A stretch of 64,000 bases of DNA from an uncultured Chloroflexia bacterium (GTDB taxonomy: Bacteria; Chloroflexota; Limnocylindria; Limnocylindrales; CSP1-4). This document shows positions 1-64,000 of the stretch, piece by piece. The DNA is taken from the NCBI GenBank assembly GCA_963697135.1, contig CAVOMZ010000013.1, positions 180,859 to 244,858 of the forward strand. The letters run 5' to 3'. The notes under the pieces were generated by a model, which made no database searches, was not told the origin of the DNA, and was given only the letters and a program-made list of their open reading frames with translations. Both the position numbers and the translations under genes were made by a program. Positions within the stretch are counted from its first letter, which is position 1. Each line of letters starts with the position of its first letter.

Positions 1-108
1 CTTACCATCGCCCGCGGCCTGACCGAGGCGATGGGCGCGCGGATCGAGGCAGGACCGAGCGAGCTGGGCGGCCTGGCGATCACCTTCCGCCTCTCATCGG
101 GCCAATGA
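1..108 (+). CDS. sensor histidine kinase, C-terminal end only (rest lies left of the window); paralog of the kinase at 2946-4526
   Basis: Frame 1 reads LTIARGLTEAMGARIEAGPSELGGLAITFRLSSGQ*, the end of an HATPase_c domain. It parallels the C-terminus of the 2946-4526 kinase (LAVVRGLIETMGGQINARPSELGGLAMDL). TGA 106-108 overlaps the next ATG (ATGA). Confidence 0.7.
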   Translation, partial: LTIARGLTEAMGARIEAGPSELGGLAITFRLSSGQ

Positions 109-866
109 GCGACCCCGGCGGAGCGCTCCTGCTCCTGGTCGAGGACGACCTGCCAACCCGTCGGGCGCTCGTGGCCAACCTGGCCGGGCACGGCCACCAG
201 GTGGACGAGGCCGGGACGGCCGCCGAGGGGCTGCGCGCCTGGGCGGCCCGCCGGCCCGACCTCGTCCTGCTCGATCTCGGACTGCCCGACCGCGACGGCC
301 TGAGCGTGATTCGGCAGATCCGGCGCGAGGCGGCGACGCCGATCCTCGTCCTGTCCGCCCGGGGCGACGAAGCCGATCGAGTGACGGCGCTCGAACAGGG
401 CGCGGACGATTACCTGACCAAGCCGTTCGGCCTGGCCGAGCTGCGGGCGAGGGTCAATGCCCTCCTGCGCCGGGCGGCCGGGCCGCTGGCCGATGCAAGC
501 GGCCGGCTGACGGTCGGCTCGGTGACCCTCGACGTGGCCCGCCGGGAGGTCCAGGTCGGCGGCGAGCCGATCGAGCTGACCCCGCGCGAGTACGAGCTGC
601 TCAAGGTCCTCCTCAGTCGGGCCGGCAGCGTGGTCACCCGGGGACGCCTCCTGCGGGCCGTGTGGGGCGCCGCCTATGCCGAGGAATCGCACTACCTCCA
701 CGTGTACGTGAGCCGGATCCGGCGGAAGCTGGCCGCGGCCGGCGCGCCCGACCTGATCGTGGCCGAGCCGGGCATCGGCTACCGGGTGCGCGCTCCAGGC
801 GACGGGCCCGAGGATGATCCGAGCGCGCCCTGGGCCCGGATTGAGGAATTCTTGAGCGCCTGTTGA
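105..866 (+). CDS. KdpE-like OmpR-family response regulator (copy 1)
   Basis: 253-aa ORF. Receiver motifs LLLVEDD, VLLDLGLPD and LTKPF. Winged-helix end AVWGAAYAEESHYLHVYVSRIRRKL...GIGYRV is typical of KdpE. Translationally coupled to the upstream kinase. Confidence 0.9.
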   Translation: MSDPGGALLLLVEDDLPTRRALVANLAGHGHQVDEAGTAAEGLRAWAARRPDLVLLDLGLPDRDGLSVIRQIRREAATPILVLSARGDEADRVTALEQGADDYLTKPFGLAELRARVNALLRRAAGPLADASGRLTVGSVTLDVARREVQVGGEPIELTPREYELLKVLLSRAGSVVTRGRLLRAVWGAAYAEESHYLHVYVSRIRRKLAAAGAPDLIVAEPGIGYRVRAPGDGPEDDPSAPWARIEEFLSAC

Positions 867-923
867 GGCCCGGCGGCCGGGCCCGCCCGCCGGCCTCTTG
901 GGGGCCGGCCCTACGGTCAGGCC

Positions 924-2931
924 GTGGAACCAGAGGAATCGCACGTCCCGAGTGACGGGATCGCCCTGCCCGGCCGCCGGCCGGGCGACCGGCGAGTCCG
1001 GGTGGCCCGCCCCCACTCGACCTACTTCCGGTACGAGGGGCCGGGAACCGTCACGGCCAAGCGCGAGGCGATCGCGCCGGTCGGCGTCCGCGAGACGGTC
1101 GCGACCGGCCTCCGCCGGACGGTCTTCGGGCGAGCGCTCGCCTCCGAGGAGGAGGGCGAGGAACGGCTGACCAAGGTCAAGGCCCTGGCTGTCTTCTCGA
1201 GCGACATGCTCTCGTCGGTCGCCTACGCCACCGAAGCCTCGATGTTCACCTTGCTCGCCGCGGGCACCGCGGCGCTCAGCCTGACCATCCCGATCTCGGT
1301 CGTCATCGTGGTGATCCTGTGGATCATCGTCATCTCCTACCGCCAGACGATCCGGGCCTACCCCAACGGCGGCGGGAGCTACATCGTGGCCAAGGACAAC
1401 CTGGGCACGACGGCCGGCCTGATCGCCGGCGCGGCCCTGCTGACGGACTACGTCCTGACCGTCTCGGTCAGCGTTGCGGCCGGGATCGCCGCGATCATCT
1501 CGGCCTTTCCTGGCCCGCTGGCGTCCTTCCGGATCGAGCTGTGCACCGTCGCGATCCTGGCGGTGATGCTGGTCAACCTTCGTGGCCTCCGCGAGAGCGG
1601 CACGGTCTTCGCGATCCCGACCTACCTGTTCGTCGTCATCACCCTGGGCATGATCGCGATCGGGATCAGCCGGACCCTGCTGGGCGACGCGCCCCAGGTG
1701 ACCGGCGTCGTGCCGGCCAGCGTGCCGCTCGAGTCGCTCAGCATCCTGCTGGTGATGCGGGCCTTCGCCGACGGCTGCAGCGCGATCACCGGGGTCGAGG
1801 CGGTCTCGAACGGGGTGCCGGCCTTCCGCCGGCCCGAGGCGGCCAACGCCCGGCTGACCCTGACGATGATGGGCGCCCTGGTGGCCATCATGTTCCTGGG
1901 GATCTCGACCCTGGCCGGGATCACCGGGGCCCTGCCGGCCGCCAACCACGAGACGGTGATGTCCCAGATCGGCCGGGCCACGTTCGGCACGGGTCCCCTG
2001 TACTACATCCTCCAGCTGGCCACCACCGGGATCCTCGATCCTCGCCGCCAACACGAGCTTCGCCGACTTTCCCCGGCTGGCCTCGATCCTGGCCCGGGAC
2101 GGGTTCATGCCCAGCGGCTTCGCCTTTCGCGGCGAGCGGCTCGCATTCAGCACGGGCATCGTCGCCCTGGCCCTCCTCGCCATCGTCATCCTGGTGGCCT
2201 TCGGCGGCACGGTCGATGCCCTGATCCCGCTGTACGCGATCGGCGTGTTCACCTCGATCACCCTGTCCCAGGCCGGCATGGTCCGGCACTGGCTCAACAA
2301 CAGGGGCGAGGGCTGGCGCAGGAGCGCCGCGATCAACGGCTTCGGCGCCTTCGCCACCCTGATCGTGACGATCGTCTTCGCGGTCGCCAAGTTCGCCCTC
2401 GGCGCCTGGCTGATCATCCTGATCATCCCGGTCCTCGTCGTGGCAATGCTCTTCATCCACCGCCAGTACGAGCGCCGCCGGCTCGAGACCCGGGTCCGGC
2501 CGGAGGCGATCATCCCGCCGCCAACCCGCCACCAGCGGGTGATCGTGCCAGTGCCCGAGGTGACCCGCGACGTGGTCCAGGCGATCCGCTTCGGCCGGAC
2601 GATGTCCGACGACGTGACCGCCGTCCACGTGACCGACGATCTCGAGCGGGGCGAGGAGCTCCGCGAGCGGTTCAGCCGGCAGCTGCCGGGGGTCCCCCTG
2701 GTGATCGTCGAGTCGCCCTATCGCAAGCTCGTCCGGCCGTTCGTCCGCTACCTGGAGTTCACGGCCCGCCAGGATCGCGACGAGCTGATCGTGGTGATCC
2801 TGCCCGAGTACGTGGCCCGCCATCGCTGGGAGCGGATCCTGTTCAATGAGAACGCCCGGCGGATCCGCGACGAGCTCCTGGGCAACCCGAACATCCTGGT
2901 CGCCCAGGTGCCCTTCCGACGCGACCTCTGA
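924..2931 (+). pseudogene. kimA: KimA-like APC-superfamily K+ importer with cytoplasmic C-terminal domain; one frameshift as assembled (near 2037)
   Basis: ORF 924-2849 (real to about 2036) continues in ORF 2107-2931. The joined protein matches Bacillus KimA block by block from memory: LTKVKALAVFSSDMLSSVAYATE, SYRQTIRAYPNGGGSYIV, GCSAITGVEAVSNGVPAF, (I)LAANTSFADFPRLASILARDGFMP, LIPLYAIGVF, VIVPV...VQAIRFG, VILPEYVARHRWERILFNENA. Removing G2037 (ATCCTC[G]ATCCTC) restores ILILAANTSF. The start (GTG 924) is uncertain. Confidence 0.75.
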
Positions 2932-2945
2932 TCGCGAGCCGCGCG

Positions 2946-4526
2946 ATGGAACTCCGGCTCGACTGGCTGGGTCGCCTGGGCCGACGAGCCGGCGGCCGGC
3001 GAACCGGCCTGGTCCTGCTCGGCGAGGTTGTCGCCCTGGCCGCGGCGACCGTCCTCGTCGCGCTCCTCAAGGGCCCCCTGCACGTCGGCAATCCGTCGGC
3101 TGCCTACCTCCTGGCCGTGGTCGTCCTGGCCGTCGTCTTCGGAACGAGGGCCGCCGTGGTCGGCTCGATCGCGGCCTTCCTGCTCTACGACTTCCTGTTC
3201 GTCGAACCGCTCTACACCCTGACCGTTTCGACGATCGAGGAGTGGCTGAACCTGATCCTCCTGCTCGTCGTGGGCATCGTCTGCGGCCGGCTGGCGGGGG
3301 CCCAGCGCGACCGGGCCCACGAGGCGGAAACGCGGGAGCGGGTCACCCGGGCCCTGTTCCGGATCAGCCGGGAGCTGGCCACCGCCCAGGTCGCCGCCGA
3401 CGGGATGGCCCCGATCGCCGGGCTGCTCGAGCGGGAGACCCGGATGGAGCGAGTCTGGATCGGGATCAGCGACATCGGCAGCCAGGAGCGGATCCTCGCG
3501 GATACAGGCTCGCCCCCGCCACCGCGTCCGGCTCCGGTCCACTTCGTCCTGCGCCGGATGCCCGGTGACATCCCGGCCGAATGGGTCAAGGTCCACGTTG
3601 CTGGCGGGACCCCGTCCGGCGGCCCGCGAGCGGCTGCGACCGGCCTGACGTTGCGCGTGGCAATCACCAGCGGGGACGTGGCCTACGGCTCGATCTGGGC
3701 CCGCCGGTCCCGGGAGGCCGGGCTGCCCGAGCCGCCCGAGACCCGCGTCCTGGCCGCCGCGGCCGACCAGCTGGGGCGGGCGCTCGAGCGGGACCGCCTC
3801 GTCCGGGAGGCGACCAGCGTGGAGGTCGCCCGGCGGAGCGATGCCCTGAAGAGCGCTCTGCTCGACTCCGTCTCCCACGATCTGCGGACACCCCTGGCCT
3901 CGATCCGGGCGGCCGCCGGCAGCCTGATGGACCCGGCGATCAGCTGGTCCGAGGAGGACGAGCGAATGGCCGCAGCCTCGATCGACCGCGAGGCAGACCG
4001 GCTCAACCGGCTCGTTTCGAACATCCTCGACCTGAGCCGAATCGAAGCAGGCGGCCTCGTCGCCCGGCTCTCCGCGTTCCCCCTCGACGACCTCGTCGAG
4101 GCGGTGGTGGAGCGGCTGGCCGCGGATCTCGCCGGGCATCGGATCGAGCTGGCAATCCCGGCCGACCTGCCGCCGGTCGACGTCGACGAGGTGTTCATCG
4201 ACCAGGTCCTGACCAATCTGCTCGAGAATGCGGCCCGCTATGCCGGGCCCCGCGCTCCGATCCGGATCACCGGACGGGTCCTCGACGAGCGGCGCGTCGG
4301 CCTGACGATCGAGGACGGCGGACCGGGCGTTCCGTTGGAGGCACTCCCCCGCCTGTTCGAAAAGTTCTACCGCGTGCCCCGGGCCGGCGAGGGTGCCCGC
4401 CGGGGAACGGGCCTGGGGCTGGCCGTGGTCCGCGGGCTGATCGAGACGATGGGCGGCCAGATCAATGCCCGGCCGAGCGAGCTGGGCGGCCTGGCCATGG
4501 ACCTCGTCCTGGGGGCAGCCGGGTGA
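2946..4526 (+). CDS. kdpD: KdpD-type sensor histidine kinase lacking the KdpD N-terminal/USP module (membrane DUF4118-like region, GAF-like region, HisKA, HATPase_c)
   Basis: 526-aa ORF with four N-terminal hydrophobic helices. H-box SHDLRTPLASI, N-box LTNLLENAARY, G-boxes DGGPGV and GTGLGLAVV. GTGA overlap with the next regulator. Confidence 0.85.
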   Translation: MELRLDWLGRLGRRAGGRRTGLVLLGEVVALAAATVLVALLKGPLHVGNPSAAYLLAVVVLAVVFGTRAAVVGSIAAFLLYDFLFVEPLYTLTVSTIEEWLNLILLLVVGIVCGRLAGAQRDRAHEAETRERVTRALFRISRELATAQVAADGMAPIAGLLERETRMERVWIGISDIGSQERILADTGSPPPPRPAPVHFVLRRMPGDIPAEWVKVHVAGGTPSGGPRAAATGLTLRVAITSGDVAYGSIWARRSREAGLPEPPETRVLAAAADQLGRALERDRLVREATSVEVARRSDALKSALLDSVSHDLRTPLASIRAAAGSLMDPAISWSEEDERMAAASIDREADRLNRLVSNILDLSRIEAGGLVARLSAFPLDDLVEAVVERLAADLAGHRIELAIPADLPPVDVDEVFIDQVLTNLLENAARYAGPRAPIRITGRVLDERRVGLTIEDGGPGVPLEALPRLFEKFYRVPRAGEGARRGTGLGLAVVRGLIETMGGQINARPSELGGLAMDLVLGAAG

Positions 4527-5248
4527 CGACGGACCTGGCCGGCGCCTCGATCCTCCTCGTCGAAGACGACCCCGACACGCGGCGCCAGGTCGCCGAGCTG
4601 CTCCGGCGACACGCCTATCGGATCAGCGAGGCCGGCGACGCCGCCGCCGCGATGTCGGCCTTTCGGGCCGGGCCGCCGGACCTGATCCTGCTCGACCTGG
4701 GACTGCCCGACCGCGACGGCCTGACCGTGGTCGAGCAGGTCCGCTCCGCCGGACCGACCCCGATCCTGGTCCTGTCGGCCCGCGACCGCGAGGCTGACAA
4801 GGTCGCCGCCCTGGAGGCCGGTGCCGACGACTACCTGGCCAAGCCGTTCGGAATGGCCGAGCTGCGGGCGCGAATCTCGGCGATGTTCCGGCGGGTCGGG
4901 ACGATCGGTCCGAGCGGCCGGCCGGCCGATGACGGCGTCGTCCGGGTCGGGCAGCTCGCCCTCGACCCGACGACGCACAGCGTCCGGGTTGGCGCTAACC
5001 CGGTCCACCTGACACCCCTCGAATTCAAGGTCCTGGGCGTTCTGCTCGCCCACCCGGGCGGGCTGGTGACCTATGGACGGCTGCTCCGCGAGGTCTGGGG
5101 GGAGGCCTACGACGAGGAGGCCCACTACGTCCACGTCTACGTCGGCCAGATCCGCCGGAAGCTTCGGAAGGCCGATCTGGAAGGCCGGCTCAATGGCCTG
5201 ATCGTGCCCGAGCCAGGCGTCGGATACCGCGTCCTGCCTCCGGCTTGA
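4523..5248 (+). CDS. kdpE: KdpE-like OmpR-family response regulator (copy 2)
   Basis: GTG 4523 is in the frame of ORF 3581-5248, whose upstream part is overprinted on the kinase. ILLVEDDPDTRR, ILLDLGLPD, LAKPF, EVWGEAYDEEAHYVHVYVGQIRRKL...GVGYRV. Confidence 0.85.
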   Translation: MTTDLAGASILLVEDDPDTRRQVAELLRRHAYRISEAGDAAAAMSAFRAGPPDLILLDLGLPDRDGLTVVEQVRSAGPTPILVLSARDREADKVAALEAGADDYLAKPFGMAELRARISAMFRRVGTIGPSGRPADDGVVRVGQLALDPTTHSVRVGANPVHLTPLEFKVLGVLLAHPGGLVTYGRLLREVWGEAYDEEAHYVHVYVGQIRRKLRKADLEGRLNGLIVPEPGVGYRVLPPA

Positions 5249-5317
5249 GCGATCCTTGAGCGTCGGGACGGGTCAGGGACCTCGTCGCCTCTTGGGGCCC
5301 GGGCGGATCGTGGGGGC

Positions 5318-5587
5318 ATGAACAACGCACCGTCCATCGACGACGAGCTGGCCCGGCAGTCGATCGGCCGCGAGGTCGAGCTGATCTCCGGGGCGATCGA
5401 CATGGTCGCTTCCGGCGGCTCGCCCGCGATCACCCTGGCCGGGCTCGAGTTCGGACCGGCGCTGGTCCAGGCCTGGTCGGACCGGGCGACCGCCGCCGGT
5501 GTCGCCCTTGAGCCGCTCTGGCACCCCGACGACACCGGTTGCGACATCCGGGTCCAGCGTGCCCTCGACGAGACCGAACGTGACTGA
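5318..5587 (+). CDS. hypothetical protein (89 aa)
   Basis: ORF with protein-like, non-Arg/Pro-biased composition. Its stop overlaps the likely GTG start of the next gene. No family recognised. Confidence 0.35.
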   Translation: MNNAPSIDDELARQSIGREVELISGAIDMVASGGSPAITLAGLEFGPALVQAWSDRATAAGVALEPLWHPDDTGCDIRVQRALDETERD

Positions 5588-6011
5588 AACAGCGCCGCCT
5601 CAGCGCCCGATCCTCCTGATCGACGACGACGAAACGCTCGTCGAGCTGATCGAGCGGCACCTCCAGGCCCACGGCTACCCGGTCGTCACCGCCGGATCCG
5701 TGGAGGCCGCACGGGCCCGACTGGCAACGGATCGGCCGGCCCTCGTCGTCCTGGACATCAACCTCCCGGACGATTCCGGCTGGGCCCTCCTGCGCGAGGG
5801 GATCCTGGAGGATGCCGGCTCACCGCCGGTCGTGATCATGAGCGGGACCCAGGTCCGGCCGGAGCGTCTCCGCGCGTTCCAGGTCGCGGGCTACCTGCCC
5901 AAGCCGGTCTCGATGAGCCTCCTGACCTCGTGCATCGGCCGACTGATCCGCCAACCGGGCGGGACCGACCCGACGGCCGAGCTGAAGGCCGCCCGGGACG
6001 TGCTCGAATGA
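5580..6011 (+). CDS. single-domain CheY-like receiver protein
   Basis: Reads PILLIDDDETLVELIE...LVVLDINLPDDSG...VVIMSG...YLPKP, so the acidic pocket, phospho-Asp, Ser/Thr and Lys are all present and there is no output domain. Start is GTG 5580, or further upstream in ORF 5499-6011. The stop overlaps the next ATG (ATGA). Confidence 0.75.
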   Translation: MTETAPPQRPILLIDDDETLVELIERHLQAHGYPVVTAGSVEAARARLATDRPALVVLDINLPDDSGWALLREGILEDAGSPPVVIMSGTQVRPERLRAFQVAGYLPKPVSMSLLTSCIGRLIRQPGGTDPTAELKAARDVLE

Positions 6012-6094
6012 ACGACCTGGAGATCGGACTGATCGGGCTGGTGGTGGCCTGCGTCACGGCCGGCTACTTCTGGCTGTGCGACCGGGTGCGCTGA
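6008..6094 (+). CDS. 28-aa hydrophobic micro-peptide (MNDLEIGLIGLVVACVTAGYFWLCDRVR) immediately upstream of kdpF
   Basis: ATG 6008 overlaps the receiver stop, and its TGA 6092-6094 overlaps the kdpF ATG 6094. It encodes a single predicted TM helix. Too short for the ORF track; read manually. Confidence 0.45.
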   Translation: MNDLEIGLIGLVVACVTAGYFWLCDRVR

Positions 6095-6183
6095 TGAGCC
6101 CGATCGACCTGGTCACCGCAGTCGCCACGATCTTCGTCTTCGTATACCTGATCTGGGCCCTCCTCCGCCCCGAGGACTTCTAG
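6094..6183 (+). CDS. kdpF: K+-transporting ATPase subunit F
   Basis: The 29-aa peptide MSPIDLVTAVATIFVFVYLIWALLRPEDF has the KdpF-type ending (YL..ALL.PE.F). It lies 2 nt upstream of kdpA. Confidence 0.75.
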   Translation: MSPIDLVTAVATIFVFVYLIWALLRPEDF

Positions 6184-6185
6184 GC

Positions 6186-7895
6186 ATGGCCCTGCCCGAT
6201 TTCGTGACGCTTCTCGCCCTGCTCGGGCTGCTTCTCGTGGCAACCCCGGTCCTGGGCGGCTACATGCACCGCGTCTTCGAGGGCGAACGGACGATCCTGA
6301 GCCCCGTTGTCCGGCCGGTCGAGCGGGCGATCTACTGGGTCGCGGGCGTCGATGAGAGCGTCGAGCAGGGCTGGAAGGGCTACTCGATCTCGGTCCTGAT
6401 GCTGGCCCTCGTCAGCATCGTGGCCGTCTACCTGATCCTCCGGCTCCAGGCCAGCCTGCCGCTCAACGCGAACTCGGCCCCGGCCATGAGCCCGGACCTG
6501 TCCTTCAACACCGCGATCAGCTTCGTCACCAACACGAACTGGCAGAACTACTCGGGCGAGACCGCGACCAGCAACCTGGCCCAGGCCGGCGGGCTCGTCG
6601 TCCAGATGTTCGTGTCCGCCGCGATGGGCCTGGCCGTGGCCATCGCCCTCGTTCGGGGCCTGGTCCGCCGGAGCGCCACGACCCTGGGCAACTTCTGGGT
6701 CGACCTCACCCGCGGCGTGCTCTACGTCCTGCTGCCGATCAGCATCGTGGCGGCGGTCATCCTGATCTGGCAGGGCGTGCCCCAGACGTTCAATGCCCCG
6801 AGCACGATCACGACCCTCCAGGGCGCGCACCAGACGCTGTCGATCGGCCCGATCGCTTCCCAGGAGGCGATCAAGGAGCTCGGCAACAACGGGGGCGGCT
6901 TCCTTAACGCGAACTCGGCCCATCCATTCGAGAACCCGACGGGCCTCTCGAACTTCCTGGAGATGTTCCTGATCCTGCTGGCACCCTTTGCCCTGACCTA
7001 CACCTTCGGCCGCTACGCCGGCCGCCAGCGCCAGGGCTGGGTGATCCTCGGGGCGATGGCCTTCATCCTGATCGTCGGGGCCGTCTTCCTGATGCACTTC
7101 GAAGGGGCAGGCAACCAGCTCTTCCCGGCCGGGGTCGACCAGGCCCTCGGCAACATGGAAGGCAAGGAGGACCGCTTCGGCCCGGCCGTCAGCGGCCTGT
7201 TCGCCACGATCACGACCGACACGAGCACCGGCGCCGTGATCGCGATGCACGACAGCCTGACCCCGATCGGTGGCCTCGTGCCGTTGTTCAACATCATCCT
7301 GGGCGAGATCTCGCCGGGCGGGATCGGAGCCGGCCTGTACGGGATGCTCGTGATCGGGGCGATCCTGGCGGTCTTCATCGCCGGCCTGATGGTCGGGCGG
7401 ACACCGGAGTACCTCGGCAAGAAGGTCGAGAGCTACGAGATGAAGATGGCCATGCTCACCGTCCTCGTCCTGGCCGTCAGCATCCTCGGCTTCGCCGCCG
7501 TCGCGACGGCCACCCAGCCGGGCCAGGCGGGACCATTGAACGCCGGTCCGCACGGCTTCTCCGAGATCCTGTACGCGTTCGCCAGCGAAACCGGCAACAA
7601 CGGCTCGGCGTTTGCCGGCCTGACCGGCAACACGCCGTTCTACAACGTCCTGGGCGGCCTGGCGATGCTGATCGGGCGGTTCGGGATGATCATCCCGATC
7701 ATGGCCCTGGCCGGCTCGATGGCCGGCAAGCGCCGGCTGGCCCCGTCGCTGGGCACCTTCCCAACCACCGGCGTCCTGTTCGGCGTGCTCCTGGTCGGCG
7801 TCGTGGTGATCGTCGGCGCCCTGACCTTCTTCCCGGCCCTGGCCCTCGGCCCGATCGTCGAACAGCTCCTCCAGAACGCGGGAAAGGTCTTCTAG
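6186..7895 (+). CDS. kdpA: K+-transporting ATPase subunit A
   Basis: Intact 569-aa ORF, polytopic. KdpA blocks NTNWQNYSGE, KELGNNGGGF, GEISPGGIGAGLYGM, GNNGSAFAG. Confidence 0.97.
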   Translation: MALPDFVTLLALLGLLLVATPVLGGYMHRVFEGERTILSPVVRPVERAIYWVAGVDESVEQGWKGYSISVLMLALVSIVAVYLILRLQASLPLNANSAPAMSPDLSFNTAISFVTNTNWQNYSGETATSNLAQAGGLVVQMFVSAAMGLAVAIALVRGLVRRSATTLGNFWVDLTRGVLYVLLPISIVAAVILIWQGVPQTFNAPSTITTLQGAHQTLSIGPIASQEAIKELGNNGGGFLNANSAHPFENPTGLSNFLEMFLILLAPFALTYTFGRYAGRQRQGWVILGAMAFILIVGAVFLMHFEGAGNQLFPAGVDQALGNMEGKEDRFGPAVSGLFATITTDTSTGAVIAMHDSLTPIGGLVPLFNIILGEISPGGIGAGLYGMLVIGAILAVFIAGLMVGRTPEYLGKKVESYEMKMAMLTVLVLAVSILGFAAVATATQPGQAGPLNAGPHGFSEILYAFASETGNNGSAFAGLTGNTPFYNVLGGLAMLIGRFGMIIPIMALAGSMAGKRRLAPSLGTFPTTGVLFGVLLVGVVVIVGALTFFPALALGPIVEQLLQNAGKVF

Positions 7896-7898
7896 CTG

Positions 7899-10086
7899 AT
7901 GAGCCTCAATGAGTCGATCGAGCTCCTCAAGGGCACCCGCCGGTTCCAGCGGTTCGGCGGGCGAGGTGGCGGGCAGGCCGGCGGGCCGGCGGGTGCCCAG
8001 CGCCCCCGGGGGATCCTCGATCCGGACCTGCTCCGGGCCGCTCTCCCGGAGTCCGTGCGCAAGCTGAATCCGCGCTACCTGATCAAGAACCCGGTCATGT
8101 TCGTGGTCGAGATCACGGCCGCCCTGGTGACCCTGATCGCGGTCGCCAACGTGACCGGGTTCCAGCCGGTGAGCGGTCCATCCGGCTTCGGCTTCCAGGT
8201 CCAGATCGCGATCTGGCTGTGGTTCACCGTCCTGTTTGCGACCTACGCCGAGGCGGTCGCCGAGGCCCGCGGGCGGGCCCAGGCGGCGACCCTCCGCCGG
8301 GCGCGCTCGGTGACGCCAGGCCCATCGGCGGAAGAGCGATGGGACGCCGACGGGAGCCTCGAGCTGGTCGGCTCGGCCGAGCTCCGCCGGGGCGACGTCA
8401 TCGTCGTCCTCGAGGGCGAGACGATCCCCGGCGACGGAGACGTGATCGAGGGGATCGGCTTCGTCAACGAGTCGGCGATCACGGGCGAGTCCGCTCCCGT
8501 CCTGAAGGAGCCGGGCACCGACATCCGGAGCAGCGTCACCGGCGGGACGACCCTGACCAGCGACCAGCTGACGATCCGGATCAGCGCCGATCCGGGCGAG
8601 ACCTTCCTGGACCGGATGATCGCCCTCGTCGAGGGCGCCAAGCGCCAGCGGACGCCCAACGAGATCGCCCTGTCGATCCTGCTGGCCGGCCTGACGATCG
8701 TCTTCTTCCTGGCCGTGGTCACCCTCCGGCCATTCGGCGACTTCGCCGGCACGACGGTCGACACGGTCGCCCTCGTCGCCCTCCTCGTCTGCCTGATCCC
8801 GACCACGATCGGCGGGCTGCTGTCGGCGATCGGAATCGCGGGAATGGACCGGGTGGCCCGCTTCAACGTCCTGGCGATGAGCGGCCGGGCCGTCGAGGCC
8901 TCCGGCGATGTCGACGTGATCCTGCTCGACAAGACCGGCACGATCACCTACGGCAACCGCCTCGCCGCCTCGATCACCCCGGCCCCCGGCGTCACCGAGG
9001 AGGAGGCCGTGACGGCCGCCCTGGTCGCATCGGCCCACGACGAGACGCCAGAAGGCAAGTCCGTCGTCGAGCTGGCCCGACGGCGGCTGGCCGAGCTGAA
9101 GGCCCCAGGCGGCGCCGACGACGAAGCGGGCTTCAAGGCTCTCGCCGCCGCGATCATCGAGGACATCCCGTTCCGGGCCGAGACCCGCACGAGCGGGGTC
9201 CGGCTGGCCGGCGGCGAAGTCGTCCTGAAGGGTGCCGTTGATGCGATCGAGCACGACCTCGACGCCGCCCTGCCGCCGGCCATCCGGGACGAAACTGATC
9301 GCCTGTCCGACGCCGGCGCCACCCCCCTGGCGATGCGCCGGGACGGCCGGATCATCGGCCTGATTGAGCTCAAGGACACGGTCAAGGAAGGCCTCGTCGA
9401 GCGATTTGCGGAGTTCCGCCGGATGGGCATCCGGACGGTCATGGTGACCGGCGACAACCCCCGGACCGCGGCCACGATCGCCCGCGAGGCCGGCGTCGAC
9501 GACTTCATCGCCGAAGCCAAGCCCGAGGACAAGATCGGGTTCATCCGCAAGGAGCAGGCCGAGGGCCATCTCGTGGCGATGACCGGAGACGGCACGAACG
9601 ACGCTCCCGCCCTCGCCCAGGCCGACGTCGGGCTGGCCATGAACAGCGGTACGTCCGCGGCCAAGGAGGCGGCCAACATGGTCGACCTCGATTCGGACCC
9701 GACCAAGCTGCTGGAAGTCATTGCGATCGGCAAGCAGCTCCTGATCACCCGCGGCTCGATCACGACGTTCTCGATCTCGAACGACGTGGCCAAGTACTTC
9801 GCGATCGTGCCGGCGATGTTCGCCGCGGTCTATCCCGAGCTCAACCAGCTCAACATCATGGGCCTGTCGACGCCCCAGAGCGCGATCCTCTCGGCCGTCA
9901 TCTTCAACGCCCTGATCATCGTCGCCCTCATTCCGCTCGCCCTGCGCGGCGTCGGCTTCCGGCCGGCCTCCGGCGAGCGAGCTGCTCCAGCGCAACCTGC
10001 TGATCTACGGACTCGGCGGGATCATCGCCCCATTCATCGGAATCAAGGCGATCGACATCGTCGTGACCGCCCTTCACCTGGCATAG
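7899..10086 (+). pseudogene. kdpB: K+-transporting P-type ATPase subunit B; one frameshift near the 3' end as assembled (about 9972)
   Basis: Motifs [33 protein letters not shown]. After ...[11 protein letters not shown] the conserved tail (A)[36 protein letters not shown] continues in the next frame and ends at TAG 10084-10086. The in-frame reading to 10361 is Arg/Pro-rich junk. Confidence 0.95.
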
Positions 10087-10098
10087 GAAGCTCCTTTG

Positions 10099-10701
10099 AT
10101 GCGTACCTTCGTCAACCACCAGCTTCGCCCCGCGGTCTTCATCCTGGTCCTGCTGACCCTGATCACCGGGGTCGCCTATCCCGGGATCGTGACCGCCATC
10201 GGCCAGGTTGCCTTTCCCTCGCAGGCCAACGGGTCGTTCATCACGGTCAACGGCAGCGTGGTCGGCTCCAGCCTGATCGGCCAGGCCTTCGACCAGCCGA
10301 AGTACTTCTCGGGGCGGCCGTCCGCAGCCGGCGTGACGCCGAGCAATCCGGCGGGCTATGACGGGACCGCCAGCGGTGGGTCCAACCTCGGCCCGACCAG
10401 CAAGACCCTGATCGACCGGATGACGGCAGCCGTCGACGCCCTGCGCCAGGCGAATGGCAACGCGCCAATCCCGGTCGACCTGGTCACGACCTCGGCCTCG
10501 GGCCTCGATCCCGACATCAGCCCAGCCGCGGCCGAATACCAGGTCGCTCGGGTGGCGGCCGCCCGAGGCATGACGGCGGATGCCGTCCGGGCGATCGTGG
10601 CCCGGCACACGACCCAGCCGCTGCTCGGGTTCCTGGGCGAGCCGGTCGTCAACGTCCTCGAGCTCAATCTCGACCTCGACGGGCTGCTGACGACGAGATG
10701 A
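10099..10701 (+). CDS. kdpC: K+-transporting ATPase subunit C
   Basis: ORF 10096-10701. ATG 10099 lies 8 nt after AGGAAG. N-terminal TM helix and KdpC blocks [27 protein letters not shown]. Confidence 0.93.
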
Positions 10702-10717
10702 TGAAGGCAGGCGTCCG

Positions 10718-11881
10718 ATGATCGACAGCCGCGACGATCGACCGACCGGCGAGGAGATGCTCGCCCGGGTGTCGGCCGAGGGTGAGTCCGGGCGCGGCCG
10801 CCTCCGCCTGTACCTGGGCATGGCCCCGGGCGTCGGCAAGACCTACCGGATGCTCGAAGAGGCGCATCGGCGCCTGGAGCGCGGAACCGACATCGTGGTC
10901 GGCTACGTCGAGGTCCATAACAGGCCCCGGACGGCGGCCCTGCTCGAGGGCCTGGAGATCCTGCCCCGGGTCCAGATCAGCTACCAGGGCGTGCTGGTCG
11001 AGGAGATGGACACGGCCGCGATCATCGAGCGCCACCCGGAGGTCGTCCTGGTCGACGAGCTCGCTCACACGAACGTGTCCGGCTCCGCCCGGGAGAAGCG
11101 TTGGCAGGATGTCGAGCTGATTCGCGACGCCGGGATCGACGTGATCAGCACCTGCAACGTCCAGCACCTCGAGTCCGTCGCCGACGCCGTGGCCACGATC
11201 GTCGGTGCGCCGGTCAACGAGCGGCTGCCGGACGCGATCGTGGCCAGCGCCGACGAGGTCGAGCTCGTCGACATGAGTCCGCACGCGCTGCGCCAGAGGA
11301 TCCGCCACGGCAACGTCTATCCACCGGACCGGGCCCGCCTGGCGCTCGACCGGTTCTTCACCGAGGCCAACCTGACCGCCCTGCGCGAGCTGTCGCTCCG
11401 GTTCGTGACCCGGGCGGTCGACGAGCAGCTCGAGGAGATCGTCGGCGAGCAGGGCATCAGCGGGCTCCGTCCGGTCAGCGAGCGGGTCCTCGTCCTGGTC
11501 GACGACCGGCTGATCAGCCGGCGCGCCCTGCGCCGCGGGGCGATGCTCGCCTCGGCCCTCGGGGCCGGCCTGACCGCGGCGGTCATCATCACCCCGGGCA
11601 CCGAACGGCTCTCATTCGACCGAACGCGCGACCTCCAGGAGCAGCTCGACTACGCCGTCGACCTGGGCGCAGACGTCGTCCAGCACCCGGCAGCTGACCT
11701 CCTGGCAGGACTCTCCGAGCTGACTCGGAGCCTGCGAATCACGCATCTCGTCCTGGGCCGACAGCCGCGACGCGGGCTCGCCCCGCGGCTGAGCCCGGAT
11801 GTCGTCGATCGCCTCCTCCTGGTCGCGCCGGACCTGGACATCCACCTCGTCGGAACCGGGCCGGGAGCCGCCCCCGACTGA
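10718..11881 (+). CDS. stand-alone KdpD N-terminal sensor domain plus USP-like domain (no membrane or kinase part)
   Basis: 387-aa ORF. Walker-A-like GMAPGVGKTYRML, VDELAHTN, STCNVQHLES and TALRELSLR are the KdpD N-terminal family pattern, followed by a USP-like half. The protein ends before any TM segment. Confidence 0.85.
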   Translation: MIDSRDDRPTGEEMLARVSAEGESGRGRLRLYLGMAPGVGKTYRMLEEAHRRLERGTDIVVGYVEVHNRPRTAALLEGLEILPRVQISYQGVLVEEMDTAAIIERHPEVVLVDELAHTNVSGSAREKRWQDVELIRDAGIDVISTCNVQHLESVADAVATIVGAPVNERLPDAIVASADEVELVDMSPHALRQRIRHGNVYPPDRARLALDRFFTEANLTALRELSLRFVTRAVDEQLEEIVGEQGISGLRPVSERVLVLVDDRLISRRALRRGAMLASALGAGLTAAVIITPGTERLSFDRTRDLQEQLDYAVDLGADVVQHPAADLLAGLSELTRSLRITHLVLGRQPRRGLAPRLSPDVVDRLLLVAPDLDIHLVGTGPGAAPD

Positions 11882-12025
11882 ACCCGTGGGCCACGGACCG
11901 GCCCCGGACAAACGAAGGTTTGGCCCGAATTAGGTCGGATGACCGATGGACAGGCGAAGCGCGCCAGCCAATGATCTCGGACGGGGAGACCGAGCGGCCG
12001 GGAACCGCTACCGAGGAGTCGATAC

Positions 12026-12268
12026 TTGGCTGACGCGCGCCGCCGAGTCAATGCCCATTGCCCAGCCTGTGGCTCGGTCGAGTGGTTCGGCCAGAGCCGG
12101 GCGATCATCTCCGGAGCCCGTGGGAGCCTGACCTGCGTGGAGATGCGCGGGGTGGACGAGGACGAGTGGTTGTGCAACCGCTGTGGCCGGTCCGCGCCGT
12201 TGAACACACCCCTCCGGGCGCTCCTCGACAGCGTCGCATCGCGCACCGACTCGCTGATCGCCAGCTGA
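12026..12268 (+). CDS. hypothetical small zinc-ribbon protein (CPAC...CNRC)
   Basis: 80-aa ORF with a TTG start 8 nt after GAGGAG. Contains two CxxC pairs. No family recognised. Confidence 0.4.
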   Translation: MADARRRVNAHCPACGSVEWFGQSRAIISGARGSLTCVEMRGVDEDEWLCNRCGRSAPLNTPLRALLDSVASRTDSLIAS

Positions 12269-12337
12269 TTCGGCGCCCTGGTTCGCCAACGCGAATCGCT
12301 CGGCCGTTGCGCTCCGGCCGGATCGCCCGACGAGCGG

Positions 12338-12367
12338 TTGACCCAGCCGGAAACGGACGGCTACACT
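12338..12367 (+). promoter_or_regulatory. candidate sigma70-type promoter (TTGACC, 18 nt spacer, TACACT) for the MgtE-N/Nramp pair, implying a leader of roughly 240 nt
   Basis: Hexamers read directly from the sequence. The same TACACT box occurs 7 nt before the trpS ATG. Confidence 0.35.
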
Positions 12368-12612
12368 CGGCCTGTCCAGGACGTCGCCCGTCTGTTCGAA
12401 TTTGTGCGCCCTGGGGACCCAATCAGCACCGGAGGACCCCTCCTCTCGTGGAGTCAGGACCCAGACGAGGGACGCCGGCCAGCCCCGTGAACAGCGCGGA
12501 GCCGGGTCGACGAGCCCGCCAGCACCAGGTCCGCCTCGCCCGCTGACGGCGGCACTCCCCATCGCGGAGTGCGCCACCGACGCGCGGGATCGGACCCGCC
12601 GCGAGGTGGCAG

Positions 12613-13872
12613 ATGCTCTACCTGAGCCAGGTGATCGGCCGGCCGGTCCGTGACCGGAACGACGAGCCGATCGGAAAGGTTGCCGACCTGATCGTCGCCG
12701 TCGGCGATCGGTATCCGCCTGTGACCGGACTCGTGATCGAGACCGACCGGCGCCGGATCTTCCTGCCCTGGACCTCGGTCGACCGGCTGGATGACTCGGG
12801 GGCCAAGCTGAGCACCCTGACAATGGACCTCGAGAAGTTCAGCCAGCGGCCGAACGAGATCCTGCTCCGCTCGGACCTGATGGACAAGCAAATCGTGGAC
12901 ATCGACGGGCGGAAGGTCGTCCGGGTCAACGACCTCCGCCTGGACGAGGTCGAGGGCGCCCTCCACCTGGTCGCGGTCGACGTCGGGGCGGCCGGCCTCC
13001 TGCGCCGGCTGGGGGTCGAAGGCGGCCTGCGCACGGTCGCCCGGAACCTCCACGTCCACGTTCCCGAGAAGTACATCGACTGGGAGGACGTCGACCCGGT
13101 CGAGACCTCGATCGCCTCGATCAAGCTGCGCGTCCCCCACGCCGGCCTGGCCGAGCTCCATCCGGCCGACCTGGCCACGATCATCGACCAGCTCGCGCCG
13201 CGCGACCGGGCCGGTGTCCTGGCCTCCCTCGGCGATGACGCAATCGCCGATGCGATCGAGGAGATGGAGCCCGAAACCCAGGTCGAGGTCCTCGAAGACC
13301 TCGAGCCGGGCCGGGCGGCCGACATCCTCGAGGAGATGTCGCCGGACGACGCGGCCGACCTCGTGGCCGACCTGTCCGAGACGACCCGCGACGAGATCCT
13401 GGCCCTGATGGAGACCGACGAGGCGGCCGAGGTCCAGGAGCTCCTCGGCTATCCCGAAGAATCGGCCGGCGGGATCATGACGACCGAGTTCGTGGCCGTC
13501 CCGGCTCACCTGAGCGCGGCCGAGACGATCGACATGCTCCGCCAGCTCGAGCCGAACGCCGAGACGATCTACTACGTCTACGTGACCGACGACGACGGCC
13601 GGCTGGTCGGCGTCCTGTCCCTGCGCGACCTGATCGTGGCCGGTCCGGACACCCAGATCGGCGAGGTGATGATCAAGGAGCCGGTCGCCGTCGGCGTGCT
13701 GGCCGACCAGGAGGAGGTCGCCGAGGTCGTGGCCCACTACAACCTGCTGGCCGTCCCGGTGATCGATCAGGACGGCCGGCTGGCCGGGATCGTGACCGTC
13801 GACGACGCGCTCGATACGGTCCTGCCCACCGCCTGGAAGCGGCGCCTGCCGCGCCTCTTCGCGCGCGGCTAG
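12613..13872 (+). CDS. soluble PRC-barrel / MgtE N-terminal domain / tandem CBS protein (MgtE cytoplasmic sensor module without the MgtE membrane domain)
   Basis: 419-aa ORF; SD GAGGTGG precedes the ATG. The N-terminal part is PRC-barrel-like. The acidic helical region LHPADLATIIDQL...DDAIADAIEEM...AADILEEMSPDDAADLVADL matches MgtE_N. Two CBS repeats follow (GGIMTTEF...VTDDDGRLVGVLSLRDL; ...VPVIDQDGRLAGIVTVDD). The protein ends with no TM helices. Confidence 0.85.
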   Translation: MLYLSQVIGRPVRDRNDEPIGKVADLIVAVGDRYPPVTGLVIETDRRRIFLPWTSVDRLDDSGAKLSTLTMDLEKFSQRPNEILLRSDLMDKQIVDIDGRKVVRVNDLRLDEVEGALHLVAVDVGAAGLLRRLGVEGGLRTVARNLHVHVPEKYIDWEDVDPVETSIASIKLRVPHAGLAELHPADLATIIDQLAPRDRAGVLASLGDDAIADAIEEMEPETQVEVLEDLEPGRAADILEEMSPDDAADLVADLSETTRDEILALMETDEAAEVQELLGYPEESAGGIMTTEFVAVPAHLSAAETIDMLRQLEPNAETIYYVYVTDDDGRLVGVLSLRDLIVAGPDTQIGEVMIKEPVAVGVLADQEEVAEVVAHYNLLAVPVIDQDGRLAGIVTVDDALDTVLPTAWKRRLPRLFARG

Positions 13873-13902
13873 GCTCGGCGGCGCGGAAGGACAGCCGAAG
13901 CG

Positions 13903-15339
13903 ATGCCCCAGCTGCCGACCGTCCGGGGCGTCGCCCGCCAGGCCGAAACCGGTGCCCGCCGGGCGGTGGAGACCTGGCGCCATCCGAGCGAGCGACGGGG
14001 GCGGCCGGTCCGACCGCCCAAGCTCGGATTCATCGATCGGCTCCGCGAGCGGATCGCCAACCGCGAGTTCCTGCGCCTGCGCGGGCGGTTCCGGGGCCGG
14101 CATGGCCTGATCGCGTTCCTGGCCGTGATGGGCCCGGGCCTGATCGCCGGGATCGCCGGCAACGACGCCGGCGGGATCACCACCTACAGCGTGATGGGTG
14201 CGACGACCGGGCTGACCCTGCTCTGGATCTTCCCGATCACGATCCTGATCCTGGCCGTGGTCCAGGAGATCGCGGCCCGCCTCGGGGTTGTGACCGGCCA
14301 GGGCTTGTCGGACCTGATCCGCGACCGGTTCGGCGTCCGCTGGACCGCATTCGCGATGGTCGTCCTGCTCGTGGCCAACCTGGCCAACACGGTCGCCGAG
14401 TTCTCGGGCGCGGCGGCCGCCCTCGACATCTTCGGGGTCTCGCGGTACGTCACGGTCCCGGTCGTGGCGGTTGCGATCTGGGCCCTCGTCCTGTTCTCGA
14501 GCTACCGCACGGTCGAGCGAGTCTTCCTGGCCGTGTCCCTCGTCTTCGTGACCTACATCTTCTCGGCGATCCTGGCCCATCCCGACTGGAGCCAGGTCGG
14601 CCACGCCCTGATCACGCCCAACCTGTCGGGCCTCTCGCCCAGCGTCCTGCTCCTGATCGTGGGGGTCGTGGGCACGACGATCACCCCGTACATGCAGTTC
14701 TACCTTCAATCGGCGGTCGCCGAGAAAGGTATCGGGGAGGAGGAGCTCGTCCTGGAACAGGCCGACGCGGTCGGGGGTGCCGTGTGGACGAACGTGATCG
14801 CGGTGTTCATCGTGATCGCGACGGCCCTGACGATCTATGCCGTCGGGGGCACGATCACCTCGGCCAGCGATGCGGCCAAGGCCCTCGAGCCGGTGGCCGG
14901 CAACCTGGCCGAAGTCCTCTTCGCGATCGGCCTGTTCGGGGCCAGCGTCCTGGCCGCGACGATCATGCCGATCTCGACCTCGTTCGTGATCTGCGAGGCG
15001 TTCGGCTGGGAGTCGGGGGTCGGCAACCGGTTCAGCGACGCCCGGGCGTTCTTCGGGATCTACACCTTCGTCCTGGCGGTCGGTGCGCTCGTCGTGCTGA
15101 TTCCCGGGATCGACCTGCTGCCGGTCATCCTGGCTTCGCAGTACCTCCAGGGCCTGCTCCTGCCGATCGTCCTCGTGTTCATGGTCCTGCTCGTCAACGA
15201 CAAGGTCCTGATGGGCCGCCATGCCAACGGTCGGATCGCGAACGTACTGGCCTGGCTGTCGGTCGGGCTGGTGATCGTGCTGGACATCGTCCTGTTGCTC
15301 GTGGCCGCCCTGCAGGTCTTCGGAGTCAAGGTTGGCTGA
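13903..15339 (+). CDS. Nramp-related transporter with non-canonical metal-site motifs (NRMT-like, possible Mg2+ transporter)
   Basis: 478-aa polytopic ORF. TM1 reads MGPGLIAGIAGNDAGGITT where canonical Nramp has DPGN. TM6 reads VGTTITPYMQFYLQS where canonical Nramp has MPHNLYLHS. Confidence 0.85.
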   Translation: MPQLPTVRGVARQAETGARRAVETWRHPSERRGRPVRPPKLGFIDRLRERIANREFLRLRGRFRGRHGLIAFLAVMGPGLIAGIAGNDAGGITTYSVMGATTGLTLLWIFPITILILAVVQEIAARLGVVTGQGLSDLIRDRFGVRWTAFAMVVLLVANLANTVAEFSGAAAALDIFGVSRYVTVPVVAVAIWALVLFSSYRTVERVFLAVSLVFVTYIFSAILAHPDWSQVGHALITPNLSGLSPSVLLLIVGVVGTTITPYMQFYLQSAVAEKGIGEEELVLEQADAVGGAVWTNVIAVFIVIATALTIYAVGGTITSASDAAKALEPVAGNLAEVLFAIGLFGASVLAATIMPISTSFVICEAFGWESGVGNRFSDARAFFGIYTFVLAVGALVVLIPGIDLLPVILASQYLQGLLLPIVLVFMVLLVNDKVLMGRHANGRIANVLAWLSVGLVIVLDIVLLLVAALQVFGVKVG

Positions 15340-16138
15340 CGAGGCCCGGGTCGCCTGGCTGGCGAGTGCGCCGGTCAAGTCGATGGCCCTGGCGATCCGC
15401 TCCGAGGTCGAGGTCGGGCCGGCCGGGATCGCCGGCGACCGGCACTTCGCGGTCATCGACCCGAACGACCGGCTGGTCAACGGCAAGCGGATCGGCCCGC
15501 TGGCCACGATCGTGCCGGGGGTGCTCCAGGACCCGGAGCGGCTCAAGCTCGTCTTTCCGGATGGCCTGCTGGTCCACGGCGACATCGAGCTGGGCCCGGC
15601 CGTCGAGGCGATCTTCCACGGCACGCAGCGGCCGGTCCACGAGGTGGTCGGGCCGTTCTCGGCGGCGCTCACCCGCTGGGCCGGCCATCCGCTGCGGCTG
15701 GTCCGGCTGGATGACGAAGGCGGCGGGATCGACCGGGCTCCCGAGGGGGGCGGCTTCTCGATCATCTCCCGCGGATCGCTCCGGGCCCTGGCCGAGGCGG
15801 CCGGCCTCGATCAGCCGCTCGACCCGCGCCGGTTCCGGATGTCGGTCGTGGTCGAAGGGGTGGAGCCATACGCCGAGGACGGCTGGCTCGGCCGGCGGGT
15901 CCGCCTCGGCGAGGTCGTGGTCGCACCGATCGGCAACGTCGGTCGCTGCGCGATCACGACCCAGGATCCTGATACCGGCCGGCGCAGCCTGGATACGCTC
16001 GAGCTGATCGCCACGACCCGGGGCCGCCTGCCCACGACGGAAGCCCTGCCGTTCGGGATCTTCGGCTCGGTCGTGACCCCCGGGCGAATCCGCCTCGGCG
16101 ACGAGGTCAGCGTCCTGGACGACGAGCCCGGCACCTGA
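15332..16138 (+). CDS. MOSC domain-containing protein
   Basis: 268-aa ORF; the TTG start overlaps the transporter stop. Contains N-terminal beta-barrel-like and MOSC parts with conserved GRCAITTQDPDTG. Confidence 0.8.
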   Translation: MADEARVAWLASAPVKSMALAIRSEVEVGPAGIAGDRHFAVIDPNDRLVNGKRIGPLATIVPGVLQDPERLKLVFPDGLLVHGDIELGPAVEAIFHGTQRPVHEVVGPFSAALTRWAGHPLRLVRLDDEGGGIDRAPEGGGFSIISRGSLRALAEAAGLDQPLDPRRFRMSVVVEGVEPYAEDGWLGRRVRLGEVVVAPIGNVGRCAITTQDPDTGRRSLDTLELIATTRGRLPTTEALPFGIFGSVVTPGRIRLGDEVSVLDDEPGT

Positions 16139-16165
16139 TCCGGGCTGCTAACCCTGGTCCGGCGC

Positions 16166-16344
16166 CTGCATCCAGTGAATGTTCGCGACCGGCCGCCACG
16201 ATCCGACGTCGATTTCCTGCACGGGGTGACCGAATTCGACGTCGGCCGCCCAAAGTCGGTCGGCTCTCCTCAGCAGATGCAGGATCGCGACGGTAGCCAG
16301 CGATTTGGACCAATCGGATCGTCGCGAACATTCATTTGATGCAG
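16166..16344. repeat. long imperfect inverted repeat (extended hairpin) between convergent genes
   Basis: The 24-nt arms CTGCATCCAGTGAATGTTCGCGAC (16166-16189) and GTCGCGAACATTCATTTGATGCAG (16321-16344) are complementary at 22/24. A nested IR pairs CCGACGTCGATTTC (16203-16216) with GAATTCGACGTCGG (16232-16245). The stretch is locally lower in GC. Confidence 0.6.
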
Positions 16345-16394
16345 GTCGCATCTGATGCAGGATGGGCCGAACGCGCTGGGCAGCTTCGAGAGGA

Positions 16395-17906
16395 TCAGGA
16401 ACCCGAGCGCATGCGCTCGTGGGAGTGGCCATGCCCTCCGGACGCGACGGCCGCTTCCACGGCCCCGCTCGACGGCCCGGAACCACGCTCGACCGGCAGC
16501 CCGTCGGCGGTCCAGCGGTCCATCCCCCCGGCGACCCAGCTGACGTTCGTGAAGCCGGCGGCGTCGAGCAGCGAGGCGGCGACGCTCGCCCGGTAGCCGC
16601 CGGCGCAGACGGTCGCGATCGGCCGGTCGCGGGGCAGCTCGGCCAGCCGATTGGGCAGGTCGCCCGCGCCGATGTGCCAGGCCCCGCCAACGTGGCCGTC
16701 ATCGAACTCGCTGGCCTGGCGGACATCGATCACGAGCGGGGCGTCGGGACCGCCATCGGCCACGGCGGTCGCCAGCTCGGCCACGTTCAACCGGCCGTTC
16801 GACTCGACCGGCAGGCCGGCCTCGGTCCAGGCCCCGAAGCCGCCCTCGAGGTAGCCCGCGATCGACTCGTGGCCGATCCGGAGCGCCTGGCGAATGGCAT
16901 CGTCCCAGGCTTGATCGACGGTGCCGTCGATGTCCGCCGGCAGGATCAGGACGGCCGCACGGTCGTGGTCGACGACCCAGCCGAGCCACGTGCCGAACGA
17001 CGAGCCGAGCGGGATCGAGAGCGAGCCCGGGGCGTGGCTGGCGGCGAACATCCGGGGTGATCGCAGGTCGATCAGGACGCCGCCGCTCCCGACGATCCGA
17101 CGGAGCTCATCGAGCGTCAGCGGAGCCGGCGCCGGGATGCCCCCGAGGACCCGTGGGCCGGCCTGGTTCATCGGGCGCATCCGGGCGAAGTAGCGCGGCA
17201 CGGCCGGCTGGCCCGCGAGCAGGGCCCGGGCAAACGACTCGACGTCGGCCGGCTGGAGGAGCGGGTTGTAGCGGCGCTCGTAGCCGATCGTCGAAGTCAG
17301 GGTCGAGCCGATCCCGGTCGAGCACAACGAGCCAGCCCCGTGGGTCGGCAGGACGCCGACAAAATCCTCGTGGCCCAGGATCCGGTCGTGGAGCGAGTGG
17401 AACATCAGCTCGGCGTACGGCCGGGCGTGCTCGGCGCCGAGCAGGTCCGTCCGGCCGACGGCCCCGACGAGGAGCGATCCGCCGGTGAAGAGCAGGAGAG
17501 GCTCGGCGGCCCGGCTGGTGTCGGCGACCGCGTAGGCGACGTGCTCGGGCGTGTGGCCGGGCGTGTCGACAGCCTGGAACTGGAGAACCCCGACCGAGAC
17601 GACGTTGCCGTCGGCCATCGGCCGATGCTCGTAGCCCAGACCGGCCCCCGAACCGATCACCACCTCGGCCCCGGCGGCCTGCCCTGTGCCGGTCGCCGCG
17701 GCCAGCTCCCGGGCGCCCGAGACATAGTCGTTGTGGAGATGAGTCTCGATCGCGAAGGCGATCCGGAGGTTGCGCTCGCGGGCCGCCTCGACATACACGT
17801 CGACGTCCCGCCGCGGATCGACCACCGCGGCGAGGCCGCTCTCTTCGTCCCCGATCAGGGTCGACAGGTGGCCCAGGCCCTCGACCTGGAACTGGCGGAT
17901 GAACAT
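16395..17906 (-). CDS. MBL-fold persulfide-dioxygenase-like domain fused to two rhodanese domains
   Basis: ORF 16395-17915, with ATG 17906 preceded by TACCTT. Metal motif THLHNDYVSG and DTPGHTPEH. C-terminal rhodanese with active-site loop VCAGGYRAS. Confidence 0.85.
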   Translation of the reverse strand: MFIRQFQVEGLGHLSTLIGDEESGLAAVVDPRRDVDVYVEAARERNLRIAFAIETHLHNDYVSGARELAAATGTGQAAGAEVVIGSGAGLGYEHRPMADGNVVSVGVLQFQAVDTPGHTPEHVAYAVADTSRAAEPLLLFTGGSLLVGAVGRTDLLGAEHARPYAELMFHSLHDRILGHEDFVGVLPTHGAGSLCSTGIGSTLTSTIGYERRYNPLLQPADVESFARALLAGQPAVPRYFARMRPMNQAGPRVLGGIPAPAPLTLDELRRIVGSGGVLIDLRSPRMFAASHAPGSLSIPLGSSFGTWLGWVVDHDRAAVLILPADIDGTVDQAWDDAIRQALRIGHESIAGYLEGGFGAWTEAGLPVESNGRLNVAELATAVADGGPDAPLVIDVRQASEFDDGHVGGAWHIGAGDLPNRLAELPRDRPIATVCAGGYRASVAASLLDAAGFTNVSWVAGGMDRWTADGLPVERGSGPSSGAVEAAVASGGHGHSHERMRSGS

Positions 17907-18077
17907 GGGCGCCAAGGTAGCACGCCGATCGCCCGGTCCAGGCTCCGAGCGTGGCCTGCCCGCACCGCCGGGATCCGGCGCGGCCCCCTGGCCCGTCCTC
18001 AGGACCGCCCGGGCCGGGGCCGGCCAAATCGGCGAGCCGGCTCGTCAGCCGTCATACTGGCCGCGGATGAGACCCTG

Positions 18078-19286
18078 GTGACGCAACGAATCCTCGTGCT
18101 CGGCGGCGACGGCTACCTCGGCTGGCCGACGGCCATGGCCTTTTCCCGGGCCGGCCACCGAGTCGCGGTCGTCGACAACTTCGCCAAGCGCCACTGGGAG
18201 CTCGAGCTGGGTGTCCAGCCCCTCTTCCCGATCGGCACGCTCCACGAGCGGGTTCGCGCCTGGCGCGAGGTCTCGGAACGGGAGATCGAGCTCCACGTCG
18301 GTGACCTGACCGACTACGAATTCGTCGAGTCGGTGATCGATGGCTTCCGGCCCGATGCGATCGTCCACTACGGCGAGCAGCCCTCGGCCCCGTACTCGAT
18401 GATCTCCGTCCGCCACGCCGCGCTGACCCAGGCCAACAACGTCATCGGCAACCTCAATGTCCTGTTCGCGATCCGTGACCGGGCACCGGAGGCGCACCTG
18501 GTCAAGCTGGGCACGATGGGCGAGTACGGCACGCCCGATATCGACATCGAAGAGGGCTACCTGACCGTCCAGCACGGCGGCCGCGAGCACACCTTCCTGT
18601 ACCCCAAGACACCCGGCTCGATGTACCACCTGTCGAAGGTCCACGACAGCCACAACATCCACTTCGCCTGCCGGATCTGGGGCCTTCGGGCAACCGACCT
18701 CCACCAGGGTGTCGTGTACGGCGTCGAGACCGACGAGTCGGCCCTCGACCCGCGCCTGGCCACGAGCTTCCACTACGACGAGGTCTTCGGGACCGCCCTC
18801 AACCGGTTCTGCGTCCAGGCCGCCGTCGGCCATCCCCTGACCGTCTACGGGGCGGGCGGCCAGACGCGGGGCTACCTGAACATCCGGGACACGATCCAGT
18901 GCGTCGCCCTGGCCGTGGCCAACCCGGCCGGGCCCGGCGAGCTGCTCGTCTACAACCAGTTCACCGAGTCGTTCAGCGTCCAGGAGCTGGCCGATCGCGT
19001 CGCCGCTGCCGGGCGGCAGCTCGGCTGGTCAGTCGAGGTCAGCCACGTCGCGAACCCCCGGGTCGAGCTCGAGCAGCACTACTACAACCCGAAGCACGAA
19101 AAGCTCCTGGCCCTCGGGCTCCAGCCCCGGCTCCTGTCAGAGGAGCTGATCGACACGATGCTGGCCAAGGTCGCCGACCACCGCGACCGGGTGGACTCGA
19201 ACGCCTTCGTCCAGAACGTGCGCTGGGCCCCAACGGCCCAGCCGGCCGCCGCACGCCCCGCCAGCGAGGCCGAACCCGCCCGCTGA
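18078..19286 (+). CDS. sqdB: UDP-sulfoquinovose synthase (SQD1/SqdB family SDR)
   Basis: GTG 18078 is in the frame of ORF 17340-19286. ILVLGGDGYLGWP, HYGEQPSAPYSM, VKLGTMGEYGTPDIDIEEG, YHLSKVHDSHNI, LNRFCVQAAVGHPLTVYGAGGQTRGYLNIRDT are near-diagnostic SQD1 blocks. Confidence 0.85.
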   Translation: MTQRILVLGGDGYLGWPTAMAFSRAGHRVAVVDNFAKRHWELELGVQPLFPIGTLHERVRAWREVSEREIELHVGDLTDYEFVESVIDGFRPDAIVHYGEQPSAPYSMISVRHAALTQANNVIGNLNVLFAIRDRAPEAHLVKLGTMGEYGTPDIDIEEGYLTVQHGGREHTFLYPKTPGSMYHLSKVHDSHNIHFACRIWGLRATDLHQGVVYGVETDESALDPRLATSFHYDEVFGTALNRFCVQAAVGHPLTVYGAGGQTRGYLNIRDTIQCVALAVANPAGPGELLVYNQFTESFSVQELADRVAAAGRQLGWSVEVSHVANPRVELEQHYYNPKHEKLLALGLQPRLLSEELIDTMLAKVADHRDRVDSNAFVQNVRWAPTAQPAAARPASEAEPAR

Positions 19287-19287
19287 C
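19260..19287. repeat. copy 1 of a 28-nt duplicated segment (3' end of sqdB)
   Basis: GCCAGCGAGGCCGAACCCGCCCGCTGAC recurs at 19751-19778 as GCCAGCGAGGTCGAACCCGCCCGCTAAC (26/28 identical). Weaker similarity continues downstream. Confidence 0.6.
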
Positions 19288-19750
19288 AGCCTCAGCTCAG
19301 CCTCCCGTTGCCTGCCCCGGATCAGTGACGACACCCGCTGACGGCGCGGCCCGGAGCCTCGCCCCTCACCGACCTTTGGCCAGCCCGGGCTGCCTGATGG
19401 CGACAGTTCTGCCTCGCATCCCTCGCCTGGGACCCGCGTCACGGACAAATTGCGATTTGGATCGCGCTTGCTGTGGTGTCGGCTTGTCGTGAGAGCCCCG
19501 CCCGAGCCATGCCACCTCGTCCCAGCCGTTCGCTGGGACCGATTCGTGCTCAACGCCAGGTCACCCAGCCCGGACAAGGCCGTCCTGCCCTCGCGGCGGC
19601 GCCATAAGCGCGACTGAACTCGCGATTTGTCCGCGGCGACTCGCGAGCCGCATCCGCTCAAGTCGAAGCCGAGACTGATCTGCCATGAGGCGAAGTTACG
19701 GCTGGGCCGCTGAAGGCGGATCCACGTCGGGGGCGGCGGCCGCCCGCTCC

Positions 19751-19778
19751 GCCAGCGAGGTCGAACCCGCCCGCTAAC
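19751..19778. repeat. copy 2 of the sqdB 3'-end segment, inside the non-coding islet
   Basis: See copy 1. Confidence 0.6.
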
Positions 19779-20090
19779 GATCGGCCGCGGAGAGCCGCTT
19801 TCCTGACCAGCCTCGTTGTTTGTGTCAAACGGTTGCCCTGGCATCGCTGTGACGCCTCGCGACGGTTGATCGCACTTCCGTCGCGCCTCGCGATCGGTCG
19901 CTGAGCACCAATCGGACCTCTGCAAGCGCCGGCTGACACCTCGCAAGCCACTTCCTATGCCCGCCCCGGCTATAGCGCTTGCTGTCGCAATCGTCTGTCA
20001 GGATCGCAACTCCTGTTCTGGGATCCCGCCAAGCCCATGGCCCGATCCACGGCTGTATCGGTCGGTGGACGACCGGGACGCGGGAGCGCG

Positions 20091-20531
20091 CTACGGTTGC
20101 GCCGTTACAGAGGGGTCTACGTTCGGGGGCGGGGGCAGCGGGGTCGCGCTCGGATTGTCCGCGCAGTATCCGTGGAGCAGGAACCGCCAGCCCGGGTGCC
20201 GGGCAATGAAGCCGAGCGACACCGTCGTATCGATGCCTTCCGGTAGTCGCGCTTCCGAAGAGTTGCACGGCACAATCACGGTCCCGGGCGAGAGCGCCTT
20301 GAGTTGGGCCTGTACGTCAGCCGGGAGTTGGTCAACCGGCGAGGATGATGCGGCCGGCGGGGTCGAGGTCGGGGATGCGCTCGGCGTGGCGGCTGCGGCG
20401 ATCCCGACAGTGCCGGACCCGTTCGTGCTGGAGGCACCTGCAGATGTGTGGATAAGCGCAGCCGTCAGGATGGCGGCCAGAACCACTAACAGCAAGAGCG
20501 GGCTGACCTGCTGACGAATTTTGACGCTCAT
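20091..20531 (-). CDS. hypothetical secreted protein
   Basis: ORF 20091-20552 with ATG 20531. N-terminal signal-like MSVKIRQQVSPLLLLVVLAAILTAALIHTSAGA, then a Ser/Thr/Pro/Ala linker and a Cys-containing C-terminal part. Codon GC3 is lower than in the neighbouring genes. Confidence 0.5.
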   Translation of the reverse strand: MSVKIRQQVSPLLLLVVLAAILTAALIHTSAGASSTNGSGTVGIAAAATPSASPTSTPPAASSSPVDQLPADVQAQLKALSPGTVIVPCNSSEARLPEGIDTTVSLGFIARHPGWRFLLHGYCADNPSATPLPPPPNVDPSVTAQP

Positions 20532-20926
20532 AATCTCTATCCTACCGATCAATGGTATTGATGAAGATGTGATTCGAGGCTGCGATGGTGCAAGTACTCA
20601 ACCCCGCCGACCGACTCGCGAAAGACGTAGAAGTTTGATGAACTGGGCGGTGACGACAGCGCAGGCCCGATGCGAAGTGGGATCGGTCCCGCAGATCCGC
20701 CTGTCCCGTTGACGCCACTTCCACAGTCTCCGCCCCAAGCCCAATACCAGTACAGGTTGCCGTTGCAGTTCGTCGATCCGAATGAGCCATTGTCCGTATC
20801 GCGGGCGGCCGGCTCCAGCTCGGGATCAGCCGCGGCTCACCGGAGCAGGTGATCGACGGCTTCCGCTACTTCGGCTACGAGCCAGCCGAAGGCCAGAGCG
20901 ACGCCCAGCCGACGGCCCCGGCCGAG

Positions 20927-21672
<746 letters not shown>

Positions 21673-21676
<4 letters not shown>

Positions 21677-22867
21677 CGGGCTACCTCCACGTGGGCCGGC
21701 TCGCCGGGCACGACATCGGACAGGTCGAGCGGGACCCGGCCGGGCCGGGCCAGGATCTCGGCCAGGGCCTCGGGAATCGGGTCGACCGAATTCCAGTCGA
21801 CGGGCGGCCGGATATGGACCGAGTCCGGGCCGATGGCCTCGCCCAGGGCACCCCGGGCGGGATCCGTCGTCCACTCGATCGCCACCGCGCCCGAGGTGAA
21901 GCCGGCTCCGAAGGCCACGATCACGATCCGGTCGCCGACCTTGATCCGGCCGCTGTTGGCGGCCTCGGCCAGGGCAATCGGGATCGACGCGGCCGAGGTG
22001 TTGCCGTAGCGGTCGACGTTGACGAACATCCGCTCCATCGGCAGGTCGAGGCCCTTGGCCACGGCCTCGATGATCCGGACGTTGGCCTGGTGCGGGATGA
22101 ACAGGCTGATGTCGGCCGGCTGCAGGCCGGCATGCTCGATCGCCGCGAGCGCCGTGCTGGCCAGGGTCCGCGTCGCGAAGCGATACGTCTCGCGGCCTTC
22201 CATCCGGATGAAGTGCTCGCCGCGGGAGATCGTGGCCTCCGAGGGCGGGCTCTTCGAGCCGCCGGCCGGCAGCCAGATCATGTAGGCGCCCTGGGGCTCC
22301 GTCGTGAGCTCGATCCCCAGCCCGCCGCCGGGCTCGTCGGAGGCGGACAGGACGACCGCTCCGGCCCCGTCGCCGAACAGGATGCAGGTGTTCCGGTCGG
22401 TGTAGTCGAGGAAGCGGGTCAGCAGCTCGGCCCCGATGACCAGGACGTGGCGGGCCATCCCGCTCGTGATGTAGGCCTGGGCCGTGGCGTAGGCGTAGAC
22501 GAAGCCGGAGCAGGCCGCGGCGAGGTCCATGGCCGTCGCCCGGGTGTTGCCGATCGCTTCCTTGACCAGGACTGCCGTCGCCGGCATCCAGTAGTCGGGG
22601 CTCAGGGTCGCCACGAGGATCAGGTCGATCTCGTCTGGTTCGATCCCGGCCACGGCGATGGCCCGGAGCGCCGCAACCGCGGCCATCGAGGCCGTCGTCT
22701 CGTCGGCGGCAGCAACCCGGCGCTCGCGAATCCCCGTCCGGCTGACGATCCACTCGTCGGAGGTGTCGACCATCCGCTCGAGGTCGGCGTTGGTCAGGAC
22801 GCCCGCCGGGGCGTAGCGGCCCCAGCCGGTGAGCAGGGCGCGAGCGAGCCGGCCGGACGGCGTTCAC
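21673..22867 (-). pseudogene. fabH: 3-oxoacyl-ACP synthase III; 5'-proximal frameshift as assembled
   Basis: ORF 21673-22773 carries AAACSGF, HQANVRI and GNTSAAS. The conserved N-terminus ...RALLTGWGRYAPAGVLTNADLERMVDTSDEW is open upstream but has no start codon. The only start (GTG 22867, overlapping the accB stop) is in the adjacent frame, so a +/-1 shift lies within about 22840-22865. Confidence 0.9.
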
Positions 22868-23378
22868 AGCGGCTCGACCTCGATCAGGGGCTGGCGCGCC
22901 TTGACCAGCTGGCCGCTCTCGGCGACGACCCGAACGACCCGTCCGGCCAGGTCCGACTTGATCTCGTTGAACAGCTTCATCGCCTCGATCAGGCCGATCA
23001 CCTGGCCGACCGCGACCTCGCCCCCGGCCTGGACGTAGTCGGCCGAGCCGGGCGACGGCGAGGTATAGAAGATCCCGGTGAGCGGGGCCTTGACCGAGGG
23101 CCGGGCGACCTCCGCCGGCGCGCCGCCCGGGGCCGATCCGGGCTGCGTCGGGGCAGCCGCTGCCGGGGCGGGTGCCGTCGTCGGACGGAGCGCGCCGCCT
23201 TGCGCAGGACCAGTCCGGTCTCGCCGGCCTGGATCTCGAGCTCGGTCAGCTCGCTCCGTTCGAGCAGGAGGGCCAGCCGGTCGACGAGTCCGAGGAGCGA
23301 CTGGTCGGCTGGGCCGGGACCGGTCTTCTCCGCCGCGGCCTCGCTCGACATCGAGCCGGCTTCCTGCTCACCGTTCAT
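22864..23378 (-). pseudogene. accB: biotin carboxyl carrier protein with canonical EAMK biotinylation motif; one frameshift in the linker (about 23185)
   Basis: The N-terminal part of ORF 22998-23378 (LLGLVDRLALLLERSELTELEIQAGETGLVLRK) joins, via a 1-nt deficit, to PTTAPAPAAAAP...VKAPLTGIFYTSPSPGSADYVQAGGEVAVGQVIGLIEAMKLFNEIKSDLAGRVV...IEVEPL* ending at 22864. Confidence 0.85.
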
Positions 23379-24634
23379 CCGGCGAACCGGCTGAAGATGA
23401 GCGTCGTGTTCTGGCCGCCGAACCCGAACGAGTTGCTCATCGCGATCCGGATCTCGCGCCGGCCCGCCGTCAGGGGCGTCAGGTCGAGGCCTTCAGCCAG
23501 CTCGTCAGGCTCGACCAGGTTGATCGTGGGCGGGATGATCCCGCTCCGGATCGACTGGATCGTCGAGATCGCCTCGAGCGCACCCGCCGCGCCGAGGGTG
23601 TGGCCGATCATCGACTTGTTGGCGGTCACCGCGACCTCGGGGGCATGGTCGCCGAAGATCGTCCGGATCGCCATCAGCTCGGCCTTGTCGCCCTCCTCGG
23701 TCGAGGTCGCGTGGGCGTTCAGGTGATCGATCGCGGTCGGCGCGAGGCCGGCCTTCTCGAGGGCCCGCCGGGCGGCTCGCACGGCCCCGCTGCCACCCGG
23801 CGCGGGCGACGTGATGTGGTAGGCATCGGCCGTTGCGCCGTAGCCGATCAGCTCGGCCAGCGGCTCCGCGCCGCGCGCCCGGGCGTGCTCGAGCTCCTCG
23901 AGGATCAGGACCCCGCAGCCCTCGCCCATGACGAAGCCGTCTCGGCCCCGGTCGAATGGCCGGGAGGCTCCGGCCGGATCGTCGTTCCGGGTCGACAGGG
24001 CGCGCATCGCGGCAAAGCCGGCGACGAGCGCCTCCTGGACCCCGGCCTCCGAGCCGCCGGCGATCATCACGTCGGCATCGCCGCGCCGGATGATCTCCCA
24101 CGATTCGCCGATCGCGTGGCCGCCCGTGGCACAGGCCGAGACGACGGCGAAGCTCGGGCCCATCGCCCCGAACGAGATCGAGAGCTGGCCGGCGGCGACG
24201 TTGGGGATCGCCATCGGGACGAAGAACGGGCTGACCCGGTCCGGGCCACGGGTGGCGTTGATCGTGATCTGTTCGCAGAGGGTGTTCACGCCGCCCAGGC
24301 CGGTCCCCAGGATCACCCCGGTTGCCTCGGCCAGGCTCCCCTCGAGGCGCCCCGGCAGGCCCGCTCCGTCGAGCGCCTCGCGGGCCGCGACGAGGCCGAG
24401 CTGGGTGTAGCGGTCGGACCGCCGGATCTCCTTCCGATCGAGGACCAGGCTGGCGTCGAAGTTGGGGATTCCGGCCGCGATCGTGCGTCGTCAGCCGGTC
24501 CGGCTCGAACTCGTCGATCCGATGGACCCCGGAACGACCCGCCACGAGGCCGGACCAGAGCGAGTCGACGCCCGCCCCAGGGACGACACGGCGCCCATCC
24601 CGGTGATCACGACCCGCCGGCTGCCACCGCTCAT
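23375..24634 (-). pseudogene. fabF: 3-oxoacyl-ACP synthase II; two frameshifts in the first 160 nt (about 24576 and 24481)
   Basis: MSGGSRRVVITGMGAVSSLG / (A)GVDSLWSGLVAGRSGVHRIDEFEPDRLTTH / IAAEIPNFDASLVLDRKEIRRSDRYTQLG... lie in three frames. ORF 23375-24316 carries SACATGGHAIG, NAHATST and GHTLGAAG. ATGA overlaps occur at both gene ends. Confidence 0.9.
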
Positions 24635-25375
24635 CGGACGAGCCGCCCGGTTCGGACGGTGGCGGCCCGGTAGACATCACCGGGCAGGCCCCTGGCCGAG
24701 AGCGCGTTGCTCACCGCCAGCGCGTCGAACTCGGTCCGGCGGATCTGGGCCGTGACCTCGTCGTCGACGATATCGACGATCGCCCAGGACGCGCTCGGCT
24801 CGCCGTCGAAGACGTAGCCCACGCTGCCGGCATTGACGATCAGCTTCCAGCCGAGGTCGCGGACCTCTGGCAGGTGGGTGTGGCCGCAGCCGATGACCCG
24901 GGCGTCGGTCCGGGCCGCTCGCTCGAGGGTGACATTCGGGTCGAGAGCGGCATCGAACCCTTCGGTCTGGGAGCCCGGCGAGGCGTGGAGTCGCCAGGAG
25001 CAGCGTCTCGCCCAGGCGCAGCCGGCGCTCGGATGGCAGGCGCCGGAGCCAGTCGATCCGGGCCTCCCCAAGCTCGTCGTGGGCCCACTCGGCCGCCGAG
25101 CGAATCGACTCGGGCACGCCGTCCATCAGGGACGGGAAGGCGGCCGAGTAGTCGAAGTCGGCCACGGCGATGTCGGTGTTGCCGGCGACCACGAGGGCCC
25201 CGGCGGCCTCCAGCTCGCGGATCGCGTCGGCGGCGCCGGCCGGATCCGGCCCGTTCATCACGAGGTCGCCGCAGATCACGGTCGCGTCGGGCTTCTCCTT
25301 GCGCAGGATCGCCCGGACCGCCTCGAGGGCCACGAGGTTGCCGTGGATGTCGCTCAGGATCGCGATCCGGGCCAT
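24631..25375 (-). pseudogene. metallophosphoesterase (YfcE/MJ0936-like); one frameshift (about 24990)
   Basis: MARIAILSDIHGNLVAL...VICGDLV...VVAGNTD (ORF 24677-25375) continues as LHASPGSQTEGF...VIGCGHTHLPEVRDLGWKLIVNAGSVG (ORF 24631-25071). Confidence 0.75.
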
Positions 25376-25842
25376 CAGCGGAGCACCGAGGCGTCGGGGA
25401 TGATGAAGCTCAGGGTGGCCTGGCAGGCGACTTCGCCATCGACCGTGGCCGTGCCGAGCCCGCGCCCGAAACGCCGGCCGAGCTTGTCCATGACCACCTC
25501 GAGGCGGAGCGTGTCACCGGGGCTGACGACCCGCTTGAAGCGGCACTCGTCGATCCCGCCGAACAGGCCGACCCGGTCTCCGAAGCCGGGCTGCTTGGCC
25601 ACGTACACGGCCATCGTCTGGGCCAGCGCCTCGACCTGGATTACTCCGGGCATGACCGGCAGGCCCGGGAAATGGCCCTGGAAGAACCATTCGCTCGCGG
25701 TCACCGCCTTGAGTCCGACGATCCGCCCGGCCGCCTCGTCGTATTCGATGATCCGGTCCACCAGCAGGAACGGCCAGCGATGCGGGATCAGGCCTTCGAT
25801 CTCGCGGGTGGTGTGGACGACGGCGGCGGGTGAATCGGTCAT
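25375..25842 (-). CDS. fabZ: 3-hydroxyacyl-ACP dehydratase
   Basis: 155 aa from ATG 25842 in the lower part of ORF 25375-26133. LIPHRWPFLLVDRI, FFQGHFPGLPVMPGVIQVEALAQ. Confidence 0.9.
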   Translation of the reverse strand: MTDSPAAVVHTTREIEGLIPHRWPFLLVDRIIEYDEAAGRIVGLKAVTASEWFFQGHFPGLPVMPGVIQVEALAQTMAVYVAKQPGFGDRVGLFGGIDECRFKRVVSPGDTLRLEVVMDKLGRRFGRGLGTATVDGEVACQATLSFIIPDASVLR

Positions 25843-25936
25843 CGGCAGCTCCAGGTTGGTCGGCAAGAGTGTGCCCGCCCGGGGGCGGTCCGTGCGGCTG
25901 ATTCCGTGCAGGTCTGCAACACGAGCCCCGGCCCCC

Positions 25937-27308
25937 TCAGCGAGCGGCGGCGGCAAGGAACGAGCCGCGCCCCGACCCGGTCGACCAGGTTCGTGGTCAT
26001 CCGGCCGGCCAGGAACACCTCGTTCCGGAGCAGGGCCTGGTGGATCGCGACGTTCGTGGTCGACGCCGTCGATGACCAGCTCCTCGAGGGCGCCAGCGAT
26101 CGGGCGATCGCGGTCGGGCGATCGGGGCCCCACACGATCAGCTTGCCCAGGAGCGAGTCGTAGAACGGGGGGACCTCGTAGCCCGGGAAGAGGTGGGTGT
26201 CCATCCGGACGCCCGGGCCGCCCGGGGCGAGATAGCGCTCGACGACGCCCGTGCTCGGCCGGAAGTCATGCTCGGCGTCCTCGGCGTTGATCCGGAACTC
26301 GATCGCATGGCCGCGCAGCGACGACGTCGGCCTGGCTGAACCCGAGCGGCTCGCCGGCGGCGATCCGGATCTGGGTCGTCACGAGGTCGATCCCGGTCAG
26401 CATCTCGGTCACCGGGTGCTCGACCTGGATCCGGCAGTTGATCTCGATGAAGTAGGCGTTGCCGGCCTGGTCGACGAGGAACTCGAGGGTACCGACGTTC
26501 TCGTAGCCGGCCGCCACGACGGCCCTGATCGCCCGTTCGGCGAGATCGGTCCGGGCGGCTTCGGCCGAGGGCCGGGGTGGGCGCCTCCTCGAGGAACTTC
26601 TGGTGGCGGCGCTGGACCGAGCAGTCCCGTTCGCCGAGGTGGACGCCATGGCCGAACCGGTCGACGGCGACCTGGACCTCGACGTGGCGGTTGTCCTCGA
26701 GCCATTTCTCGAGATAGAGCGAATCGTCGCCGAAGGCGGAGCGCGCCTCGGACCGGCAGATCTTGACTGCGGCCTCGAGCTCGCGCGGGGTGCGGACCAT
26801 CCGCATGCCCTTGCCCCCGCCGCCGGCCGAGGGCTTGATCAGGACGGGGTAGCCGATCCGCTCGGCCTCCTCGAGGGCGTGCAGGTCGTCGCGGAGCATC
26901 CCGTTCGAGCCGGGGATCGTCGGCAGGCCCTGGGCGCCCGAGCAGGTGGCGGGTCGCCTCCTTGCTGGCGAACCGCTCGAGGACCTGGGCGGGCGGGCCG
27001 ATGAAGGTCAGGTCGTGGGCTCGGACGACCTCGGCGAAGCCCTCGTCCTCGGACAGGAAGCCGTAGCCCGGGTGGATCGCGTCGCAGCCGGTCACGATGG
27101 CTGCGCTGATCATGGCCGGAGCCGACAGGTAGCTCCGCTTGGCATCGGCCGGGCCGACGCAGATCGCCTCGTCGGCCAGCTGGACGGCCAGGCTCTCCCG
27201 ATCGGCCTCGCTGTAGGCGACGACGGCCTCGACCCCGAGGGACCGGCAGGCGCGCAGGATCCGGACGGCGATCTCGCCCCGGTTGGCGATCAGGATCTTC
27301 GAGAACAT
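25937..27308 (-). pseudogene. accC: acetyl-CoA carboxylase biotin carboxylase subunit; about six frameshifts as assembled
   Basis: The pieces lie in ORFs 26409-27308, 26138-26899, 26266-26649, 25839-26204 and 25375-26133. MFSKILIANRGEIAVRILRA..., [95 protein letters not shown]. Junctions at about 26938, 26566, 26329, 26100, 26061, 25965. The probable stop is TGA at 25937. Confidence 0.9.
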
Positions 27309-27865
27309 CAGGCCTCCCGCCCGGTTCGATCGACGGGGGCCGTGATCAGCTCGATCCAGACGAGCTCCTGGCCGTACTCGACGGCGTCGCCCGCTTCGAC
27401 CATCGCCGCCCCGACGATCCCGGCGACCGGCGCGACCACCTCCTGGGGGATGCCCAGCACGTCGACGCTGGCGATCCGATCGCCGGCCCGGACCCGCGAG
27501 CCCGAGGAGATCTCGGCCCGGGGATGGTAGACCCCGACCGCCGGCGAGGTGGCCGCGGTGCGGTAAGGATCGCCCGCCGGTTCGGCCGGCGGCCGGTGCC
27601 CGTCGGACCGCCCGGCATCAAGATGGCCGGGTTCGGCCGGGTGGCCCGCGGCCGGGCGGCTCGATCGGCCGCCGGAGGCTCGCCCGGTGCCCGGGGTCCC
27701 GTCGAGCGGACCCCGCAGCCGGATCTTCCAGTCGCCCTCGCTCACCTCGAGCTCGGCCAGGCCGGTCGCTCCAAGCTTCGCGATCAGGGCCGGCAACAGG
27801 TCATCGGCCAGGCCGAGGATCTGCCGGTGGTCGGCGAGCCGGGCGGCCTCCTTGCGGGGTGGCAC
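27308..27865 (-). CDS. BCCP-like biotinyl-domain protein lacking the biotinylated lysine
   Basis: Intact 185-aa ORF. GTG follows GAGGAGG 3 nt after the accA stop, and TGATG overlaps the accC start. BCCP-type N-terminus (LLPALIAKLGATGLAELEVSEGDWKIRL) and C-terminal hairpin fold (SPAVGVYHP...VRAGDRIASVDVLGIPQEVVAPVAGIVGAAMVEAGDAVEYGQELVWIE). DVLG replaces EAMK. Confidence 0.7.
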   Translation of the reverse strand: MPPRKEAARLADHRQILGLADDLLPALIAKLGATGLAELEVSEGDWKIRLRGPLDGTPGTGRASGGRSSRPAAGHPAEPGHLDAGRSDGHRPPAEPAGDPYRTAATSPAVGVYHPRAEISSGSRVRAGDRIASVDVLGIPQEVVAPVAGIVGAAMVEAGDAVEYGQELVWIELITAPVDRTGREA

Positions 27866-27868
27866 GGA

Positions 27869-28910
27869 TCAAACCTCCTCGCGAGCGGGCGGCTCGTCGG
27901 CTGAAGGGGCGGGGTCTGGAATCGGACCGGTCGGCGACCCGGCCGGCATTCGGCCGGAGCCGCCGAGGAGGTGGCGCAGGCGATCGGTCAGACCGGCCCG
28001 CTCGGGAACCGTTGGGGGCTCCAGGTCGAGGGTCGTGAACGCACCCAGCGCACGATAGCGCCGATAGCGGGCTTCGATCAGCTCATCGAGCGAGACCCGC
28101 TCGAGGGCCTCGAGGTGGCGGACGACGGCCGACTTGATCGTGGCGGCGGTCGCCTCATGGTCGAGGTGGGCGCCCCCGACCGGTTCTGGCAGGACCTCGT
28201 CGACGACGCCCAGCTCGAGCTGGTCGGCTGCGGTCATTCGCATCGCCAGGGCCGCGGCCGGGGCCTGGTCGGGGGTCCGCCACAGGATCGAGGCGCAACC
28301 CTCCGGGCTGATCACCGAGTAGACCGCGTTCTCCAGGGCCAGGACCACGTCGCCGACTGCCACCGCGATCGCCCCGCCGGAGCCGCCCTCACCGGTGATC
28401 ACGGTCACGATTGGTGTCCGCAGGCGGGTCATCAGGGCGATCGAGCTGGCGATCGCCTCGGCGATTCCGCGTTCCTCGGATTCGGCCCCGGGATGGGCCC
28501 CGGGCACGTCGACGAAGGTCACGATCGGCAGGCCCAGCCGGGCGCCGAGCTCCATCACCCGGACGGCCTTGCGATAGCCCTCGGGATGGGGCATCCCGAA
28601 GTTGCGCCGGATGTTCTCGTCGGTCTCGGCGCCCTTCTGCTGGCCGACCACGACGACCCGCCGGCCATCGATCCGGGCCAGGCCGGCGACGATCGCCGGG
28701 TCGTCGCCGAAGTAGCGATCACCGTGCAGCTCGACGAACTCGTCCGCGATCAGGTTCACGATCTCGAGGGTCCGCGGCCGGCGCAGGTTGCGGGCGAGCT
28801 GGACCCGGGCCCAGACGGCGGCCGTCGGATCGAGCCGTTGCCTCGGCCGGCGGATCGGCCTCGGCCGTGGCCGTCTTGCGCCGGGTCCGGCCGGTCAGGC
28901 GCTCAACCAC
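27869..28910 (-). pseudogene. accA: acetyl-CoA carboxylase carboxyltransferase alpha subunit; one frameshift near the 5' end (about 28835)
   Basis: ORF 27869-28759 carries FGMPHPEGYRKA, PIVTFVDVPGAHPG and GEGGSGGA. The conserved upstream LDPTAAVWARVQLARNLRRPRTLEIV is open but start-less. GTG 28910 (VVERLTGRTRRK...) lies one frame off. Confidence 0.88.
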
Positions 28911-29844
28911 GGGCGGCCTCCTCCGGCTCGGGGATCACCCGCTCGGCCAGGGCGCTCAGGAACGACAGCGGCCGGAACGCCGGGATATTGCTCGCCTCGG
29001 CCGAACCGTCGACCTCGACCGGGGCGAGGAGGCCGACCAGCTGGGCGAGCTCATCGCGCAGGCCCGAGCGATGGACGACCCGGTCGACGAAGCCGTGCTG
29101 GAACAGGAACTCCGAGCGCTGAAAGCCCTCCGGCAGCTCGCCCTGGATCGTGCCTGCGCTGACCCGCGCCCCGGCGAACCCGATCAGGGCGTTCGGCTCG
29201 GCGAGGTTCACGTCGCCGAGGGCCGCGAACGAGGCGAACACCCCGCCGGTCGTCGGATCGCTCATGACCGAGATCAGCGGCAGGCCGGCGGCCCGCAGGC
29301 GCTCGGTGGCCGCGACCGTCTTGACCAGCTGCATCAGGGACAGCGTCCCCTCCTGCATCCGGGCGCCGCCCGAGGCGGCCACGATCACCAGGGGCAGGCG
29401 CCGGGCGAGGGCTGCCTCGGCCGAGCGGGTCACCTTCTCGCCGACCACGCTGCCCATCGAACCGCCCATGAACGAGAAGTCCATGACGCAGATCGCGATC
29501 TCGTGGCCGCCGATCCGGCCGGTTCCCCAGACCGCGGCATCGCGCATGCCCGTGCTCGACTGGGCCGCGGCCAGCCGGTCGGGATACGCCTTCAGGTCGA
29601 CAAAGCCAAGCGGGTCGAGCGACTGGAGACCGGCATCGTGCTCCTCGAACGAGCCCGAGTCGAGGAGCAGCTCGAGGCGCGCCTCGGCCGACATCCGGAA
29701 ATGGTGGCCGCAGTTCGAGCAGACCCGGAGGACCTTGTCGAGCTGCTTGTTGAAGAGCATCTCGTGGCATTGCGGGCACTGGGTCCACAGGTCGGGCGGG
29801 TAGGCGTCCCGCCGCTGGCGGAACGAGGGCAGCTTGATCGGCAT
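28903..29844 (-). CDS. accD: acetyl-CoA carboxylase carboxyltransferase beta subunit
   Basis: Intact 313-aa ORF. Zinc ribbon CPQCHEMLFNKQLDKVLRVCSNCGHH, then FSFMGGSMGSVVGEK and SGGARMQEG. Confidence 0.93.
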   Translation of the reverse strand: MPIKLPSFRQRRDAYPPDLWTQCPQCHEMLFNKQLDKVLRVCSNCGHHFRMSAEARLELLLDSGSFEEHDAGLQSLDPLGFVDLKAYPDRLAAAQSSTGMRDAAVWGTGRIGGHEIAICVMDFSFMGGSMGSVVGEKVTRSAEAALARRLPLVIVAASGGARMQEGTLSLMQLVKTVAATERLRAAGLPLISVMSDPTTGGVFASFAALGDVNLAEPNALIGFAGARVSAGTIQGELPEGFQRSEFLFQHGFVDRVVHRSGLRDELAQLVGLLAPVEVDGSAEASNIPAFRPLSFLSALAERVIPEPEEAARG

Positions 29845-30353
29845 CAGGCCAGGCCCGACTCGCGGGCGGCCTGGTCGTGGACCGTGCGGATCGCCCGGAC
29901 CATCGGGTGGATCGGCCGGCTCAACCGCCAGGCGACGTAGGCCGCCCCGGCCAGCGACAGGGCGGCCGAGGTGATCGCCCCGCCGATCAGGTACGGCCGG
30001 GCCCGACCCGGCGGATCGTCGTCGCCCGGATCGGCCAGCTCGACCAGGTCACCGACGTGGTCCGCCCCGAGCCGACGGGGCGGGCCGGACCCGCCGCCAA
30101 CGGCCGCCGGCAAGCGCCCGCCGGCGGCCTGGGCGGCCAGCAGGCGGCCGAGCCGCTCCTCGAAGCGGAACGAGGGATGGACCCGGACAAGCTCGGCCGA
30201 GAGCCGCTCGGAGATCGAGCGGAGCTCGAGATCGAGCTCCGGGTCGTAGGGCGCCGCGGCCGAACCGCGCTCCCGGGCATTCAGGATCGACTCGAGATAG
30301 CGATCGATCCGGAGCGCCTCGATCTCGGGCTCGGTGTCGCGGCCCGGCATCAC
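29844..30353 (-). CDS. putative membrane-anchored anti-sigma factor
   Basis: 169-aa ORF overlapping the sigma-factor stop. It has one C-terminal TM helix (YLIGGAITSAALSLAGAAYVAW). The call rests on position only. Confidence 0.5.
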   Translation of the reverse strand: MMPGRDTEPEIEALRIDRYLESILNARERGSAAAPYDPELDLELRSISERLSAELVRVHPSFRFEERLGRLLAAQAAGGRLPAAVGGGSGPPRRLGADHVGDLVELADPGDDDPPGRARPYLIGGAITSAALSLAGAAYVAWRLSRPIHPMVRAIRTVHDQAARESGLA

Positions 30354-30982
30354 CAGCGCCGACCGCCCAGGTCCCGGGCGACGGCCCGCAGCCCGCGGTG
30401 GATCAGGACCCGCACGGCCCCCTCCGAGCGCCCCAGGATGCCCGCGATCTCGGCCGTGGACATCTCCTCGACGAAGCGCAGGACGAGGGCATGGCGCCGG
30501 TCGGGGGGCAGGCGGCTGACCGCCTCCCAGGCCGCCCCGGCCTCGTGGCGGCGGCCGGCCTCTCCCTCGAGATCGAGGGGATCGGCCACGAGCGCGGCGA
30601 CCTCGAGGGGCGCCGCCGGGTGACGGCGCTCGGAGCGGCGGGCGTTGGCCACGACGTTCCGGGCGATCTGGAAGAGCCAGACCCGGAAGGTCGAGGCGCC
30701 TTCGCCGTCGGCCGGCCGGGCGCGTTCGTCGAAGCGGGGCAGGGCGCTCAACGCCTGGAGGAACGTGCGCTCGGCGACATCCTCGGCGTCGGCGTGGTTG
30801 CCGAGCTCGTAGTAGGCGTAGCTGTACACCTGGGCGAGGTACTTCCGATACAGCGCGTCGAACGCCTCTGGGTCGAGGACGGCGGCCTCGACAAGGGCTC
30901 GATCGCGATCGAGGTGGATCAGGTGATGACCCAGACGACGATCCTCCTCCGCCGTCACCTTCCTGAACACCGGCCGGGCCAC
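30350..30982 (-). CDS. ECF-type RNA polymerase sigma factor
   Basis: 210-aa ORF. Region 2 (YRKYLAQVYSYAYYELGNHADAEDVAERTFLQA) and region 4 HTH (MSTAEIAGILGRSEGAVRVLIHRGLRAV). Confidence 0.85.
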   Translation of the reverse strand: MARPVFRKVTAEEDRRLGHHLIHLDRDRALVEAAVLDPEAFDALYRKYLAQVYSYAYYELGNHADAEDVAERTFLQALSALPRFDERARPADGEGASTFRVWLFQIARNVVANARRSERRHPAAPLEVAALVADPLDLEGEAGRRHEAGAAWEAVSRLPPDRRHALVLRFVEEMSTAEIAGILGRSEGAVRVLIHRGLRAVARDLGGRRW

Positions 30983-30986
30983 CGCG

Positions 30987-31790
30987 TTACACCCCGACCG
31001 GCAGGCGAAGGTGCTCGATCTCGCCGGTCAGGATCGTCCGCTCGCCGGCGGGCGCCGCGACGTCCTCGATGACGAGCCCACCCGAGCCCGTGTCGACCCC
31101 CAGGGCCCGGGTGTCGAGCGACGAGCCATCGGGCAGGTCGAGCCGGACGGGCCGGCCGCTGGTGAGCTGCCGGGAGGTCCAGTCGGCGACGTCGAAGTGG
31201 CCGGCGCGCAGGGCGATCGTGCGGGTCTCGACCCGGTCGATGAAGGCAGCGAAGAGATCCGCCAGGTCGACCGGACGGCCGTTCGAGGCGACTCGCAGGC
31301 TGGTCATCGAGCCGGCCAGCTCGGCCGGGAAGTCCTCGGCCAGCCAGTCGACGTTGATCCCCAGACCGATGATCGCCCGGGGATCGTCGCCGCCCAGGCC
31401 GGAGGTCTCGCCCAGGACGCCGCCGAGCTTGCGAACCAGGCCGTCCGCCTCGATCACGAGGTCGTTCGGCCACTTCAGCCGGACCGCTTGATCCTTCAGG
31501 CCGGCGACCTCCTCGGCGGCGTCGGCCATCGCCAGCGAAGTGATCGCAGCGAGGCGCCAGGTCCGATCCGGCTCGAGCCAGGTCGGACGAAAGCCGAGCG
31601 AACAGAGCAGGCCGGCCCCGGCCGGCGCCTGCCAGCGGCGGCCATCCCGGCCGCGCCCGGCCGTCTGCTCGTCGGCCACGGCCAGGCAGACCTCCGGGGT
31701 GCCGTCGTCGAGCCAGGCACGGACGACGTCGTTCGTCGAGCCGACCCTCGCCAGGCGCTCCTGGCGGCTGATGAACGGCAGGTCGCTCAA
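30987..31790 (-). CDS. birA: biotin--[acetyl-CoA-carboxylase] ligase (no N-terminal HTH domain)
   Basis: 267-aa ORF with GRGRDGRRW and KWPNDL motifs. Confidence 0.88.
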   Translation of the reverse strand: MSDLPFISRQERLARVGSTNDVVRAWLDDGTPEVCLAVADEQTAGRGRDGRRWQAPAGAGLLCSLGFRPTWLEPDRTWRLAAITSLAMADAAEEVAGLKDQAVRLKWPNDLVIEADGLVRKLGGVLGETSGLGGDDPRAIIGLGINVDWLAEDFPAELAGSMTSLRVASNGRPVDLADLFAAFIDRVETRTIALRAGHFDVADWTSRQLTSGRPVRLDLPDGSSLDTRALGVDTGSGGLVIEDVAAPAGERTILTGEIEHLRLPVGV

Positions 31791-33153
31791 GCGGCGCCGG
31801 ACGCCGGCTTGGCATCCCCGCCGGTGGCCCGGTCGGTCGCCGTGCCGGAGTCCGGGATCGCCTCCGGCCGCTCGAGGGCGAAGGCCGCGTGGAGCGCCCG
31901 GACGGCGGTCTCGACCTGGTCCTCGGCGATGATGCAGGTGATCCGGACCTCGCTCGTCGAGATCATCTCGATGTTGACCGAGGCGTCGGCCAGGGCCCCG
32001 AACATCCGGGCGGCATAGCCTGGGGCGTTGTGAATCCCGGCGCCCACGATCGAGACCTTGGCCACGGCCGAATCGGCGGTCATCTCGCGGAAGCCGAGCT
32101 CGCGGATGATCGGCTCGAGAATCCGCTTCGCCCGGGCCAGCTCGACCTCGGCAATCGTGAAGCTCATGTCCGTCGCCCCGCCGTGGCCGACGTTCTGGAC
32201 GATCATGTCGACGTTGATCCCGGCGTCCGCCAGCGGGCTGAAGATCCGATGGGCGACGCCCGGCTGATCAGGCACCGCCACCAGGGTGATCTTGGCCACG
32301 TTCCGGTCGTGGGCCAGGCCCCGAACCTTGTTGCGCTGCTCCACGTAGGGATCCTCCTTGATCAGGGTACCCGGCGCGTCCTCGAACGAGCTGAGGACCT
32401 CGATGACGACGTCGTTCACCCAGCCCAGCTCGACCGCCCGGACCTGCATCACCTGGGCGCCCTGGTGGGCCAGCTCGAGCATCTCCTCGTAGCCGATCAG
32501 GGCAGCTGCCGGGCGTGCGGCACGATTCGGGGATCGGCCGTGAAGATCCCGCGCACATCGGTGAAGACCTGGCAGCGCTGGGCGCCGAGCCGGGCGGCCA
32601 GGGCGACGGCCGTCGTGTCGGATCCGCCTCGGCCCAGGGTGGTCGTCTCGGCCCGGAGTGGATCGGCCTGGCTGACGCCCTGGAAGCCGGCCACGATCAC
32701 GACCTTGCCATCGGCCAGCTCCTGGCGGACCCGGGCCGGGTCGACGTTGGCGATCCGGGCCCGGCCGTGACGGCCATCGGTCGTGATCCCGGCCTGGGCC
32801 CCGGTCAGGCTGATCGCCGGGACGCCGAGCGCGTGGAGGGCCATCGAGACGAGGGTCGCGCTCTGGTGCTCGCCCGTCGCGAGGAGCATGTCCAGCTCGC
32901 GCGAATCGGGGTCCTCCGTGATCGCCGCAGCCAGGGCCAGGAGCTCGTCGGTGGTGTCACCCATGGCCGAGACGACCACCACGAGGTCCGCCCCGGCCGA
33001 GCGTTCACGGGCGATTCGCCGGGCCACCCGCCGGATCCGATCGGCATTGCCGACCGAGGAGCCGCCGAACTTCTGGACGACGAGCGGGCGCCCGGGCGGG
33101 TCGGCGGGCGCGGCCGTGGGCTGGGCGTCGCGCGACGAGGCGGTTGCGCTCAT
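31787..33153 (-). pseudogene. lysC: aspartate kinase; one frameshift (about 32501)
   Basis: The N-terminal part in ORF 32497-33357 runs from ATG 33153 ([35 protein letters not shown]). It joins ...[10 protein letters not shown] / [19 protein letters not shown] plus ACT domains (ORF 31787-32482) if one nt is added. Confidence 0.92.
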
Positions 33154-33160
33154 TCGGCCG

Positions 33161-33166
33161 ATTCTA
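33161..33166 (-). promoter_or_regulatory. TAGAAT -10 box 7 nt upstream of the lysC ATG (leaderless-type promoter)
   Basis: The minus-strand sense reads GCTGCTAGAATCGGCCGAATG. The same arrangement occurs at manC (TAGAAT 59494-59499, GTG 59487). Confidence 0.4.
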
Positions 33167-33262
33167 GCAGCGGCCCGGAGCGTGACCCGGGCCGATCCCG
33201 GGAAGACCCCGGGCCGAGACTTCGCGCTACGCTGGCCGGGTCCACCAAAGGAGACGCATTCG

Positions 33263-34034
33263 ATGTGCTTCGATCTCGACAGCCAGCCCCCGATCGATCC
33301 GATCGCCGGCGGCGCTCTCGGCCACGAGGAGCTCTTCCTCGAGGCGGCCGACGGCAATCGGTTCGCCGCGTTCCGGGCCCGGGCCGCCGAGCCGACCGGG
33401 GCCGGGATCGTGATCCTGCCCGACGTGCGCGGCCTCTACTCGTTCTACGAGGAGCTCGCCCTGCGCTTCGCCGAGGCCGGCATCGATGCCCTGGCGTTCG
33501 ACTACTTCGGGCGGACCGCCGGTGCCTCGACCCGGGACGCCGAGTTCTCGTACATGGAACACGTCCAGCAGACCCGGCTGGTTGACCTGCGGGCCGACGT
33601 GAGCGCGGCCGCCGCCGAGCTGCGGCGGGACGACCGGGTCCGGGCGCTGTTCACGGTCGGCTTCTGCTTTGGTGGCCGGCTGGCCTACATGTCGACGACG
33701 TTCGGCTTGGACCTGGCCGGTTCGATCGCGTTCTATGGCCGACCGTTGGGCTGACCAGCCCGGCTACCCGGCCCCGGTCTCGGTCGCGCCGGCGATGGCC
33801 AACCCGGTCCTCGGCCTGTTCGGCGGCGCCGACCAGGCGATCCCGCCGGAGGCGATCGCCGAGCTCGAAGCGGCCCTGACCGCCGGCAAGGTCGAGCACG
33901 AACTGATCACGTATCCGGATGCGCCCCACAGCTTCTTCGATCGCAAGGCGGCCGACTTCGCCGAGGCCGCCAGCGATTCGTGGCAGCGCACCCTGGCCTT
34001 CATCGCCGCGAAGACACCCGCCCGCCCGGCCTGA
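33263..34034 (+). pseudogene. dienelactone hydrolase family protein; one frameshift (about 33740)
   Basis: ATG 33263 follows [16 protein letters not shown] and GFCFGG (ORF 32783-33754 frame) continue as PVLGLFGGADQAIP...YPDAPHSFF (ORF 33669-34034). Confidence 0.75.
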
Positions 34035-34053
34035 TCCCGGCGCCCGGGCTTCG

Positions 34054-35027
34054 TTGCAGCCACAGCCGCAGCCGGGGCGATCGCCCGGCACGTCCTGGTC
34101 GTCGCGGCCGTACGAGTCAGCGGCCGACCTGCGCCTGATTCAGGCCCTGGCCTCGACGTGTCTCGTGGCCGACTGGCCGGCGCCCGTGGTCCATCCGGGC
34201 GACCTCGACTGGTGGGCCCGTGACGCCGTCCCCGGCGAGATCCAGCTCAGCGAGCGGGTCCGGCTCTGGTTCGAGGCGAGGCCGACGCATCCGATCTCGT
34301 CGGGTGGGGCTGGATCGACGCGCATGGCGCGCTCATTGCCCTGATCCGGCCGGACCTGCGTCGGGGCGGGCTGGTCGGGGCGATCGTCGATTGGGCCGCC
34401 GAGCGGGTCGCTTCGCCTGCCGGAAGCGACGAGCCGGGCAGGCCGGTCGAAGTCGAGGTCCCGGATTCCCAGGCGGAGACGATCGGCGAGCTCGCCCGGC
34501 TTGGCTTCGGAGCCGTCCCCGGCGCCTCGCTCGTGACATTTACCCGGCCCTTCGATGGCTGGCGGATCGAGCCGGCCTCGCTTGAACGAGGCTTCACGAT
34601 CCGTGGCCTCGGGTCCGCCGACGTCGCGTCCCGGGTGGCCTGCGGCCGGCGCGCATTTCCGCGCTCGCGGATGACCGAGGAACGCTACGAAGTCGCTCGC
34701 CGGGCGACCCTCTACCGGCCGGCCCTCGACCAGCTCGTCATTGCGCCCGATGGCAGCGTGGCCGCCTTTGCCCTGGGCTGGCTCGACCCGGTGAGCCTCG
34801 TCCTGGAGCTCGAGCCGGTGGGGGTCGACCCCGCCTGGCAGGGGCGGGGTCTCGGCCGGGCGATCTGCCTGGCCACGATCCGGGCGGGGATTCAGCTTGG
34901 CGCGACCCGCGGCCTGATCGATGCGGATGAGGACAACCCGGGCGCGATGGGCCTGTACGCCAGCCTCGGCTACGAGGTCACCGGCCGATTCCAGAGGTTC
35001 CGCCGGGCGGCAGCCAGCCCGGCGTAG
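34054..35027 (+). pseudogene. GNAT-family N-acetyltransferase (two-lobed); at least one frameshift (about 34280)
   Basis: RPYESAADLRLIQAL...RLWFE (ORF 33919-34344 frame) continues as ADASDLVGWGWIDAHGALIALIRPD... in the frame of ORF 34533-35027. Acetyl-CoA motif WQGRGLGRA. The start (TTG 34054) is uncertain. Confidence 0.6.
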
Positions 35028-35042
35028 GCGCGAGGCCGATCC

Positions 35043-36005
35043 TCAGGCGTGGCCTCGAACGTGGGCTCCGGCATTGCGCGGTGCGGCAATTGCCACCCGG
35101 CCGGGCAGGTCGAGGTCGGCCGCCACGGCGCTGAAGGCACCCTCGATCCGGCTCAGCGTGGCCAGCCCATTGGCGAAGGCGATGACGGCCGAGCCGGCCC
35201 CCGACAGGCAGGCCCCGATCGCACCGGCCTCGCGGGCCGCCTCGATCAAGGCCGGGAACTGGGGATAGACGGCCGCCCGGTACTTCTCATGGATCAGGTC
35301 CCGGGTCAGGGCCCCGAGGTAGTCATATGAGCCGGAGGCGATCCCGGCCACCCCGATCGCGACCCGGCCAAGGTTCGCGACGACGTCCTCCATCGGCAGG
35401 CTCGGCGGGAGGACCTCGCGCATGTCGGCCGTGGACAGGCGCAGATCCGGGATGTACAGGACGACCTTCAGGTCGCGCGGCACGTTGAACCGGAGGGCGC
35501 TCGGCGGGTCAGCCGATGCGTCGACGACGACGAAGCCGCCCAGGAGAGCGGCCGCGGCGTTGTCGGGATGGCCTTCGATCTCGTTGGCGAGGCGCAGGAG
35601 CTCGGCCGACGTGAGCGGACCGCCGAGCAGGCTGTTGCCGGCCAGCAGGCCGCCGACCGTGGCTGCCGCCGACGATCCGAGGCCGCGGGTCAGGGGGATC
35701 TTGTTCTTCATCGAGACGCGCCAGCCGATCTGGCCGGGGAGCTCGCCCCGGACGGCGATGAGGGCGGCCTCGAGCCCGCGCACGAACCGGTTCTGGCCGT
35801 CGTCGGGCAGCTCGTTCGCCCCCTCGCCCTCGACCTCCAGCTCGATCGCGCCGCGGCTCCAGCCGCGGACCTCGAGATCGATCCGGTTGACGATGTCGAG
35901 GGCCAGGCCGACGCAGTCGTAGCCCGCCCCGAGATTGGCCGACGAGGCGGGCACGTCCACCGTGACCCGCCGCCCGTCGAGCTCCGCCAGCCAGTTCGTC
36001 ACCAT
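35043..36005 (-). CDS. thrB: homoserine kinase
   Basis: Intact 320-aa ORF. PASSANLGAGYD and GHMP motif PLTRGLGSSAA. Confidence 0.92.
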   Translation of the reverse strand: MVTNWLAELDGRRVTVDVPASSANLGAGYDCVGLALDIVNRIDLEVRGWSRGAIELEVEGEGANELPDDGQNRFVRGLEAALIAVRGELPGQIGWRVSMKNKIPLTRGLGSSAAATVGGLLAGNSLLGGPLTSAELLRLANEIEGHPDNAAAALLGGFVVVDASADPPSALRFNVPRDLKVVLYIPDLRLSTADMREVLPPSLPMEDVVANLGRVAIGVAGIASGSYDYLGALTRDLIHEKYRAAVYPQFPALIEAAREAGAIGACLSGAGSAVIAFANGLATLSRIEGAFSAVAADLDLPGRVAIAAPRNAGAHVRGHA

Positions 36006-36105
36006 CGCCTCACTGTCGCCTCATCGTCGTGGTTTCCGACCGTCCCAACCGCGGCCTCGCAGTTGGACGGGCCCATCATCGCGATCGAGCGGCTGGATCA
36101 CACCC

Positions 36106-37221
36106 TTACCATCGGAGGGCCTTGATCACCTCGCCGGCGCTCGGCCCGGCCTCGATCATGCCGGTCACGCTCGCTTCGGCGGTTTTCGGGTCCTTCAGGC
36201 CGGAACCGGTCAGGACGCACACGATCGTGGCCGATCCGTTCGAGGCGGCCCTCGGCGGCCAGGCGGGTGATCCCGGCCAGGCCGGCCGCCGACGAAGGCT
36301 CGCAGAAGATCCCCTCGGCCGTCGAAAGCTCGCGCCAGGCAGCCAGGATCTGGTCATCGCTGACCAATTCGATCAGGCCGCCCGAGTCGTCCCGGGCGCT
36401 CGTCGCCTTGGTCCAGCTGGCCGGATCGCCGATCCGGATCGCGGTCGCGATCGTCTCCGGGGCATCGACCCGGTGGCCGAGCACGATCGGAGCCGCGCCT
36501 GCGGCCTGGAAGCCGAACATCCGGGGCACGTTCGTCGTCCGGCCGGCCGTCCGATAGTCGCAGAACCCGGCCCAGTAGGCGCTGATGTTGCCGGCGTTGC
36601 CGACCGGGATGGCCAGGATGTCGGGGGCCGTCCCGAGGTCGTCGCAGACCTCGAAGGCGCCGGTCTTCTGGCCGTCGAGACGGAACGGGTTGACCGAGTT
36701 GACCAGGGTGACCGGATGGTCCGTTGACTCGGCCAGCTCGCGGACGATCCGGAGGGCCTGGTCGAAGTTGCCCTCGATCGCCACGACCCGCGCCCCGGCG
36801 ACCTGGGCCTGGAGCAGCTTGCCGGCGGCGATCTGGCCGCGAGGCAGGACGACCACGACCTCCACTCCAGCGGCGGCCCCGTAGGCCGCGGCCGAGGCCG
36901 AGGTGTTGCCGGTCGAGGCACAGATCAGGGCCGTCGCACCGGCCTCGATCGCCTTGGACACGGCCACGACCATGCCCCGGTCCTTGAAGCTGCCGGTCGG
37001 GTTCTGGCCCTCGACCTTGGCGTACAGGCTGTCGAGACCGAGGCGCTGCCGATCCGGTCCAGCCGGACGAGCGGGGTGAAGCCCTCGCCGAGGGTCAGGG
37101 CCGGGGTCGCCTCGCTGATCGGCAGGAACGCCCGGTAGCGCTCGGTCAGCCGGGGGCGAGCCCGGCCGGAGGTCCCGGCGGGCTCGGCGGTCGTCCCCGT
37201 GGGCCGGTCCGGCAGGCTCAT
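36106..37221 (-). pseudogene. thrC: threonine synthase; two frameshifts (about 37048 and 36238)
   Basis: ORF 36925-37221 (...LTLGEGFTPLVRLDRIG) joins QRLGLDSLYAKVEGQNPTGSFKDRGMVVAVSKA... (ORF 36098-36973), then ...GSATIVCVLTGSGLKDPKTA...EVIKALRW* (ORF 36106-36357). Confidence 0.9.
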
Positions 37222-38499
37222 TGGTCGTCCTCGATCGGATAGAGCGTCGCGTCGATCCCGATCGCGGCGAGCCCGGCCCGCAGCTCGTCGAGCGACTGCG
37301 CCGTCGTGACGAAGCCGTCTCCGGCGGCCGCCGCGAGGTCGACCTGGTCGCGGACGAGCTGCTCGGGCAGGACCGACTGGAAGAACCAGCGCCGCGGCAG
37401 CGCCGGGTCCGGTCGGCCGCGGCGACAGCAGCGCTCGCTCGCCGGGGCGAGGCCGGCCCAGGTGCTGCCGGCGCCCCGGGCGAGCGCGATCAGGTCGCCC
37501 AGGACGGCGCTGCCGGTCGATCCCCCGCCGGCGCCGGGACCGGCCAGCTCGAGCCGCCCGAGCGGGGTCGCATCGATCTCGATCCGGTTGAGCACTCCGC
37601 CCGTCCGGCCGAAGCCCGAGTCGGCGGGCACGGCGACGACCTGGACGCGAGCTTCGACCTCGATCCTGTCCTCGCCCTCCTCACTCGTTCGGCGGGCGTC
37701 GGCGATCAGCTTCAGGCGCAGGCCGTGGACCGCGGCGGCGGCCACCTCCTCGGCCCTGACTCCGGTGATCCCCGGCCGCCCCAGGCCGAGGGCGGTGGCC
37801 GGCCGGCGTTCGATCGAGGCCGGGTCGAGCCAGACCCCGAAGGCGAGCCTGGCCAGGACGACCAGCTTGTTGAGGGCATCGTCGCCGTCGACATCGCCGG
37901 CCGGATCGGCCTCGGCATAGCCGGCGTGCTGGGCCTCGGCCAGGACGGCGTCGTAGGCTCGTCCGCGCTCGGCCATCGCGCTCAGGATGAAGTTCGTCGT
38001 GCCGTTCACGATCCCCCGGACACGCCCGATCCGGTTGGCGGCGAGGTCGGCGCCGAGCGGTCCGAGGATCGGAATCCCGGCCCCGACTGCCGCCTCGAAG
38101 CGGAGCGGGCGTGCCGGTCGACCGGGCAAGCGCCTCGAGCTCCGGCCCGTGATGGGCAAGGACGTGCTTGTTGGCCGTGACGACGGGCTTGCCCGCCGCA
38201 AGGGCCGCGGCGATCAGCGTCCGGGCCGGCTCGCCGCCGCCGATCAGCTCGACCACGACGTCGACCTCGGGAGACGCGACGAGATGGGCCGGAGCGTCGG
38301 TCAGGAGATCCTCGGGAATCCCGGTGGCAGCGGCCCTGGCCGTGTCGCGGACCGCGACCCGGGCGAGGACGATCCGGGCGCCGTCAAATGGGGCGAGGCG
38401 CTCCGGCTCGTCGCGGAGCGCCCGGGCGACCGCGCCGCCGACGGTTCCGGCACCCAGCAGCCCGACGCGCAGCGGCGGATGGGGCGATGACGCGGGCAT
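37218..38499 (-). pseudogene. hom: homoserine dehydrogenase; one frameshift (about 38111)
   Basis: ORF 37681-38499 (RVGLLGAGTVGGAV..., VVTANKHVLAHHGPELEALA) joins RPLRFEAAVGAGIPILGPL...NGTTNFIL... plus a C-terminal ACT-like part (ORF 37218-38201). ATGA overlap with thrC. Confidence 0.9.
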
Positions 38500-38597
38500 G
38501 GGCCGAATGGTAGCCGAGGTCCGGACGCTCTCGAGCGGGCCCGAAGCCGCTCGCGACGAGGCGCGGAACCGGGCGGGCGGCCGCTACACTCGCGCCA

Positions 38598-39617
38598 ATG
38601 GCCCTTGAGCTCGTTCCTGCCCCTGCCCTGCTCCCGATCGAGGAGGAGCGGCCCCGGATCTTCAGCGGGATCCAGCCATCCGGGATCGTCCATCTCGGCA
38701 ACGACCTCGGCGCCGTGCGCAACTACGTCCGGCTCCAGTACGACTACGAGGCGATCTACTGCATCGTCGATTACCACGCCCTGACGACGACCCACGACGG
38801 GTCGCTCCTGCGCGAGCGGACCCGCGAGATGGCCGCCTCGCTCCTGGCCCTCGGCCTCGACCCCGACCGGTGCACCCTGTTCGTCCAGAGCGACCGGCCC
38901 GAGCACGCCGAGCTGGCCTGGCTGCTGGCGACCGTCACCCCGGTCAGCTGGCTCGAGCGGACGCCGACCTACAAGGAGAAGAAGGCCAATCAGCCCGATG
39001 ACGTCAACCATGGGCTGCTGACCTACCCGGTCCTGCAGGCCGCCGACATCGTCATCTACAAGGCCAACCAGGTCCCCGTCGGGCGCGACCAGGCGGCCCA
39101 CCTCGAGCTCAGCCGGGAGATCGTCCGGGCCTTCAACGGCCGGTACGGCGAGACGTTCCCCGAGCCGCAGGCCGTGTTCACCGAGGCTCCGGTCGTGCTC
39201 GGCACCGACGGGGTCAAGAAGATGAGCAAGTCGATCGGCAACACGATCGACATCTTTGCCCCACCCGAGGTGATCCGGAAACAGGTCATGTCGATGGTGA
39301 CCGACACGAAGCGGATCCTGCGAACCGACCCGGGCCGGCCGTCGGTCTGCAACGTCTGCCAGCTGCAGCGCCATTTCGGCCCCGACTACGAGGAGATCTG
39401 GGAGGGCGAGCGCACGGCCCGGACCGGCTGCGTCGATACGAAGCGGCTGCTGGCCGACCGGATCATCGAGCACTATGCCCCGGCCCGCGAGCGCTACCTC
39501 GAGCTGATCGCCGAGCCGGACGAGGTCGACGAGGTCCTGGCCGCGGGAGCGGCCCGGCTCGAGCCGATGGCCAAGGCGACGCTGGCCGAAGTCCATGCGA
39601 AGATGGGCCTCCGCTGA
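38598..39617 (+). CDS. trpS: tryptophan--tRNA ligase
   Basis: Intact 339-aa ORF. SGIQPSGIVHLGN (HIGH-type), KMSKS, VPVGRDQAAHLELSREI. A TACACT box lies 7 nt before the ATG. Confidence 0.95.
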   Translation: MALELVPAPALLPIEEERPRIFSGIQPSGIVHLGNDLGAVRNYVRLQYDYEAIYCIVDYHALTTTHDGSLLRERTREMAASLLALGLDPDRCTLFVQSDRPEHAELAWLLATVTPVSWLERTPTYKEKKANQPDDVNHGLLTYPVLQAADIVIYKANQVPVGRDQAAHLELSREIVRAFNGRYGETFPEPQAVFTEAPVVLGTDGVKKMSKSIGNTIDIFAPPEVIRKQVMSMVTDTKRILRTDPGRPSVCNVCQLQRHFGPDYEEIWEGERTARTGCVDTKRLLADRIIEHYAPARERYLELIAEPDEVDEVLAAGAARLEPMAKATLAEVHAKMGLR

Positions 39618-39627
39618 GGATCAGCCG

Positions 39628-40998
39628 ATGACCGATCCCGATCGGCAGGAACCGAACGCCCCGGCCGGCGAGGAACGCCCGGCCCGGACCGACGAAGCTC
39701 GTACCGAGCTGGTCGGCGACGATCTCATCGTCGCTGCGGCGGGACTGTCCGCCGGGCCGACCCCCAGCTCAATGGGCGAGGTCTCCCGGATCCTCGGCCG
39801 CGATCCGCGCTGGTTTGCCGCCCTCCTGATCAGCGTCACGATCATCGCCGTCTTCGCCGCAATCTCGGTCGTCGGCGCGGCGATCTTCGCCTTCGGCGAC
39901 ACGATCCTGATCTTCTTCCTGGCCTGGCTGATCGCGTTCATCGTGACCCCCTTCGCGTCCGGCCTGAAGCACCTCGTCCGGCCCCTGCCCCAGGCCGCGG
40001 CGGTCCTGATCGTGTACCTCGTGGCGATCGTGGCCCTCGTCCTGGCGATCCTGGTCGTGGCCGCGAACCTGGCCACCTCGATCAGCCAGTTCGTCCAGTC
40101 GATCCCGACGATCGAAGCGAACCTCGGCCAGTACCTCGCGCCGTGGCAGGAACGACTGAACGCGCTCGGCCTGTCGGTCGACCTGACGGCCCTGGTCCAC
40201 TCCGTCCTGGACAACCTCCAGACCGGCGCGGTCGACGTCGTCGGACCCATTCAGCAGGTCGCCGTGGCCAGCATCAGCGTGATCGGATCGGTCCTGATCA
40301 TCTCGATCCTGTCGATCTACATCGCGATCGACCGCAAGCGGATCCTGGCCTTCCTGTTCCGGCTCACCCCGAGTGCCTACCGGACCGAGGCGGAGCTCCT
40401 CCGGGTCAGCGTCAACCGCTCGTTCGGCGGCTTCCTGCGGGGCCAGGTGATCATGGGCGCGGTCTACGGCCTGATCGTCGCCCTGATCTCGGTCATCTTC
40501 GGGCTCAAGCTCGTCCCGATCACGGCGACGACCTCCGGGGTCCTGATGGCGATCCCGTTCTTCGGCCCGTTCGTGGCCTGGATCCCGCCCGTCCTCGATG
40601 CCCTGATCTTCAACCCGGACGTCGTCCTGCCCGTGCTGATCCTGTCGGCGATCGGCTGGTTCGTCGTGATGAACATCCTCCAGCCCCGGCTGATGGCCGG
40701 GGCGGTCGGGCTCCATCCGATCGTCGTCCTCGCCTCGGTGATCATCGGCGGCAAGATCGCCGGGGTGGCCGGGGCGATCTTCGGGATCCCGATCGCCGCG
40801 ATCGTGACCGCCTTCTTCTGGCACTACCTCGAGGAGCAAACCGGCGAGACGATCGCCCAGCGGGCCGCCCGGCGGGTCGAGCGGCGCGAGGGCCGGCGGA
40901 TCCGGGTGCCCAAGGAGCCCAGGCCCGGGATCGACCCCGAGGTCGAGGACGAGCTCGAGGACGGGGGCCTCAGCGCCGGCGCTTCCTCCAGTCGCTGA
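39628..40998 (+). CDS. AI-2E family (PerM-like) transporter
   Basis: ORF 39595-40998, with ATG 39628 lying 7 nt after GAGGA. Polytopic, with the typical C-terminal GLHPIVVLASVIIGGKIAGVAGAIFGIPIAA. Confidence 0.85.
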   Translation: MTDPDRQEPNAPAGEERPARTDEARTELVGDDLIVAAAGLSAGPTPSSMGEVSRILGRDPRWFAALLISVTIIAVFAAISVVGAAIFAFGDTILIFFLAWLIAFIVTPFASGLKHLVRPLPQAAAVLIVYLVAIVALVLAILVVAANLATSISQFVQSIPTIEANLGQYLAPWQERLNALGLSVDLTALVHSVLDNLQTGAVDVVGPIQQVAVASISVIGSVLIISILSIYIAIDRKRILAFLFRLTPSAYRTEAELLRVSVNRSFGGFLRGQVIMGAVYGLIVALISVIFGLKLVPITATTSGVLMAIPFFGPFVAWIPPVLDALIFNPDVVLPVLILSAIGWFVVMNILQPRLMAGAVGLHPIVVLASVIIGGKIAGVAGAIFGIPIAAIVTAFFWHYLEEQTGETIAQRAARRVERREGRRIRVPKEPRPGIDPEVEDELEDGGLSAGASSSR

Positions 40999-42680
40999 CG
41001 ATCTCGCGGGCCGCGTTCTGGCCCGGAATGCCGGTGATCCCGCCGCCCGGATGGGCGCCCGACCCGGCCAGGTAGAGGCCCTCGACCGGCAGGCGATAGC
41101 GGGCGCTGCCCAGGAGCGGCCGCCAGGCGAAGAAGCTCTCGAGGCTCGGCTCGGCGTGGTACGGATGGCCGCCGGTCAGGCCGTACGTCCTGCTCGAGAT
41201 CGAGCGGGCTGAGGACCTGCCGGCCGACGACGAGCTTGGCGATTCCGGGGGCGTAGGCCTCGAGGGTCGCCAGGGCGATCTCGCCGATCTCCTCGCGTCG
41301 GGCCGGCCAGGTGCCCTCGCGGAGGGCGTACGGGGCGTACTGGAAATGCACGCTCATGACGTGCTGGGCCGCTCGCCGGGTGCTCGCCCCGGCCCGGACG
41401 CCACGCCCGGCGGCCGACGGCGGATCGAGCAGGCCTGGATCGATCAGCGACGGGATCGTCACCTCGAGGAAGGGCGCCGGGCTGATCTGGCCGTACTTCG
41501 AGGCGTCGAAGGCATGCTCGATGTAGTCGATCCCCGGGGCGATCACGATCCGGCCCCGCAGCAGGTGCTCGGCCTCGGCCCCGGTTCCGGCCGCGCTGAA
41601 GGCCGGCAGGCCGGCCAGGACGAGGTTGACCTTGGCGACCGTGCCCGGCGTGCGGATGTTGGCCGCCCGCCAGCGCAGGCTCGGTCCGATCACGACCGGG
41701 TCGACGAGCTCGGTCAGGACCTGCTTCGGGTCGATTGCCGGCGACGACGATCCGGGCGGCGATCTCCTCGCCCGAGGCGAGCACGACGCCGGTCGCCCGA
41801 CCTTCGCTCGTCGTCACCTTGGCTGACCCGGGCGTTCGTCCGGATCTCGCCCCCGGCCGCCGCCAGGGCCGTCGCCAGGGCCGTCGAGAGAGCTCCGGGT
41901 CCGCCTCGGGCGAAGACCGCCTGGCCGGCCGCTCCCCCGTCGTTGCCGGCCGAATTGGCCAGGAAGACGGCGGTCGTGCCGGCCGACCAGGGCCCCATCG
42001 CGGTGTTCTGGACGGCGCGCGCGGCGAAGATCGCCCGGAGGGCGTCGGTCTCGAACGACTCGGCCACGAAGTCGGCAATGGCCATCGGCAGGATCCGCAG
42101 GACCGCCTGGGAATCGTGCTTGCCGAGGCCGCGGAACGAGCGGCCGAGGCGCAGGCCGTTCAGGGCATCGCCGAGCGAGGGGGCCTTGAGGTCCGGCGGC
42201 GCGGCGTTGGCCAGGCCGGCCAGGAACCGGCCCAGGCTGCGGACGAGACGATCGAAGTCGGGATAGCTCGCGGCGTCGCGGCCGGACCGGGCGCGGAGGG
42301 CCTCGGCGGTCCGGGCGGGGTCGTCATAGAGGGTGATCGCCGAGCCGTCGGGCGCCGGGGCGAAGACGCGCACGTCCGGGGCGACGAAGGACAGCCCATG
42401 CGAGCGCAGGGCGAGGTCGCGCACGATCGAGGGCTTGAACCGGCCGACGGTATGGGCCACGGCCGGGATCCGCACGCCGGGCCGCAGCTCGGCCGTGTCG
42501 GCGATGCCGCCGACCCGGTCGCGGGCCTCCAGGACGAGGACCGACAGGCCGGCCCGGGCGAGGTAGGCGGCGGCAACCAGGCCGTTGTGGCCGGCCCCGA
42601 TCACGACCGCGTCCCAGGTCTTCGCGCCGGTCGCCTTCTGGATGCGCCATCTTCTTCCCGGTCGTCTCCTCGCCGACCAT
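40970..42680 (-). pseudogene. CrtI-like (phytoene-desaturase-family) FAD/NAD(P) oxidoreductase, paralog 1; about four frameshifts
   Basis: ATG 42680 follows GGAAGGTGG. The pieces lie in ORFs 42324-43022, 41714-42604, 41176-42078 and 40824-41693: WDAVVIGAGHNGLVAAAYLARAG, KVTTSEGRATGVVLASGEEI, IDPKQVLTELVDP, HFQYAPYAL, YGLTGGHPYHAEPSLESFFAWRP, GAHPGGGITGIPGQNAAREI. It is colinear with paralog 2. Junctions at about 42644, 41821, 41735, 41186. The 3' end overlaps the AI-2E gene convergently. Confidence 0.75.
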
Positions 42681-42682
42681 CG

Positions 42683-44278
42683 TCAGGCCACCTTCCGGCC
42701 GGCTGCCCGGAGGACTTCCATCGCCGCGATCCGGCCGTTCGCGCCCATGATCCCGCCGCCCGGGTGGGTCGCCGAGCCGCACAGCCAGAGGTCCTTGACC
42801 GGCGTCCGGAACCGGGCGTAGCCGGGCGTCGGGCGATTGAAGAAGAGCTGCTCGAGGCTCAGCTCGCCCTGGAAGATGTTGCCTTCGGTCAGGCCGAAGC
42901 GGCGCTCGATGTCGAGCGGGGTCAGGACCTGGCGGTGGAGGATGATCTCGCGGATGTTCGGGGCGACCTCGGCGATCCGGTCGATCACCGCATCGCCGAA
43001 CGCCTCCCGGTTGTCGTCCCACGAGCCGAGGCTCGGATCCAGGTGGTACGGCGCGTACTGGACGAAGCAGCTGATCACGTGCTTGCCGGGCGGGGCCATC
43101 GACGGGTCGACCAGGGTCGGGATGATCATGTCGATGTACGGTCGGCGGCTCCAGCGGCCGTACTTCGCGTCGTCGTAGGCGCGCTCCATGTCGTCGAGCG
43201 AGGCGCTGTAGCTGATCGCCCCGCGGAGGTGCTCGCCCTCGCCCGGCAGGCAGCTGAAGTCGGGCAGGCGGTCCACCGCCAGGTTGACCTTGCCCGAGGA
43301 GCCCCGGAACTTGAACCGACGAATCCCCTCCTCGAACTCCGGCTCAAGGCTGCCCGGCTCGAGGAGGCCGAGGTAGGTCAGTCGGGCGTCGACCGAGGAC
43401 AGGACGTGCCGGGCGAGGACCTCCTCGCCCGATTCGAGGGCGACCCCGGCGGCCCGGCCGCCCTTCACGATGATCCGGGAGACCGGGGCCTCGAGCCGGA
43501 TCTCGGCGCCCTGGGCCCGGGCCGCGCTGGCGATCGCGTTCGAGACGCCGCCGGTCCCGCCGCGCGGAATGCCCCAGGCCCGGAACGCCCCGTCGATCTC
43601 GCCCATGTAGTGGTGGAGCAGGACGTAGGCCGTGCCCGGCGAATGAACGCCCTGGAACGTGCCGATGATCCCCGACGCCGACATCGTCGCCTTGAGCGGC
43701 TGGGTCTCGAACCACTGGCCGAGGAAGTCGGCCGCACTCATCGTCATCAGCTGGACGAAGACGGCCTGCTGCTTCTCGGGCAGCTTCTGGAACGAACGCA
43801 GCAGGCCTGCCAGCGGGCTGAATTGGCGGGGATCGAAGCCGGTCGGGTCGGGCGGCACGATCGACAGGATCGGCTTGATGAAGCGGGCCATCTCGACCAT
43901 CAGCTGGCCGTATTCCTCGTACGCCTCGGCGTCGAGCTTCGACCAGCGGCGCAGCTCGCGGACCGTCCGGCCGTGGTCGTTCACCCGCCAGAGGTAGTCG
44001 TTCTCGAGCGGGGTGAAGGTGCCGTCCAGGGGCAGGATGTCGAGGCCGTGGGCAGGCAGGTTCAGCTCGCGGATGATCTCGGGGCGGAGCAGGCTGACGA
44101 CGTACGAGGCGACCGAGAAGCGGAAGCCCGGGAAGATCTCCTCGGTCACCGCCGCCCCACCGAGCAGCTCGCGCTTCTCGAGGACGACCGTGCGCAGGCC
44201 CGCCCGGGCGAGGTACGCGGCACTCACCAGGCCGTTATGGCCGCCCCCGATGATCAGCGCGTCATACGTCTGGGCCAC
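42683..44278 (-). CDS. CrtI-like (phytoene-desaturase-family) FAD/NAD(P) oxidoreductase, paralog 2 (intact)
   Basis: GTG 44278 follows GGAGG and lies in the frame of ORF 42683-45280. 531 aa. YDALIIGGGHNGLVSAAYLARAG, FVQYAPYHL, GLTEGNIFQGELSLEQLFFNRP, GSATHPGGGIMGANG. Confidence 0.85.
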   Translation of the reverse strand: MAQTYDALIIGGGHNGLVSAAYLARAGLRTVVLEKRELLGGAAVTEEIFPGFRFSVASYVVSLLRPEIIRELNLPAHGLDILPLDGTFTPLENDYLWRVNDHGRTVRELRRWSKLDAEAYEEYGQLMVEMARFIKPILSIVPPDPTGFDPRQFSPLAGLLRSFQKLPEKQQAVFVQLMTMSAADFLGQWFETQPLKATMSASGIIGTFQGVHSPGTAYVLLHHYMGEIDGAFRAWGIPRGGTGGVSNAIASAARAQGAEIRLEAPVSRIIVKGGRAAGVALESGEEVLARHVLSSVDARLTYLGLLEPGSLEPEFEEGIRRFKFRGSSGKVNLAVDRLPDFSCLPGEGEHLRGAISYSASLDDMERAYDDAKYGRWSRRPYIDMIIPTLVDPSMAPPGKHVISCFVQYAPYHLDPSLGSWDDNREAFGDAVIDRIAEVAPNIREIILHRQVLTPLDIERRFGLTEGNIFQGELSLEQLFFNRPTPGYARFRTPVKDLWLCGSATHPGGGIMGANGRIAAMEVLRAAGRKVA

Positions 44279-44536
44279 GAAACCTCCGTTGAAACACAGC
44301 CGGTGGCGCGGCAATCCGGGACAGCGAGCCGGCGAGAGCGACCCGGCCGGCACCGTCGGCTCTATGCAGGCTGAATGGGATCGATGCAGTTTAGCCGTCC
44401 GGAACGGCCTCGGCGGGCCGGCGGAGGCGGGATTCGTCCCGGCTCCAACCGGCCCTCGTCGCGGACGAGACGGGCCGCTGATCCAGCCTGCATCCGAACC
44501 CTGCATACTTGGGGCGAGAGCGACGGAGGACACAGC

Positions 44537-45730
44537 TTGAGCGTCGGGACGGCCTTCCATCCGCGGACCGAGCCCTTCAACCGGAAGATGCAGTGGCGCG
44601 AGTGGTCGGGCTATTTCGCGGCTAGCGTCTACGCCGACTTCCACGACATCGAGTACAACGCGATCCGCGAGCAGGCCGCGCTGATCGACGTCTCGCCGCT
44701 CTACAAGTACGAGCTGCGCGGCCGCGATGCGGAGCGACTCGTCGATCGGGTGATCACCCGTGACGCGACGAAGCTCAAGGTCGGGCAGGTCTACTACACG
44801 CCCTGGTGCGACGAGGATGGCAAGGTCGTCGACGACGGCACGATCCATCGCCTGGCCGCCGACCACTTCCGCTGGACCGCGGCCGACCCCCAGTACCGCT
44901 GGCTCAGCCTGAACGCGGCCGGCCTCGATGTCGAGATCGAGGACACGACCGAAACGACCGCAGCCCTGGCGATCCAGGGCCCCCTCAGCCGGGCCGTCCT
45001 CGAGGCGGCCACGGGCGACAGCCTGGCCGACCTGGGCTACTTCCGCCGCCGGACCGCGACGATCGCCGGGATCCCGATCGACATCAGCCGGACCGGCTAC
45101 ACCGGCGACCGGGGCTACGAGCTGTGGGTCGCGGCCGAGCAGGCCGTTGCACTGTGGGACGCCGTCTTCAGCGCCGGGCGGCCGTACGGAATCCGGCCCG
45201 CCGGGATGATCGCCCTCGATGTCGTCCGGCTCGAGGCCGGCTTGATCCTGCTCGAGGTCGACTACACCAGCGCCCGTCATGCGATGAACTCCGAGCAGGC
45301 CTACTCACCCGCCGAGATCGGCCTGGGCAAGCTGGTCGACTTCGACAAGGGCGATTTCGTCGGGCGCCGGGCCCTCCTGGCCGAGCGCCGAGCTGGTGGC
45401 CCGCGGCGGCGGCTGGTCGGGCTCGAGATCGACTGGCCGGACATCGACGCGATGTACAACGCCCAGGGCCTGCCACCGAGCGCACCGGCCGTCGTCGATC
45501 GCTCGGCCCTGCCGCTGTACGACGCGGGCGGCCACCAGGTCGGCCGGATCACGAGCCACGGCTGGAGCCCGATCCTCAAGAAGCCGATCGCCCTTGGGTC
45601 CGTTCCGCCCGCCTACGAGCGACCGGGCACCCATCTCCGGGCCGAGTGGACGGTCGAGGCGCGCCGGGGCAAGGTCGGGGCGACGGTTGTCCAGCTGCCC
45701 TTCCTGGACCTGGCCCGCAAGCGGGAGTAA
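44537..45730 (+). CDS. aminomethyltransferase (GcvT) family, folate-binding protein
   Basis: TTG 44537 follows GGAGGA and lies in the frame of ORF 44375-45730. ALIDVSPLYKYELRG, LAIQGP, ISRTGYTGDRGYELW, RLEAGL. Confidence 0.85.
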   Translation: MSVGTAFHPRTEPFNRKMQWREWSGYFAASVYADFHDIEYNAIREQAALIDVSPLYKYELRGRDAERLVDRVITRDATKLKVGQVYYTPWCDEDGKVVDDGTIHRLAADHFRWTAADPQYRWLSLNAAGLDVEIEDTTETTAALAIQGPLSRAVLEAATGDSLADLGYFRRRTATIAGIPIDISRTGYTGDRGYELWVAAEQAVALWDAVFSAGRPYGIRPAGMIALDVVRLEAGLILLEVDYTSARHAMNSEQAYSPAEIGLGKLVDFDKGDFVGRRALLAERRAGGPRRRLVGLEIDWPDIDAMYNAQGLPPSAPAVVDRSALPLYDAGGHQVGRITSHGWSPILKKPIALGSVPPAYERPGTHLRAEWTVEARRGKVGATVVQLPFLDLARKRE

Positions 45731-45825
45731 CGCCCCTCGTCCCCCGGCGCTCGCCGGGTGACGCTCCCCCGCTTCTTCCGGGTCCGGAGCGCACGACAAG
45801 GCCCGGACTGGACTACCATCGCCCG

Positions 45826-45985
45826 ACAACTGAATAGGTCCGTTCGACCAAGGGAAGCCGGTGTGAATCCGGCGCTGTCGCGCAACTGTCAACGGGGAAC
45901 GGCCGGCCACGATGCCACTGGGCGCGAGCCCGGGAAGGCGGCCGGACGTGCTGATCCGTGAGCCAGGAGACCTGCTCGGACGGGT
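45826..45985 (+). promoter_or_regulatory. cobalamin (B12) riboswitch
   Basis: Contains the conserved core AAGGGAAGCCGGTGTGAATCCGGCGCTGTCGCGCAACTGT, then GCCACTGGG...CCCGGGAAGGC and the B12-box AGCCAGGAGACCTGC (45961-45975). It lies about 85 nt upstream of the SD and GTG of the next gene. Confidence 0.85.
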
Positions 45986-46069
45986 TGTCATCCCACCCGC
46001 GCAGATCGGTAGATGAACCTCTGACGGCAGGTTTCGCGGTGTGGGCCGTTCGCCGTCGGAGGAACCACC

Positions 46070-47267
46070 GTGGAACGATTCCGGTGGGCCAGCGCGATAC
46101 TGGCCACAGGGCTCCTGCTCATCATCGTCCCCGTCACCTCAGCGGCAAGCCCGCACGCCCCCAGTCCGGCTGCCTCGGCCACCTGTGCCCTGCGCTACCT
46201 CGCCGGCCAGCAAGGGGCTGATGGCTCGGTCGGTGGCCAGGCGGGCGTCAGCGCCGATTACGTCTTCGGCGCGGCAGCCGCCGGATTCGACCCGACAAAG
46301 CTCAAGGCATCGAGCGGCAAGACCGTCTACGACTACCTCGAGGCGGGCATCGGCGGCTCGCTGGGCAACGCGGCGCTCGTCGCCAAGGAGGCGCTCGCGG
46401 CGATCGACGGCAAGCTCGATCCGACCGCCTTCGGCTCGAGCGACCTGCTGACCGCCCTCGACGCGACGTACGACTCGACGACCCACGCCTATGGCGACGC
46501 GGAGACGTACACCCAGTCTCTGGCGATCCTGGCCCTGACCGCGGCCGCGAACGGGGCCCATCCCCTGCCGGCCGCCGCCGTCACCGAGCTGATCTCGGTC
46601 CAGGACACGGACGGTTCGTGGGACTTCCAGGGGGTCAAGGACGCAGCCGGCGGCGGCGACACGAACTCGACCTCGGTCGCGATCCAGGCCCTGATCGCCG
46701 CCGGCAAGCCGGCCTCGGATCCGTCGATCACGAAGGGCCTCGCCTACCTCGGCGGCTCAGCAGTTGAGCGACGGCGGCTTTCCCTACAGCGACGCGTTCG
46801 GGCCGCCCGCCAGCGATCCGGATTCGGACGCCGTCGTGATCCAGGGCCTCGTGGCGGCCGCCGAGAATCCCTCCGGACCGGCCTGGACGAAGAGCGGCAA
46901 CACCGCCCTGACGAATGCCCTCACCTTCCAGGACTCCAAGAACGGTGGGTTCACCTTCCCGGGCAATTCGGGTCCTGACGCGTTCACGACCAGCCAGGTC
47001 CCGGCCGGCCTCGTCCAGGTCCCCTTCCCAGGCAGCACGTCGTGGACCGCCGGCGCCACCCTGCCGCCCGGGCTCTGCAAGGCGGCAGCCCCCTCGCCGA
47101 AGCCGTCGGGCGGGACCGGCCCGGTCGCCACGCCGCCGGCGACATCGTCGATCGGCGCCACCGCCAATGACCGGGACGGTGGCCGGCTGCCGGTCGTCAT
47201 CGGCCTGACGACCCTCGCCGCCTTGATCGTCGGCAGCCGGGCATGGGCACGGCGGCCGTCACGCTGA
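46070..47267 (+). pseudogene. secreted, C-terminally anchored prenyltransferase/squalene-cyclase-repeat (alpha/alpha-toroid) protein; one frameshift (46754)
   Basis: Signal peptide MERFRWASAILATGLLLIIVPVTSAAS. Repeated Q..DGS/GGF motifs (QQGADGSVGG, VQDTDGSWDF, QQLSDGGFPY, FQDSKNGGFTF). ORF 46070-46978 continues in ORF 46764-47267 if G46754 is removed. Pro-rich stalk and terminal TM helix (LPVVIGLTTLAALIVGS). Confidence 0.7.
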
Positions 47268-48135
47268 TCCTCCGGCGCCTGGTCCTGGCGGCGGTCATCG
47301 CCGCTGCCGGCCAGGTCCCATTCGTCGCGCTCGCCTCGTCGCAGCCGGCCGCCTGTGACGCGGCGAGCGGACCGCATCACGTCGCCCTCGTCGTCCAGCA
47401 CGGCGATGGTTCGACCAGGGTGGAATGCGTCGCATTCGGGGGCGCGAGCCTGACCGGCGAGCAGGTCCTGGCAAACTCCGGGATCGAATACGAGACGGTC
47501 TCCTTCGGCGGCCTGAGCAAGGCCGTCTGCCAGGTCGACGGCGAACCGAGCTCATTCCCGCCCGAGTGCTGGACCGGCCAGAGCGACTTCTGGGCCCTGT
47601 TCGTGGCCCGAGCCGGGGGCCTCTGGGCGGCGGCCAGTGTCGGGGTCTCGTCGCTCGTCCTGCACGACGGTGACAGCGAGGGCTTGCGCTACGAACCGCA
47701 GGCCCAGCCCGTGGCGCCCACGATCTATGGCCATTGCCCGGCAGCCACGCCCACCCCGAAGCCGACAGCGAAGCCCACACCCAAGCCGACTCCGACATCG
47801 AAGCCCACCCAGGCAGCCGCGCCGAGCGCGGCCGCGAGCGGACCCCGCAGCACAGCTCCCACGCCCGGCGCCACCGAACCGAGCGAGGCCACCGGCTCGG
47901 CCGTCCCGGGCAGCCCCTCGGCGACCGCACGCGGCCAGCCCGAGCGGGCTCGTCGAGGTGGCCGCCGGCTCGCCGGATCCTCGGGCGGGGCGCTGGTCAT
48001 GACGCCAGTGAGCGGCTCCGATGACCCCCCCCGGGCGCCCCGATTGCCCTCCTGCTCGGCCTGGCAGTGATCACCCTCCTGGCCGTCCTCGGGATCGCTC
48101 GAGCCCGGACGGCCCGGCCGGGTCCACCGCCATGA
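47243..48135 (+). pseudogene. DUF4430 (transcobalamin C-terminal-like) domain protein with Pro/Thr-rich stalk and TM anchor; frame break at a C8 run
   Basis: HVALVVQHGDGS...LTGEQVLANSGIEYETVSFGGLSKAVCQVDG...FWALFVARAGG...VGVSSLVLHDGDSEGLRY fits the DUF4430 pattern. PTPKPTAKPTPKPTPTSKPT stalk. After C8 (48025-48032) the anchor APIALLLGLAVITLLAVLGIARAR...PPP* lies one frame off and ends in an ATGA overlap with ecfT. Confidence 0.65.
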
Positions 48136-48947
48136 ACGCCCGAGCGCTGATCGTCTGGTCGCTGGCCGGCCTCGTCGTCGCCCTGTCAACCTCGAACCCG
48201 ATCTATCGGGCGATCATCGGCCTGATCGCCCTGAACGTCCTCCTCGGATGGCGACGGCCGGACCAGGATCTCGGCTTCCTGTTCCGCCTGATCGGGTTCA
48301 CGATGGCCGGGGCAGTCATCCTGAACGTCGTGGCCGGCCATGTCGGCGAGACGGTCCTGTTTGCGCTGCCGGACGGCTGGCCGATCATCGGTGGCCCGTG
48401 GACGCTCGAGTCGCTCGTGTACGGCCTGAATGCGGCCCTCGGATTGGCCGCGGCGATCCTGGTCGTTGCACCGCTCTCATACGTGGTCGAGCCGCACGAG
48501 CTGGTCGATGCCCTGCCCCACCCGGCCGAGCGAGCCGGGATCGTCGTCGCCGCCTCGCTCAACCTCGTGCCCGGCATCGGCCGCAGCTTCCGCCAGGTTC
48601 GCGATGCCCAGACGATGCGAGGCTGGCGGCCGAAGGGAATCCGGTCGTGGGCCGAGGTCCTGGTGCCGGTCGCCCTGACCGCGGTCGAAGGCTCGCTCGA
48701 GCTGGCCGAGGCAATGGAGTCGCGGGCATTCGGATCGGGACCACGGACCCGCTACGCGCCCAGCCGCTGGACCCGCTGGGATGTCCTGATCGTGGTCGCC
48801 TCCCTGGCCTCGATCGGGCTCGCGGTCTGGGCCAGGGCGGCCGGACTCGCCCCGGACTGGTATCCCTACCCGAGCGTGGCGATGCCCGAGGTCAGCCCGG
48901 CAATGCTGATCGCGGCCATCCTCCCGGCCGTGGCGATCCACCGATGA
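48132..48947 (+). CDS. ecfT: ECF transporter transmembrane (T, CbiQ-like) component
   Basis: ATG 48132 lies in the frame of ORF 48021-48947. Polytopic. Conserved C-terminal coupling region LAEAMESRAF. Confidence 0.85.
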   Translation: MNARALIVWSLAGLVVALSTSNPIYRAIIGLIALNVLLGWRRPDQDLGFLFRLIGFTMAGAVILNVVAGHVGETVLFALPDGWPIIGGPWTLESLVYGLNAALGLAAAILVVAPLSYVVEPHELVDALPHPAERAGIVVAASLNLVPGIGRSFRQVRDAQTMRGWRPKGIRSWAEVLVPVALTAVEGSLELAEAMESRAFGSGPRTRYAPSRWTRWDVLIVVASLASIGLAVWARAAGLAPDWYPYPSVAMPEVSPAMLIAAILPAVAIHR

Positions 48948-50430
48948 CCGCTCCCGACCGATCCGAAGCCCTGGCCCGGCTCGATCGGCTGTCGTACTGG
49001 TATCCGGGCGACATCCCGGCCCTCGCGGATGTCCGGCTCGACCTGCAGGCCGGCCTCACCGTCGTGGCCGGCCCGTCGGGCGGCGGGAAATCGTCGCTCC
49101 TGCGGGTCTTCAACGGCCTCGTCCCGCACTTCCACGGCGGCCGGATCTCGGGCCAGGCGACGGTCTTCGAGCGGGATGTCCTGACGACCCCGACCCGGAC
49201 CCTCGCCCGGGACGTGGGCTTCGTCTTCCAGGACCCCGAGCAGCAGGTGGTCTACGGCACGGTCGAACGCGAGGTCGCCTTTGGCCTCGAGAACCTCCAG
49301 GTCGACCGGGACGAGATGATCGGGCGGGTCGGCGAGGCGCTCGAGCGGCTGGGCCTCGAAAATCTCCGGCAGCGGAGCGTGGCGACCCTGTCCGGCGGCG
49401 AGCGCCAGCGGGTCGCGATCGCCTCGGTCATCGCGATGCGGCCGCGCCTGATCGCCTTCGACGAGCCGACCTCCGAGCTCGATCGATCGGGCGCCGAGGC
49501 GGTGATCACGGCTTCGCTCGATCTGGTCGCGGCCGGGACCGCGATCCTCGTCGCGGAGCACCGCCTCGAGCGACTGCTGCCGGTCGCGGATCGGGTCCTG
49601 GTGATCGAGGACGGCCGCCCGGTCGGACGCCTCGAGCCGCTCGGCGAACCCGCCCGAGCAGACAATGGGCCGCCGCTGATGCCGGACGACCTCCAGCCTG
49701 GCGGGCCCGCCTGGTCGTTCCGCGACCTGGCGGCCGGGCCGGCCGGGGTGCCCCTCGTCGAGTGCACCGACTTGACCGGCCGAAAGGGCGAGGTCAGCGC
49801 AATCGTCGGCCCGAATGGCAGCGGCAAGACGACCCTGCTCCGGACGCTGGCCGGGCTCCTGCCGCCGATCCGGGGCAGCGTCGAACGGGCTCCGGGCCGG
49901 ATCGCCTACCTGCCCCAGGATCCCGGGGCCCTCCTCCACCGCCCGACCCTCCTGGCCGAGGTCGCCTGGACGCTGGAGCACGCGCGGCCCGGTGGACTCC
50001 CGAGGATGTCGCGGCCGAGGCTCGGGCTGCCCTGGCCGAGTTTGGCCTGGCCGAGCTCGCCGAACGTGACCCGCGCGACCTGAGCAGTGGCCAGCGCCAG
50101 CGGGCCGCACTCGCCGTGATCCTGGCCGGTGGACCGACGATCGCCCTGCTCGACGAGCCGACCCGGGGCATGGACGGCCCGGCCCGCCAGGCCCTCGTCG
50201 GGGCGATCCGCCGCCTCCGGGCCGGTGGCTGCTCGGTCGTCATCGCGACCCACGATGAGCGGCTGATCCGCCAGGCTGCCGGCCGGATCGTCACGATCGA
50301 ATCGGGGACGGTCCGCGACCTGCCCGTGACAGACGGACCGTCCCGGCCCGGCGACGGCGATTGGGGCAACACGCACTGGTCCCGGCCGGCCGATCGCGCC
50401 CGTCACCCCGCTGGCGGCGGTCGCCAATGA
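48944..50430 (+). pseudogene. fused duplicated ECF/ABC ATPase (A-A'); one frameshift (about 49985)
   Basis: Two ABC modules: GPSGGGKSS...LSGGERQR...AFDEPTSELD (ORF 48248-50083 frame) and GPNGSGKTT, then after the shift LSSGQRQR...LLDEPTRGMD (ORF 49762-50430). Confidence 0.88.
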
Positions 50431-51254
50431 GCCTGGCCGGCCTGGTCGGAGCGTCGGTCATCGGGGCCATCCTGTTCCTCCTGCCGTACCTCGGAATCGA
50501 GCCACCCGGCGGGGCCATCGCCGCGTCGGCCGCGCTCGGCACGGTCGTCGCCTTCGGCGCGGTCGAGCTCGGGGCGCGGCGGCTCGACGCCAAGGGGATC
50601 GCCCTGCTCGCCGCGATCGCCGCCCTCGCTGCCGCGATGCGTCTCGCCCTCGTGACCGGGATCGCCGGCTTCAGCCCGTTCTTCCTGCTTGTCCTGTGCG
50701 CCGGATACACGTTCGGCCCGAGCTACGGCTTCCTGGCCGGCACGGTCGCGATGCTCGTCTCGGCGATCGTGACCGGCGGAATCGGGCCATGGCTGCCCTA
50801 CCAGATGTTCGCCTCGGGCTGGGTCGGCATGGGTGCCGGCTTCATCGGCGAGGCGCTGAGGGGATGGAGCGGAAGGATCAGCCGGCCGACCCGACGCGAC
50901 CTGATCGCCCTGGCCGGCTACGGCTTCGTCGCCGGCTTCGTCTACGGAATCGTCATGGACCTGTGGGACTGGGCGTTCTTCCAGGGCAGCCCGGACTTCG
51001 GCTTCGTCCCCGGCCTGGGCCTCGCCGGGACGCTCGCCCGATTCGGCCAGTTCTACCTCCTGACGTCCTTCGGCTACGACGCGTTCCGGGCAGTCGGCAA
51101 CGCCCTCCTCGTGCTGGCCCTGGGAACCGCTGTCCTGGCGACCCTCGCCCGGCTACGGGCAAGAGCGAGCTTCGAGATCGTCCCGATCGTGGACCCGTCG
51201 AGCGGCCTGGCGTCCCCGCCTGCTTGCCGGGGCCCTACGGCCCCTCGCGGCTGA
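50427..51254 (+). CDS. ECF transporter substrate-capture (S) component, substrate inferred to be a corrinoid
   Basis: ATG 50427 (ATGA overlap) lies in the frame of ORF 50361-51254. About six TM helices and Gly/Ala-rich. Last gene of the riboswitch-controlled operon. Confidence 0.7.
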   Translation: MSLAGLVGASVIGAILFLLPYLGIEPPGGAIAASAALGTVVAFGAVELGARRLDAKGIALLAAIAALAAAMRLALVTGIAGFSPFFLLVLCAGYTFGPSYGFLAGTVAMLVSAIVTGGIGPWLPYQMFASGWVGMGAGFIGEALRGWSGRISRPTRRDLIALAGYGFVAGFVYGIVMDLWDWAFFQGSPDFGFVPGLGLAGTLARFGQFYLLTSFGYDAFRAVGNALLVLALGTAVLATLARLRARASFEIVPIVDPSSGLASPPACRGPTAPRG

Positions 51255-52370
51255 CGAAGCGCTCCAGGCCGGCCAGCGCCTCGGGCAGGTCGAGCCGCCC
51301 GAACCCGAGCCGGACGCGGTTGCCGGGCTGTCCGAAGGTCGAGCCGGGGAGGAGCAGGACGCCCTCCGCTTCGACCAGCTCGGCGGCGAACCGGTCAGCG
51401 TCCCAGCCCGCGAATGCCCCTCGAGGGCGAGGCGCGGGAAGCCGACCGAGCCGGCCCGAGGCCGGACCCAGCCGAGCACATCCGGGCGATCGGCGATGAA
51501 GCGGTCGAGGGCGACCAGGTTGGCCCCGATGATCGAGCGCGATCGCTCGAGCACGGTCGCCTTCGCCCGCAAGCCGATCAGGGCCAGGAGCTCGGCCGGT
51601 GCCGAGGGACAGATCGTGGTGTAGTCCTTGAACGCGGCACAGCGGGCGAGCAGGTCACGATCCCGGCTGGCCAGCCAGCCGATCCGGAGGCCGGCCATCG
51701 CGAACGACTTCGACATCACGCCCAGGCTGACCCCATCCTCCAGCGTGTCGGCGCCGGTCGGCAGCCGGTCGGCCTCGTCGTACTCGAGGAAGCGGTAGAC
51801 CTCGTCGGAGAAGAGCCGGACGCCGGTCTCGGCGCACAGCTCGACGAGCTCTCGCCACTCGTCCTGGCTCGGCAGCATTCCGCTCGGGTTGTGCGGTGCG
51901 TTGACGACGATCAGGCGGGTGTTCGGACGGAGCTCCGTCTGGATCCGGGCCACGTCCAGGCGCCAGTCGTCGGTTGCCCGCAGCTCGTGCTTCGTGATCT
52001 CGGCCCCGGCCGCGAGCCCGGTCTCGTACAGGCTCTGGTAGCCCGGCCAGGTCACGATCGCATGGTCGTCCGGGCCGAGCACGACATTGAGCAGGCAGAA
52101 GATCGCCTCCTCGGCTCCCGAGAAGACGAGCACGTCGTCGGCCTCGAGCGAGTCGTACAGGCGGGCGATCTCCGCCCGCAGGAGGGGATGGCCACTCGAC
52201 TCGGTGTAGCCCAGGCGGAGGCCGTCCCACAGGCCTCTCGCCTCGTCGTCAGCCAGCTTCAGGAGCTCAGCCATCGGATAGCCCTCGACATCCGAGGCGC
52301 ACATCAGGTGGCGGACCGAGAACTCCCAGCGGGCGAAGTACCGCTCGAGCTCGAAGTCGGCGATCCTCAC
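51235..52370 (-). pseudogene. class I/II PLP-dependent aminotransferase; one frameshift near the 3' end (about 51418)
   Basis: ORF 51153-52370 carries NAPHNPSG and SKSFAMAGLRIGW. After ...FPRLALEG the conserved tail AFAGWDADRFAAELVEAEGVLLLPGSTFGQPGNRVRLGFGR...* continues one frame off in a G/C run and ends at TAG 51235. Confidence 0.85.
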
Positions 52371-52384
52371 GAACTCTGGCCGGG

Positions 52385-53147
52385 CTAGTTGATCGCGACG
52401 AGCGCGGCGGTCAGCGCTCCGAACGTGGCCTGATCAAGGCCGCTGCCGGTCGCCAGCCAGCTCGGCTTCTCGCCCTTGGCCACGACCAGGGCATAGCCGT
52501 TCGAGGTCTGGACGAGGTCACCGGTCAGGTCCCCGAACGAGCCCGAACCGGCGCTCGAGCCGCTCGGCACGCAGCCCGACGAATCCGCGCAGAACGAGCC
52601 CTCGTCGAGCTCGAACGTCGCGTTGTCGGAGCGGCGCCGGAACTGGATCTGGATCCGGCCGCCGTTGGCCAGGCGATAGGTCCCGGCGACCAGCGACCAG
52701 CCCGCCGGCAGGACGGCGCAGTAGACCGGGAAGTTGACCGAGCTCGCGAACGATTGGTAGAAGTCCGGGGTGTCCTTCGCCCCGGAGCAGACCGAGGCGG
52801 CGCCCGACGGGCTCGGCTCCGGGCCGGCCGAGGCACTTGGCGTCGGGCTGGCGCCGGAGTCGCTCGGTGATGGTCCGGCGATGGTCGGAGGGGTCACGGG
52901 GCGGTTGAGGACGCGTCGAGGGCTCCACGCCCTGGCTCGGCGCGGTGCTCGGGGCCACGCTCGGGGCACTGCTCGAGAGGTCGGTCGGGGCCGTGCTCGG
53001 CGCCGTGCTCGGCGGCCCGGACGGCAATCCGGAGGTCGGTCCGATCGTCGGCGCACCGGACGAGCAGGCGACCGCGAGCAGGAGTGCACCGGCGATGAGC
53101 AGGGGAAGCCGGACGGTCCCGGCCGTCGGCGGGCGCATGGGCCTCAC
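52385..53147 (-). pseudogene. hypothetical lipoprotein; one frameshift (about 52913)
   Basis: Lipobox LLLAVAC and Ser/Pro/Thr linker (ORF 52518-53147) continue as ...PTIAGPSPSDSG...DTPDFYQSFASSVNFPVYCAVLPAGWSLVAGTYRLANGGRIQIQF... (ORF 52385-53089). Confidence 0.6.
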
Positions 53148-53396
53148 CCGCGAAGCCTAGCGGCCCGCGACGAAATCGGTCAACGACGCCCCTCGAGCGG
53201 TTCCGGGGTCATCGGCCCGGCCTGGTGAGCCGCAGATAAGGGCTGCCTGCGATCCTCGGCGAGCCGATGAACGACCACCGTCCGCTGCCGCTCGAGAGCC
53301 GACCCAGCCGGCTCGGATCCGCACCGCTCCCGCGCCCGAATCCGCCGTGCAGATCCGTCGTGCATTCCGCCGCGCAGGCCCGCCGGGGAGCTCATC

Positions 53397-54160
53397 GTGG
53401 ATTCTCGCGGTCGGAGGCGGCGGCTCGTCGTGCTCCCGATCCTCGTCGCGCTGGGGCTGCTTGCCTCCGGGCCACACCCAGCGCTGGCGGCCTACCAGGC
53501 CTCGGCCGACTCGAACGAGTCGGCCTTTCGAAGCCCGTGCGTCGGGTTCCGGGACAGCCACCCGGCCCGGATGCTGGCGCTCGCCCTGACCGGGCTGCGC
53601 TCGCTCGGCTACTCGACGACCGGGTTCAGCGGGACCGGCTTCACCCACGCCAGCGTGCTGGCTCGAACCGTCAACGACTTCGGGTTCTACGTCCATTCGC
53701 ACGGGGACGAGTACTGGTATGCCCCGGGGCAGCGCCGCTACAACGGCTTTCGCGAGGACTCGGGCGACTGCAGCCAGGCCGTGATCTTCTCGAACCAGAT
53801 CGCCTCCGCCCGAGCCGGCCAATTCACGAACCTCGTGGTCGTCTCGACCTGCCACAACGCAGATCCCGGCACGACTTTGCCGGGCGCCTTCGGAATCGAC
53901 CGGACGAAGAGCCAGGCCGGGGGCAGCCATTTCTACCTGGGCTACCTCGGGATCGCCTATGACAACGACGAGCAGGCCTTTGAGACGGCCTTCTGGTCCG
54001 CGCTCGAGCGCGGCCGGAGCGTGGGAGCCGCGTTCGATCTCGGGCTGCTCCAGAACTTCAGCCATCCCCTCGAGGCCGACTGGTGGGGGACGTACACCTG
54101 GTCGGGCCGGGCCGGCGCCACGGTCGTTTGCCCACGCTGCGAAGCGCCGGCGCCCAATGA
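53397..54160 (+). CDS. secreted protein with His/Cys dyad context reminiscent of clan-CD (caspase/gingipain-like) peptidases; 3' end unresolved
   Basis: GTG 53397 follows GGGGAG. Signal peptide RRRRLVVLPILVALGLLASGPHPALA. FYVHSHGDEYW and LVVVSTCHNADPG each follow hydrophobic strands. The frame stays open to 54926, so the end is set at a possible junction with the next ATG. Confidence 0.45.
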
Positions 54161-55078
54161 GCGGGCGTCGGAGTGGCGGCGCGGATCGCCGGCAGGTTCG
54201 GCGGCGGCCGTGCTGATCGTCAGCGGGATCATGGTCATGGGAGGTCAGGCGATGGCGATCGAGCTTCGACCGGGAGCCGGGATGATGAACCGGTCGGCGC
54301 CTCGCCCGGCAACTGCCGCCGGCCTGGATGCGACCCAGGCGACGCTCCTTGCGGCCCAGCTCGACGCCCGGCTCGGCCTGGCCCAGCCGGCCAGCCGGAG
54401 CGTGATCCAGGCCATCGACCCGGGCACGGGCATGAACGTGGCCGAGGTGACCGAGCTCAACACCGCCGGCGTGCCGACGATGATCAGCCGGTTCGACTCG
54501 ACGGGTGGGCTCGTCTCGGCGGTCCGCCTCGGCTATGTCCCGCCGCCGGCGACCCGATCGCCAGTGCCGATGCGAGCGTGGCGGCCAGCGGGATCCTGGG
54601 CAAGGTCGGGATCTCGGCGGCCGGCAGCCCTGCCGTCTCGACCCGCGCCGCCGGAGGCTGGCTCGTCCGCTGGGTGCGCCAGGTCGGGACAATCCCGGTT
54701 CCCGGCGACGGGATCGGCGTCCAGCTCGACCCGGACGGCTCGTTCCACGGGATCGTCCGGACCCAGCACGGCCTGGCTCCGACACCGCCAGCACGATCGA
54801 CGCCGCCACCGCCCGGCGGCTTGGTTCTGCCCGGCTCGATGCCTGGCTGCCGGCTGCCATCCGGTCCGAAGCGACGATCAGCTCGGTCGGCCAGGGGTGG
54901 ATCGCCCCGAACGACACGTTCGGTGACACGGTCCCGGCCGGAAGCGCCGTCACCCTCCATCTCGCCTGGATCGTCCGGGTCGACGATGACCGGCAGCCTG
55001 GCCGACACCGTCGCAGGGCTGGAGATGGCGTTCGATGCCGGCACGGGCACCCCGCTCGGCGGAGACCTTCTCGAGTGA
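54157..55078 (+). pseudogene. hypothetical membrane-anchored protein; about 3-4 frameshifts
   Basis: The basic N-terminus plus TM (…AAAVLIVSGIMVMGG) and later segments lie in ORFs 53397-54926, 54173-55078 and 54505-55668 (GILGKVGISAAG...WLVRWVRQVGTIPVPGDGIGVQLDPDGSFHGIV; STIDAATARRLGSARLDAWLP...; LADTVAGLEMAFDAGTGTPLGGDLLE*). No family recognised. Confidence 0.35.
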
Positions 55079-56032
55079 CTCGAACCGCCGGCCCGGTCCT
55101 GGTCGCGCTGGGGACGACGATCCTGTCCGCCTGCGCCGCGTTGCCAGTCGTTTCCGGCGGAGTGTCGCCGGGCCGATCGGCCGCTCGAACGGCCTCGCCG
55201 GTCCCGGCCGAGGCGTTGGTCGTCCTGGCCGGCCAGGTCGGAGCGATGCGGCTCGGGACCGCCGACCCCCGGGCGGCCGATCGCGGGGTGGGCTTCGTCG
55301 ATGCGCCGGGGCTTCCGCCAACCGCCGCCTGGCTTTCGACCGGGGGCACGACGCTCGCGGCTACGACCCTTGCCGGGATGACGCTCGTGTCGACCCATGG
55401 CTTGTCGTGGCAGCCTGCGCCGGGCGAGCTCGGCCGAGCGCACCCCTGGCGGGCATTCGGATCGATCGACCCGGGCGCCGACAAGATCGCCTCGATCGAG
55501 GGGGAGCCCGGTTCAGGCCAGCCCGGGCGGCTCGTCGTTGCATCGCTCGACGGTGGCCCGATCGCCACGATCGCCATCGCCCAGGCGGCCGAGTCCGCCC
55601 CGGCCTGGCTCCCCGATGGCCGGGTCGTCGTGTGGTCCGCGACTCGAGCGACCGGCCGCGGCCACTGATCGCTGATCTGGCCACGGGCAGGCTCACGGTG
55701 GGCCGGGCGGCCCGGTCCGATCCGTCGCGATCGGCGGCGGGACGGTGGCCACGATCGATGAGACCGGCCTCATCCGAATGGAGTCCGTCGATGACTGGCT
55801 GGCGGGCGGGCCAGGCAGCGTCCGTGCGATCGGTGGGCCAATCGCCCGGCGAGGTGGTCAGCCAGGCCCAGCCGTCGCCCGATGGCCAGGAGCTGGCCGA
55901 GGTCTTCACGAACGAGGACGGCGACGCCGAGGCGATCGAAGTCGTCGCTGTCGTGACGGACACGAGATCGCCCGGCTCGCGCTCCCCGACGGGACGAACC
56001 GGGCGGTCGTCAGCTGGCTGGCGGCACCCTGA
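55075..56032 (+). pseudogene. hypothetical lipoprotein (possibly beta-propeller-like); about 4-5 frameshifts
   Basis: GTG 55075 overlaps the previous stop. Lipobox LGTTILSAC. Plausible segments alternate between ORFs 54505-55668, 55035-56045 and 55745-56032, ending ...GHEIARLALPDGTNRAVVSWLAAP*. Confidence 0.4.
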
Positions 56033-56061
56033 GCGCCGCGTGTGACCCGAGCGGAAATCGG

Positions 56062-56340
56062 TCAGGCCGTGACCGCCTGGAGCTCGTAGCTCGATTCGAT
56101 CGGCGCTTCCTCGGGGACCATCGTGCCGAGGATCTTGTGAATCGCGAGGAGGTGGACGCAACTACCCCAGGAGCCGAAGTAGTGGCAGGTGCAGTGCCAC
56201 TGGCCGGCATGGAGGCTGACGGTGTGGGTGTCGTTGTCGCCCCGGAACGTCAGGGAGAACTCGTCGAACGAGATCCGGTCGAGCTCGCGAGCGTAGCGAT
56301 TTGCCTTCTCGACCTGACCGATCAGCGAGCTGTGCATGCT
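56062..56340 (-). CDS. small SWIM zinc-finger protein
   Basis: ATG 56340 follows GGAGG and lies within ORF 56062-56454. The CxCx(n)CxH signature is WHCTCHYFGSWGSCVHLLA. Confidence 0.7.
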   Translation of the reverse strand, partial: SMHSSLIGQVEKANRYARELDRISFDEFSLTFRGDNDTHTVSLHAGQWHCTCHYFGSWGSCVHLLAIHKILGTMVPEEAPIESSYELQAVTA

Positions 56341-56503
56341 CCTGACCTCCGTCGCCCTTGCGTGGGCGCTTTCGAGGCCGCCGTCCGGTCCTGCACCGTC
56401 GACCGGTGATGGCGGTCGCTGGACCGACGATACACCCCGACGGGGGCCGAACACCTCCCAATCGCCCGGTCGGATGGGGCCTTCGTACCTCTCGCTCGCC
56501 GAG

Positions 56504-56919
56504 CTACGGCGCGTTCGTGCCCTCGCGGCCGAAGTCGTCCTCGAGCCGGACGACGTCGTCGAGCTCGGGCGTCGAGACCTCGATCAGCTCGGTCGGCTCG
56601 ATCGCCTCGAACCGGTGATGCGCCCGGCCGGGACCCGTCGGCGGTCGCCCGGGCCGAGCTCGATCGCCTGGATCGTGCCCGCCGTCGTCCTCGAGGTGAG
56701 CCGCAGCCGCCCGAGATGACGAGGATCCACTCGTCCTTCGCCTCGTGGTACTGGAGCGACAGCCGGCGGCCGGCGTCGATGACGATCAGCTTGCCGACGT
56801 AGCGGTCGGTCTGGGCCCAGATCAGCTCGTGGCCCCAGGGCTTGTCGACGCGGCGCGCGGGCGCGCCGGGTCGGAGCGCCGCCGCGAGCGGGGGCCTCGT
56901 GCTCAGGCAGCACGGACAA
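56504..56919 (-). pseudogene. cupin domain protein (type II phosphomannose-isomerase C-terminal-like); about three frameshifts
   Basis: TTG 56919 (MSVLPEHEAP...), then VDKPWGHELIWAQTDRYVGKLIVIDAGRRLSLQYHEAKDEWILVISG, RLRLT...IQAIELGPGD..VPAG, and HHRFEAIEPTELIEVSTPELDDVVRLEDDFGREGTNAP* lie in different frames. Confidence 0.7.
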
Positions 56920-58388
56920 GCTTCTCGCCGGCCCCGACGAGCGCGTCGCGCGCCTCCGCCGAGGTCGCCTCCGTGTACACCCGCACGAGCGGCTCGGTGC
57001 CGCTGAACCGGATCAGCAGCCACGAGCCGTCGGCGCGGAAGAACTTGAAGCCGTCGTTCGTGTCAGCGGCTTCGGTCCGGGTCGACCGGCTGGCCGGCGA
57101 GCTCCGTCGGGCGTGCTCGCGCGAGGTCCACGAGCAGCCGGTCCTTACGCCGGCGTACAGGTCCTCGCTCGACGTGGACGTCGATCCGCCGGTAGAACGA
57201 CGGCCCGGCGAGCTCGTGGAAGTGGGCGAGCGTCTTCGAGACCGGCCAGCGCCCGGCGGCCTTCTCGCGCAGGAACAGGTCGAGCAGGAGCAGGTCGGCG
57301 TAGATGCCGTCGCGCTCGGGCAGGTGCATCCCGAAGCCGAAGCCGCCCGACTCCTCGGCGCCCATCATCGCGCCGGTCTCGATCATCTTCGGGCCGATGA
57401 ACTTGAAGCCGACCGGGGTCTCGTGGACCTGGATCCCGTAGTGCTTCCCGAGCCGGGCCGCCATCGACGTGTTGTTGACGGTGATCGACGACCGGCTGGC
57501 GCAGGCCGCGGTGCTCGGCCAGGTAGTACATGAGCAGCCCGGTGACCTCGAGCTGGTGGATGAAGTTGCCCTGCTCGTCGGCCGCGCCGGCGCGGTCGGC
57601 GTCGCCGTCGAGGAGCAGCCCGAGGTCGTGCCGCCGCCGGCCAGGATCCCGAGCGCCTCGTCGATGTTCGGCCGGATCGGCTCGGGGTTGACGCCGCCGA
57701 AGTACGGGTTGCGCTCCTGGTGGATCTCGGTGACGCGGATCCGGCCGCCGGCGAGGAGGCGGCGGGAGCCAGCCCGCGCCGGCGCCCCACATCGGCTCGA
57801 CGAGGACGTCGACGTCGGCCGCCTTGAGGGCGTCGAGGTCGACCGTCCGCCGGACGAACCGCTCGTAGCCCTCGTACGGGTCGTAGCGCTCGACGAGGCC
57901 GGCCGCCTCGGCGTCGGCGAACGGCCGGCGCTCGATCGGCCGTGCCGCCGTTCGGGCGATCGCCGCCTCGAGGACGGCGAGGATGTCCGGCCCGGCGGCC
58001 GAGCCGGTCGGCGCCTTGACCTTGAAGCCGTTGTCGGTCCACGGGTTGTGGCTGGCGGTGATCACGATGCCGGCCGCGGCGCCGCGCTCGACGACCTCGT
58101 ACGAGCACATCTGGGTCGGCACGGCGTGCCGGGCGATAGGCGACCGGGATGTCGTGGGCGAGGAGGACCTCGGCGGCGGCCTCGGCGAAGTGCTCCGAGG
58201 CGAACCGCCGGTCGTAGGCGATGACGACGCCCTTGGCCTGCTCGCCCCGCTCGACGACGTAGCGCGCGACGCCGTCGGCGCAGCGGCGGACGTTCTCGAA
58301 CGTGAAGTCGTCGGCGATCCGGGCCCGCCAGCCGTCGGTGCCGAAGACGATCGTCGTCGGGCTGCGGGGCCTGGCTGATCGTGGTCAC
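56903..58388 (-). pseudogene. phosphomannomutase/phosphoglucomutase (alpha-D-phosphohexomutase family); at least six frameshifts
   Basis: GTG 58388 follows GGGAGG. FGTDGWRA, VITASHNPWTDNGFKV, GLLLDGDADRAG, ETPVGFKFIG, GAEESGGFG and RFSGTEPLVRVYTEA are spread over three frames (ORFs 58062-59132, 57145-59487, 57063-57464). Ends ...EKLVRAA* at 56903. Confidence 0.85.
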
Positions 58389-59487
58389 GGGTGGGCCTCC
58401 CGGATTGGGCACGCGGTCGAGGAGCGCCTCGATCCGGGCCTGGCGCGGCCGCGCGCCGGTGAGCAGCGCCACCGGCCAGTCGACGCGGCCATCGTAGCGT
58501 CCGGGCCGCGGCTGTCGCGCGGGCCGGCCTCGGGCCAGCCGGCCGGCGATCGCGCCCGACCACGAGGTCCGTCGTCGCCGGCCTCGACCGCCTCGCCGGG
58601 CTGGACGACGCGCCCGTCCCCGGCCGCCGAGCTCGCCGAGGAGCGGCGTCCAGCTGCCGAGGTCGCTCCAGCCGACGTCCATCGAGCCCATCACGACCTG
58701 GCCGGTCGCCGCGGCCGGCTCCATGACGGCGTAGTCGATGGAGATCGAGCGCAGCCGGTCGTAGGCCCGGCGAGGGCGCCGGCCCGGCGTCCCCGGCTCG
58801 ACGCCGATCATGGATGCCGGTCGGTGTACCGCTCGAGCGCGTCGCGGATCGCGCGGCGCTGCCACAGGAACATCCCGGCGTTCCAGGCGACGCCCGCGCT
58901 GCGTCGAACAGCTCGGCCGCCCGCGCCAGATTTGGCTTCTCCTCGAAGCCATGAGCGGGTACGCCTGGAGCCCGTCGATCGCTCGGCGCCGGTCGAGGTC
59001 CGGGAGCAGGTAGCCGTACTCGGTCGCCGGCCGGTCCAGCTGGATGCCGAGGGTCACGAGCGGCGCCTCGATGCCGAAGGCACCCATGCGCCAGCTCGCG
59101 CTCGGCGTCGCGCAGGACGTCGCGGAAGACACCTCGCGCTGCTCGATGGTCGTGGTCGGCCGGCAGGACCAGCATGACCTCGTCGTCCGGCGCGATCGAT
59201 CGCGAGGGTGGCGAGGGCGATCGCCGCCGCCGTGTTGCGGCCCGAGCGGCTCGGCGAGGATCGTGGCCGCGGGCAGCTGGGCTCGCGGACGATGCGCCGT
59301 AGCGCGCGGTCGGTGACGACGTAAGATCGCAGGCGCCGGGCTCGAGCTCAGGCCCGACGAGCCGGTCGACCGTCCGCTGGAGGAGCGTCTCGGTCGCCGA
59401 GCAGCGGCAGGAACGGCTTGGGGCGCTCCGGCGGCTCAGCGGCCACAGCCGCGTCCCGCCGCCGCCGGCCATGATCACCGCGTACAC
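58385..59487 (-). pseudogene. manC: mannose-1-phosphate guanylyltransferase; roughly fourteen frameshifts
   Basis: GTG 59487 lies 6 nt after TAGAAT. VYAVIMAGGGGTRLWPLSR, KPFLPLLGD, ETLLQRTVDRL, VVTDRAL, ATILAEPLG, RNTAAAIALA, VMLVLPADH, LVTLGIQLDRPATEYGYL, FEEKPNLARA, WNAGMFLW and IDYAVME alternate among all three frames. Confidence 0.8.
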
Positions 59488-59894
59488 CGCCCCATTCTAC
59501 CCGGGCGGACTGGCTCCGCACCTCGTTCAGCCGGGTTCGTTGCATCGCGCCACAGCGCGGCGACGAGCCTCGCAGCGCCAGTCCGTCTCGGGCCCGGCCC
59601 TCGGCCGATGGTCCCTGACAGCCGGGCCTCTGCTAAGACGCGAACCTGGTCGCGCCTATGGTCGTTCTGTCGGACGCTGACGGACTCAAAGGATCGCCGC
59701 GAAGGCACCGGGTCGTCGAACGTGCGCGTATCGCGACCGTGGCAGCCGGCTGGAAACGGCCGATTCGGTCCCGGATCTGCCACAGGCGCGATACGAGTTC
59801 GGGATCGGCAAGGAGACCGGAACGAACGGCCGACGGCGTCCGCCGAGACCAACGGCGCCGTGGAGCCGTGCGGCGCCCGGCCCGGGCGCCGCGC

Positions 59895-61095
<1,201 letters not shown>

Positions 61096-61160
61096 TGGGC
61101 TCCTAGTTTCGTGCTCGCGGAGGGTAGCACGGCGGGCGGCCGGGGCCCCGCGGCGGTCAT

Positions 61161-63389
61161 TCACTCGGCCTCGAGGACGAACAGCTGCGACCAGTAGTCG
61201 CCGTGGCTCGCGATCTCGTGGCGATCGACGTCGAACCACAGCCCGATCGCGGCCAGGTCGTCGCCGCCGCGGACCACGCGAGTTGTCCCGCTCGATCGTC
61301 TCGCCCCGGGCCGGCCAGGCCGAGATCCGGTAGCGCAGCCCGGGCTCGAGCCCGCTGAGGCGGAGCCGGCTGGGACCCGGGTTCGGGCCGGGTCAGGACC
61401 CGGTAGAAGCCGACGATCGCCGTGCGCCGATCCTCCGACACGACCAGCCAGCCGGTCTCGTGCCGTCATCGTCGAACGGGCTGCGCAGCCGGACGAACCG
61501 GCCGCGCTGGAGCACCTCGCGGTGGGCCTTGTAGAAGGCGACCTGGTCGGTCACCTCGGATCGCTCCTGCGGCCGACAGGGCGGTCGCATCGAGCTCGTA
61601 GCCGAAGTCGCCGAAGAAGGCCACGGCGGCCCGGGTCGAGAGCGGGGTTCGGCGACCGGTCTGGTGGTTCGGCACGGCGGAGACGTGGGCGCCCATCGAG
61701 CTCAAGCGGGTAGATCATCGAAGCGCCCCACTGGATCCGGAGCCGCTCGACCGCGTCGGTGTCGTCGCTCGTCCAGGCCTGCGGGGCGAAGGCGAGCATC
61801 CCCGGATCGAACCGGCCGCCGCCACTCGCGCAGGACTCGAAGAGGATCTCCGGGAAGGCTGCCGTCAGCCGGCTGTAGAGGTCGTAGACGCCGAGGATGT
61901 AGCGATGGAAGAACTCGCCCTGGCGGTCGGGCGGCAGGCTGGGCGAGGCCGGCTCGGTGATGTTCCGGTTCATGTCCCACTTGACGTAGGTGATCGGCGC
62001 ACTGGACAGGACCAGGGACAGGGCCTCGAACAGGTGGTCGACGATCTCCGGCCGGGACAGGTCGAGGACGTACTGGCTGCGCTGGGCCGTACGCGGCCGA
62101 CCGGCGACCCCGATCGCCCAGTCCGGATGGGCGGCGAACAGCTCGCTCCGCTCGCTGACCATCTCGGGTTCGATCCACAGCCCGAACTGCATTCCGAGGC
62201 TGGTGATCCGGGCGGCCAGCCCATCGAGCCCGTTGGGCAGCTTGCGCCGGTCGACGGTCCAGTCGCCGAGCGAGCTGTCGTCGTCATCCCGGGCGCCGAA
62301 CCAGCCGTCGTCGAGCACGAACAGCTCGATCCCCAGGCCCTGGGCGACCGTGGCGATCTCGACCAGCCGGGTCTCGTCGAAGTTGAAGTAGGTGCCTTCC
62401 CAGTTGTTGATCAGGACGGGCCTCGGCCGATCTCGCCAGGCGCCGCGGGCCAGCCGCTCGCGGTACAGCCGGTGATAGGCGTCGCTCAGGCCGCCCAGGC
62501 CGGTGCCGGACCAGGCCAGGACCGCCTCCGGCGTCGTCGAACGCTTCGCCCGGCTCGAGGACCCAGCCGAAGCCCTCCGGATGGATCCCGATCCGGGCCC
62601 GGGTCGTGCCGTACAGGCCGACCTCGGTCTCGGCCAGGAAATTGCCCGAGTAGACGAGGCTGAGCCCGTAGGCCTCGCCGGACGTCTCGGTCGTCGCTCG
62701 GGCGGCGCAGGATGATCGAACGGGTCGTGCTCGAGGCCGGACGCCCCCCGGAGGCTGCCGGTCGACTGCCGGCCGGGCCCGAGCGGGCGCTCGGTCACGT
62801 GCCGTTCGCGGGCCCAGGCGCCGCTCAGCTGGACCCGCGACCAGTCGTGGTCAGGCAGGTCGAGCGAGGCGCTCATCGCGGTCGTGATCCGGAGCCGGGT
62901 CGAGCCGGCGTTCCGGATCCGGACGCTCCGGGCGACGATCGGCTGGTCGCGGAAGATCGTGTACGACAGGCTGACCTCGACCCCGCTCGGGCGATCGACG
63001 AGGCGGATCTCGACGCTCTTCGCCTCGTCGTCTGATTCGGCGTAGGTCGAGGGCAGGCCGGGGATCGGGGCCTTGCCGGCGAAGACCCGGTAGCCGTCGT
63101 ACTCGAGCCGGAGGACGCTGCTGCCATCGGGCTGCTCGATCACCAGCCCGGGCACCCGGAAGTCGCCGCTGCCCGCGGTCGGCAGCTCGAGCGCGATCGG
63201 ATCGTCGACCCGGTTGTCGAAGCCGGCGAAGCCGGCCCGGCCCAGGTGGCGATAGGACCGGTCGGTGGCAGCGCGGCCGCCGAAGTGGAGCAGGCCGATC
63301 GAGCCGTCTTCGAGGACCCGGACGACATAGCTGATCTGGTCGTTATAGAGGTGGAGCTGGGCGGACTCGGCCAGCCACTCGATGTTCAC
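61161..63389 (-). pseudogene. GH36-family alpha-galactosidase; many frameshifts
   Basis: GTG 63389. ORF 61551-63731 carries LINNWEGTYFNFDE, FVLDDGWFG, YVKWDMNRN and ESCASGGGRFD. The middle (about 62500-62720) and the C-terminal 400 nt hop between ORFs 61466-61705, 61393-61590, 61157-61441 and 61161-61469, ending ...[14 protein letters not shown]. Confidence 0.8.
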
Positions 63390-63399
63390 GCGTCGTGCC

Positions 63400-64000
63400 T
63401 CATTCGATCGCCTCGAGGGTCCACGACCAGATGTAGGTTCCCGGCCCGACGAGGTACTCCGGCAGCGTGTCGGGGCCGCAGCTGGCCGTCCCGAGACCGC
63501 GATGGGCGGCGTCGAAGGTGGACGATCGTCTCGGCCGCCGGCTTCAGCTCGGCGTCGTGGGTCGCGCCGGCCAGGTCGGCCGCCCGGAAGTGGGTCGCCG
63601 ACGCCTGGTTCGGGGCGTCGAAGGTCAGGCGCAGGCCACGTCCAGCCGGGTCCCGCAGCTCGATCCAGCGGACCGTCGGCATGGCCGCCGTTCTCCTGGG
63701 GCCGGACGTAGCGGGTCGCCTGGTCGGTCACGCTGCCGGACCAGCGGCCCAGCAGGCCGCCCCGCTGCCGATCGGGGTACGTCTCGTGCGGGCCCGCTGC
63801 CGAAGTACTCCAGCTGTTCGAGGCCGGCGATCGTCTCGAGGACGGTGCCGATCCGGGCGACGTCGGTCAGCTCGGCAGGCAGGACCGCTTCCTCGTCGAT
63901 CCGGAGCGCGCCCCCGGCGAGCGGGGTCAGGCGCTGCTCGTGGGCGACGGTGATGCCGTCCGCGGCACGATACGTGCTCCTGACAACGGTCGTCCCACCA
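63400..64000 (-). pseudogene. GH2 beta-galactosidase, C-terminal domain only (gene continues right of the window); at least two frameshifts
   Basis: YVRPQENGGHAD / VRWIELRDPAGRGLRLTFDAPNQASATHF...ETIVHL / DAAHRGLGTASCGPDTLPEYLVGPGTYIWSWTLEAIE* is the LacZ small-chain-domain pattern, spread over three frames. TGA at 63400. Confidence 0.7.

Follow-up and report, generated by a model that had tools for sequence, protein, structure and literature searches.

Mass pseudogenisation is known in Mycobacterium leprae and in recently host-restricted symbionts such as Sodalis. Frameshifted gene calls are also a property of genomes assembled from Nanopore reads only or from PacBio CLR reads, where they are assessed with the IDEEL test and fixed by short-read polishing or with proovframe (PMC9262707; PMC12313526); in Nanopore consensus sequences, indels lead to such calls below approximately 40-fold coverage (PMC9262707). 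The Microflora Danica catalogue, which holds relatives of the genome studied here, is described as based on Nanopore reads only, assembled with Flye and one round of Medaka, and its source paper flagged error-linked low coding density chiefly among archaea that are poor in GC and rich in homopolymers.

Here we analyse a stretch of 64,000 nucleotides (the window) from the MAG of an uncultured member of the Limnocylindrales (Chloroflexota), which totals 3.06 Mb at 71% G+C and is divided among 28 contigs, the longest of them 442 kb. An earlier note on the window had listed many positions at which a conserved protein continues in another reading frame, and had preferred consensus indel error over pseudogenisation as the reading. 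Judging from comparison with independently assembled sequences, it is almost certain that the frame breaks arose as errors in the consensus and are not mutations of the organism.

Results

Frame breaks were located in three ways. A 3-periodic Markov frame HMM, trained on the same genome, flags frame switches inside genes; selected genes were aligned to ORFs of a sister genome (G006, 91–95% identical to the window) by banded, frameshift-aware protein-to-DNA alignment; and, as a third check, the window was aligned at the DNA level with six same-species contigs from JGI metagenomes. These contigs come from six samples, are 98.3–99.4% identical to the window and cover approximately 17.7 of its 64 kb, with none of the region from 54 to 64 kb. 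Banded alignment replaced plain tblastn of the sister-genome ORFs, in which short frame segments were merged or lost and the output was swamped by low-complexity matches typical of a high-GC genome.

Within genes, the HMM switched frame at 2036, 9977, 23183, 24990, 26319, 26566, 26939, 28833, 32502, 33747 and 34276 in the left part of the window, at 36232, 37035, 38109, 41184, 41734, 41823, 42647, 46757, 49982 and 51414 in the middle part, and at approximately 20 further positions right of 54.5 kb. Frameshift-aware alignment to the sister genome placed events at 2037, 9969, 22840, 23194, 24573, 24485 and 24988, at 26939, 26563, 26319, 26095, 26061 and 25967 in accC, and at 32498, 33749, 34274, 38109, 51415 and 52915. 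Between them the two methods recovered almost every junction listed by the earlier note, usually within a few bases: most HMM coordinates lie no more than approximately 5 nt away, with 26319 and 37035 off by 10–13 nt. The junction in the DUF4430 protein was matched only roughly, as the HMM switched at 48097 and the note had placed it at 48025–48032. Where same-species contigs are available, DNA alignment found 1-nt indels at 9971, at 25967, 26061, 26092, 26319, 26564 and 26940, at 28832/3 and at 32499, recovering nine of the nine listed junctions in the covered stretches, together with three indels absent from the list (8317, 8346 and 33214). The observation made in the note is confirmed.

On error-free same-species contigs, used as a control, the HMM made no same-strand switch inside called genes and showed a single brief opposite-strand flicker, in one gene of contig L068; the signal in the window is therefore not noise of the method. 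Corrected frames contained no stop codons in any of the selected genes aligned to the sister genome, and the frame-corrected proteins were 72–99% identical to their counterparts there (91–99% outside the error-dense right end), in agreement with the earlier impression that the junctions show neither stops nor decay.

In the left part of the window, an AA_permease_2 transporter (863–2928, + strand, assigned by Pfam; first described as kimA-like) is interrupted at 2037 (+1 event) and again at approximately 902; aligned across both sites, it is 95% identical to a 688-aa ORF of the sister genome. The P-type ATPase gene kdpB (7899–10083, +) has three private 1-nt indels, namely an extra C at 8317, a T missing after 8346 and, at the site listed as 9972, another extra C (9971), the last accompanied by the HMM switch at 9977. 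JGI contig L065, 99.4% identical to the window over 6612–16532 (9.9 kb), differs from it in length at these three sites only, and carries an intact 728-aa kdpB.

On the − strand, the gene for FabH (21676–22867; Pfam ACP_syn_III) has a +1 event at approximately 22840 and is 97% identical to a 397-aa sister-genome ORF; a biotin-lipoyl carrier protein, named accB in the note (22867–23378; Pfam), has a −1 event at approximately 23183–23194 according to the HMM and the sister-genome alignment; fabF (23378–24634; Pfam ketoacyl-synt) has a −1 event at approximately 24573 and a +1 event at approximately 24485, with 94% identity to a 419-aa sister-genome ORF; and a metallophosphoesterase (24634–25375; Pfam) has a +1 event at approximately 24988, seen by both methods. 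The biotin carboxylase gene accC (25940–27308, −) contains six private 1-nt indels in DNA alignments to G006 and to JGI contig L069: an extra base at 25967, 26061, 26319, 26564 and 26940, and a base missing after 26092. Despite these six breaks the frame-corrected protein is 98% identical to that of the sister genome, and accC is an intact 455-aa ORF in genomes G006, G008 and G010 and in contigs L069 and L072. In accA (27872–28912, −), an extra base at 28832/28833, where the HMM also switches (28833), shortens a 346-aa gene to a 296-aa ORF; this base is absent from four same-species contigs (L068–L071), and the 346-aa gene is called on L069 and L070. The aspartate kinase gene lysC (31790–33248, −) lacks a G after 32499 and has an extra C at 33214, and is intact on contig L068 (455 aa, AA_kinase and ACT domains).

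Further to the right, a dienelactone hydrolase gene followed by one described as a GNAT (33263–35015, +) show a +1 event at approximately 33749 and a −1 event at approximately 34274, respectively, on the basis of the HMM, sister-genome alignment and Pfam. The genes described as thrC and hom occupy 36029–38499 (−). The thrC junctions (approximately 36232 and 37035) were placed by the HMM, because thrC is broken in the sister genome as well; hom, with a +1 event at approximately 38109, aligns to a 423-aa sister-genome ORF, matches Pfam Homoserine_dh and has an agreeing HMM switch. In a putative CrtI-like oxidoreductase (40973–42685, −) the HMM switches at approximately 41184, 41734, 41823 and 42647, and a 484-aa ORF of the sister genome (L010:6421–7875) spans the whole stretch, with reduced single-frame identity. 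A cobalamin-riboswitch operon on the + strand and an adjoining aminotransferase gene on the − strand (45825–52370 together) have HMM switches at approximately 46757, 48097 (an approximate position), 49982 and 51414, and the aminotransferase event was also placed by sister-genome alignment, at 51415. The riboswitch itself looks intact and is the only one in the window; a structured-RNA search of the window found no tRNAs. A gene described as encoding a lipoprotein (52388–53141, −) has events at approximately 52895 and 52915 in the sister-genome alignment.

The six JGI contigs allow the breaks to be compared with the same species in other samples. Contigs L068–L071 are 98.3–98.9% identical to the window over 25901–33727, and L072 is the sixth contig. 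The only length differences between the window and the six contigs are 12 single-base indels, all 12 of which are private to the window, and all lie at frame breaks in kdpB, accC, accA and lysC. In look-ups of eight window proteins as exact sequences, none was on record. Since none of the 12 checkable indels occurs in independently assembled DNA of the species, the consensus-error reading favoured by the earlier note is upheld.

The same observations bear on a very recent, real wave of mass pseudogenisation affecting a single strain, such as a hypermutator or a lineage in decay; the indels would then be genuine mutations not yet followed by further decay. The indels are physically present in the sequence, and private mutations of one strain would be missing from other samples too. 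Against this, the checked sites are intact in five or six other samples, which weighs heavily. In accC, moreover, indels and substitutions relative to same-species contigs stand at approximately 6:66 and the length differences are all frameshifting, with none in-frame, unlike natural variation; and the absence of nonsense codons from the corrected frames, together with high protein identity, speaks against it as well. We consider such pseudogenisation very improbable.

Even less credible, to the point of being negligible, is that genuine indels are tolerated because programmed ribosomal frameshifting, transcriptional slippage or RNA insertion/deletion editing restores the frames. Conservation does run on past each junction without stops, as it would at a recoded site, but the sites are not conserved: at these very codons, ORFs run through without a break in same-species contigs and in sister genomes. 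The indel contexts that were inspected vary widely, with no common slippery motif apparent and a CpG bias that is statistical only, and +1 and −1 events both occur, sometimes 30–100 nt apart within one gene. We know of no bacterial system of pervasive recoding or RNA-level frame correction, and one of this kind would be unprecedented.

Frame breaks are densest at the right end of the window, where the sister-genome alignment shows approximately 5–10 single-base indels per kb (54083–64000). In the genes of the 54–64 kb region that were selected for frameshift-aware alignment, 43 events were counted, bearing out the several dozen junctions claimed for this end; they include eight in a phosphoglucomutase gene (56906–58388), seven in metK (59898–61095) and at least five in a GH36 melibiase gene (61164 onward), all three assigned by Pfam. 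In DNA alignment to the sister genome, 27 gap openings were counted in 4.1 kb at 93.5% identity. Using a rule that assigns indels to the window or to the sister genome with approximately 75% accuracy where the truth is known, 42 and 22 indels were attributed to the window in its last two 4-kb bins (42 at 56–60 kb), compared with 0–3 per 4 kb in much of the window. Two metagenome scans with metK, made for a same-species contig over 54–64 kb, found none, the best match having 96% protein identity.

Divergence from the sister genome, too, peaks in the densest block (56.3–59.6 kb), where identity falls to 84.5% versus 93–95% elsewhere, as might be expected if strains vary in this region and its consensus is poor. 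Population diversity does exist, since the same-species contigs differ from the window by 0.6–1.7%. It is therefore conceivable, though on balance doubtful, that the breaks were produced not by noise of basecalling or polishing as such but by collapsing strains that occur together into a single consensus; strain mixing alone, however, makes single-base indels only when the reads are noisy. Strain collapse would be a contributing cause within the artefact explanation and not an alternative to it.

Frame breaks extend over the whole genome. The HMM found 2,422 within-gene switches on all 28 contigs, approximately 0.8 per kb (range 0.3–2.0), and since its sensitivity is approximately 40% in stretches with known truth, the real number is probably about twice as high, approximately 5,000. 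Their density is patchy: counted per 10 kb over the genome, the switches have a variance 5.1 times their mean, and 20-kb bins on contig C13 hold from 0 to 43 of them. The essential gene fusA is split on contig C2 into four pieces that alternate in frame, each of G006 and G008 having a single full-length match. The earlier observation that normally indispensable genes are affected holds, with breaks in fusA, accABCD and metK among others. A load of at least 2,400 and probably approximately 5,000 frameshifts in a genome of 3 Mb, roughly one or more for every gene, argues further against mass pseudogenisation, as does the fact that a cell with broken fusA, accABCD, fabF/H, metK and lysC would not be viable.

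Marker completeness is 62.8%, although the genome has a normal size for its genus; short-read relatives reach 80–92%. Both the 23S gene and rpoB are absent from the assembly, so that some of the shortfall in completeness reflects genes that are really missing. Within the genus, rpoB is split over several frames in the few-contig genomes G010 and G007 and is a single 1163-aa frame in G006, G003 and the many-contig G008. The gyrA gene is intact at 852 aa, as are some other long genes, which is expected if error is patchy.

The sister genome is itself a Microflora Danica MAG (OY970185.1, MFD06435.bin.c.3), circular and nominally complete. It could not serve as a clean reference, as it is itself frameshifted at many places, among them kdpB (window positions 8741 and 9109) and accD (29660). 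Of the 282 indels in the alignment of the two, 267 have a length not divisible by three, and such indels are similar in number in the window and in the sister genome but lie in different blocks and positions; that the sister genome bears the same signature elsewhere is a further point against pseudogenisation. Relative to the sister genome the window also has inserts at 19287–20899 and 59554–59894, which are essentially single-copy; neither has a Pfam match, and they are not repeats.

Both genomes share one error spectrum, which is insertion-biased, homopolymer-avoiding and often CpG-creating. Insertions and deletions both occur and insertions are the commoner, as first noted, the net +1 to net −1 ratio being 1585:587 genome-wide. 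A CpG arises through 52% of the single-base insertions in the window and 46% of those in the sister genome, against 30% under the null (p = 4e-4 and 4e-3, respectively). Nor are insertions confined to homopolymers, again as claimed, since the inserted base stands beside an identical base in 23% (window) and 22% (sister genome) of cases, against 46% expected by chance (p = 2e-4 and 2e-5).

Discussion

The assembly appears to be a long-read one, given its contiguity (28 contigs from a soil-type MAG), its Microflora Danica relatives and its error signature. Most likely, the breaks stem from noisy long reads of modest or locally low coverage that were not polished with short reads. Where the signal is weak or conflicting, the consensus caller would add a base or, less often, drop one, and the added base, preferentially G or C, would give rise to a CpG instead of extending a homopolymer. 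Each such error would shift the apparent frame and leave the underlying gene intact, with conservation resuming in the other frame free of stops or decay. Low local coverage or strain mixture may account for the dense blocks.

In nature these are ordinary, undamaged genes, and there is no biological feature here; the consequences are for users of the sequence. This genome is a species representative in the collection that was searched and probably carries several thousand frameshift errors, so that its gene calls cannot be relied on, nor can protein clusters, estimates of completeness or counts of pseudogenes that draw on it. Blocks of dense error occur in the circular sister MAG OY970185.1 too. 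Findings on the genome that depend on a split, truncated, fused or 'novel' ORF need to be checked beforehand by frameshift-aware alignment. Insertions that create CpG and avoid homopolymers, found in two high-GC MAGs, may be of interest to developers of polishing tools.

Genomes in decay, such as those of M. leprae and Sodalis, resemble this one in having many genes interrupted by frameshifts. They also show nonsense mutations, deletions and relaxed selection, they spare essential genes, and their lesions are population-wide, whereas here essential genes are broken, nonsense codons are absent, proteins are conserved and the lesions are missing in other samples. Programmed frameshifting, as in prfB, dnaX and IS3-family transposases, shares with our junctions a protein that continues across a single-nucleotide offset; programmed sites, however, have slippery motifs and positions conserved among relatives, and the sites described here are unique to one assembly and diverse in context.

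The comparison with error-prone long-read assemblies has two sides. Classic Nanopore errors are homopolymer indels, often deletions, whereas insertions here outnumber deletions by approximately 2.7:1, avoid homopolymers and prefer CpG creation in a genome of 71% G+C. This insertion bias outside homopolymers is not the classic pattern of homopolymer deletions, a point against the consensus-error reading. The error flag in Microflora Danica likewise concerned mainly low-GC archaea, and the present genome is that of a high-GC bacterium. In other respects it is like MAGs built from Nanopore reads only or from PacBio CLR reads: single-base indels break otherwise intact genes throughout the genome, marker completeness is lowered at normal genome size, the density of indels depends on locality, probably through coverage, and the indels are missing from independent assemblies of the same species.

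Results

Long ORFs occur in all six frames of this 71% G+C genome, so lists of ORFs are useless for detecting frame breaks. We therefore relied on a 3-periodic second-order Markov model (HMM), trained on 414 long, high-GC3 ORFs of the studied genome, G000, and tracked the coding frame by seven-state Viterbi across all contigs. In the window, 68 same-strand frame switches were placed, 43 of which have no in-frame stop nearby and are thus not gene ends. An earlier note, made from the sequence alone, had listed +/-1 frame junctions, and the model reproduced most of this list, with switches at 2036, 9977, 23183, 24990, 26319, 26566, 26939, 28833, 32502, 33747, 34276, 36232, 37035, 38109, 41184, 41734, 41823, 42647, 46757, 49982 and 51414, most of them within about 5 nt of where they had been read. 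The junctions at 26319 and 37035 were found, but 10-13 nt from their original placement, and the switch at 48097 corresponds only roughly to the junction in the DUF4430 protein, read at 48025-48032. About 20 further switches lie past 54.5 kb. As a control, the model was run on about 18 kb of short contigs from the same species, in which the coding frame changed solely at called gene boundaries, except for a brief opposite-strand flicker within one gene of contig L068, indicating that specificity is good.

The fatty-acid cluster contains two biotin-lipoyl carrier genes, at 22867-23378 (by fabH and fabF) and at 27311-27865 (inside accDABC), and the junction noted earlier as accB, at 23185, falls in the former. 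A full-length cobalamin riboswitch (Rfam RF00174, 104.5 bits) at 45825-45993 shows no obvious damage and heads an operon (45.8-51.3 kb) whose gene boundaries must be read in the light of the breaks near 46757, 48097 and 49982.

JGI metagenomes supplied independent DNA: exact-protein matches of the intact window genes MgtE and AccD led to contigs of this species in several samples, and these contigs cover about 17.7 kb of the window. Contig L065 matches window 6612-16532 at 99.43% identity and shows exactly three length differences, all in kdpB (the window has an additional C at 8317 and at 9971 and lacks a T after 8346); L065 itself carries kdpB as a single called gene of 728 aa. Contigs L068-L071, 98.3-98.9% identical to window 25901-33727, differ from it in length in accC (25967, 26061, 26092, 26319, 26564 and 26940), in accA (28832/3, against all four contigs) and in lysC (32499 and 33214), and at no other site, and they carry intact accC (455 aa), accA (346 aa) and lysC (455 aa). 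The identical intact AccC protein is encoded by L072, from another sample. All 12 length differences in the covered stretches are single-base, private to the window and located at frame breaks, none being in-frame or intergenic, and the nine junctions previously read there were all confirmed.

The absence of all 12 comparable indels from same-species contigs supports the earlier preference for consensus indel error over pseudogenisation. Normally indispensable genes are indeed affected, among them fusA, accABCD, fabF/H, metK and lysC. Real mass pseudogenisation would demand about one or more frameshifts per gene, these included, acquired without nonsense mutations and with undiminished protein conservation, and the five or six other samples of the species would have to lack every lesion that was checked, as they do. 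Recoding or RNA editing is practically ruled out: even within the species the sites lack conservation, and no common motif was noticed in the diverse contexts inspected. Judging from these comparisons, the frame breaks very probably represent indel errors left in the consensus of a long-read assembly (a read type that we infer) by insufficient polishing.

The closest genome, the Microflora Danica MAG G006 (OY970185.1, MFD06435.bin.c.3), is a single circular contig collinear with the window; DNA identity is 91-95% along most of the window and drops to 84-88% at 46-59.5 kb. We aligned 261 ORFs from its syntenic region to the window by banded protein-to-DNA alignment permitting +1, +2 and -1 steps, a frameshift-aware check that the earlier note had proposed, and recovered the junctions overlooked by the HMM in fabH (22840), fabF (24573 and 24485) and accC (26095, 26061 and 25967). 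The "several dozen" junctions described for the right end correspond to 43 events in the genes selected from the 54-64 kb stretch, among them eight in phosphoglucomutase, seven in metK and at least five in a GH36 melibiase (names from Pfam). In agreement with the reported lack of stop codons and decay, corrected frames of the selected genes contain zero stops, and their products share 72-99% of residues with those of G006, or 91-99% when the error-dense right end is set aside. When the accC region was aligned to G006 as DNA, the six single-base indels were seen, together with another upstream of fabZ; accC is an unbroken 455-aa ORF in G006 and in two other genomes of the genus, G008 and G010, and no intact accC was found in a third, G007.

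Two stretches of the window are inserts relative to G006. The 1.6 kb at 19287-20899 have no counterpart in G006, and thus constitute an insertion relative to it; they are single-copy in G000, except that contig C23 holds a 100-nt match and the left edge a 45-nt direct repeat, and three ORFs in or overlapping them have no Pfam match. At 59554-59894, about 340 nt separate two genes for which the G006 equivalent is only about 46 nt; this stretch is single-copy in G000 by blastn.

G006, a nominally complete MAG, carries errors of its own, in dense blocks of single-base frameshifts. Those in kdpB, at window-equivalent positions 8741 and 9109, were confirmed against same-species contigs, as was one in accD (window 29660), which splits the gene into 101 and 214 aa; the window and four same-species contigs have accD at 313 aa. 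The thrC gene also appears split in G006. G006 is unsuitable as a clean reference.

Across all 28 contigs of G000 (3.06 Mb, 70-72% G+C) the HMM counted 2,422 within-gene switches (0.79 per kb), with every contig affected at 0.3-2.0 per kb. Since the model detected about 5 of 12 indels in stretches of known truth, the true number is probably about twice as high, by rough extrapolation. Closely spaced switch pairs are overlooked, as expected of such models. Switches are patchy, with a variance-to-mean ratio of 5.1 per 10 kb, 12 of 288 bins empty, and 0 to 43 switches per 20-kb bin on contig C13, of which the window is positions 180859-244858. The essential elongation factor G gene, fusA, lies on contig C2 in four pieces of alternating frame, with one full-length match each in G006 and G008; gyrA is unbroken in G000, which agrees with patchy error.

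Discussion

Marker completeness of G000 is estimated at only 62.8%. Part of this deficit is true absence, as neither rpoB nor the 23S rRNA gene was found anywhere in the assembly; both lie at about 1.86-1.88 Mb in G006, and a chromosomal region is missing from G000, not just broken. Relatives found in protein searches bear the names of Limnocylindrales/Chloroflexota MAGs; those in few contigs come from Microflora Danica, a catalogue for which Nanopore reads alone were assembled with Flye and given a single round of Medaka (PMC12313526). At similar sizes, few-contig genomes reach lower completeness (62-77%; G006 90%) than many-contig ones (80-92%). The rpoB gene is spread over several frames in the few-contig G010 and G007, and forms a single 1163-aa frame in G006, G003 and the many-contig G008. 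Nanopore consensus indels are known to cause frameshifted gene calls, near-finished genomes needing roughly 40-fold R10.4 coverage (PMC9262707).

Full DNA alignment of the window to G006 yielded 282 indels, 247 of them single bases and 267 not multiples of three. A local likelihood test for which sequence changes frame, about 75% accurate where the truth is known, assigned about 113 to the window, 96 to G006 (single-base frameshifts in 62 kb) and left 58 unclear. These fall in different blocks, those of G006 mainly opposite window 36-52 kb and those of the window mainly in 52-64 kb; per 4 kb, window-attributed indels number 0-10 up to 56 kb, while the two final bins hold 42 and 22. Insertions predominate, as had been noted, with a net +1 at 1,585 switches genome-wide against -1 at 587 (HMM). 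The claim that they extend beyond homopolymers also held, single-base insertions having an identical-base neighbour in 23% (window) and 22% (G006) of cases, against 46% under the null, and creating a CpG in 52% and 46%, against 30%. Deletions in the window and G006 showed no bias towards creating CpG or avoiding identical bases. Because this unusual insertion signature is also present in G006, it looks like a property of Nanopore/Flye/Medaka-type consensus in very G+C-rich DNA. The classic picture of consensus error is one of homopolymer deletions, from which the spectrum of both the window and G006 differs.

Follow-up and report, generated by a model that had tools for sequence, protein, structure and literature searches.

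In the window, meaning the whole stretch of 64,000 nucleotides that was analysed, a gene for a soluble MgtE-like protein is followed by a gene for an NRMT-type transporter, and the two are confirmed as a genuine two-gene unit. Both open reading frames lie on the same strand and in the same frame, with a TAG stop and 30 nt between them (Table 1). It is somewhat probable that they make up one operon for Mg2+ uptake, in which the soluble partner docks on the NRMT and closes the carrier at high Mg2+. The pairing and the feedback idea are already published: Shin et al. 2014 (PLoS Genet 10:e1004429, PMC4072509) found a gene for an MgtE cytoplasmic domain next to most nrmT genes and proposed feedback regulation, and the locus described here is a new example. 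Added to that work are counts of the linkage, conservation of the Mg2+ ligands, an either/or relation to the MgtE channel, a partner ortholog found with two transporter lineages, a docking signal from AF2 and a mini-ORF in the leader.

Table 1. Position of the two genes, their main domains and motifs, and the leader elements in the window
Feature	Coordinates	Strand	Basis
Promoter-like site TTGACC-18 nt-TACACT, ~245 nt ahead of the ATG of the partner	12338..12367	+	consensus scan
Small hairpin GGAG-loop-CUCC enclosing the mini-ORF Shine-Dalgarno	12431..12443	+	RNAalifold, 17 family leaders
Mini-ORF in the leader, 32 codons from a GTG start, MESGPRRGTPASPVNSAEPGRRARQHQVRLAR; candidate regulatory peptide of the MgtL type	12448..12546	+	family comparison
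Gene of the soluble partner, 419 aa, PRC-PRC-MgtE_N-CBS-CBS (the "MgtE-like fragment" known from nrmT operons)	12613..13872	+	Pfam and structure
Two PRC beta-barrels (residues 1-66, 82-123), helical hairpin (126-145) and strand (154-156)	12613..13092	+	Pfam PRC, AF2 secondary structure
Cytosolic sensor of the MgtE type, with a helical N domain at residues 177-283 and the CBS pair at 284-403	13141..13821	+	phmmer, Foldseek
C-terminal tail, short and basic, LPTAWKRRLPRLFARG, at the start position of the MgtE plug helix	13822..13869	+	MgtE alignment ends at residue 404
NRMT-clade SLC11/Nramp transporter, 478 aa	13903..15339	+	PF01566, EleNRMT match, tree
TM1 metal-site motif N87-D88-A89-G90-G91 (EleNRMT D55 and G58 equivalents)	14161..14175	+	EleNRMT alignment
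TM6 metal-site motif G257-T258-T-I-T261-P-Y263-M-Q-F266 (EleNRMT T224 and A227 equivalents)	14671..14700	+	EleNRMT alignment

The two proteins

The original prediction described the first protein as a combination of PRC, MgtE_N and tandem CBS domains without any membrane domain, and this description stands. Pfam profile searches find two stretches of PF05239 PRC (5e-11), one of PF03448 MgtE_N (3.3e-27) and two of PF00571 CBS (4.4e-18). The TIGR00400 mgtE model is matched only over profile positions 26-251 of 450, with a score of 210.7 against a cut-off of 232.75; since this match is partial and below the cut-off, the MgtE membrane half is missing. The AF2 model of the partner contains no TM helix, and the MgtE membrane domain PF01769 was not found in the genome assembly (63% complete), including the region downstream of the partner. 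With TIGR00400 below its cut-off and PF01769 not found, the protein lacks the C-terminal five-helix pore and is therefore not an MgtE channel. Judged from its sequence, it comprises the cytosolic, Mg2+-sensing half of an MgtE channel in full, poreless and placed behind two PRC barrels. A phmmer search matches it to the cytosolic domain of Thermus thermophilus MgtE (2yvy) at 2.6e-50, and Foldseek superposes the partner model on the same structure with a TM score of 0.87 normalised to 2yvy and an rmsd of 1.9 Å. The Mg2+ ligands E59, D91, D95, D247 and D250 of the T. thermophilus protein, which were tested there (PMC5882242), correspond to D213, D245, D249, D398 and D401. Five of the six ligand positions tested are kept in the window partner, and they are present in 44-56 of 59 homologs; the ligand D226 is changed to Asn in most members of the family, the window partner included. 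The adenine contacts N203 and F227 of MgtE are replaced by Ile and Leu, which makes modulation of the partner by ATP doubtful; its binding of ATP is predicted to be weak or absent. The most conserved motif of the family lies in the second PRC barrel, D91-x-Q93-x-x-D96...R104-V-N106-D107...D123-x-G125...R131-R132 (invariant columns of a 59-sequence multi-phylum alignment). In the AF2 model of the partner alone the C-terminal tail forms a short helix (406-411), which is lengthened to residue 421 when partner and transporter are modelled as one read-through chain.

As had been proposed, the second gene encodes an Nramp-fold protein (PF01566, 1.6e-87, profile positions 1-356 of 357), and by its sequence it is an NRMT that groups with EleNRMT of Eggerthella lenta and not with the Mn2+/Fe2+ Nramps. 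EleNRMT (7qia) is its best solved relative, with E=6e-118 against 1.8e-25 for DraNramp, a bit score of 398 against 93 for the best MntH, and an identity of 48.9%. In a quick tree search (SH-aLRT only, single outgroup) it falls deep inside the clade that contains EleNRMT, with DraNramp on a branch of length 10. The metal site carries the NRMT signature, in which the TM1 Asp is kept and Asn becomes Gly, while in TM6 Ala becomes Thr and Met becomes a small residue (D88, G91, T258, T261). Across 56 diverse representatives the TM1 Asp is found in 54 and the second Gly in 47; position 261, the canonical Met site, is Thr in 21, Ala in 17 and Ser in 14 (T, A or S in 52 of 56). The motifs GNDAGG in TM1 and TITPYMQF in TM6 had thus been read correctly, but the TM6 motif is not altered relative to the clade, and the suggestion of an unusual metal site was dropped, because among NRMTs Thr occupies the Met position more often than any other residue. 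Helix 6b lacks the two His of the proton pathway: at the sites of these His in canonical Nramps the window NRMT carries Y263 and L268, and EleNRMT carries Trp and Asn. Every residue shown to be important in EleNRMT is retained (D88, G91, T258, E166, Q413). The N-terminus, of about 70 residues, is cytosolic and rich in Arg.

Linkage of the pair across genomes

The pair travels together across bacterial and archaeal phyla. In the class of the window's host an NRMT follows directly on the partner gene in 93 of 99 cases, and across phyla a full-length partner, both PRC barrels included, immediately precedes the NRMT at 55 of 73 loci; in a further 5 the partner is near but not adjacent, and 10 have no partner within 4 kb. 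The co-occurrence expected in the original prediction is thus borne out. Full-length partner homologs occur in 99 of the 151 genomes of the class as well as in other phyla, and they form more than 100 clusters at 84-100% identity, from independent assemblies, with a length of 418-420 aa and the same domains. A search for natural fusions of partner and NRMT (Rosetta-stone proteins) among seven unusually long or odd representatives found none; the one candidate, P0205, in which a CBS fragment is joined to an Nramp fragment, is probably a gene-call artefact.

One partner ortholog adjoins two different NRMT lineages. No partner residues segregate cleanly with transporter type A or B, and the column that tracks transporter type best, position 417, does so only in part. 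Since no partner residues follow the NRMT lineage, a specific co-evolved interface is not evident. A relation to the MgtE channel is seen at the level of genomes: in families f1, f2 and f4 of the class taken together, 1 genome has both the pair and an MgtE channel, 55 have only the pair and 31 only MgtE (counts that are not phylogenetically independent), but the pattern breaks in family f3, where 27 genomes have both. Of 16 loci from other phyla, 6 have an M-box immediately before the operon. The genome of the window also carries two CorA genes, so the pair is not its sole route for Mg2+.

It is worth recording what surrounds the pair. A MOSC gene overlaps the transporter stop by 8 nt. This gene, an upstream zinc-ribbon ORF and a short KdpD were considered as conserved operon members and rejected, as they do not recur in 80 NRMT loci except for one KdpD-domain match (L070). 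Elsewhere in the same assembly there is a second NRMT-like gene that looks frameshifted.

The leader of the operon

The consensus scan finds 2 promoter-like sites in the leader region where 0.1 are expected, and several Limnocylindria relatives (L008-L011 and L013) keep the TTGACC...CTACACT block in their leaders. No RF00380 M-box or other known riboswitch was found in the 5' leader, at the gathering threshold or, for RF00380, at E<=10. In the published set of nrmT-partner operons an M-box upstream is frequent and not universal (PMC4072509), and because the published Acidobacterium capsulatum pair is also without one, its absence does not speak against membership of the window pair in that set. 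The fold of the leader is no more stable than that of shuffled sequences (z=+0.41). The small hairpin has 4 pairs and is formed in 15-17 of 17 leaders (RNAalifold); it has no covariation support because its pairs never vary.

Behind this hairpin lies a mini-ORF of the pattern M-[E/D]-x-G-P-[S/R]...VRPxx(R)-stop, with 21-44 codons and at a distance of 136-206 nt from the downstream partner ATG; it occurs in 18 of 21 loci of the family. Its Pro codon varies synonymously between CCC, CCU, CCG and CCA. Over all loci the motif is found in 8 of 58, compared with none in the reverse-complement controls and 0.6 in shuffled sequences, and outside the window's lineage in only 2 of 52. It may be a regulatory leader peptide that sets expression of the operon instead of an M-box and resembles MgtL, in which a D/E/P-rich N-terminal motif aborts translation at low Mg2+ and is coupled to a switch in the leader RNA.

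Regulation of the carrier and known systems

In the mechanism we propose, the soluble partner would dock on the cytoplasmic face of the NRMT, with PRC barrel 2, the helices that follow it and the basic C-terminal tail as the probable contacts. At high cytosolic Mg2+, ions would bridge the N and CBS domains of the partner as they do in MgtE, whose cytosolic domains work as dimers, and the compact partner would keep the carrier closed, a form of feedback inhibition; as Mg2+ drops the module would loosen and uptake would resume, probably without using ATP in the way that MgtE does. AF2 gives the natural read-through partner-NRMT chain a pTM of 0.81, despite a disordered linker at 417-467, compared with 0.65 for the partner alone, and the pLDDT of partner residues 71-160 rises from 71-91 alone to 83-96 with the transporter in the chain; these values come from pTM and pLDDT of one artificial fusion chain, and fusion can inflate confidence. 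The pTM of the chain suggests that the partner docks directly on the NRMT, and the models hint at PRC barrel 2 and the C-terminal tail as the contact. That the partner regulates the NRMT in trans is plausible, and it gains indirect support from the conserved Mg2+ ligands, the docking signal, the M-box on the same operon elsewhere and the near either/or relation to MgtE. Against it stand the results of Shin et al. (PMC4072509), where the NRMTs complemented a mutant in Mg2+ transport with no partner present and co-expression of the A. capsulatum partner left Mg2+ rescue unchanged, and also the Asn at D226, family f3 with both systems, the NRMT loci that have no partner, the lack of lineage-tracking residues and the two CorA genes.

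The same close operon linkage and docking signal would agree equally well with a partner that is a positive factor, one that opens, stabilises or assembles the carrier at low Mg2+ instead of braking it, and the loci with an M-box, which switch both genes on together at low Mg2+, would suit such a helper. We consider this unlikely: the NRMTs of Clostridium acetobutylicum (PMC4072509) and E. lenta (PMC8806188) transport without any partner, and the homologous module of MgtE shuts its pore on binding Mg2+ (PMC5882242).

Somewhat less likely again is that the substrate is Mn2+ or another transition metal, with the partner sensing that metal or the general load of divalent cations. The NrmT of A. 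capsulatum, whose gene adjoins a partner gene and lacks an M-box, fully rescued a Mn2+ transport mutant but the Mg2+ mutant only weakly (PMC4072509), EleNRMT carries Mn2+ too (PMC8806188), and the window locus has no M-box and two CorA genes available for Mg2+. However, the equivalent of EleNRMT T224, which is needed for Mg2+ and less so for Mn2+, is retained together with that of G58 and the signature of an enlarged site; the Mg2+ ligands of MgtE are conserved in the partner; and the near exclusion of MgtE in three families and the control of the operon by an M-box in other phyla also point to Mg2+. We give slightly less credence still to a partner that is a cytosolic Mg2+ buffer or chaperone taking ions from the carrier, or a Mg2+ sensor for another target (for example via its PRC barrels) that is merely co-expressed. 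A chaperone was raised by Shin et al. (PMC4072509), PRC barrels are found in proteins that have different partners, none of the residues of the soluble protein follows the transporter lineage and some loci have the partner nearby without adjacency. Against this, the linkage is nearly always immediate and co-directional across phyla, AF2 sets the two proteins together with confidence, and a set of sites with millimolar affinity would make a poor chaperone. That the partner is a broken MgtE, its membrane domain lost by a frameshift or assembly error, is refuted; the original prediction, too, had seen no sign of it downstream of 13872. The only hint is the incomplete assembly with its second, frameshifted-looking NRMT-like gene, whereas the length and architecture are the same in more than 100 independent clusters, full-length homologs are widespread in the class and beyond, PF01769 is neither downstream nor elsewhere, and the Nramp gene begins directly after the partner.

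Feedback closure of the carrier by the partner thus remains the reading we lean towards. A wider proposal, that the partner is a free-standing and exchangeable Mg2+ gate which docks by its PRC barrels and serves different NRMT lineages, and that the Limnocylindria operon is in addition under an independently evolved MgtL-like leader peptide replacing the M-box, is offered more tentatively, as something that may well not hold in full. The role of the MgtE-like partner has been a question since 2014, and the structural work on EleNRMT passed it by. If the partner gates the carrier, one regulatory module would be common to a channel and to an unrelated secondary-transporter fold, and the published transport properties of NRMTs would describe an unregulated half-system. 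Since hundreds of pairs could be used equally well, the locus does not bring gating within reach of a test for the first time, and what it gives is design information: D245, D249, D398 and D401 are residues to mutate, and there is evidence that the partner tolerates different NRMT lineages. A lineage-specific leader peptide would be a second, non-riboswitch way to tie expression of the operon to Mg2+.

Among known systems, the nrmT operons of C. acetobutylicum (Ca_c0685) and A. capsulatum (Acp2976/Acp2977; PMC4072509) have the same pair in the same order as the window. The window differs in its host, a Limnocylindria-class member of the Chloroflexota, and in having no M-box, a feature that it shares with the A. 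capsulatum pair. EleNRMT (PDB 7qia/7qic/7qji/7qjj; Ramanadane et al. 2022, PMC8806188) transports Mg2+ and Mn2+ without proton coupling. The window NRMT has the identical TM1 sequence AGNDAGG, the equivalents of T224, E133 and Q379 and no His in helix 6b, and uncoupled transport of a partly hydrated Mg2+ or Mn2+ ion is therefore predicted. Unlike EleNRMT it has Thr (T261) at the Met position, where the published NRMT consensus is Ala (PMC8806188), and a longer Arg-rich cytosolic N-terminus; EleNRMT was characterised without a partner, whereas the window NRMT is encoded with one.

For the leader, the nearest comparison is MgtL of enterobacterial mgtA, where, as described in bioRxiv 10.1101/2021.02.02.429294 (for Chadani et al. 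2017), an EPDP stretch in a peptide starting MEPDPT causes intrinsic ribosome destabilisation. The mini-ORF is likewise a short leader ORF of a Mg2+ transporter operon with an M-E-(P)-x-P start (MESGP here, MEPGPS in relatives). It differs in having 2-3 D/E/P residues among the first six instead of 4, a conserved Gly and a host from a different phylum. M-[E/D]-x-G-P, conserved with synonymous Pro codons, is less acidic than the EPDP of MgtL. Finally, the partner has the same fold of N domain and CBS pair as the gate of T. thermophilus MgtE (PDB 2yvy, 2zy9, 5x9g; Maruyama et al. 2018, PMC5882242; Tomita et al. 2017, PMC5529423). At sites Mg4, Mg6 and Mg7 it keeps the acidic ligands, and at Mg5 it keeps one ligand. 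It differs from MgtE in having no connection from plug helix to pore, no PF01769 and two additional PRC barrels at its N-terminus, and its target would be a carrier of the LeuT fold, regulated in trans, whereas the MgtE gate acts in cis on a channel.

Conservation of the gene pair

The window has a G+C content of about 70% and lies on contig 13 of a source assembly of 3.06 Mb in 28 contigs that is 63% complete. The nearest relatives of the window's proteins carry the labels Candidatus Limnocylindrales and Chloroflexota. A TAG stop and 30 nt separate the partner and transporter genes, which share one reading frame. According to Pfam, the partner has MgtE_N, a pair of CBS domains and a PRC barrel that matches over two stretches; the transporter has an Nramp domain. 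The full-length mgtE model of NCBIfam matches the partner over profile positions 26–251 of 450 only, below its cut-off, and the protein therefore lacks the pore half of the channel. The coordinates, domains, 30-nt gap and missing membrane domain of the original prediction are all correct. Loss of that domain by a frameshift, the objection the prediction had raised against itself, was not seen: more than 100 protein clusters (84–100% identity) from independent assemblies are 418–420 aa long with the partner's set of domains, and no MgtE membrane domain was found anywhere in the source genome (63% complete). Full-length homologs are also present in 99 of the 151 class genomes, and together with these equal-length clusters they rule out the partner as an artefact.

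Features of the window around the partner and transporter genes
Feature	Position	Strand	Description
kdpB, kdpC, kdpD	7899-11881		KdpD of 387 aa
Zinc-ribbon-like ORF	12026-12268		80 aa, two CxxC pairs (CPACG...CNRCG), between kdpD and operon leader
Operon leader	12338-12612		promoter-like site, hairpin, mini-ORF
GGAG/CUCC hairpin	12431-12443		ahead of mini-ORF, over Shine-Dalgarno sequence; conserved block
Leader mini-ORF	12448-12546		GTG start; MESGPRRGTPASPVNSAEPGRRARQHQVRLAR
Partner gene	12613-13872	+	ORF, 419 aa
Transporter gene	13903-15339	+	ORF, 478 aa
MOSC-domain gene	15332-16138		starts 8 nt ahead of transporter stop codon
Cobalamin riboswitch	45825-45993		RF00174, 104.5 bits; unrelated to the pair

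The co-occurrence proposed as a check holds both within the class and across phyla. A same-strand NRMT match lies directly downstream in 93 of the 99 class genomes with a full-length partner, and several of the six exceptions are at contig ends. The reverse test took the transporter as its starting point: 80 NRMT loci were collected from representative species in many phyla (among them Bacillota, Acidobacteriota, Nitrospirota, Thermodesulfobacteriota, Omnitrophota, Armatimonadota, Dormiibacterota and Planctomycetota) and in three archaeal lineages. Sufficient upstream DNA was present in 73, and 55 of these have a full-length partner directly upstream; in others it is truncated at a contig end (one), directly downstream (one) or nearby (five), and 10 have no partner within 4 kb. 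In all partner-bearing loci the alignment begins at residue 1–4, which makes the two PRC barrels part of the normal architecture instead of something peculiar to this locus.

Neither the MOSC gene nor the zinc-ribbon ORF upstream nor the short KdpD is a conserved neighbour of the pair across the 80 loci. The overlap of the MOSC and transporter genes suggests co-transcription in the window's genome, and neither a Pfam match nor a homolog in the 80 loci was found for the zinc-ribbon-like ORF. KdpD has just the sensor domain of its N-terminus (PF02702) plus a weak match to Usp, and lacks the membrane and kinase parts; judged by these domains, it is a second separately encoded sensor module in the window. 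In a Chloroflexia MAG (DATGEF010000422.1, locus L076, 2889–4409) a frame of 507 codons comes immediately after an NRMT gene; its match is confined to the MgtE_N-CBS portion of the partner (residues 177–412), and its length would suffice for a complete MgtE or for a partner variant anchored in the membrane.

The transporter and the partner

The assignment of the transporter to the NRMT clade is borne out. Its nearest solved structure is EleNRMT, the Eggerthella lenta NRMT (7qia, E=6e-118, 48.9% identity), against E=1.8e-25 for the best canonical MntH match, and a maximum-likelihood tree places it deep within the clade containing EleNRMT, with the canonical Nramp landmark on a very long branch. 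The TM1 and TM6 motifs, originally read by eye, proved correct on alignment to EleNRMT. The key residues defined by Ramanadane et al. 2022 (PMC8806188) are all kept (D55=D88, G58=G91, T224=T258, E133=E166, Q379=Q413, EleNRMT first), including T224, which is needed for Mg2+ (PMC8806188). The two proton-pathway histidines of canonical Nramps are Tyr and Leu, and Thr (T261) stands at the canonical Met position. This column holds T in 21, A in 17 and S in 14 of 56 NRMT representatives clustered at 50% identity, so a Thr here is nothing unusual in the clade.

Residues 177–404 of the partner match the cytosolic domain of Thermus thermophilus MgtE (2yvy, 2.6e-50). The AlphaFold model, built from a multi-phylum alignment of 59 sequences, is confident (pLDDT 85) and has two beta-barrels, a disordered linker (162–176), a helical N domain, a CBS pair and a short C-terminal helix; its C-terminal half superimposes on Mg2+-bound MgtE with a target-normalised TM of 0.87 and an rmsd of 1.9 A. 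In MgtE, mutation of the acidic residues E59, D91, D95, D226, D247 or D250 abolishes Mg2+-dependent closure (PMC5882242). All of these except D226 have acidic equivalents in the partner (D213, D245, D249, D398 and D401), in columns that are acidic in 44–56 of the 59 homologs; the D226 position is Asn in most. ATP is contacted in MgtE by Y170, R187 and D188, with adenine contacts from N203 and F227 (PMC5529423). The first three are retained, and both adenine contacts are replaced (Ile and Leu), so ATP modulation of the partner appears doubtful. Most of the invariant columns of the family fall in PRC barrel 2 (D91, Q93, D96, R104, N106, D107, D123, R131).

Partners in the window's own family form one clade, and the adjacent transporter comes from one or the other of two NRMT lineages. 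The window's transporter is of type A, which follows vertical inheritance through the class; type B has about 45% identity to type A and an Armatimonadota sequence as its nearest relative. The comparison covered loci L089–L102 from genomes G005, G014, G038, G047, G071, G074, G080, G095, G107, G113, G119, G125, G134 and G137; in G080 and G134 the partner is followed by two tandem type-B genes. On the partner tree the two types are mixed, having switched three times or more, and none of the partner's residues separates them cleanly; positions 417 in the C-tail and 139 after PRC barrel 2 track transporter type best, though only in part. It thus seems that the partner can work with either lineage or needs no lineage-specific interface.

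The window's own genome has a second NRMT-like gene, of type B and with no partner nearby (contig C17, 56427–57755; locus L088, 1428–2756). Its middle third (Pfam profile positions 198–313) matches in another frame, at 57187–57525, which implies two compensating frameshifts. The gene has a long branch (1.6) in the tree and reflects either pseudogenisation or an error in the assembly.

Links to magnesium and predicted docking

In 6 of 16 sampled loci from other phyla the operon is immediately preceded by an M-box riboswitch (RF00380), which ties this operon type to Mg2+ independently of homology; none was found at the window's operon or at its closest relative. In Peptococcaceae bacterium CEB3 (locus L070, 3557–3723) an M-box is directly upstream of an NRMT gene with no partner within 4 kb, and riboswitch control and partner presence are therefore separable. 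In families f1, f2 and f4 of the class, genomes with the pair almost never also have the canonical MgtE channel (both in one genome, pair only in 55, MgtE only in 31, neither in 14), which is suggestive only, because genome counts are not phylogenetically independent. In family f3 they occur together in 27 of 49 genomes.

As the two ORFs share a frame, 12613–15336 could be translated as one chain of 908 residues with the TAG read as Gln; the alignment used to fold it combined unpaired rows with 14 read-through pairs from other phyla that are just as natural. AF2 gave pLDDT 87 and pTM 0.81, and the 50-residue connection came out disordered; folded alone, the partner reached pTM 0.65. Partner residues 71–160 rose from pLDDT 71–91 alone to 83–96 in the chain. 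For two bodies with undefined relative position we would expect a pTM near the larger body's fraction, roughly 0.45–0.5, and AF2 therefore confidently places the partner against the transporter, a signal based on the pTM and pLDDT of one artificial single-copy chain. The predicted docking is probably via PRC barrel 2 and the helices that follow. That the partner would act on the transporter as a Mg2+-feedback gate we give somewhat better than even chances. The broader interpretation, putative regulation in trans, is sensible and gains strength from this indirect evidence.

The operon leader and known systems

The leader is 245 nt long and has a conserved promoter-like TTGACC-18-TACACT. In 18 of 21 family loci its mini-ORF starts M-[E/D]-x-G-P-[S/R] and closes with VRPxx(R) ahead of the stop; outside the window's lineage the motif occurs at background level only. 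All four synonymous Pro codons are found among relatives, which argues for selection on the peptide. According to a preprint (bioRxiv 10.1101/2021.02.02.429294), the E. coli leader peptide MgtL, which starts MEPDPT, senses low Mg2+ by ribosome destabilisation. The mini-ORF of some relatives starts MEPGPS, alike, whereas the mini-ORF has fewer acidic and proline residues than MgtL. The likeness is suggestive, and the candidate mini-ORF may provide Mg2+-dependent control in place of an M-box.

NrmT was defined by Shin et al. 2014 (PMC4072509), who found a gene for the MgtE cytoplasmic domain next to most nrmT genes and speculated that the partner has a role in "cytoplasmic feedback regulation of transport" or chaperone activity. 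In that study NrmT transporters were functional without the partner, co-expression of the Acidobacterium capsulatum partner brought no change, and A. capsulatum NrmT rescued a Mn2+ defect better than a Mg2+ defect, results that caution against a simple story. Neither later literature resolving the partner's role nor a paper joining MgtE, PRC-barrel and CBS was found. The interpretation as feedback regulation is already published, and the locus is another NRMT operon with an MgtE-like partner.

Follow-up and report, generated by a model that had tools for sequence, protein, structure and literature searches.

Heteromeric acetyl-CoA carboxylase (ACC) is a target of antibiotics and herbicides, and the BADC proteins of plants and green algae (BADC1-3 in Arabidopsis) belong to the plastid form of this enzyme. 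Plant BADCs are BCCP (biotin carboxyl carrier protein) homologues that combine folded domains with a disordered region, lack the biotinylation motif and occur alongside true BCCPs, and they are thought to bind biotin carboxylase (BC) and to modulate the BC-BCCP subcomplex or bring about its assembly (PMC12706156, PMC11889953). A purely inhibitory role of BADC is now disputed in the plant literature (PMC12706156, PMC11889953). Non-biotinylatable BCCP look-alikes have been described only for the plastid ACCase of plants and algae, and whether they are inhibitors or assembly factors is still debated.

In bacteria, extra non-catalytic proteins that bind a biotin-dependent carboxylase and alter its activity are known from the MSMEG_0435-0436 complex (PMC13012033), and AccE, the epsilon subunit of actinobacterial acyl-CoA carboxylases, is mentioned as a non-catalytic partner in PMC3199775. 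Both offer a bacterial precedent for non-catalytic carboxylase partners; they are unrelated to BCCP in sequence and fold and are not carrier look-alikes. No BCCP without the biotinyl-lysine is described in PMC13012033 or in PMC11077971 (Chloroflexus BC1), and BCCP was explicitly excluded from the phylogenies of Lombard and Moreira (2011). Our literature searches gave no published bacterial description of a non-biotinylatable BCCP paralog, which agrees with an earlier note on this DNA, whose author knew of no equivalent for bacterial ACC.

Results

The window analyzed here is a stretch of 64,000 nucleotides from an uncultured bacterium of the class Limnocylindria (Chloroflexota). On its minus strand, between accA and accC, lies an uninterrupted open reading frame (27308..27865) with a GTG start that encodes a protein of 185 aa. 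The accA stop TGA (27869-27871) stands 3 nt ahead of this GTG, a GAGGAGG Shine-Dalgarno sequence is located within the accA 3′ end, and the stop TGA of the paralog (27308-27310) has its A in common with the accC ATG (27306-27308), giving TGATG. Three-frame translation of 27300-27870 showed no MK or EAMK motif in either of the other frames. The intact frame, the 3-nt spacing, the TGATG overlap and the failure of any other frame to restore EAMK had all been read from the letters in the earlier note, and each of them was recovered in our analysis. The orthologues at loci L001 and L005 are 94% identical to the paralog and of equal length, with no indels relative to either.

When the paralog was aligned with E. 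coli BCCP, Gly138 (codon GGC, 27452..27454, minus strand) in the motif VDVLGIPQEV was found opposite Lys122 in EAMKM, so the reading of VDVLGIPQEV as standing in place of the biotinylated motif was correct. The biotinyl-lysine in an (E/A)MKM hairpin that marks AccB/BCCP is thus missing from the paralog, Met-Lys having been replaced by Leu-Gly. A lysine at the hairpin tip of homologues would have spoken against this reading; instead, Gly occupies the position in each of the 120 closest homologues, 148 of the 150 top-ranking representatives of 50%-identity clusters have it too, and L137-G138 is invariant in the alignment of paralog homologues (A1), which has 41 invariant columns. An alternative acceptor lysine was rejected, as the C-terminal domain of the paralog contains no Lys at all; the same is true of 187 of 249 family members. 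A different covalent cofactor at the hairpin tip was also rejected, because the tip residue varies between families (G, N, Q, R or A). Since the biotinyl-lysine is absent, the paralog is predicted to be incapable of biotinylation and hence of carrying carboxybiotin.

The paralog has the three-part layout of BCCP, namely an N-terminal module, a Pro/Ala-type linker and a C-terminal carrier domain, and in this architecture and fold it resembles E. coli AccB/BCCP (TIGR00531; 1bdo, 4hr7). The N-terminal helix and beta-hairpin module (residues 5-52; 27710..27853, minus strand) comprises a helix at 6-34 and strands at 38-43 and 46-51 in the AF2 model, aligns with the N-terminus of E. coli BCCP (4hr7_B), and is reached by the TIGR00531 match, which begins at model position 8. 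By this alignment, it is homologous to the oligomerisation and BC-anchoring module of BCCP. The corresponding module of E. coli BCCP was predicted to be alpha/beta/beta and modelled as a beta-barrel that matches central density in the ACC tubes (PMC11160672), and the helix and hairpin of the paralog resemble this predicted arrangement. It is followed by a Pro/Ala/Gly/His-rich, disordered linker (residues 53-99; 27569..27709, minus strand) with pLDDT 40-50 and variable length in the alignment, and by a biotinyl-type barrel-sandwich domain devoid of Lys (residues 100-174; 27344..27568, minus strand). In the AF2 model this domain (residues 100-175, pLDDT > 94) is the flattened beta-barrel of a barrel-sandwich fold, and its best Foldseek match was 1bdo (TM 0.82 on the target, rmsd 1.2 Å, 76 columns).

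Profile searches agreed with the structural model. Pfam Biotin_lipoyl (PF00364), the search proposed in the earlier note together with an AccB alignment, matched residues 106-170 at 28.1 bits (gathering cut-off, 22.1), placing the protein in this superfamily, and the alignment confirmed the loss of the Lys. The TIGR00531 (BCCP) model covered residues 26-172 over positions 8-155 of 156, with a score of 37.4 bits against the curated cut-off of 115.2, so the protein does not score as a BCCP equivalog; Lys-less members from Ktedonobacteria scored 97-102 bits, likewise under this cut-off. The best PDB sequence match was full-length E. coli BCCP (4hr7_B), in an alignment that starts in the N-terminal module and reaches the C-terminus. 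The BCCP-like N-terminus and C-terminal hairpin fold described in the earlier note were both recovered. Unlike E. coli AccB, the paralog lacks six residues of the thumb as well as the biotinyl-lysine; like bacterial AccB, the Lys-less family retains the C-terminal motif PVEYGQPL. An efflux adaptor (HlyD/RND) or an RnfC-like protein was rejected on score (HlyD_3, 15.2 bits against 22.2; RnfC_N, 13.8 against 25.6), and the adaptor identity is further disfavoured by the BCCP-type N-terminus and the acc-operon context. Purifying selection acts on the two folded domains, with a dN/dS ratio of 0.19 for the N-terminal module and 0.18 for the C-terminal domain; the ratio for the linker was 0.41.

The neighbouring genes on the minus strand encode the other ACC subunits. 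The carboxyltransferase beta subunit is encoded by accD (28903..29844; Pfam Carboxyl_trans and Zn_ribbon_ACC, with the zinc ribbon), which is 97% identical to accD of L001, and the alpha subunit by accA (27869..28910; Pfam ACCA, 356 bits; tblastn residues 26-346 in a single frame). About 25 N-terminal codons of accA are out of frame, owing to a 1-bp insertion near 28833 relative to L001 and L005. Biotin carboxylase is encoded by accC (25940..27308), with Biotin_carb_N, CPSase_L_D2 and Biotin_carb_C on separate ORFs and matched by tblastn in pieces; the gene is spread over four frames by six 1-bp indels (near 26937, 26564, 26320, 26091, 26062 and 25967). Neither L001 nor L005 has these indels, and both have an intact accC of 455 aa. 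A canonical accB with the motif IEAMKLFNEIK (22864..23378; three-frame translation; C-terminal part matching Biotin_lipoyl at 50.6 bits) follows immediately after fabF (23375..24634; tblastn residues 1-419). The earlier note was right about the EAMK motif of this AccB; in this assembly the gene itself is split over two tblastn frames by a 1-bp deletion near 23193, where L005 has the extra base and an intact gene. The co-directional block opens with a birA-like biotin protein ligase gene (30987..31790; from the ORF list), followed by genes for a sigma factor (30350-30982) and an anti-sigma factor (29844-30353); the orthologous ligase gene in L004 has the domain PF03099 (BPL_LplA_LipB), with Sigma70 domains after it. 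In all, 1-bp indels specific to the window were found in accC, accB, accA, fabF and a phosphoesterase gene, and they are probably consensus errors. As accC and accB read as broken in this record, the genome alone cannot show a working ACC.

A survey of relatives, as the earlier note had advised, showed both a conserved position and a much wider family. The order accD-accA-X-accC, where X is the Lys-less paralog, recurs in L001 and L003 with an identical 3-nt gap and 1-nt overlap and is also found in L004, and this order is kept in all three Limnocylindria families sampled. A match to the paralog was found in 33 of 33 sampled Limnocylindria genomes, with the Lys position read in 6 of the 17 genomes of families f2 and f3. 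Confinement to Limnocylindria was rejected, as loci of other Chloroflexota families carry Lys-less homologues: at least nine further families have one (G, N, Q, R or A at the tip) in a pepP-efp-X-xseA slot, and the Lys-less family is present in at least 12 Chloroflexota families. The earlier observation of two biotinyl-domain proteins within the ACC operon stands; the Lys-less gene is no oddity of this operon. Cultured carriers include Thermogemmatispora carboxidivorans (WP_052888619.1), T. tikiterensis (WP_112427577.1) and Dictyobacter kobayashii (WP_126549111.1). In Chloroflexia the efp-xseA slot is occupied by a normal EAMK accB, and in the present genome it holds no gene, the gap measuring about 230 nt. 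Positions before accC and after efp are common to the Lys-less genes and to bacterial accB. Adjacency to acc genes was seen in Limnocylindria only, the neighbours elsewhere being efp, pepP and xseA, so gene order links the family to ACC in this one class.

A canonical accB (xE[AST]MK) was located directly after fabF in every Lys-less genome examined, and the fabF-accB linkage was found in 16 further Chloroflexota loci. A paralog working only alongside a fused BC-BCCP was rejected, given these stand-alone canonical genes in the same genomes. In a tree of the Chloroflexota sample, which is unrooted and built on a short domain, all 31 Lys-less sequences (12 families) fell on one side of a branch with 99/96 support, and the Limnocylindria copies were nested among the efp-linked copies. 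On these sequences, the Lys-less copies are one old family with a single origin that extends across most of Chloroflexota. Which canonical clade the family came from cannot be read off an unrooted tree; as its usual home is the efp-accB-xseA slot, the Lys-less gene looks by synteny like the old accB minus its lysine, that is, a descendant of efp-linked accB.

Discussion

We lean towards the reading that ACC has in the paralog a fifth subunit, constitutive and non-catalytic, by analogy with BADC; by inference it would bind AccB and AccC and may affect activity. It would be a "pseudo-carrier" of BCCP descent, predicted never to be biotinylated, in which the N-terminal oligomerisation/anchoring module persists together with the flexible linker and the fold of the biotinyl domain. 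In the classical efp-linked accB of Chloroflexota the lysine would have been lost a single time, early in the history of the phylum, with the fabF-linked second accB serving as the real biotin carrier, and in Limnocylindria the Lys-less gene would have left the efp-xseA slot for the acc operon, where translational coupling would keep its product at a fixed ratio to AccA and AccC. The paralog could then join AccB via the common N-terminal module, and its biotin-free domain could dock on biotin carboxylase or carboxyltransferase and so influence assembly, or how many biotin arms are active, in the way suggested for BADC of plants. The coupling fits a stoichiometric subunit, and it is compatible with an inhibitor too.

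Such an inhibitor would be a decoy that lowers ACC activity by competing for the biotin carboxylase site with holo-AccB. It would have the formal design of BADC, with a BCCP fold, no Lys and a real BCCP alongside, and BADCs were originally described as negative regulators (PMC12706156). However, later plant work has BADC mediating formation of the BC-BCCP subcomplex (PMC11889953), no regulatory input is visible at our locus, and coupling of the Limnocylindria paralog between two core subunits implies fixed, constitutive co-production and not conditional dosing. We regard a decoy as less likely than a subunit of the kind outlined above, and the present sequence data do not discriminate between the two. 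Still less probable, in our judgment, is a biotin-independent job unrelated to ACC, such as an adaptor for EF-P, PepP or exonuclease VII that reuses the carrier fold. The nine families with the gene between efp and xseA and no acc gene nearby would suit such a job, but the normal accB of Chloroflexia-type genomes is efp-linked as well, which makes the neighbourhood an inherited one and not a new association; moreover, the relocation in Limnocylindria went into the acc operon, and the BCCP-specific N-terminal module has been retained. That the Lys is absent through sequencing error, or that the gene is a dead and decaying accB copy, is very improbable despite the many 1-bp indels in the neighbouring genes, given the indel-free ORF, an identical Gly in hundreds of independent assemblies, dN/dS of about 0.18 in the folded domains and the phylum-wide family.

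Returning to the BADC-like subunit, the likeness suggested in the earlier note holds for its formal features: the paralog is a BCCP homologue without the biotinylation motif, a true AccB (22864-23378) is present, and the gene is coupled within the ACC operon. The down-regulating role also suggested there is drawn from analogy. Unlike BADC, the paralog is bacterial and operon-encoded, its Chloroflexota family has the tip motif E-x-L-[GNQRA], and the Limnocylindria branch has also lost the thumb. Given that the Lys-less bacterial sequences group as a separate clade among the Chloroflexota sampled, and that members outside Limnocylindria occupy the efp-X-xseA slot, the family likely arose independently of plant BADC.

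Public records label the Lys-less proteins "acetyl-CoA carboxylase biotin carboxyl carrier protein". Judged by the motif, these labels are a systematic annotation error for proteins predicted to be unable to carry biotin, and metabolic reconstructions of Chloroflexota may consequently take the wrong gene as accB. A conserved bacterial counterpart of BADC would mean that the "dummy carrier" design evolved more than once, would bear on the assembly of heteromeric ACC, and would offer a simpler, operon-encoded system, for which cultured hosts exist (Thermogemmatispora, Dictyobacter). More tentatively, and with less confidence than for the subunit itself, we raise the possibility that most Chloroflexota outside Chloroflexia have a five-protein ACC of an origin independent of plant BADC, in which the ancestral, efp-linked AccB would have turned into an obligatory, biotin-free architectural subunit (an N-terminal hub with a "parking" domain) and the fabF-linked AccB would carry all the biotin. 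If true, this five-protein ACC would represent a bacterial division of the two jobs of BCCP.

A lysine-less BCCP paralog between accA and accC

The fatty-acid block of the window (G+C 71%) lies on the minus strand, and the lysine-less BCCP paralog within it, called X here for a protein without the biotinyl-lysine, occupies 27308..27865 (-). According to the ORF listing and three-frame translation, X starts with GTG and encodes 185 aa in an unbroken reading frame. Between the accA stop (TGA, 27869-27871) and the X start lie only the three nucleotides TCC, and a GAGGAGG Shine-Dalgarno sequence is located 8 nt upstream of this start, within accA. At the other end, the TGA of X (27308-27310) and the ATG of accC (27306-27308) have a common A, forming a TGATG overlap.

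X matched the Pfam domain Biotin_lipoyl with 28.1 bits (cut-off 22.1), and its residues 26-172 aligned with positions 8-155 of 156 in TIGR00531, the BCCP (AccB) family model, with 37.4 bits, short of the cut-off of 115.2. Full-length E. coli BCCP (4hr7_B) was the top match in a profile search of PDB sequences, and both this search and the alignment to E. coli BCCP placed Gly138 (codon 27452-27454, in VDVLGIPQEV) on Lys122 of EAMKM. The C-terminal domain of X contains no lysine, and no MK motif was found in either of its other two frames. X departs from AccB in two defining respects: it has no lysine at this site, and its score lies below the family cut-off. The earlier note had described X as an intact gene adjoining accA and accC, with VDVLGIPQEV at the lysine site and no frame that restores EAMK; the ORF, junctions and translations bear this out, as do the Biotin_lipoyl search and AccB alignment that it had proposed.

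Single-base indels in the window assembly

Two relatives that share 93-94% nucleotide identity with the region were aligned to it, one being a short-read metagenome contig (L001) and the other taken from OY970185.1 (L005). Against these, the window shows eleven private single-base indels within 22800-28900. One lies in accA (near 28833), six in accC (near 26937, 26564, 26320, 26091, 26062 and 25967), one in the metallophosphoesterase gene (24989), two in fabF (24574 and 24486, 88 nt apart, after which the frame is restored) and one in accB (near 23193), the last supported by L005 only because L001 stops short of accB. At all ten sites covered by both relatives, these agree against the window. 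The accC of the window is spread over four frames and is intact, with 455 aa, in both relatives, while X and accD of the window carry no indels relative to either. The gene taken earlier as AccB proper does encode the expected EAMK motif (IEAMKLFNEIK), but the reading frame differs between the N- and C-terminal halves of the gene. The window genome is 62.8% complete at 3.06 Mb, compared with 92-97% for relatives of similar size. We conclude that the indels are probably consensus errors of a long-read assembly rather than signs of gene death, and gene prediction on this genome will yield fragments. L005 has an error of its own, a 1-bp frameshift in accD (L005:5208).

Conservation and predicted fold of X

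A search of 5.8 billion proteins returned 2,933 matches to X, and glycine occupied the lysine column in all of the best 120, at 45-94% identity. When 1.84 billion cluster representatives were searched with a profile, 170 clusters reached E <= 1e-30; among the 150 listed, 148 had glycine and the two exceptions resemble broken reads. In A1, the alignment of the X family, 41 columns are invariant, L137-G138 among them. Nine orthologues compared pairwise gave a dN/dS of 0.19 in the N-terminal module and 0.18 in the C-terminal domain, against 0.41 in the linker. The linker is variable apart from a His-rich stretch common to many members (window residues ~75-95, consensus GHxxHGH, e.g. SRSQPGHAGHGHAP).

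The AlphaFold2 model of X has a helix (6-34), a beta-hairpin (38-51), a disordered linker at about 55-100 (pLDDT 40-50) and a C-terminal domain with pLDDT > 94, whose best structural match was the E. coli biotinyl domain 1bdo (TM 0.82 on target, rmsd 1.2 A, 32% identity). Unlike E. coli BCCP, the Limnocylindria X is without six residues at the "thumb". Its N-terminal helix and hairpin match a motif predicted at the start of E. coli BCCP (alpha/beta/beta, first 30 residues); in the AlphaFold-Multimer model of that study, ten copies of the motif form a beta-barrel fitting the density at the centre of ACC tubes (PMC11160672). In Chloroflexus BC1, a BCCP-derived beta-barrel joins two BC dimers (PMC11077971).

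The acc operon in Limnocylindria

The family was present in 383 genomes of a scan with one genome per species; almost all of the best 80 carry the label Limnocylindria or are listed as unclassified Chloroflexota MAGs. Within a 301-genome sample of the phylum, every Limnocylindria genome (33/33; coded families f1, f2 and f3) had an X-family match. The order (birA, sigma, anti-sigma), accD, accA, X, accC, fabZ, metallophosphoesterase, fabF, accB, fabH, fabG was found in the relatives' loci L001, L003 and L004, and in L001 and L003 X is flanked by a 3-nt gap and a 1-nt overlap as in the window. Six f2/f3 loci examined have an unchanged order and an LG tip; in the five f3 loci, X and accC are separated by fabD, and the stop and start codons overlap. 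The survey of relatives suggested earlier thus shows accA-X-accC recurring across f1-f3, with fabD inserted in f3.

The metallophosphoesterase gene (Metallophos/Metallophos_2; 24634-25375, -), between fabZ and fabF, is kept in f1 and f2 and missing in f3. The stretch upstream of accD (29844-31790, -) carries three genes on the accD strand, for a birA-like biotin ligase, a sigma factor of the ECF type and a putative anti-sigma factor. In L004, accD is preceded by the same trio.

Lysine-less homologues and canonical accB copies elsewhere in Chloroflexota

Weaker matches in the 301-genome sample revealed nine further coded families with the gene order pepP, efp, X, xseA, in which X is a BCCP-like protein with the lysine replaced by G (f20, f25), N (f8, f12, f23, f27, f36), Q (f6, f16), R (f8) or A (f27). 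In all these efp-linked lysine-less proteins the Met before the lysine site is Leu, giving E-x-L-x. Coded family f23 is Ktedonobacteria. The Asn form occurs in the cultured Thermogemmatispora carboxidivorans, T. tikiterensis, T. onikobensis, T. aurantia and Dictyobacter kobayashii, and in 105 of 106 further homologues. One protein of the Ktedonobacteria-type group, P0376 from a 1.6-kb metagenome contig, reads IESLKVINEV, with a tip Lys behind the derived Leu, and may represent a reversion or an intermediate stage.

TIGR00531 cannot separate the lysine-less proteins of cultured Thermogemmatispora/Dictyobacter from true fabF-linked AccB, since the scores are about equal (97-102 and 100.5 bits). 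Public records call the family BCCP or "biotin/lipoyl-containing protein", and P0361, P0360, P0467 and others are labelled "acetyl-CoA carboxylase biotin carboxyl carrier protein" in NCBI/UniRef.

In Chloroflexia-type genomes (f13, f30, f63, f52, f49, f65; one genome of 5,258,541 bp), the place beside efp/xseA is taken by a normal, EAMK-bearing accB, which scores 136-168 bits on TIGR00531; judged by score, a second accB of the fabF type was not detectable. In every lysine-less genome examined, a canonical accB (xE[AST]MK[VILS]FNE) directly follows fabF, and this fabF-accB pair is often preceded by accC and followed by fabH. The efp and xseA genes of the window genome are only about 230 nt apart, and the slot is therefore empty.

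Separate biotin enzymes, outside this finding, are also present: a second carboxylase set in the window genome (G000 contig C2:97900-101500), with a carboxyltransferase, a BC with 47% identity to accC and a biotinyl protein in a 176-aa frame, and a 155-aa VLEAMKMNN carrier adjoining carboxyltransferase genes in another genome (G231, L102).

Origin of the lysine-less clade

In an unrooted maximum-likelihood tree of 60 sequences, 31 of 31 lysine-less proteins (12 coded families) fell on one side of a 99/96 branch, and a single change suffices for the lysine-less label. The Limnocylindria copies (97/95) were nested within the efp-linked ones, beside f20 (95/83). Canonical proteins fell into two clades, a classical one with E. 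coli and Chloroflexia (97/83) and one of fabF-linked copies (95/89). The acc operon and efp contexts are linked by one clade, the empty efp slot here and the fabF-linked carrier in the lysine-less genomes examined. Because the tree is unrooted it does not give the parent canonical clade; synteny favours the efp-linked accB of the classical type. A second accB would have arisen beside fabF, the old efp-linked copy would have lost its lysine once, and in Limnocylindria this lysine-less copy would later have moved between accA and accC.

Proposed role of X

X keeps all that a BCCP needs for complex membership and nothing needed for chemistry, and the tip residue differs between families, which argues against a replacement cofactor. 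We therefore lean, at slightly better than even confidence, towards a constitutive non-catalytic ACC subunit: X would co-oligomerise with AccB via its N-terminal module and would dock its biotin-free domain on BC or CT. This role is favoured because the BCCP parts are kept, a replacement cofactor looks unlikely, and the gene's apparent move took it to the acc operon, where it is in translational coupling with two core subunits. A decoy inhibitor is a distinctly less probable version of X, which the sequence data do not separate from the subunit. Improbable again is a job unrelated to ACC and tied to EF-P, PepP or ExoVII, as the efp neighbourhood is an inherited accB position. That X is a relic or artefact is hardly credible and is excluded by its conservation.

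Among known systems, plant BADC comes closest. These BCCP homologues without a biotinylation motif were first termed negative regulators (PMC12706156), and are now also credited with a mediating role when the BC-BCCP subcomplex forms (PMC11889953). X shows the formal BADC features readable from sequence, so the likeness drawn in the earlier note holds to that extent, but common descent looks unlikely. Its author knew of no bacterial equivalent, and our full-text literature searches and reading likewise turned up no account of a lysine-less BCCP in bacteria. X is real and conserved, and would represent a bacterial analogue, apparently undescribed, of a plant subunit that acts in regulation or assembly.
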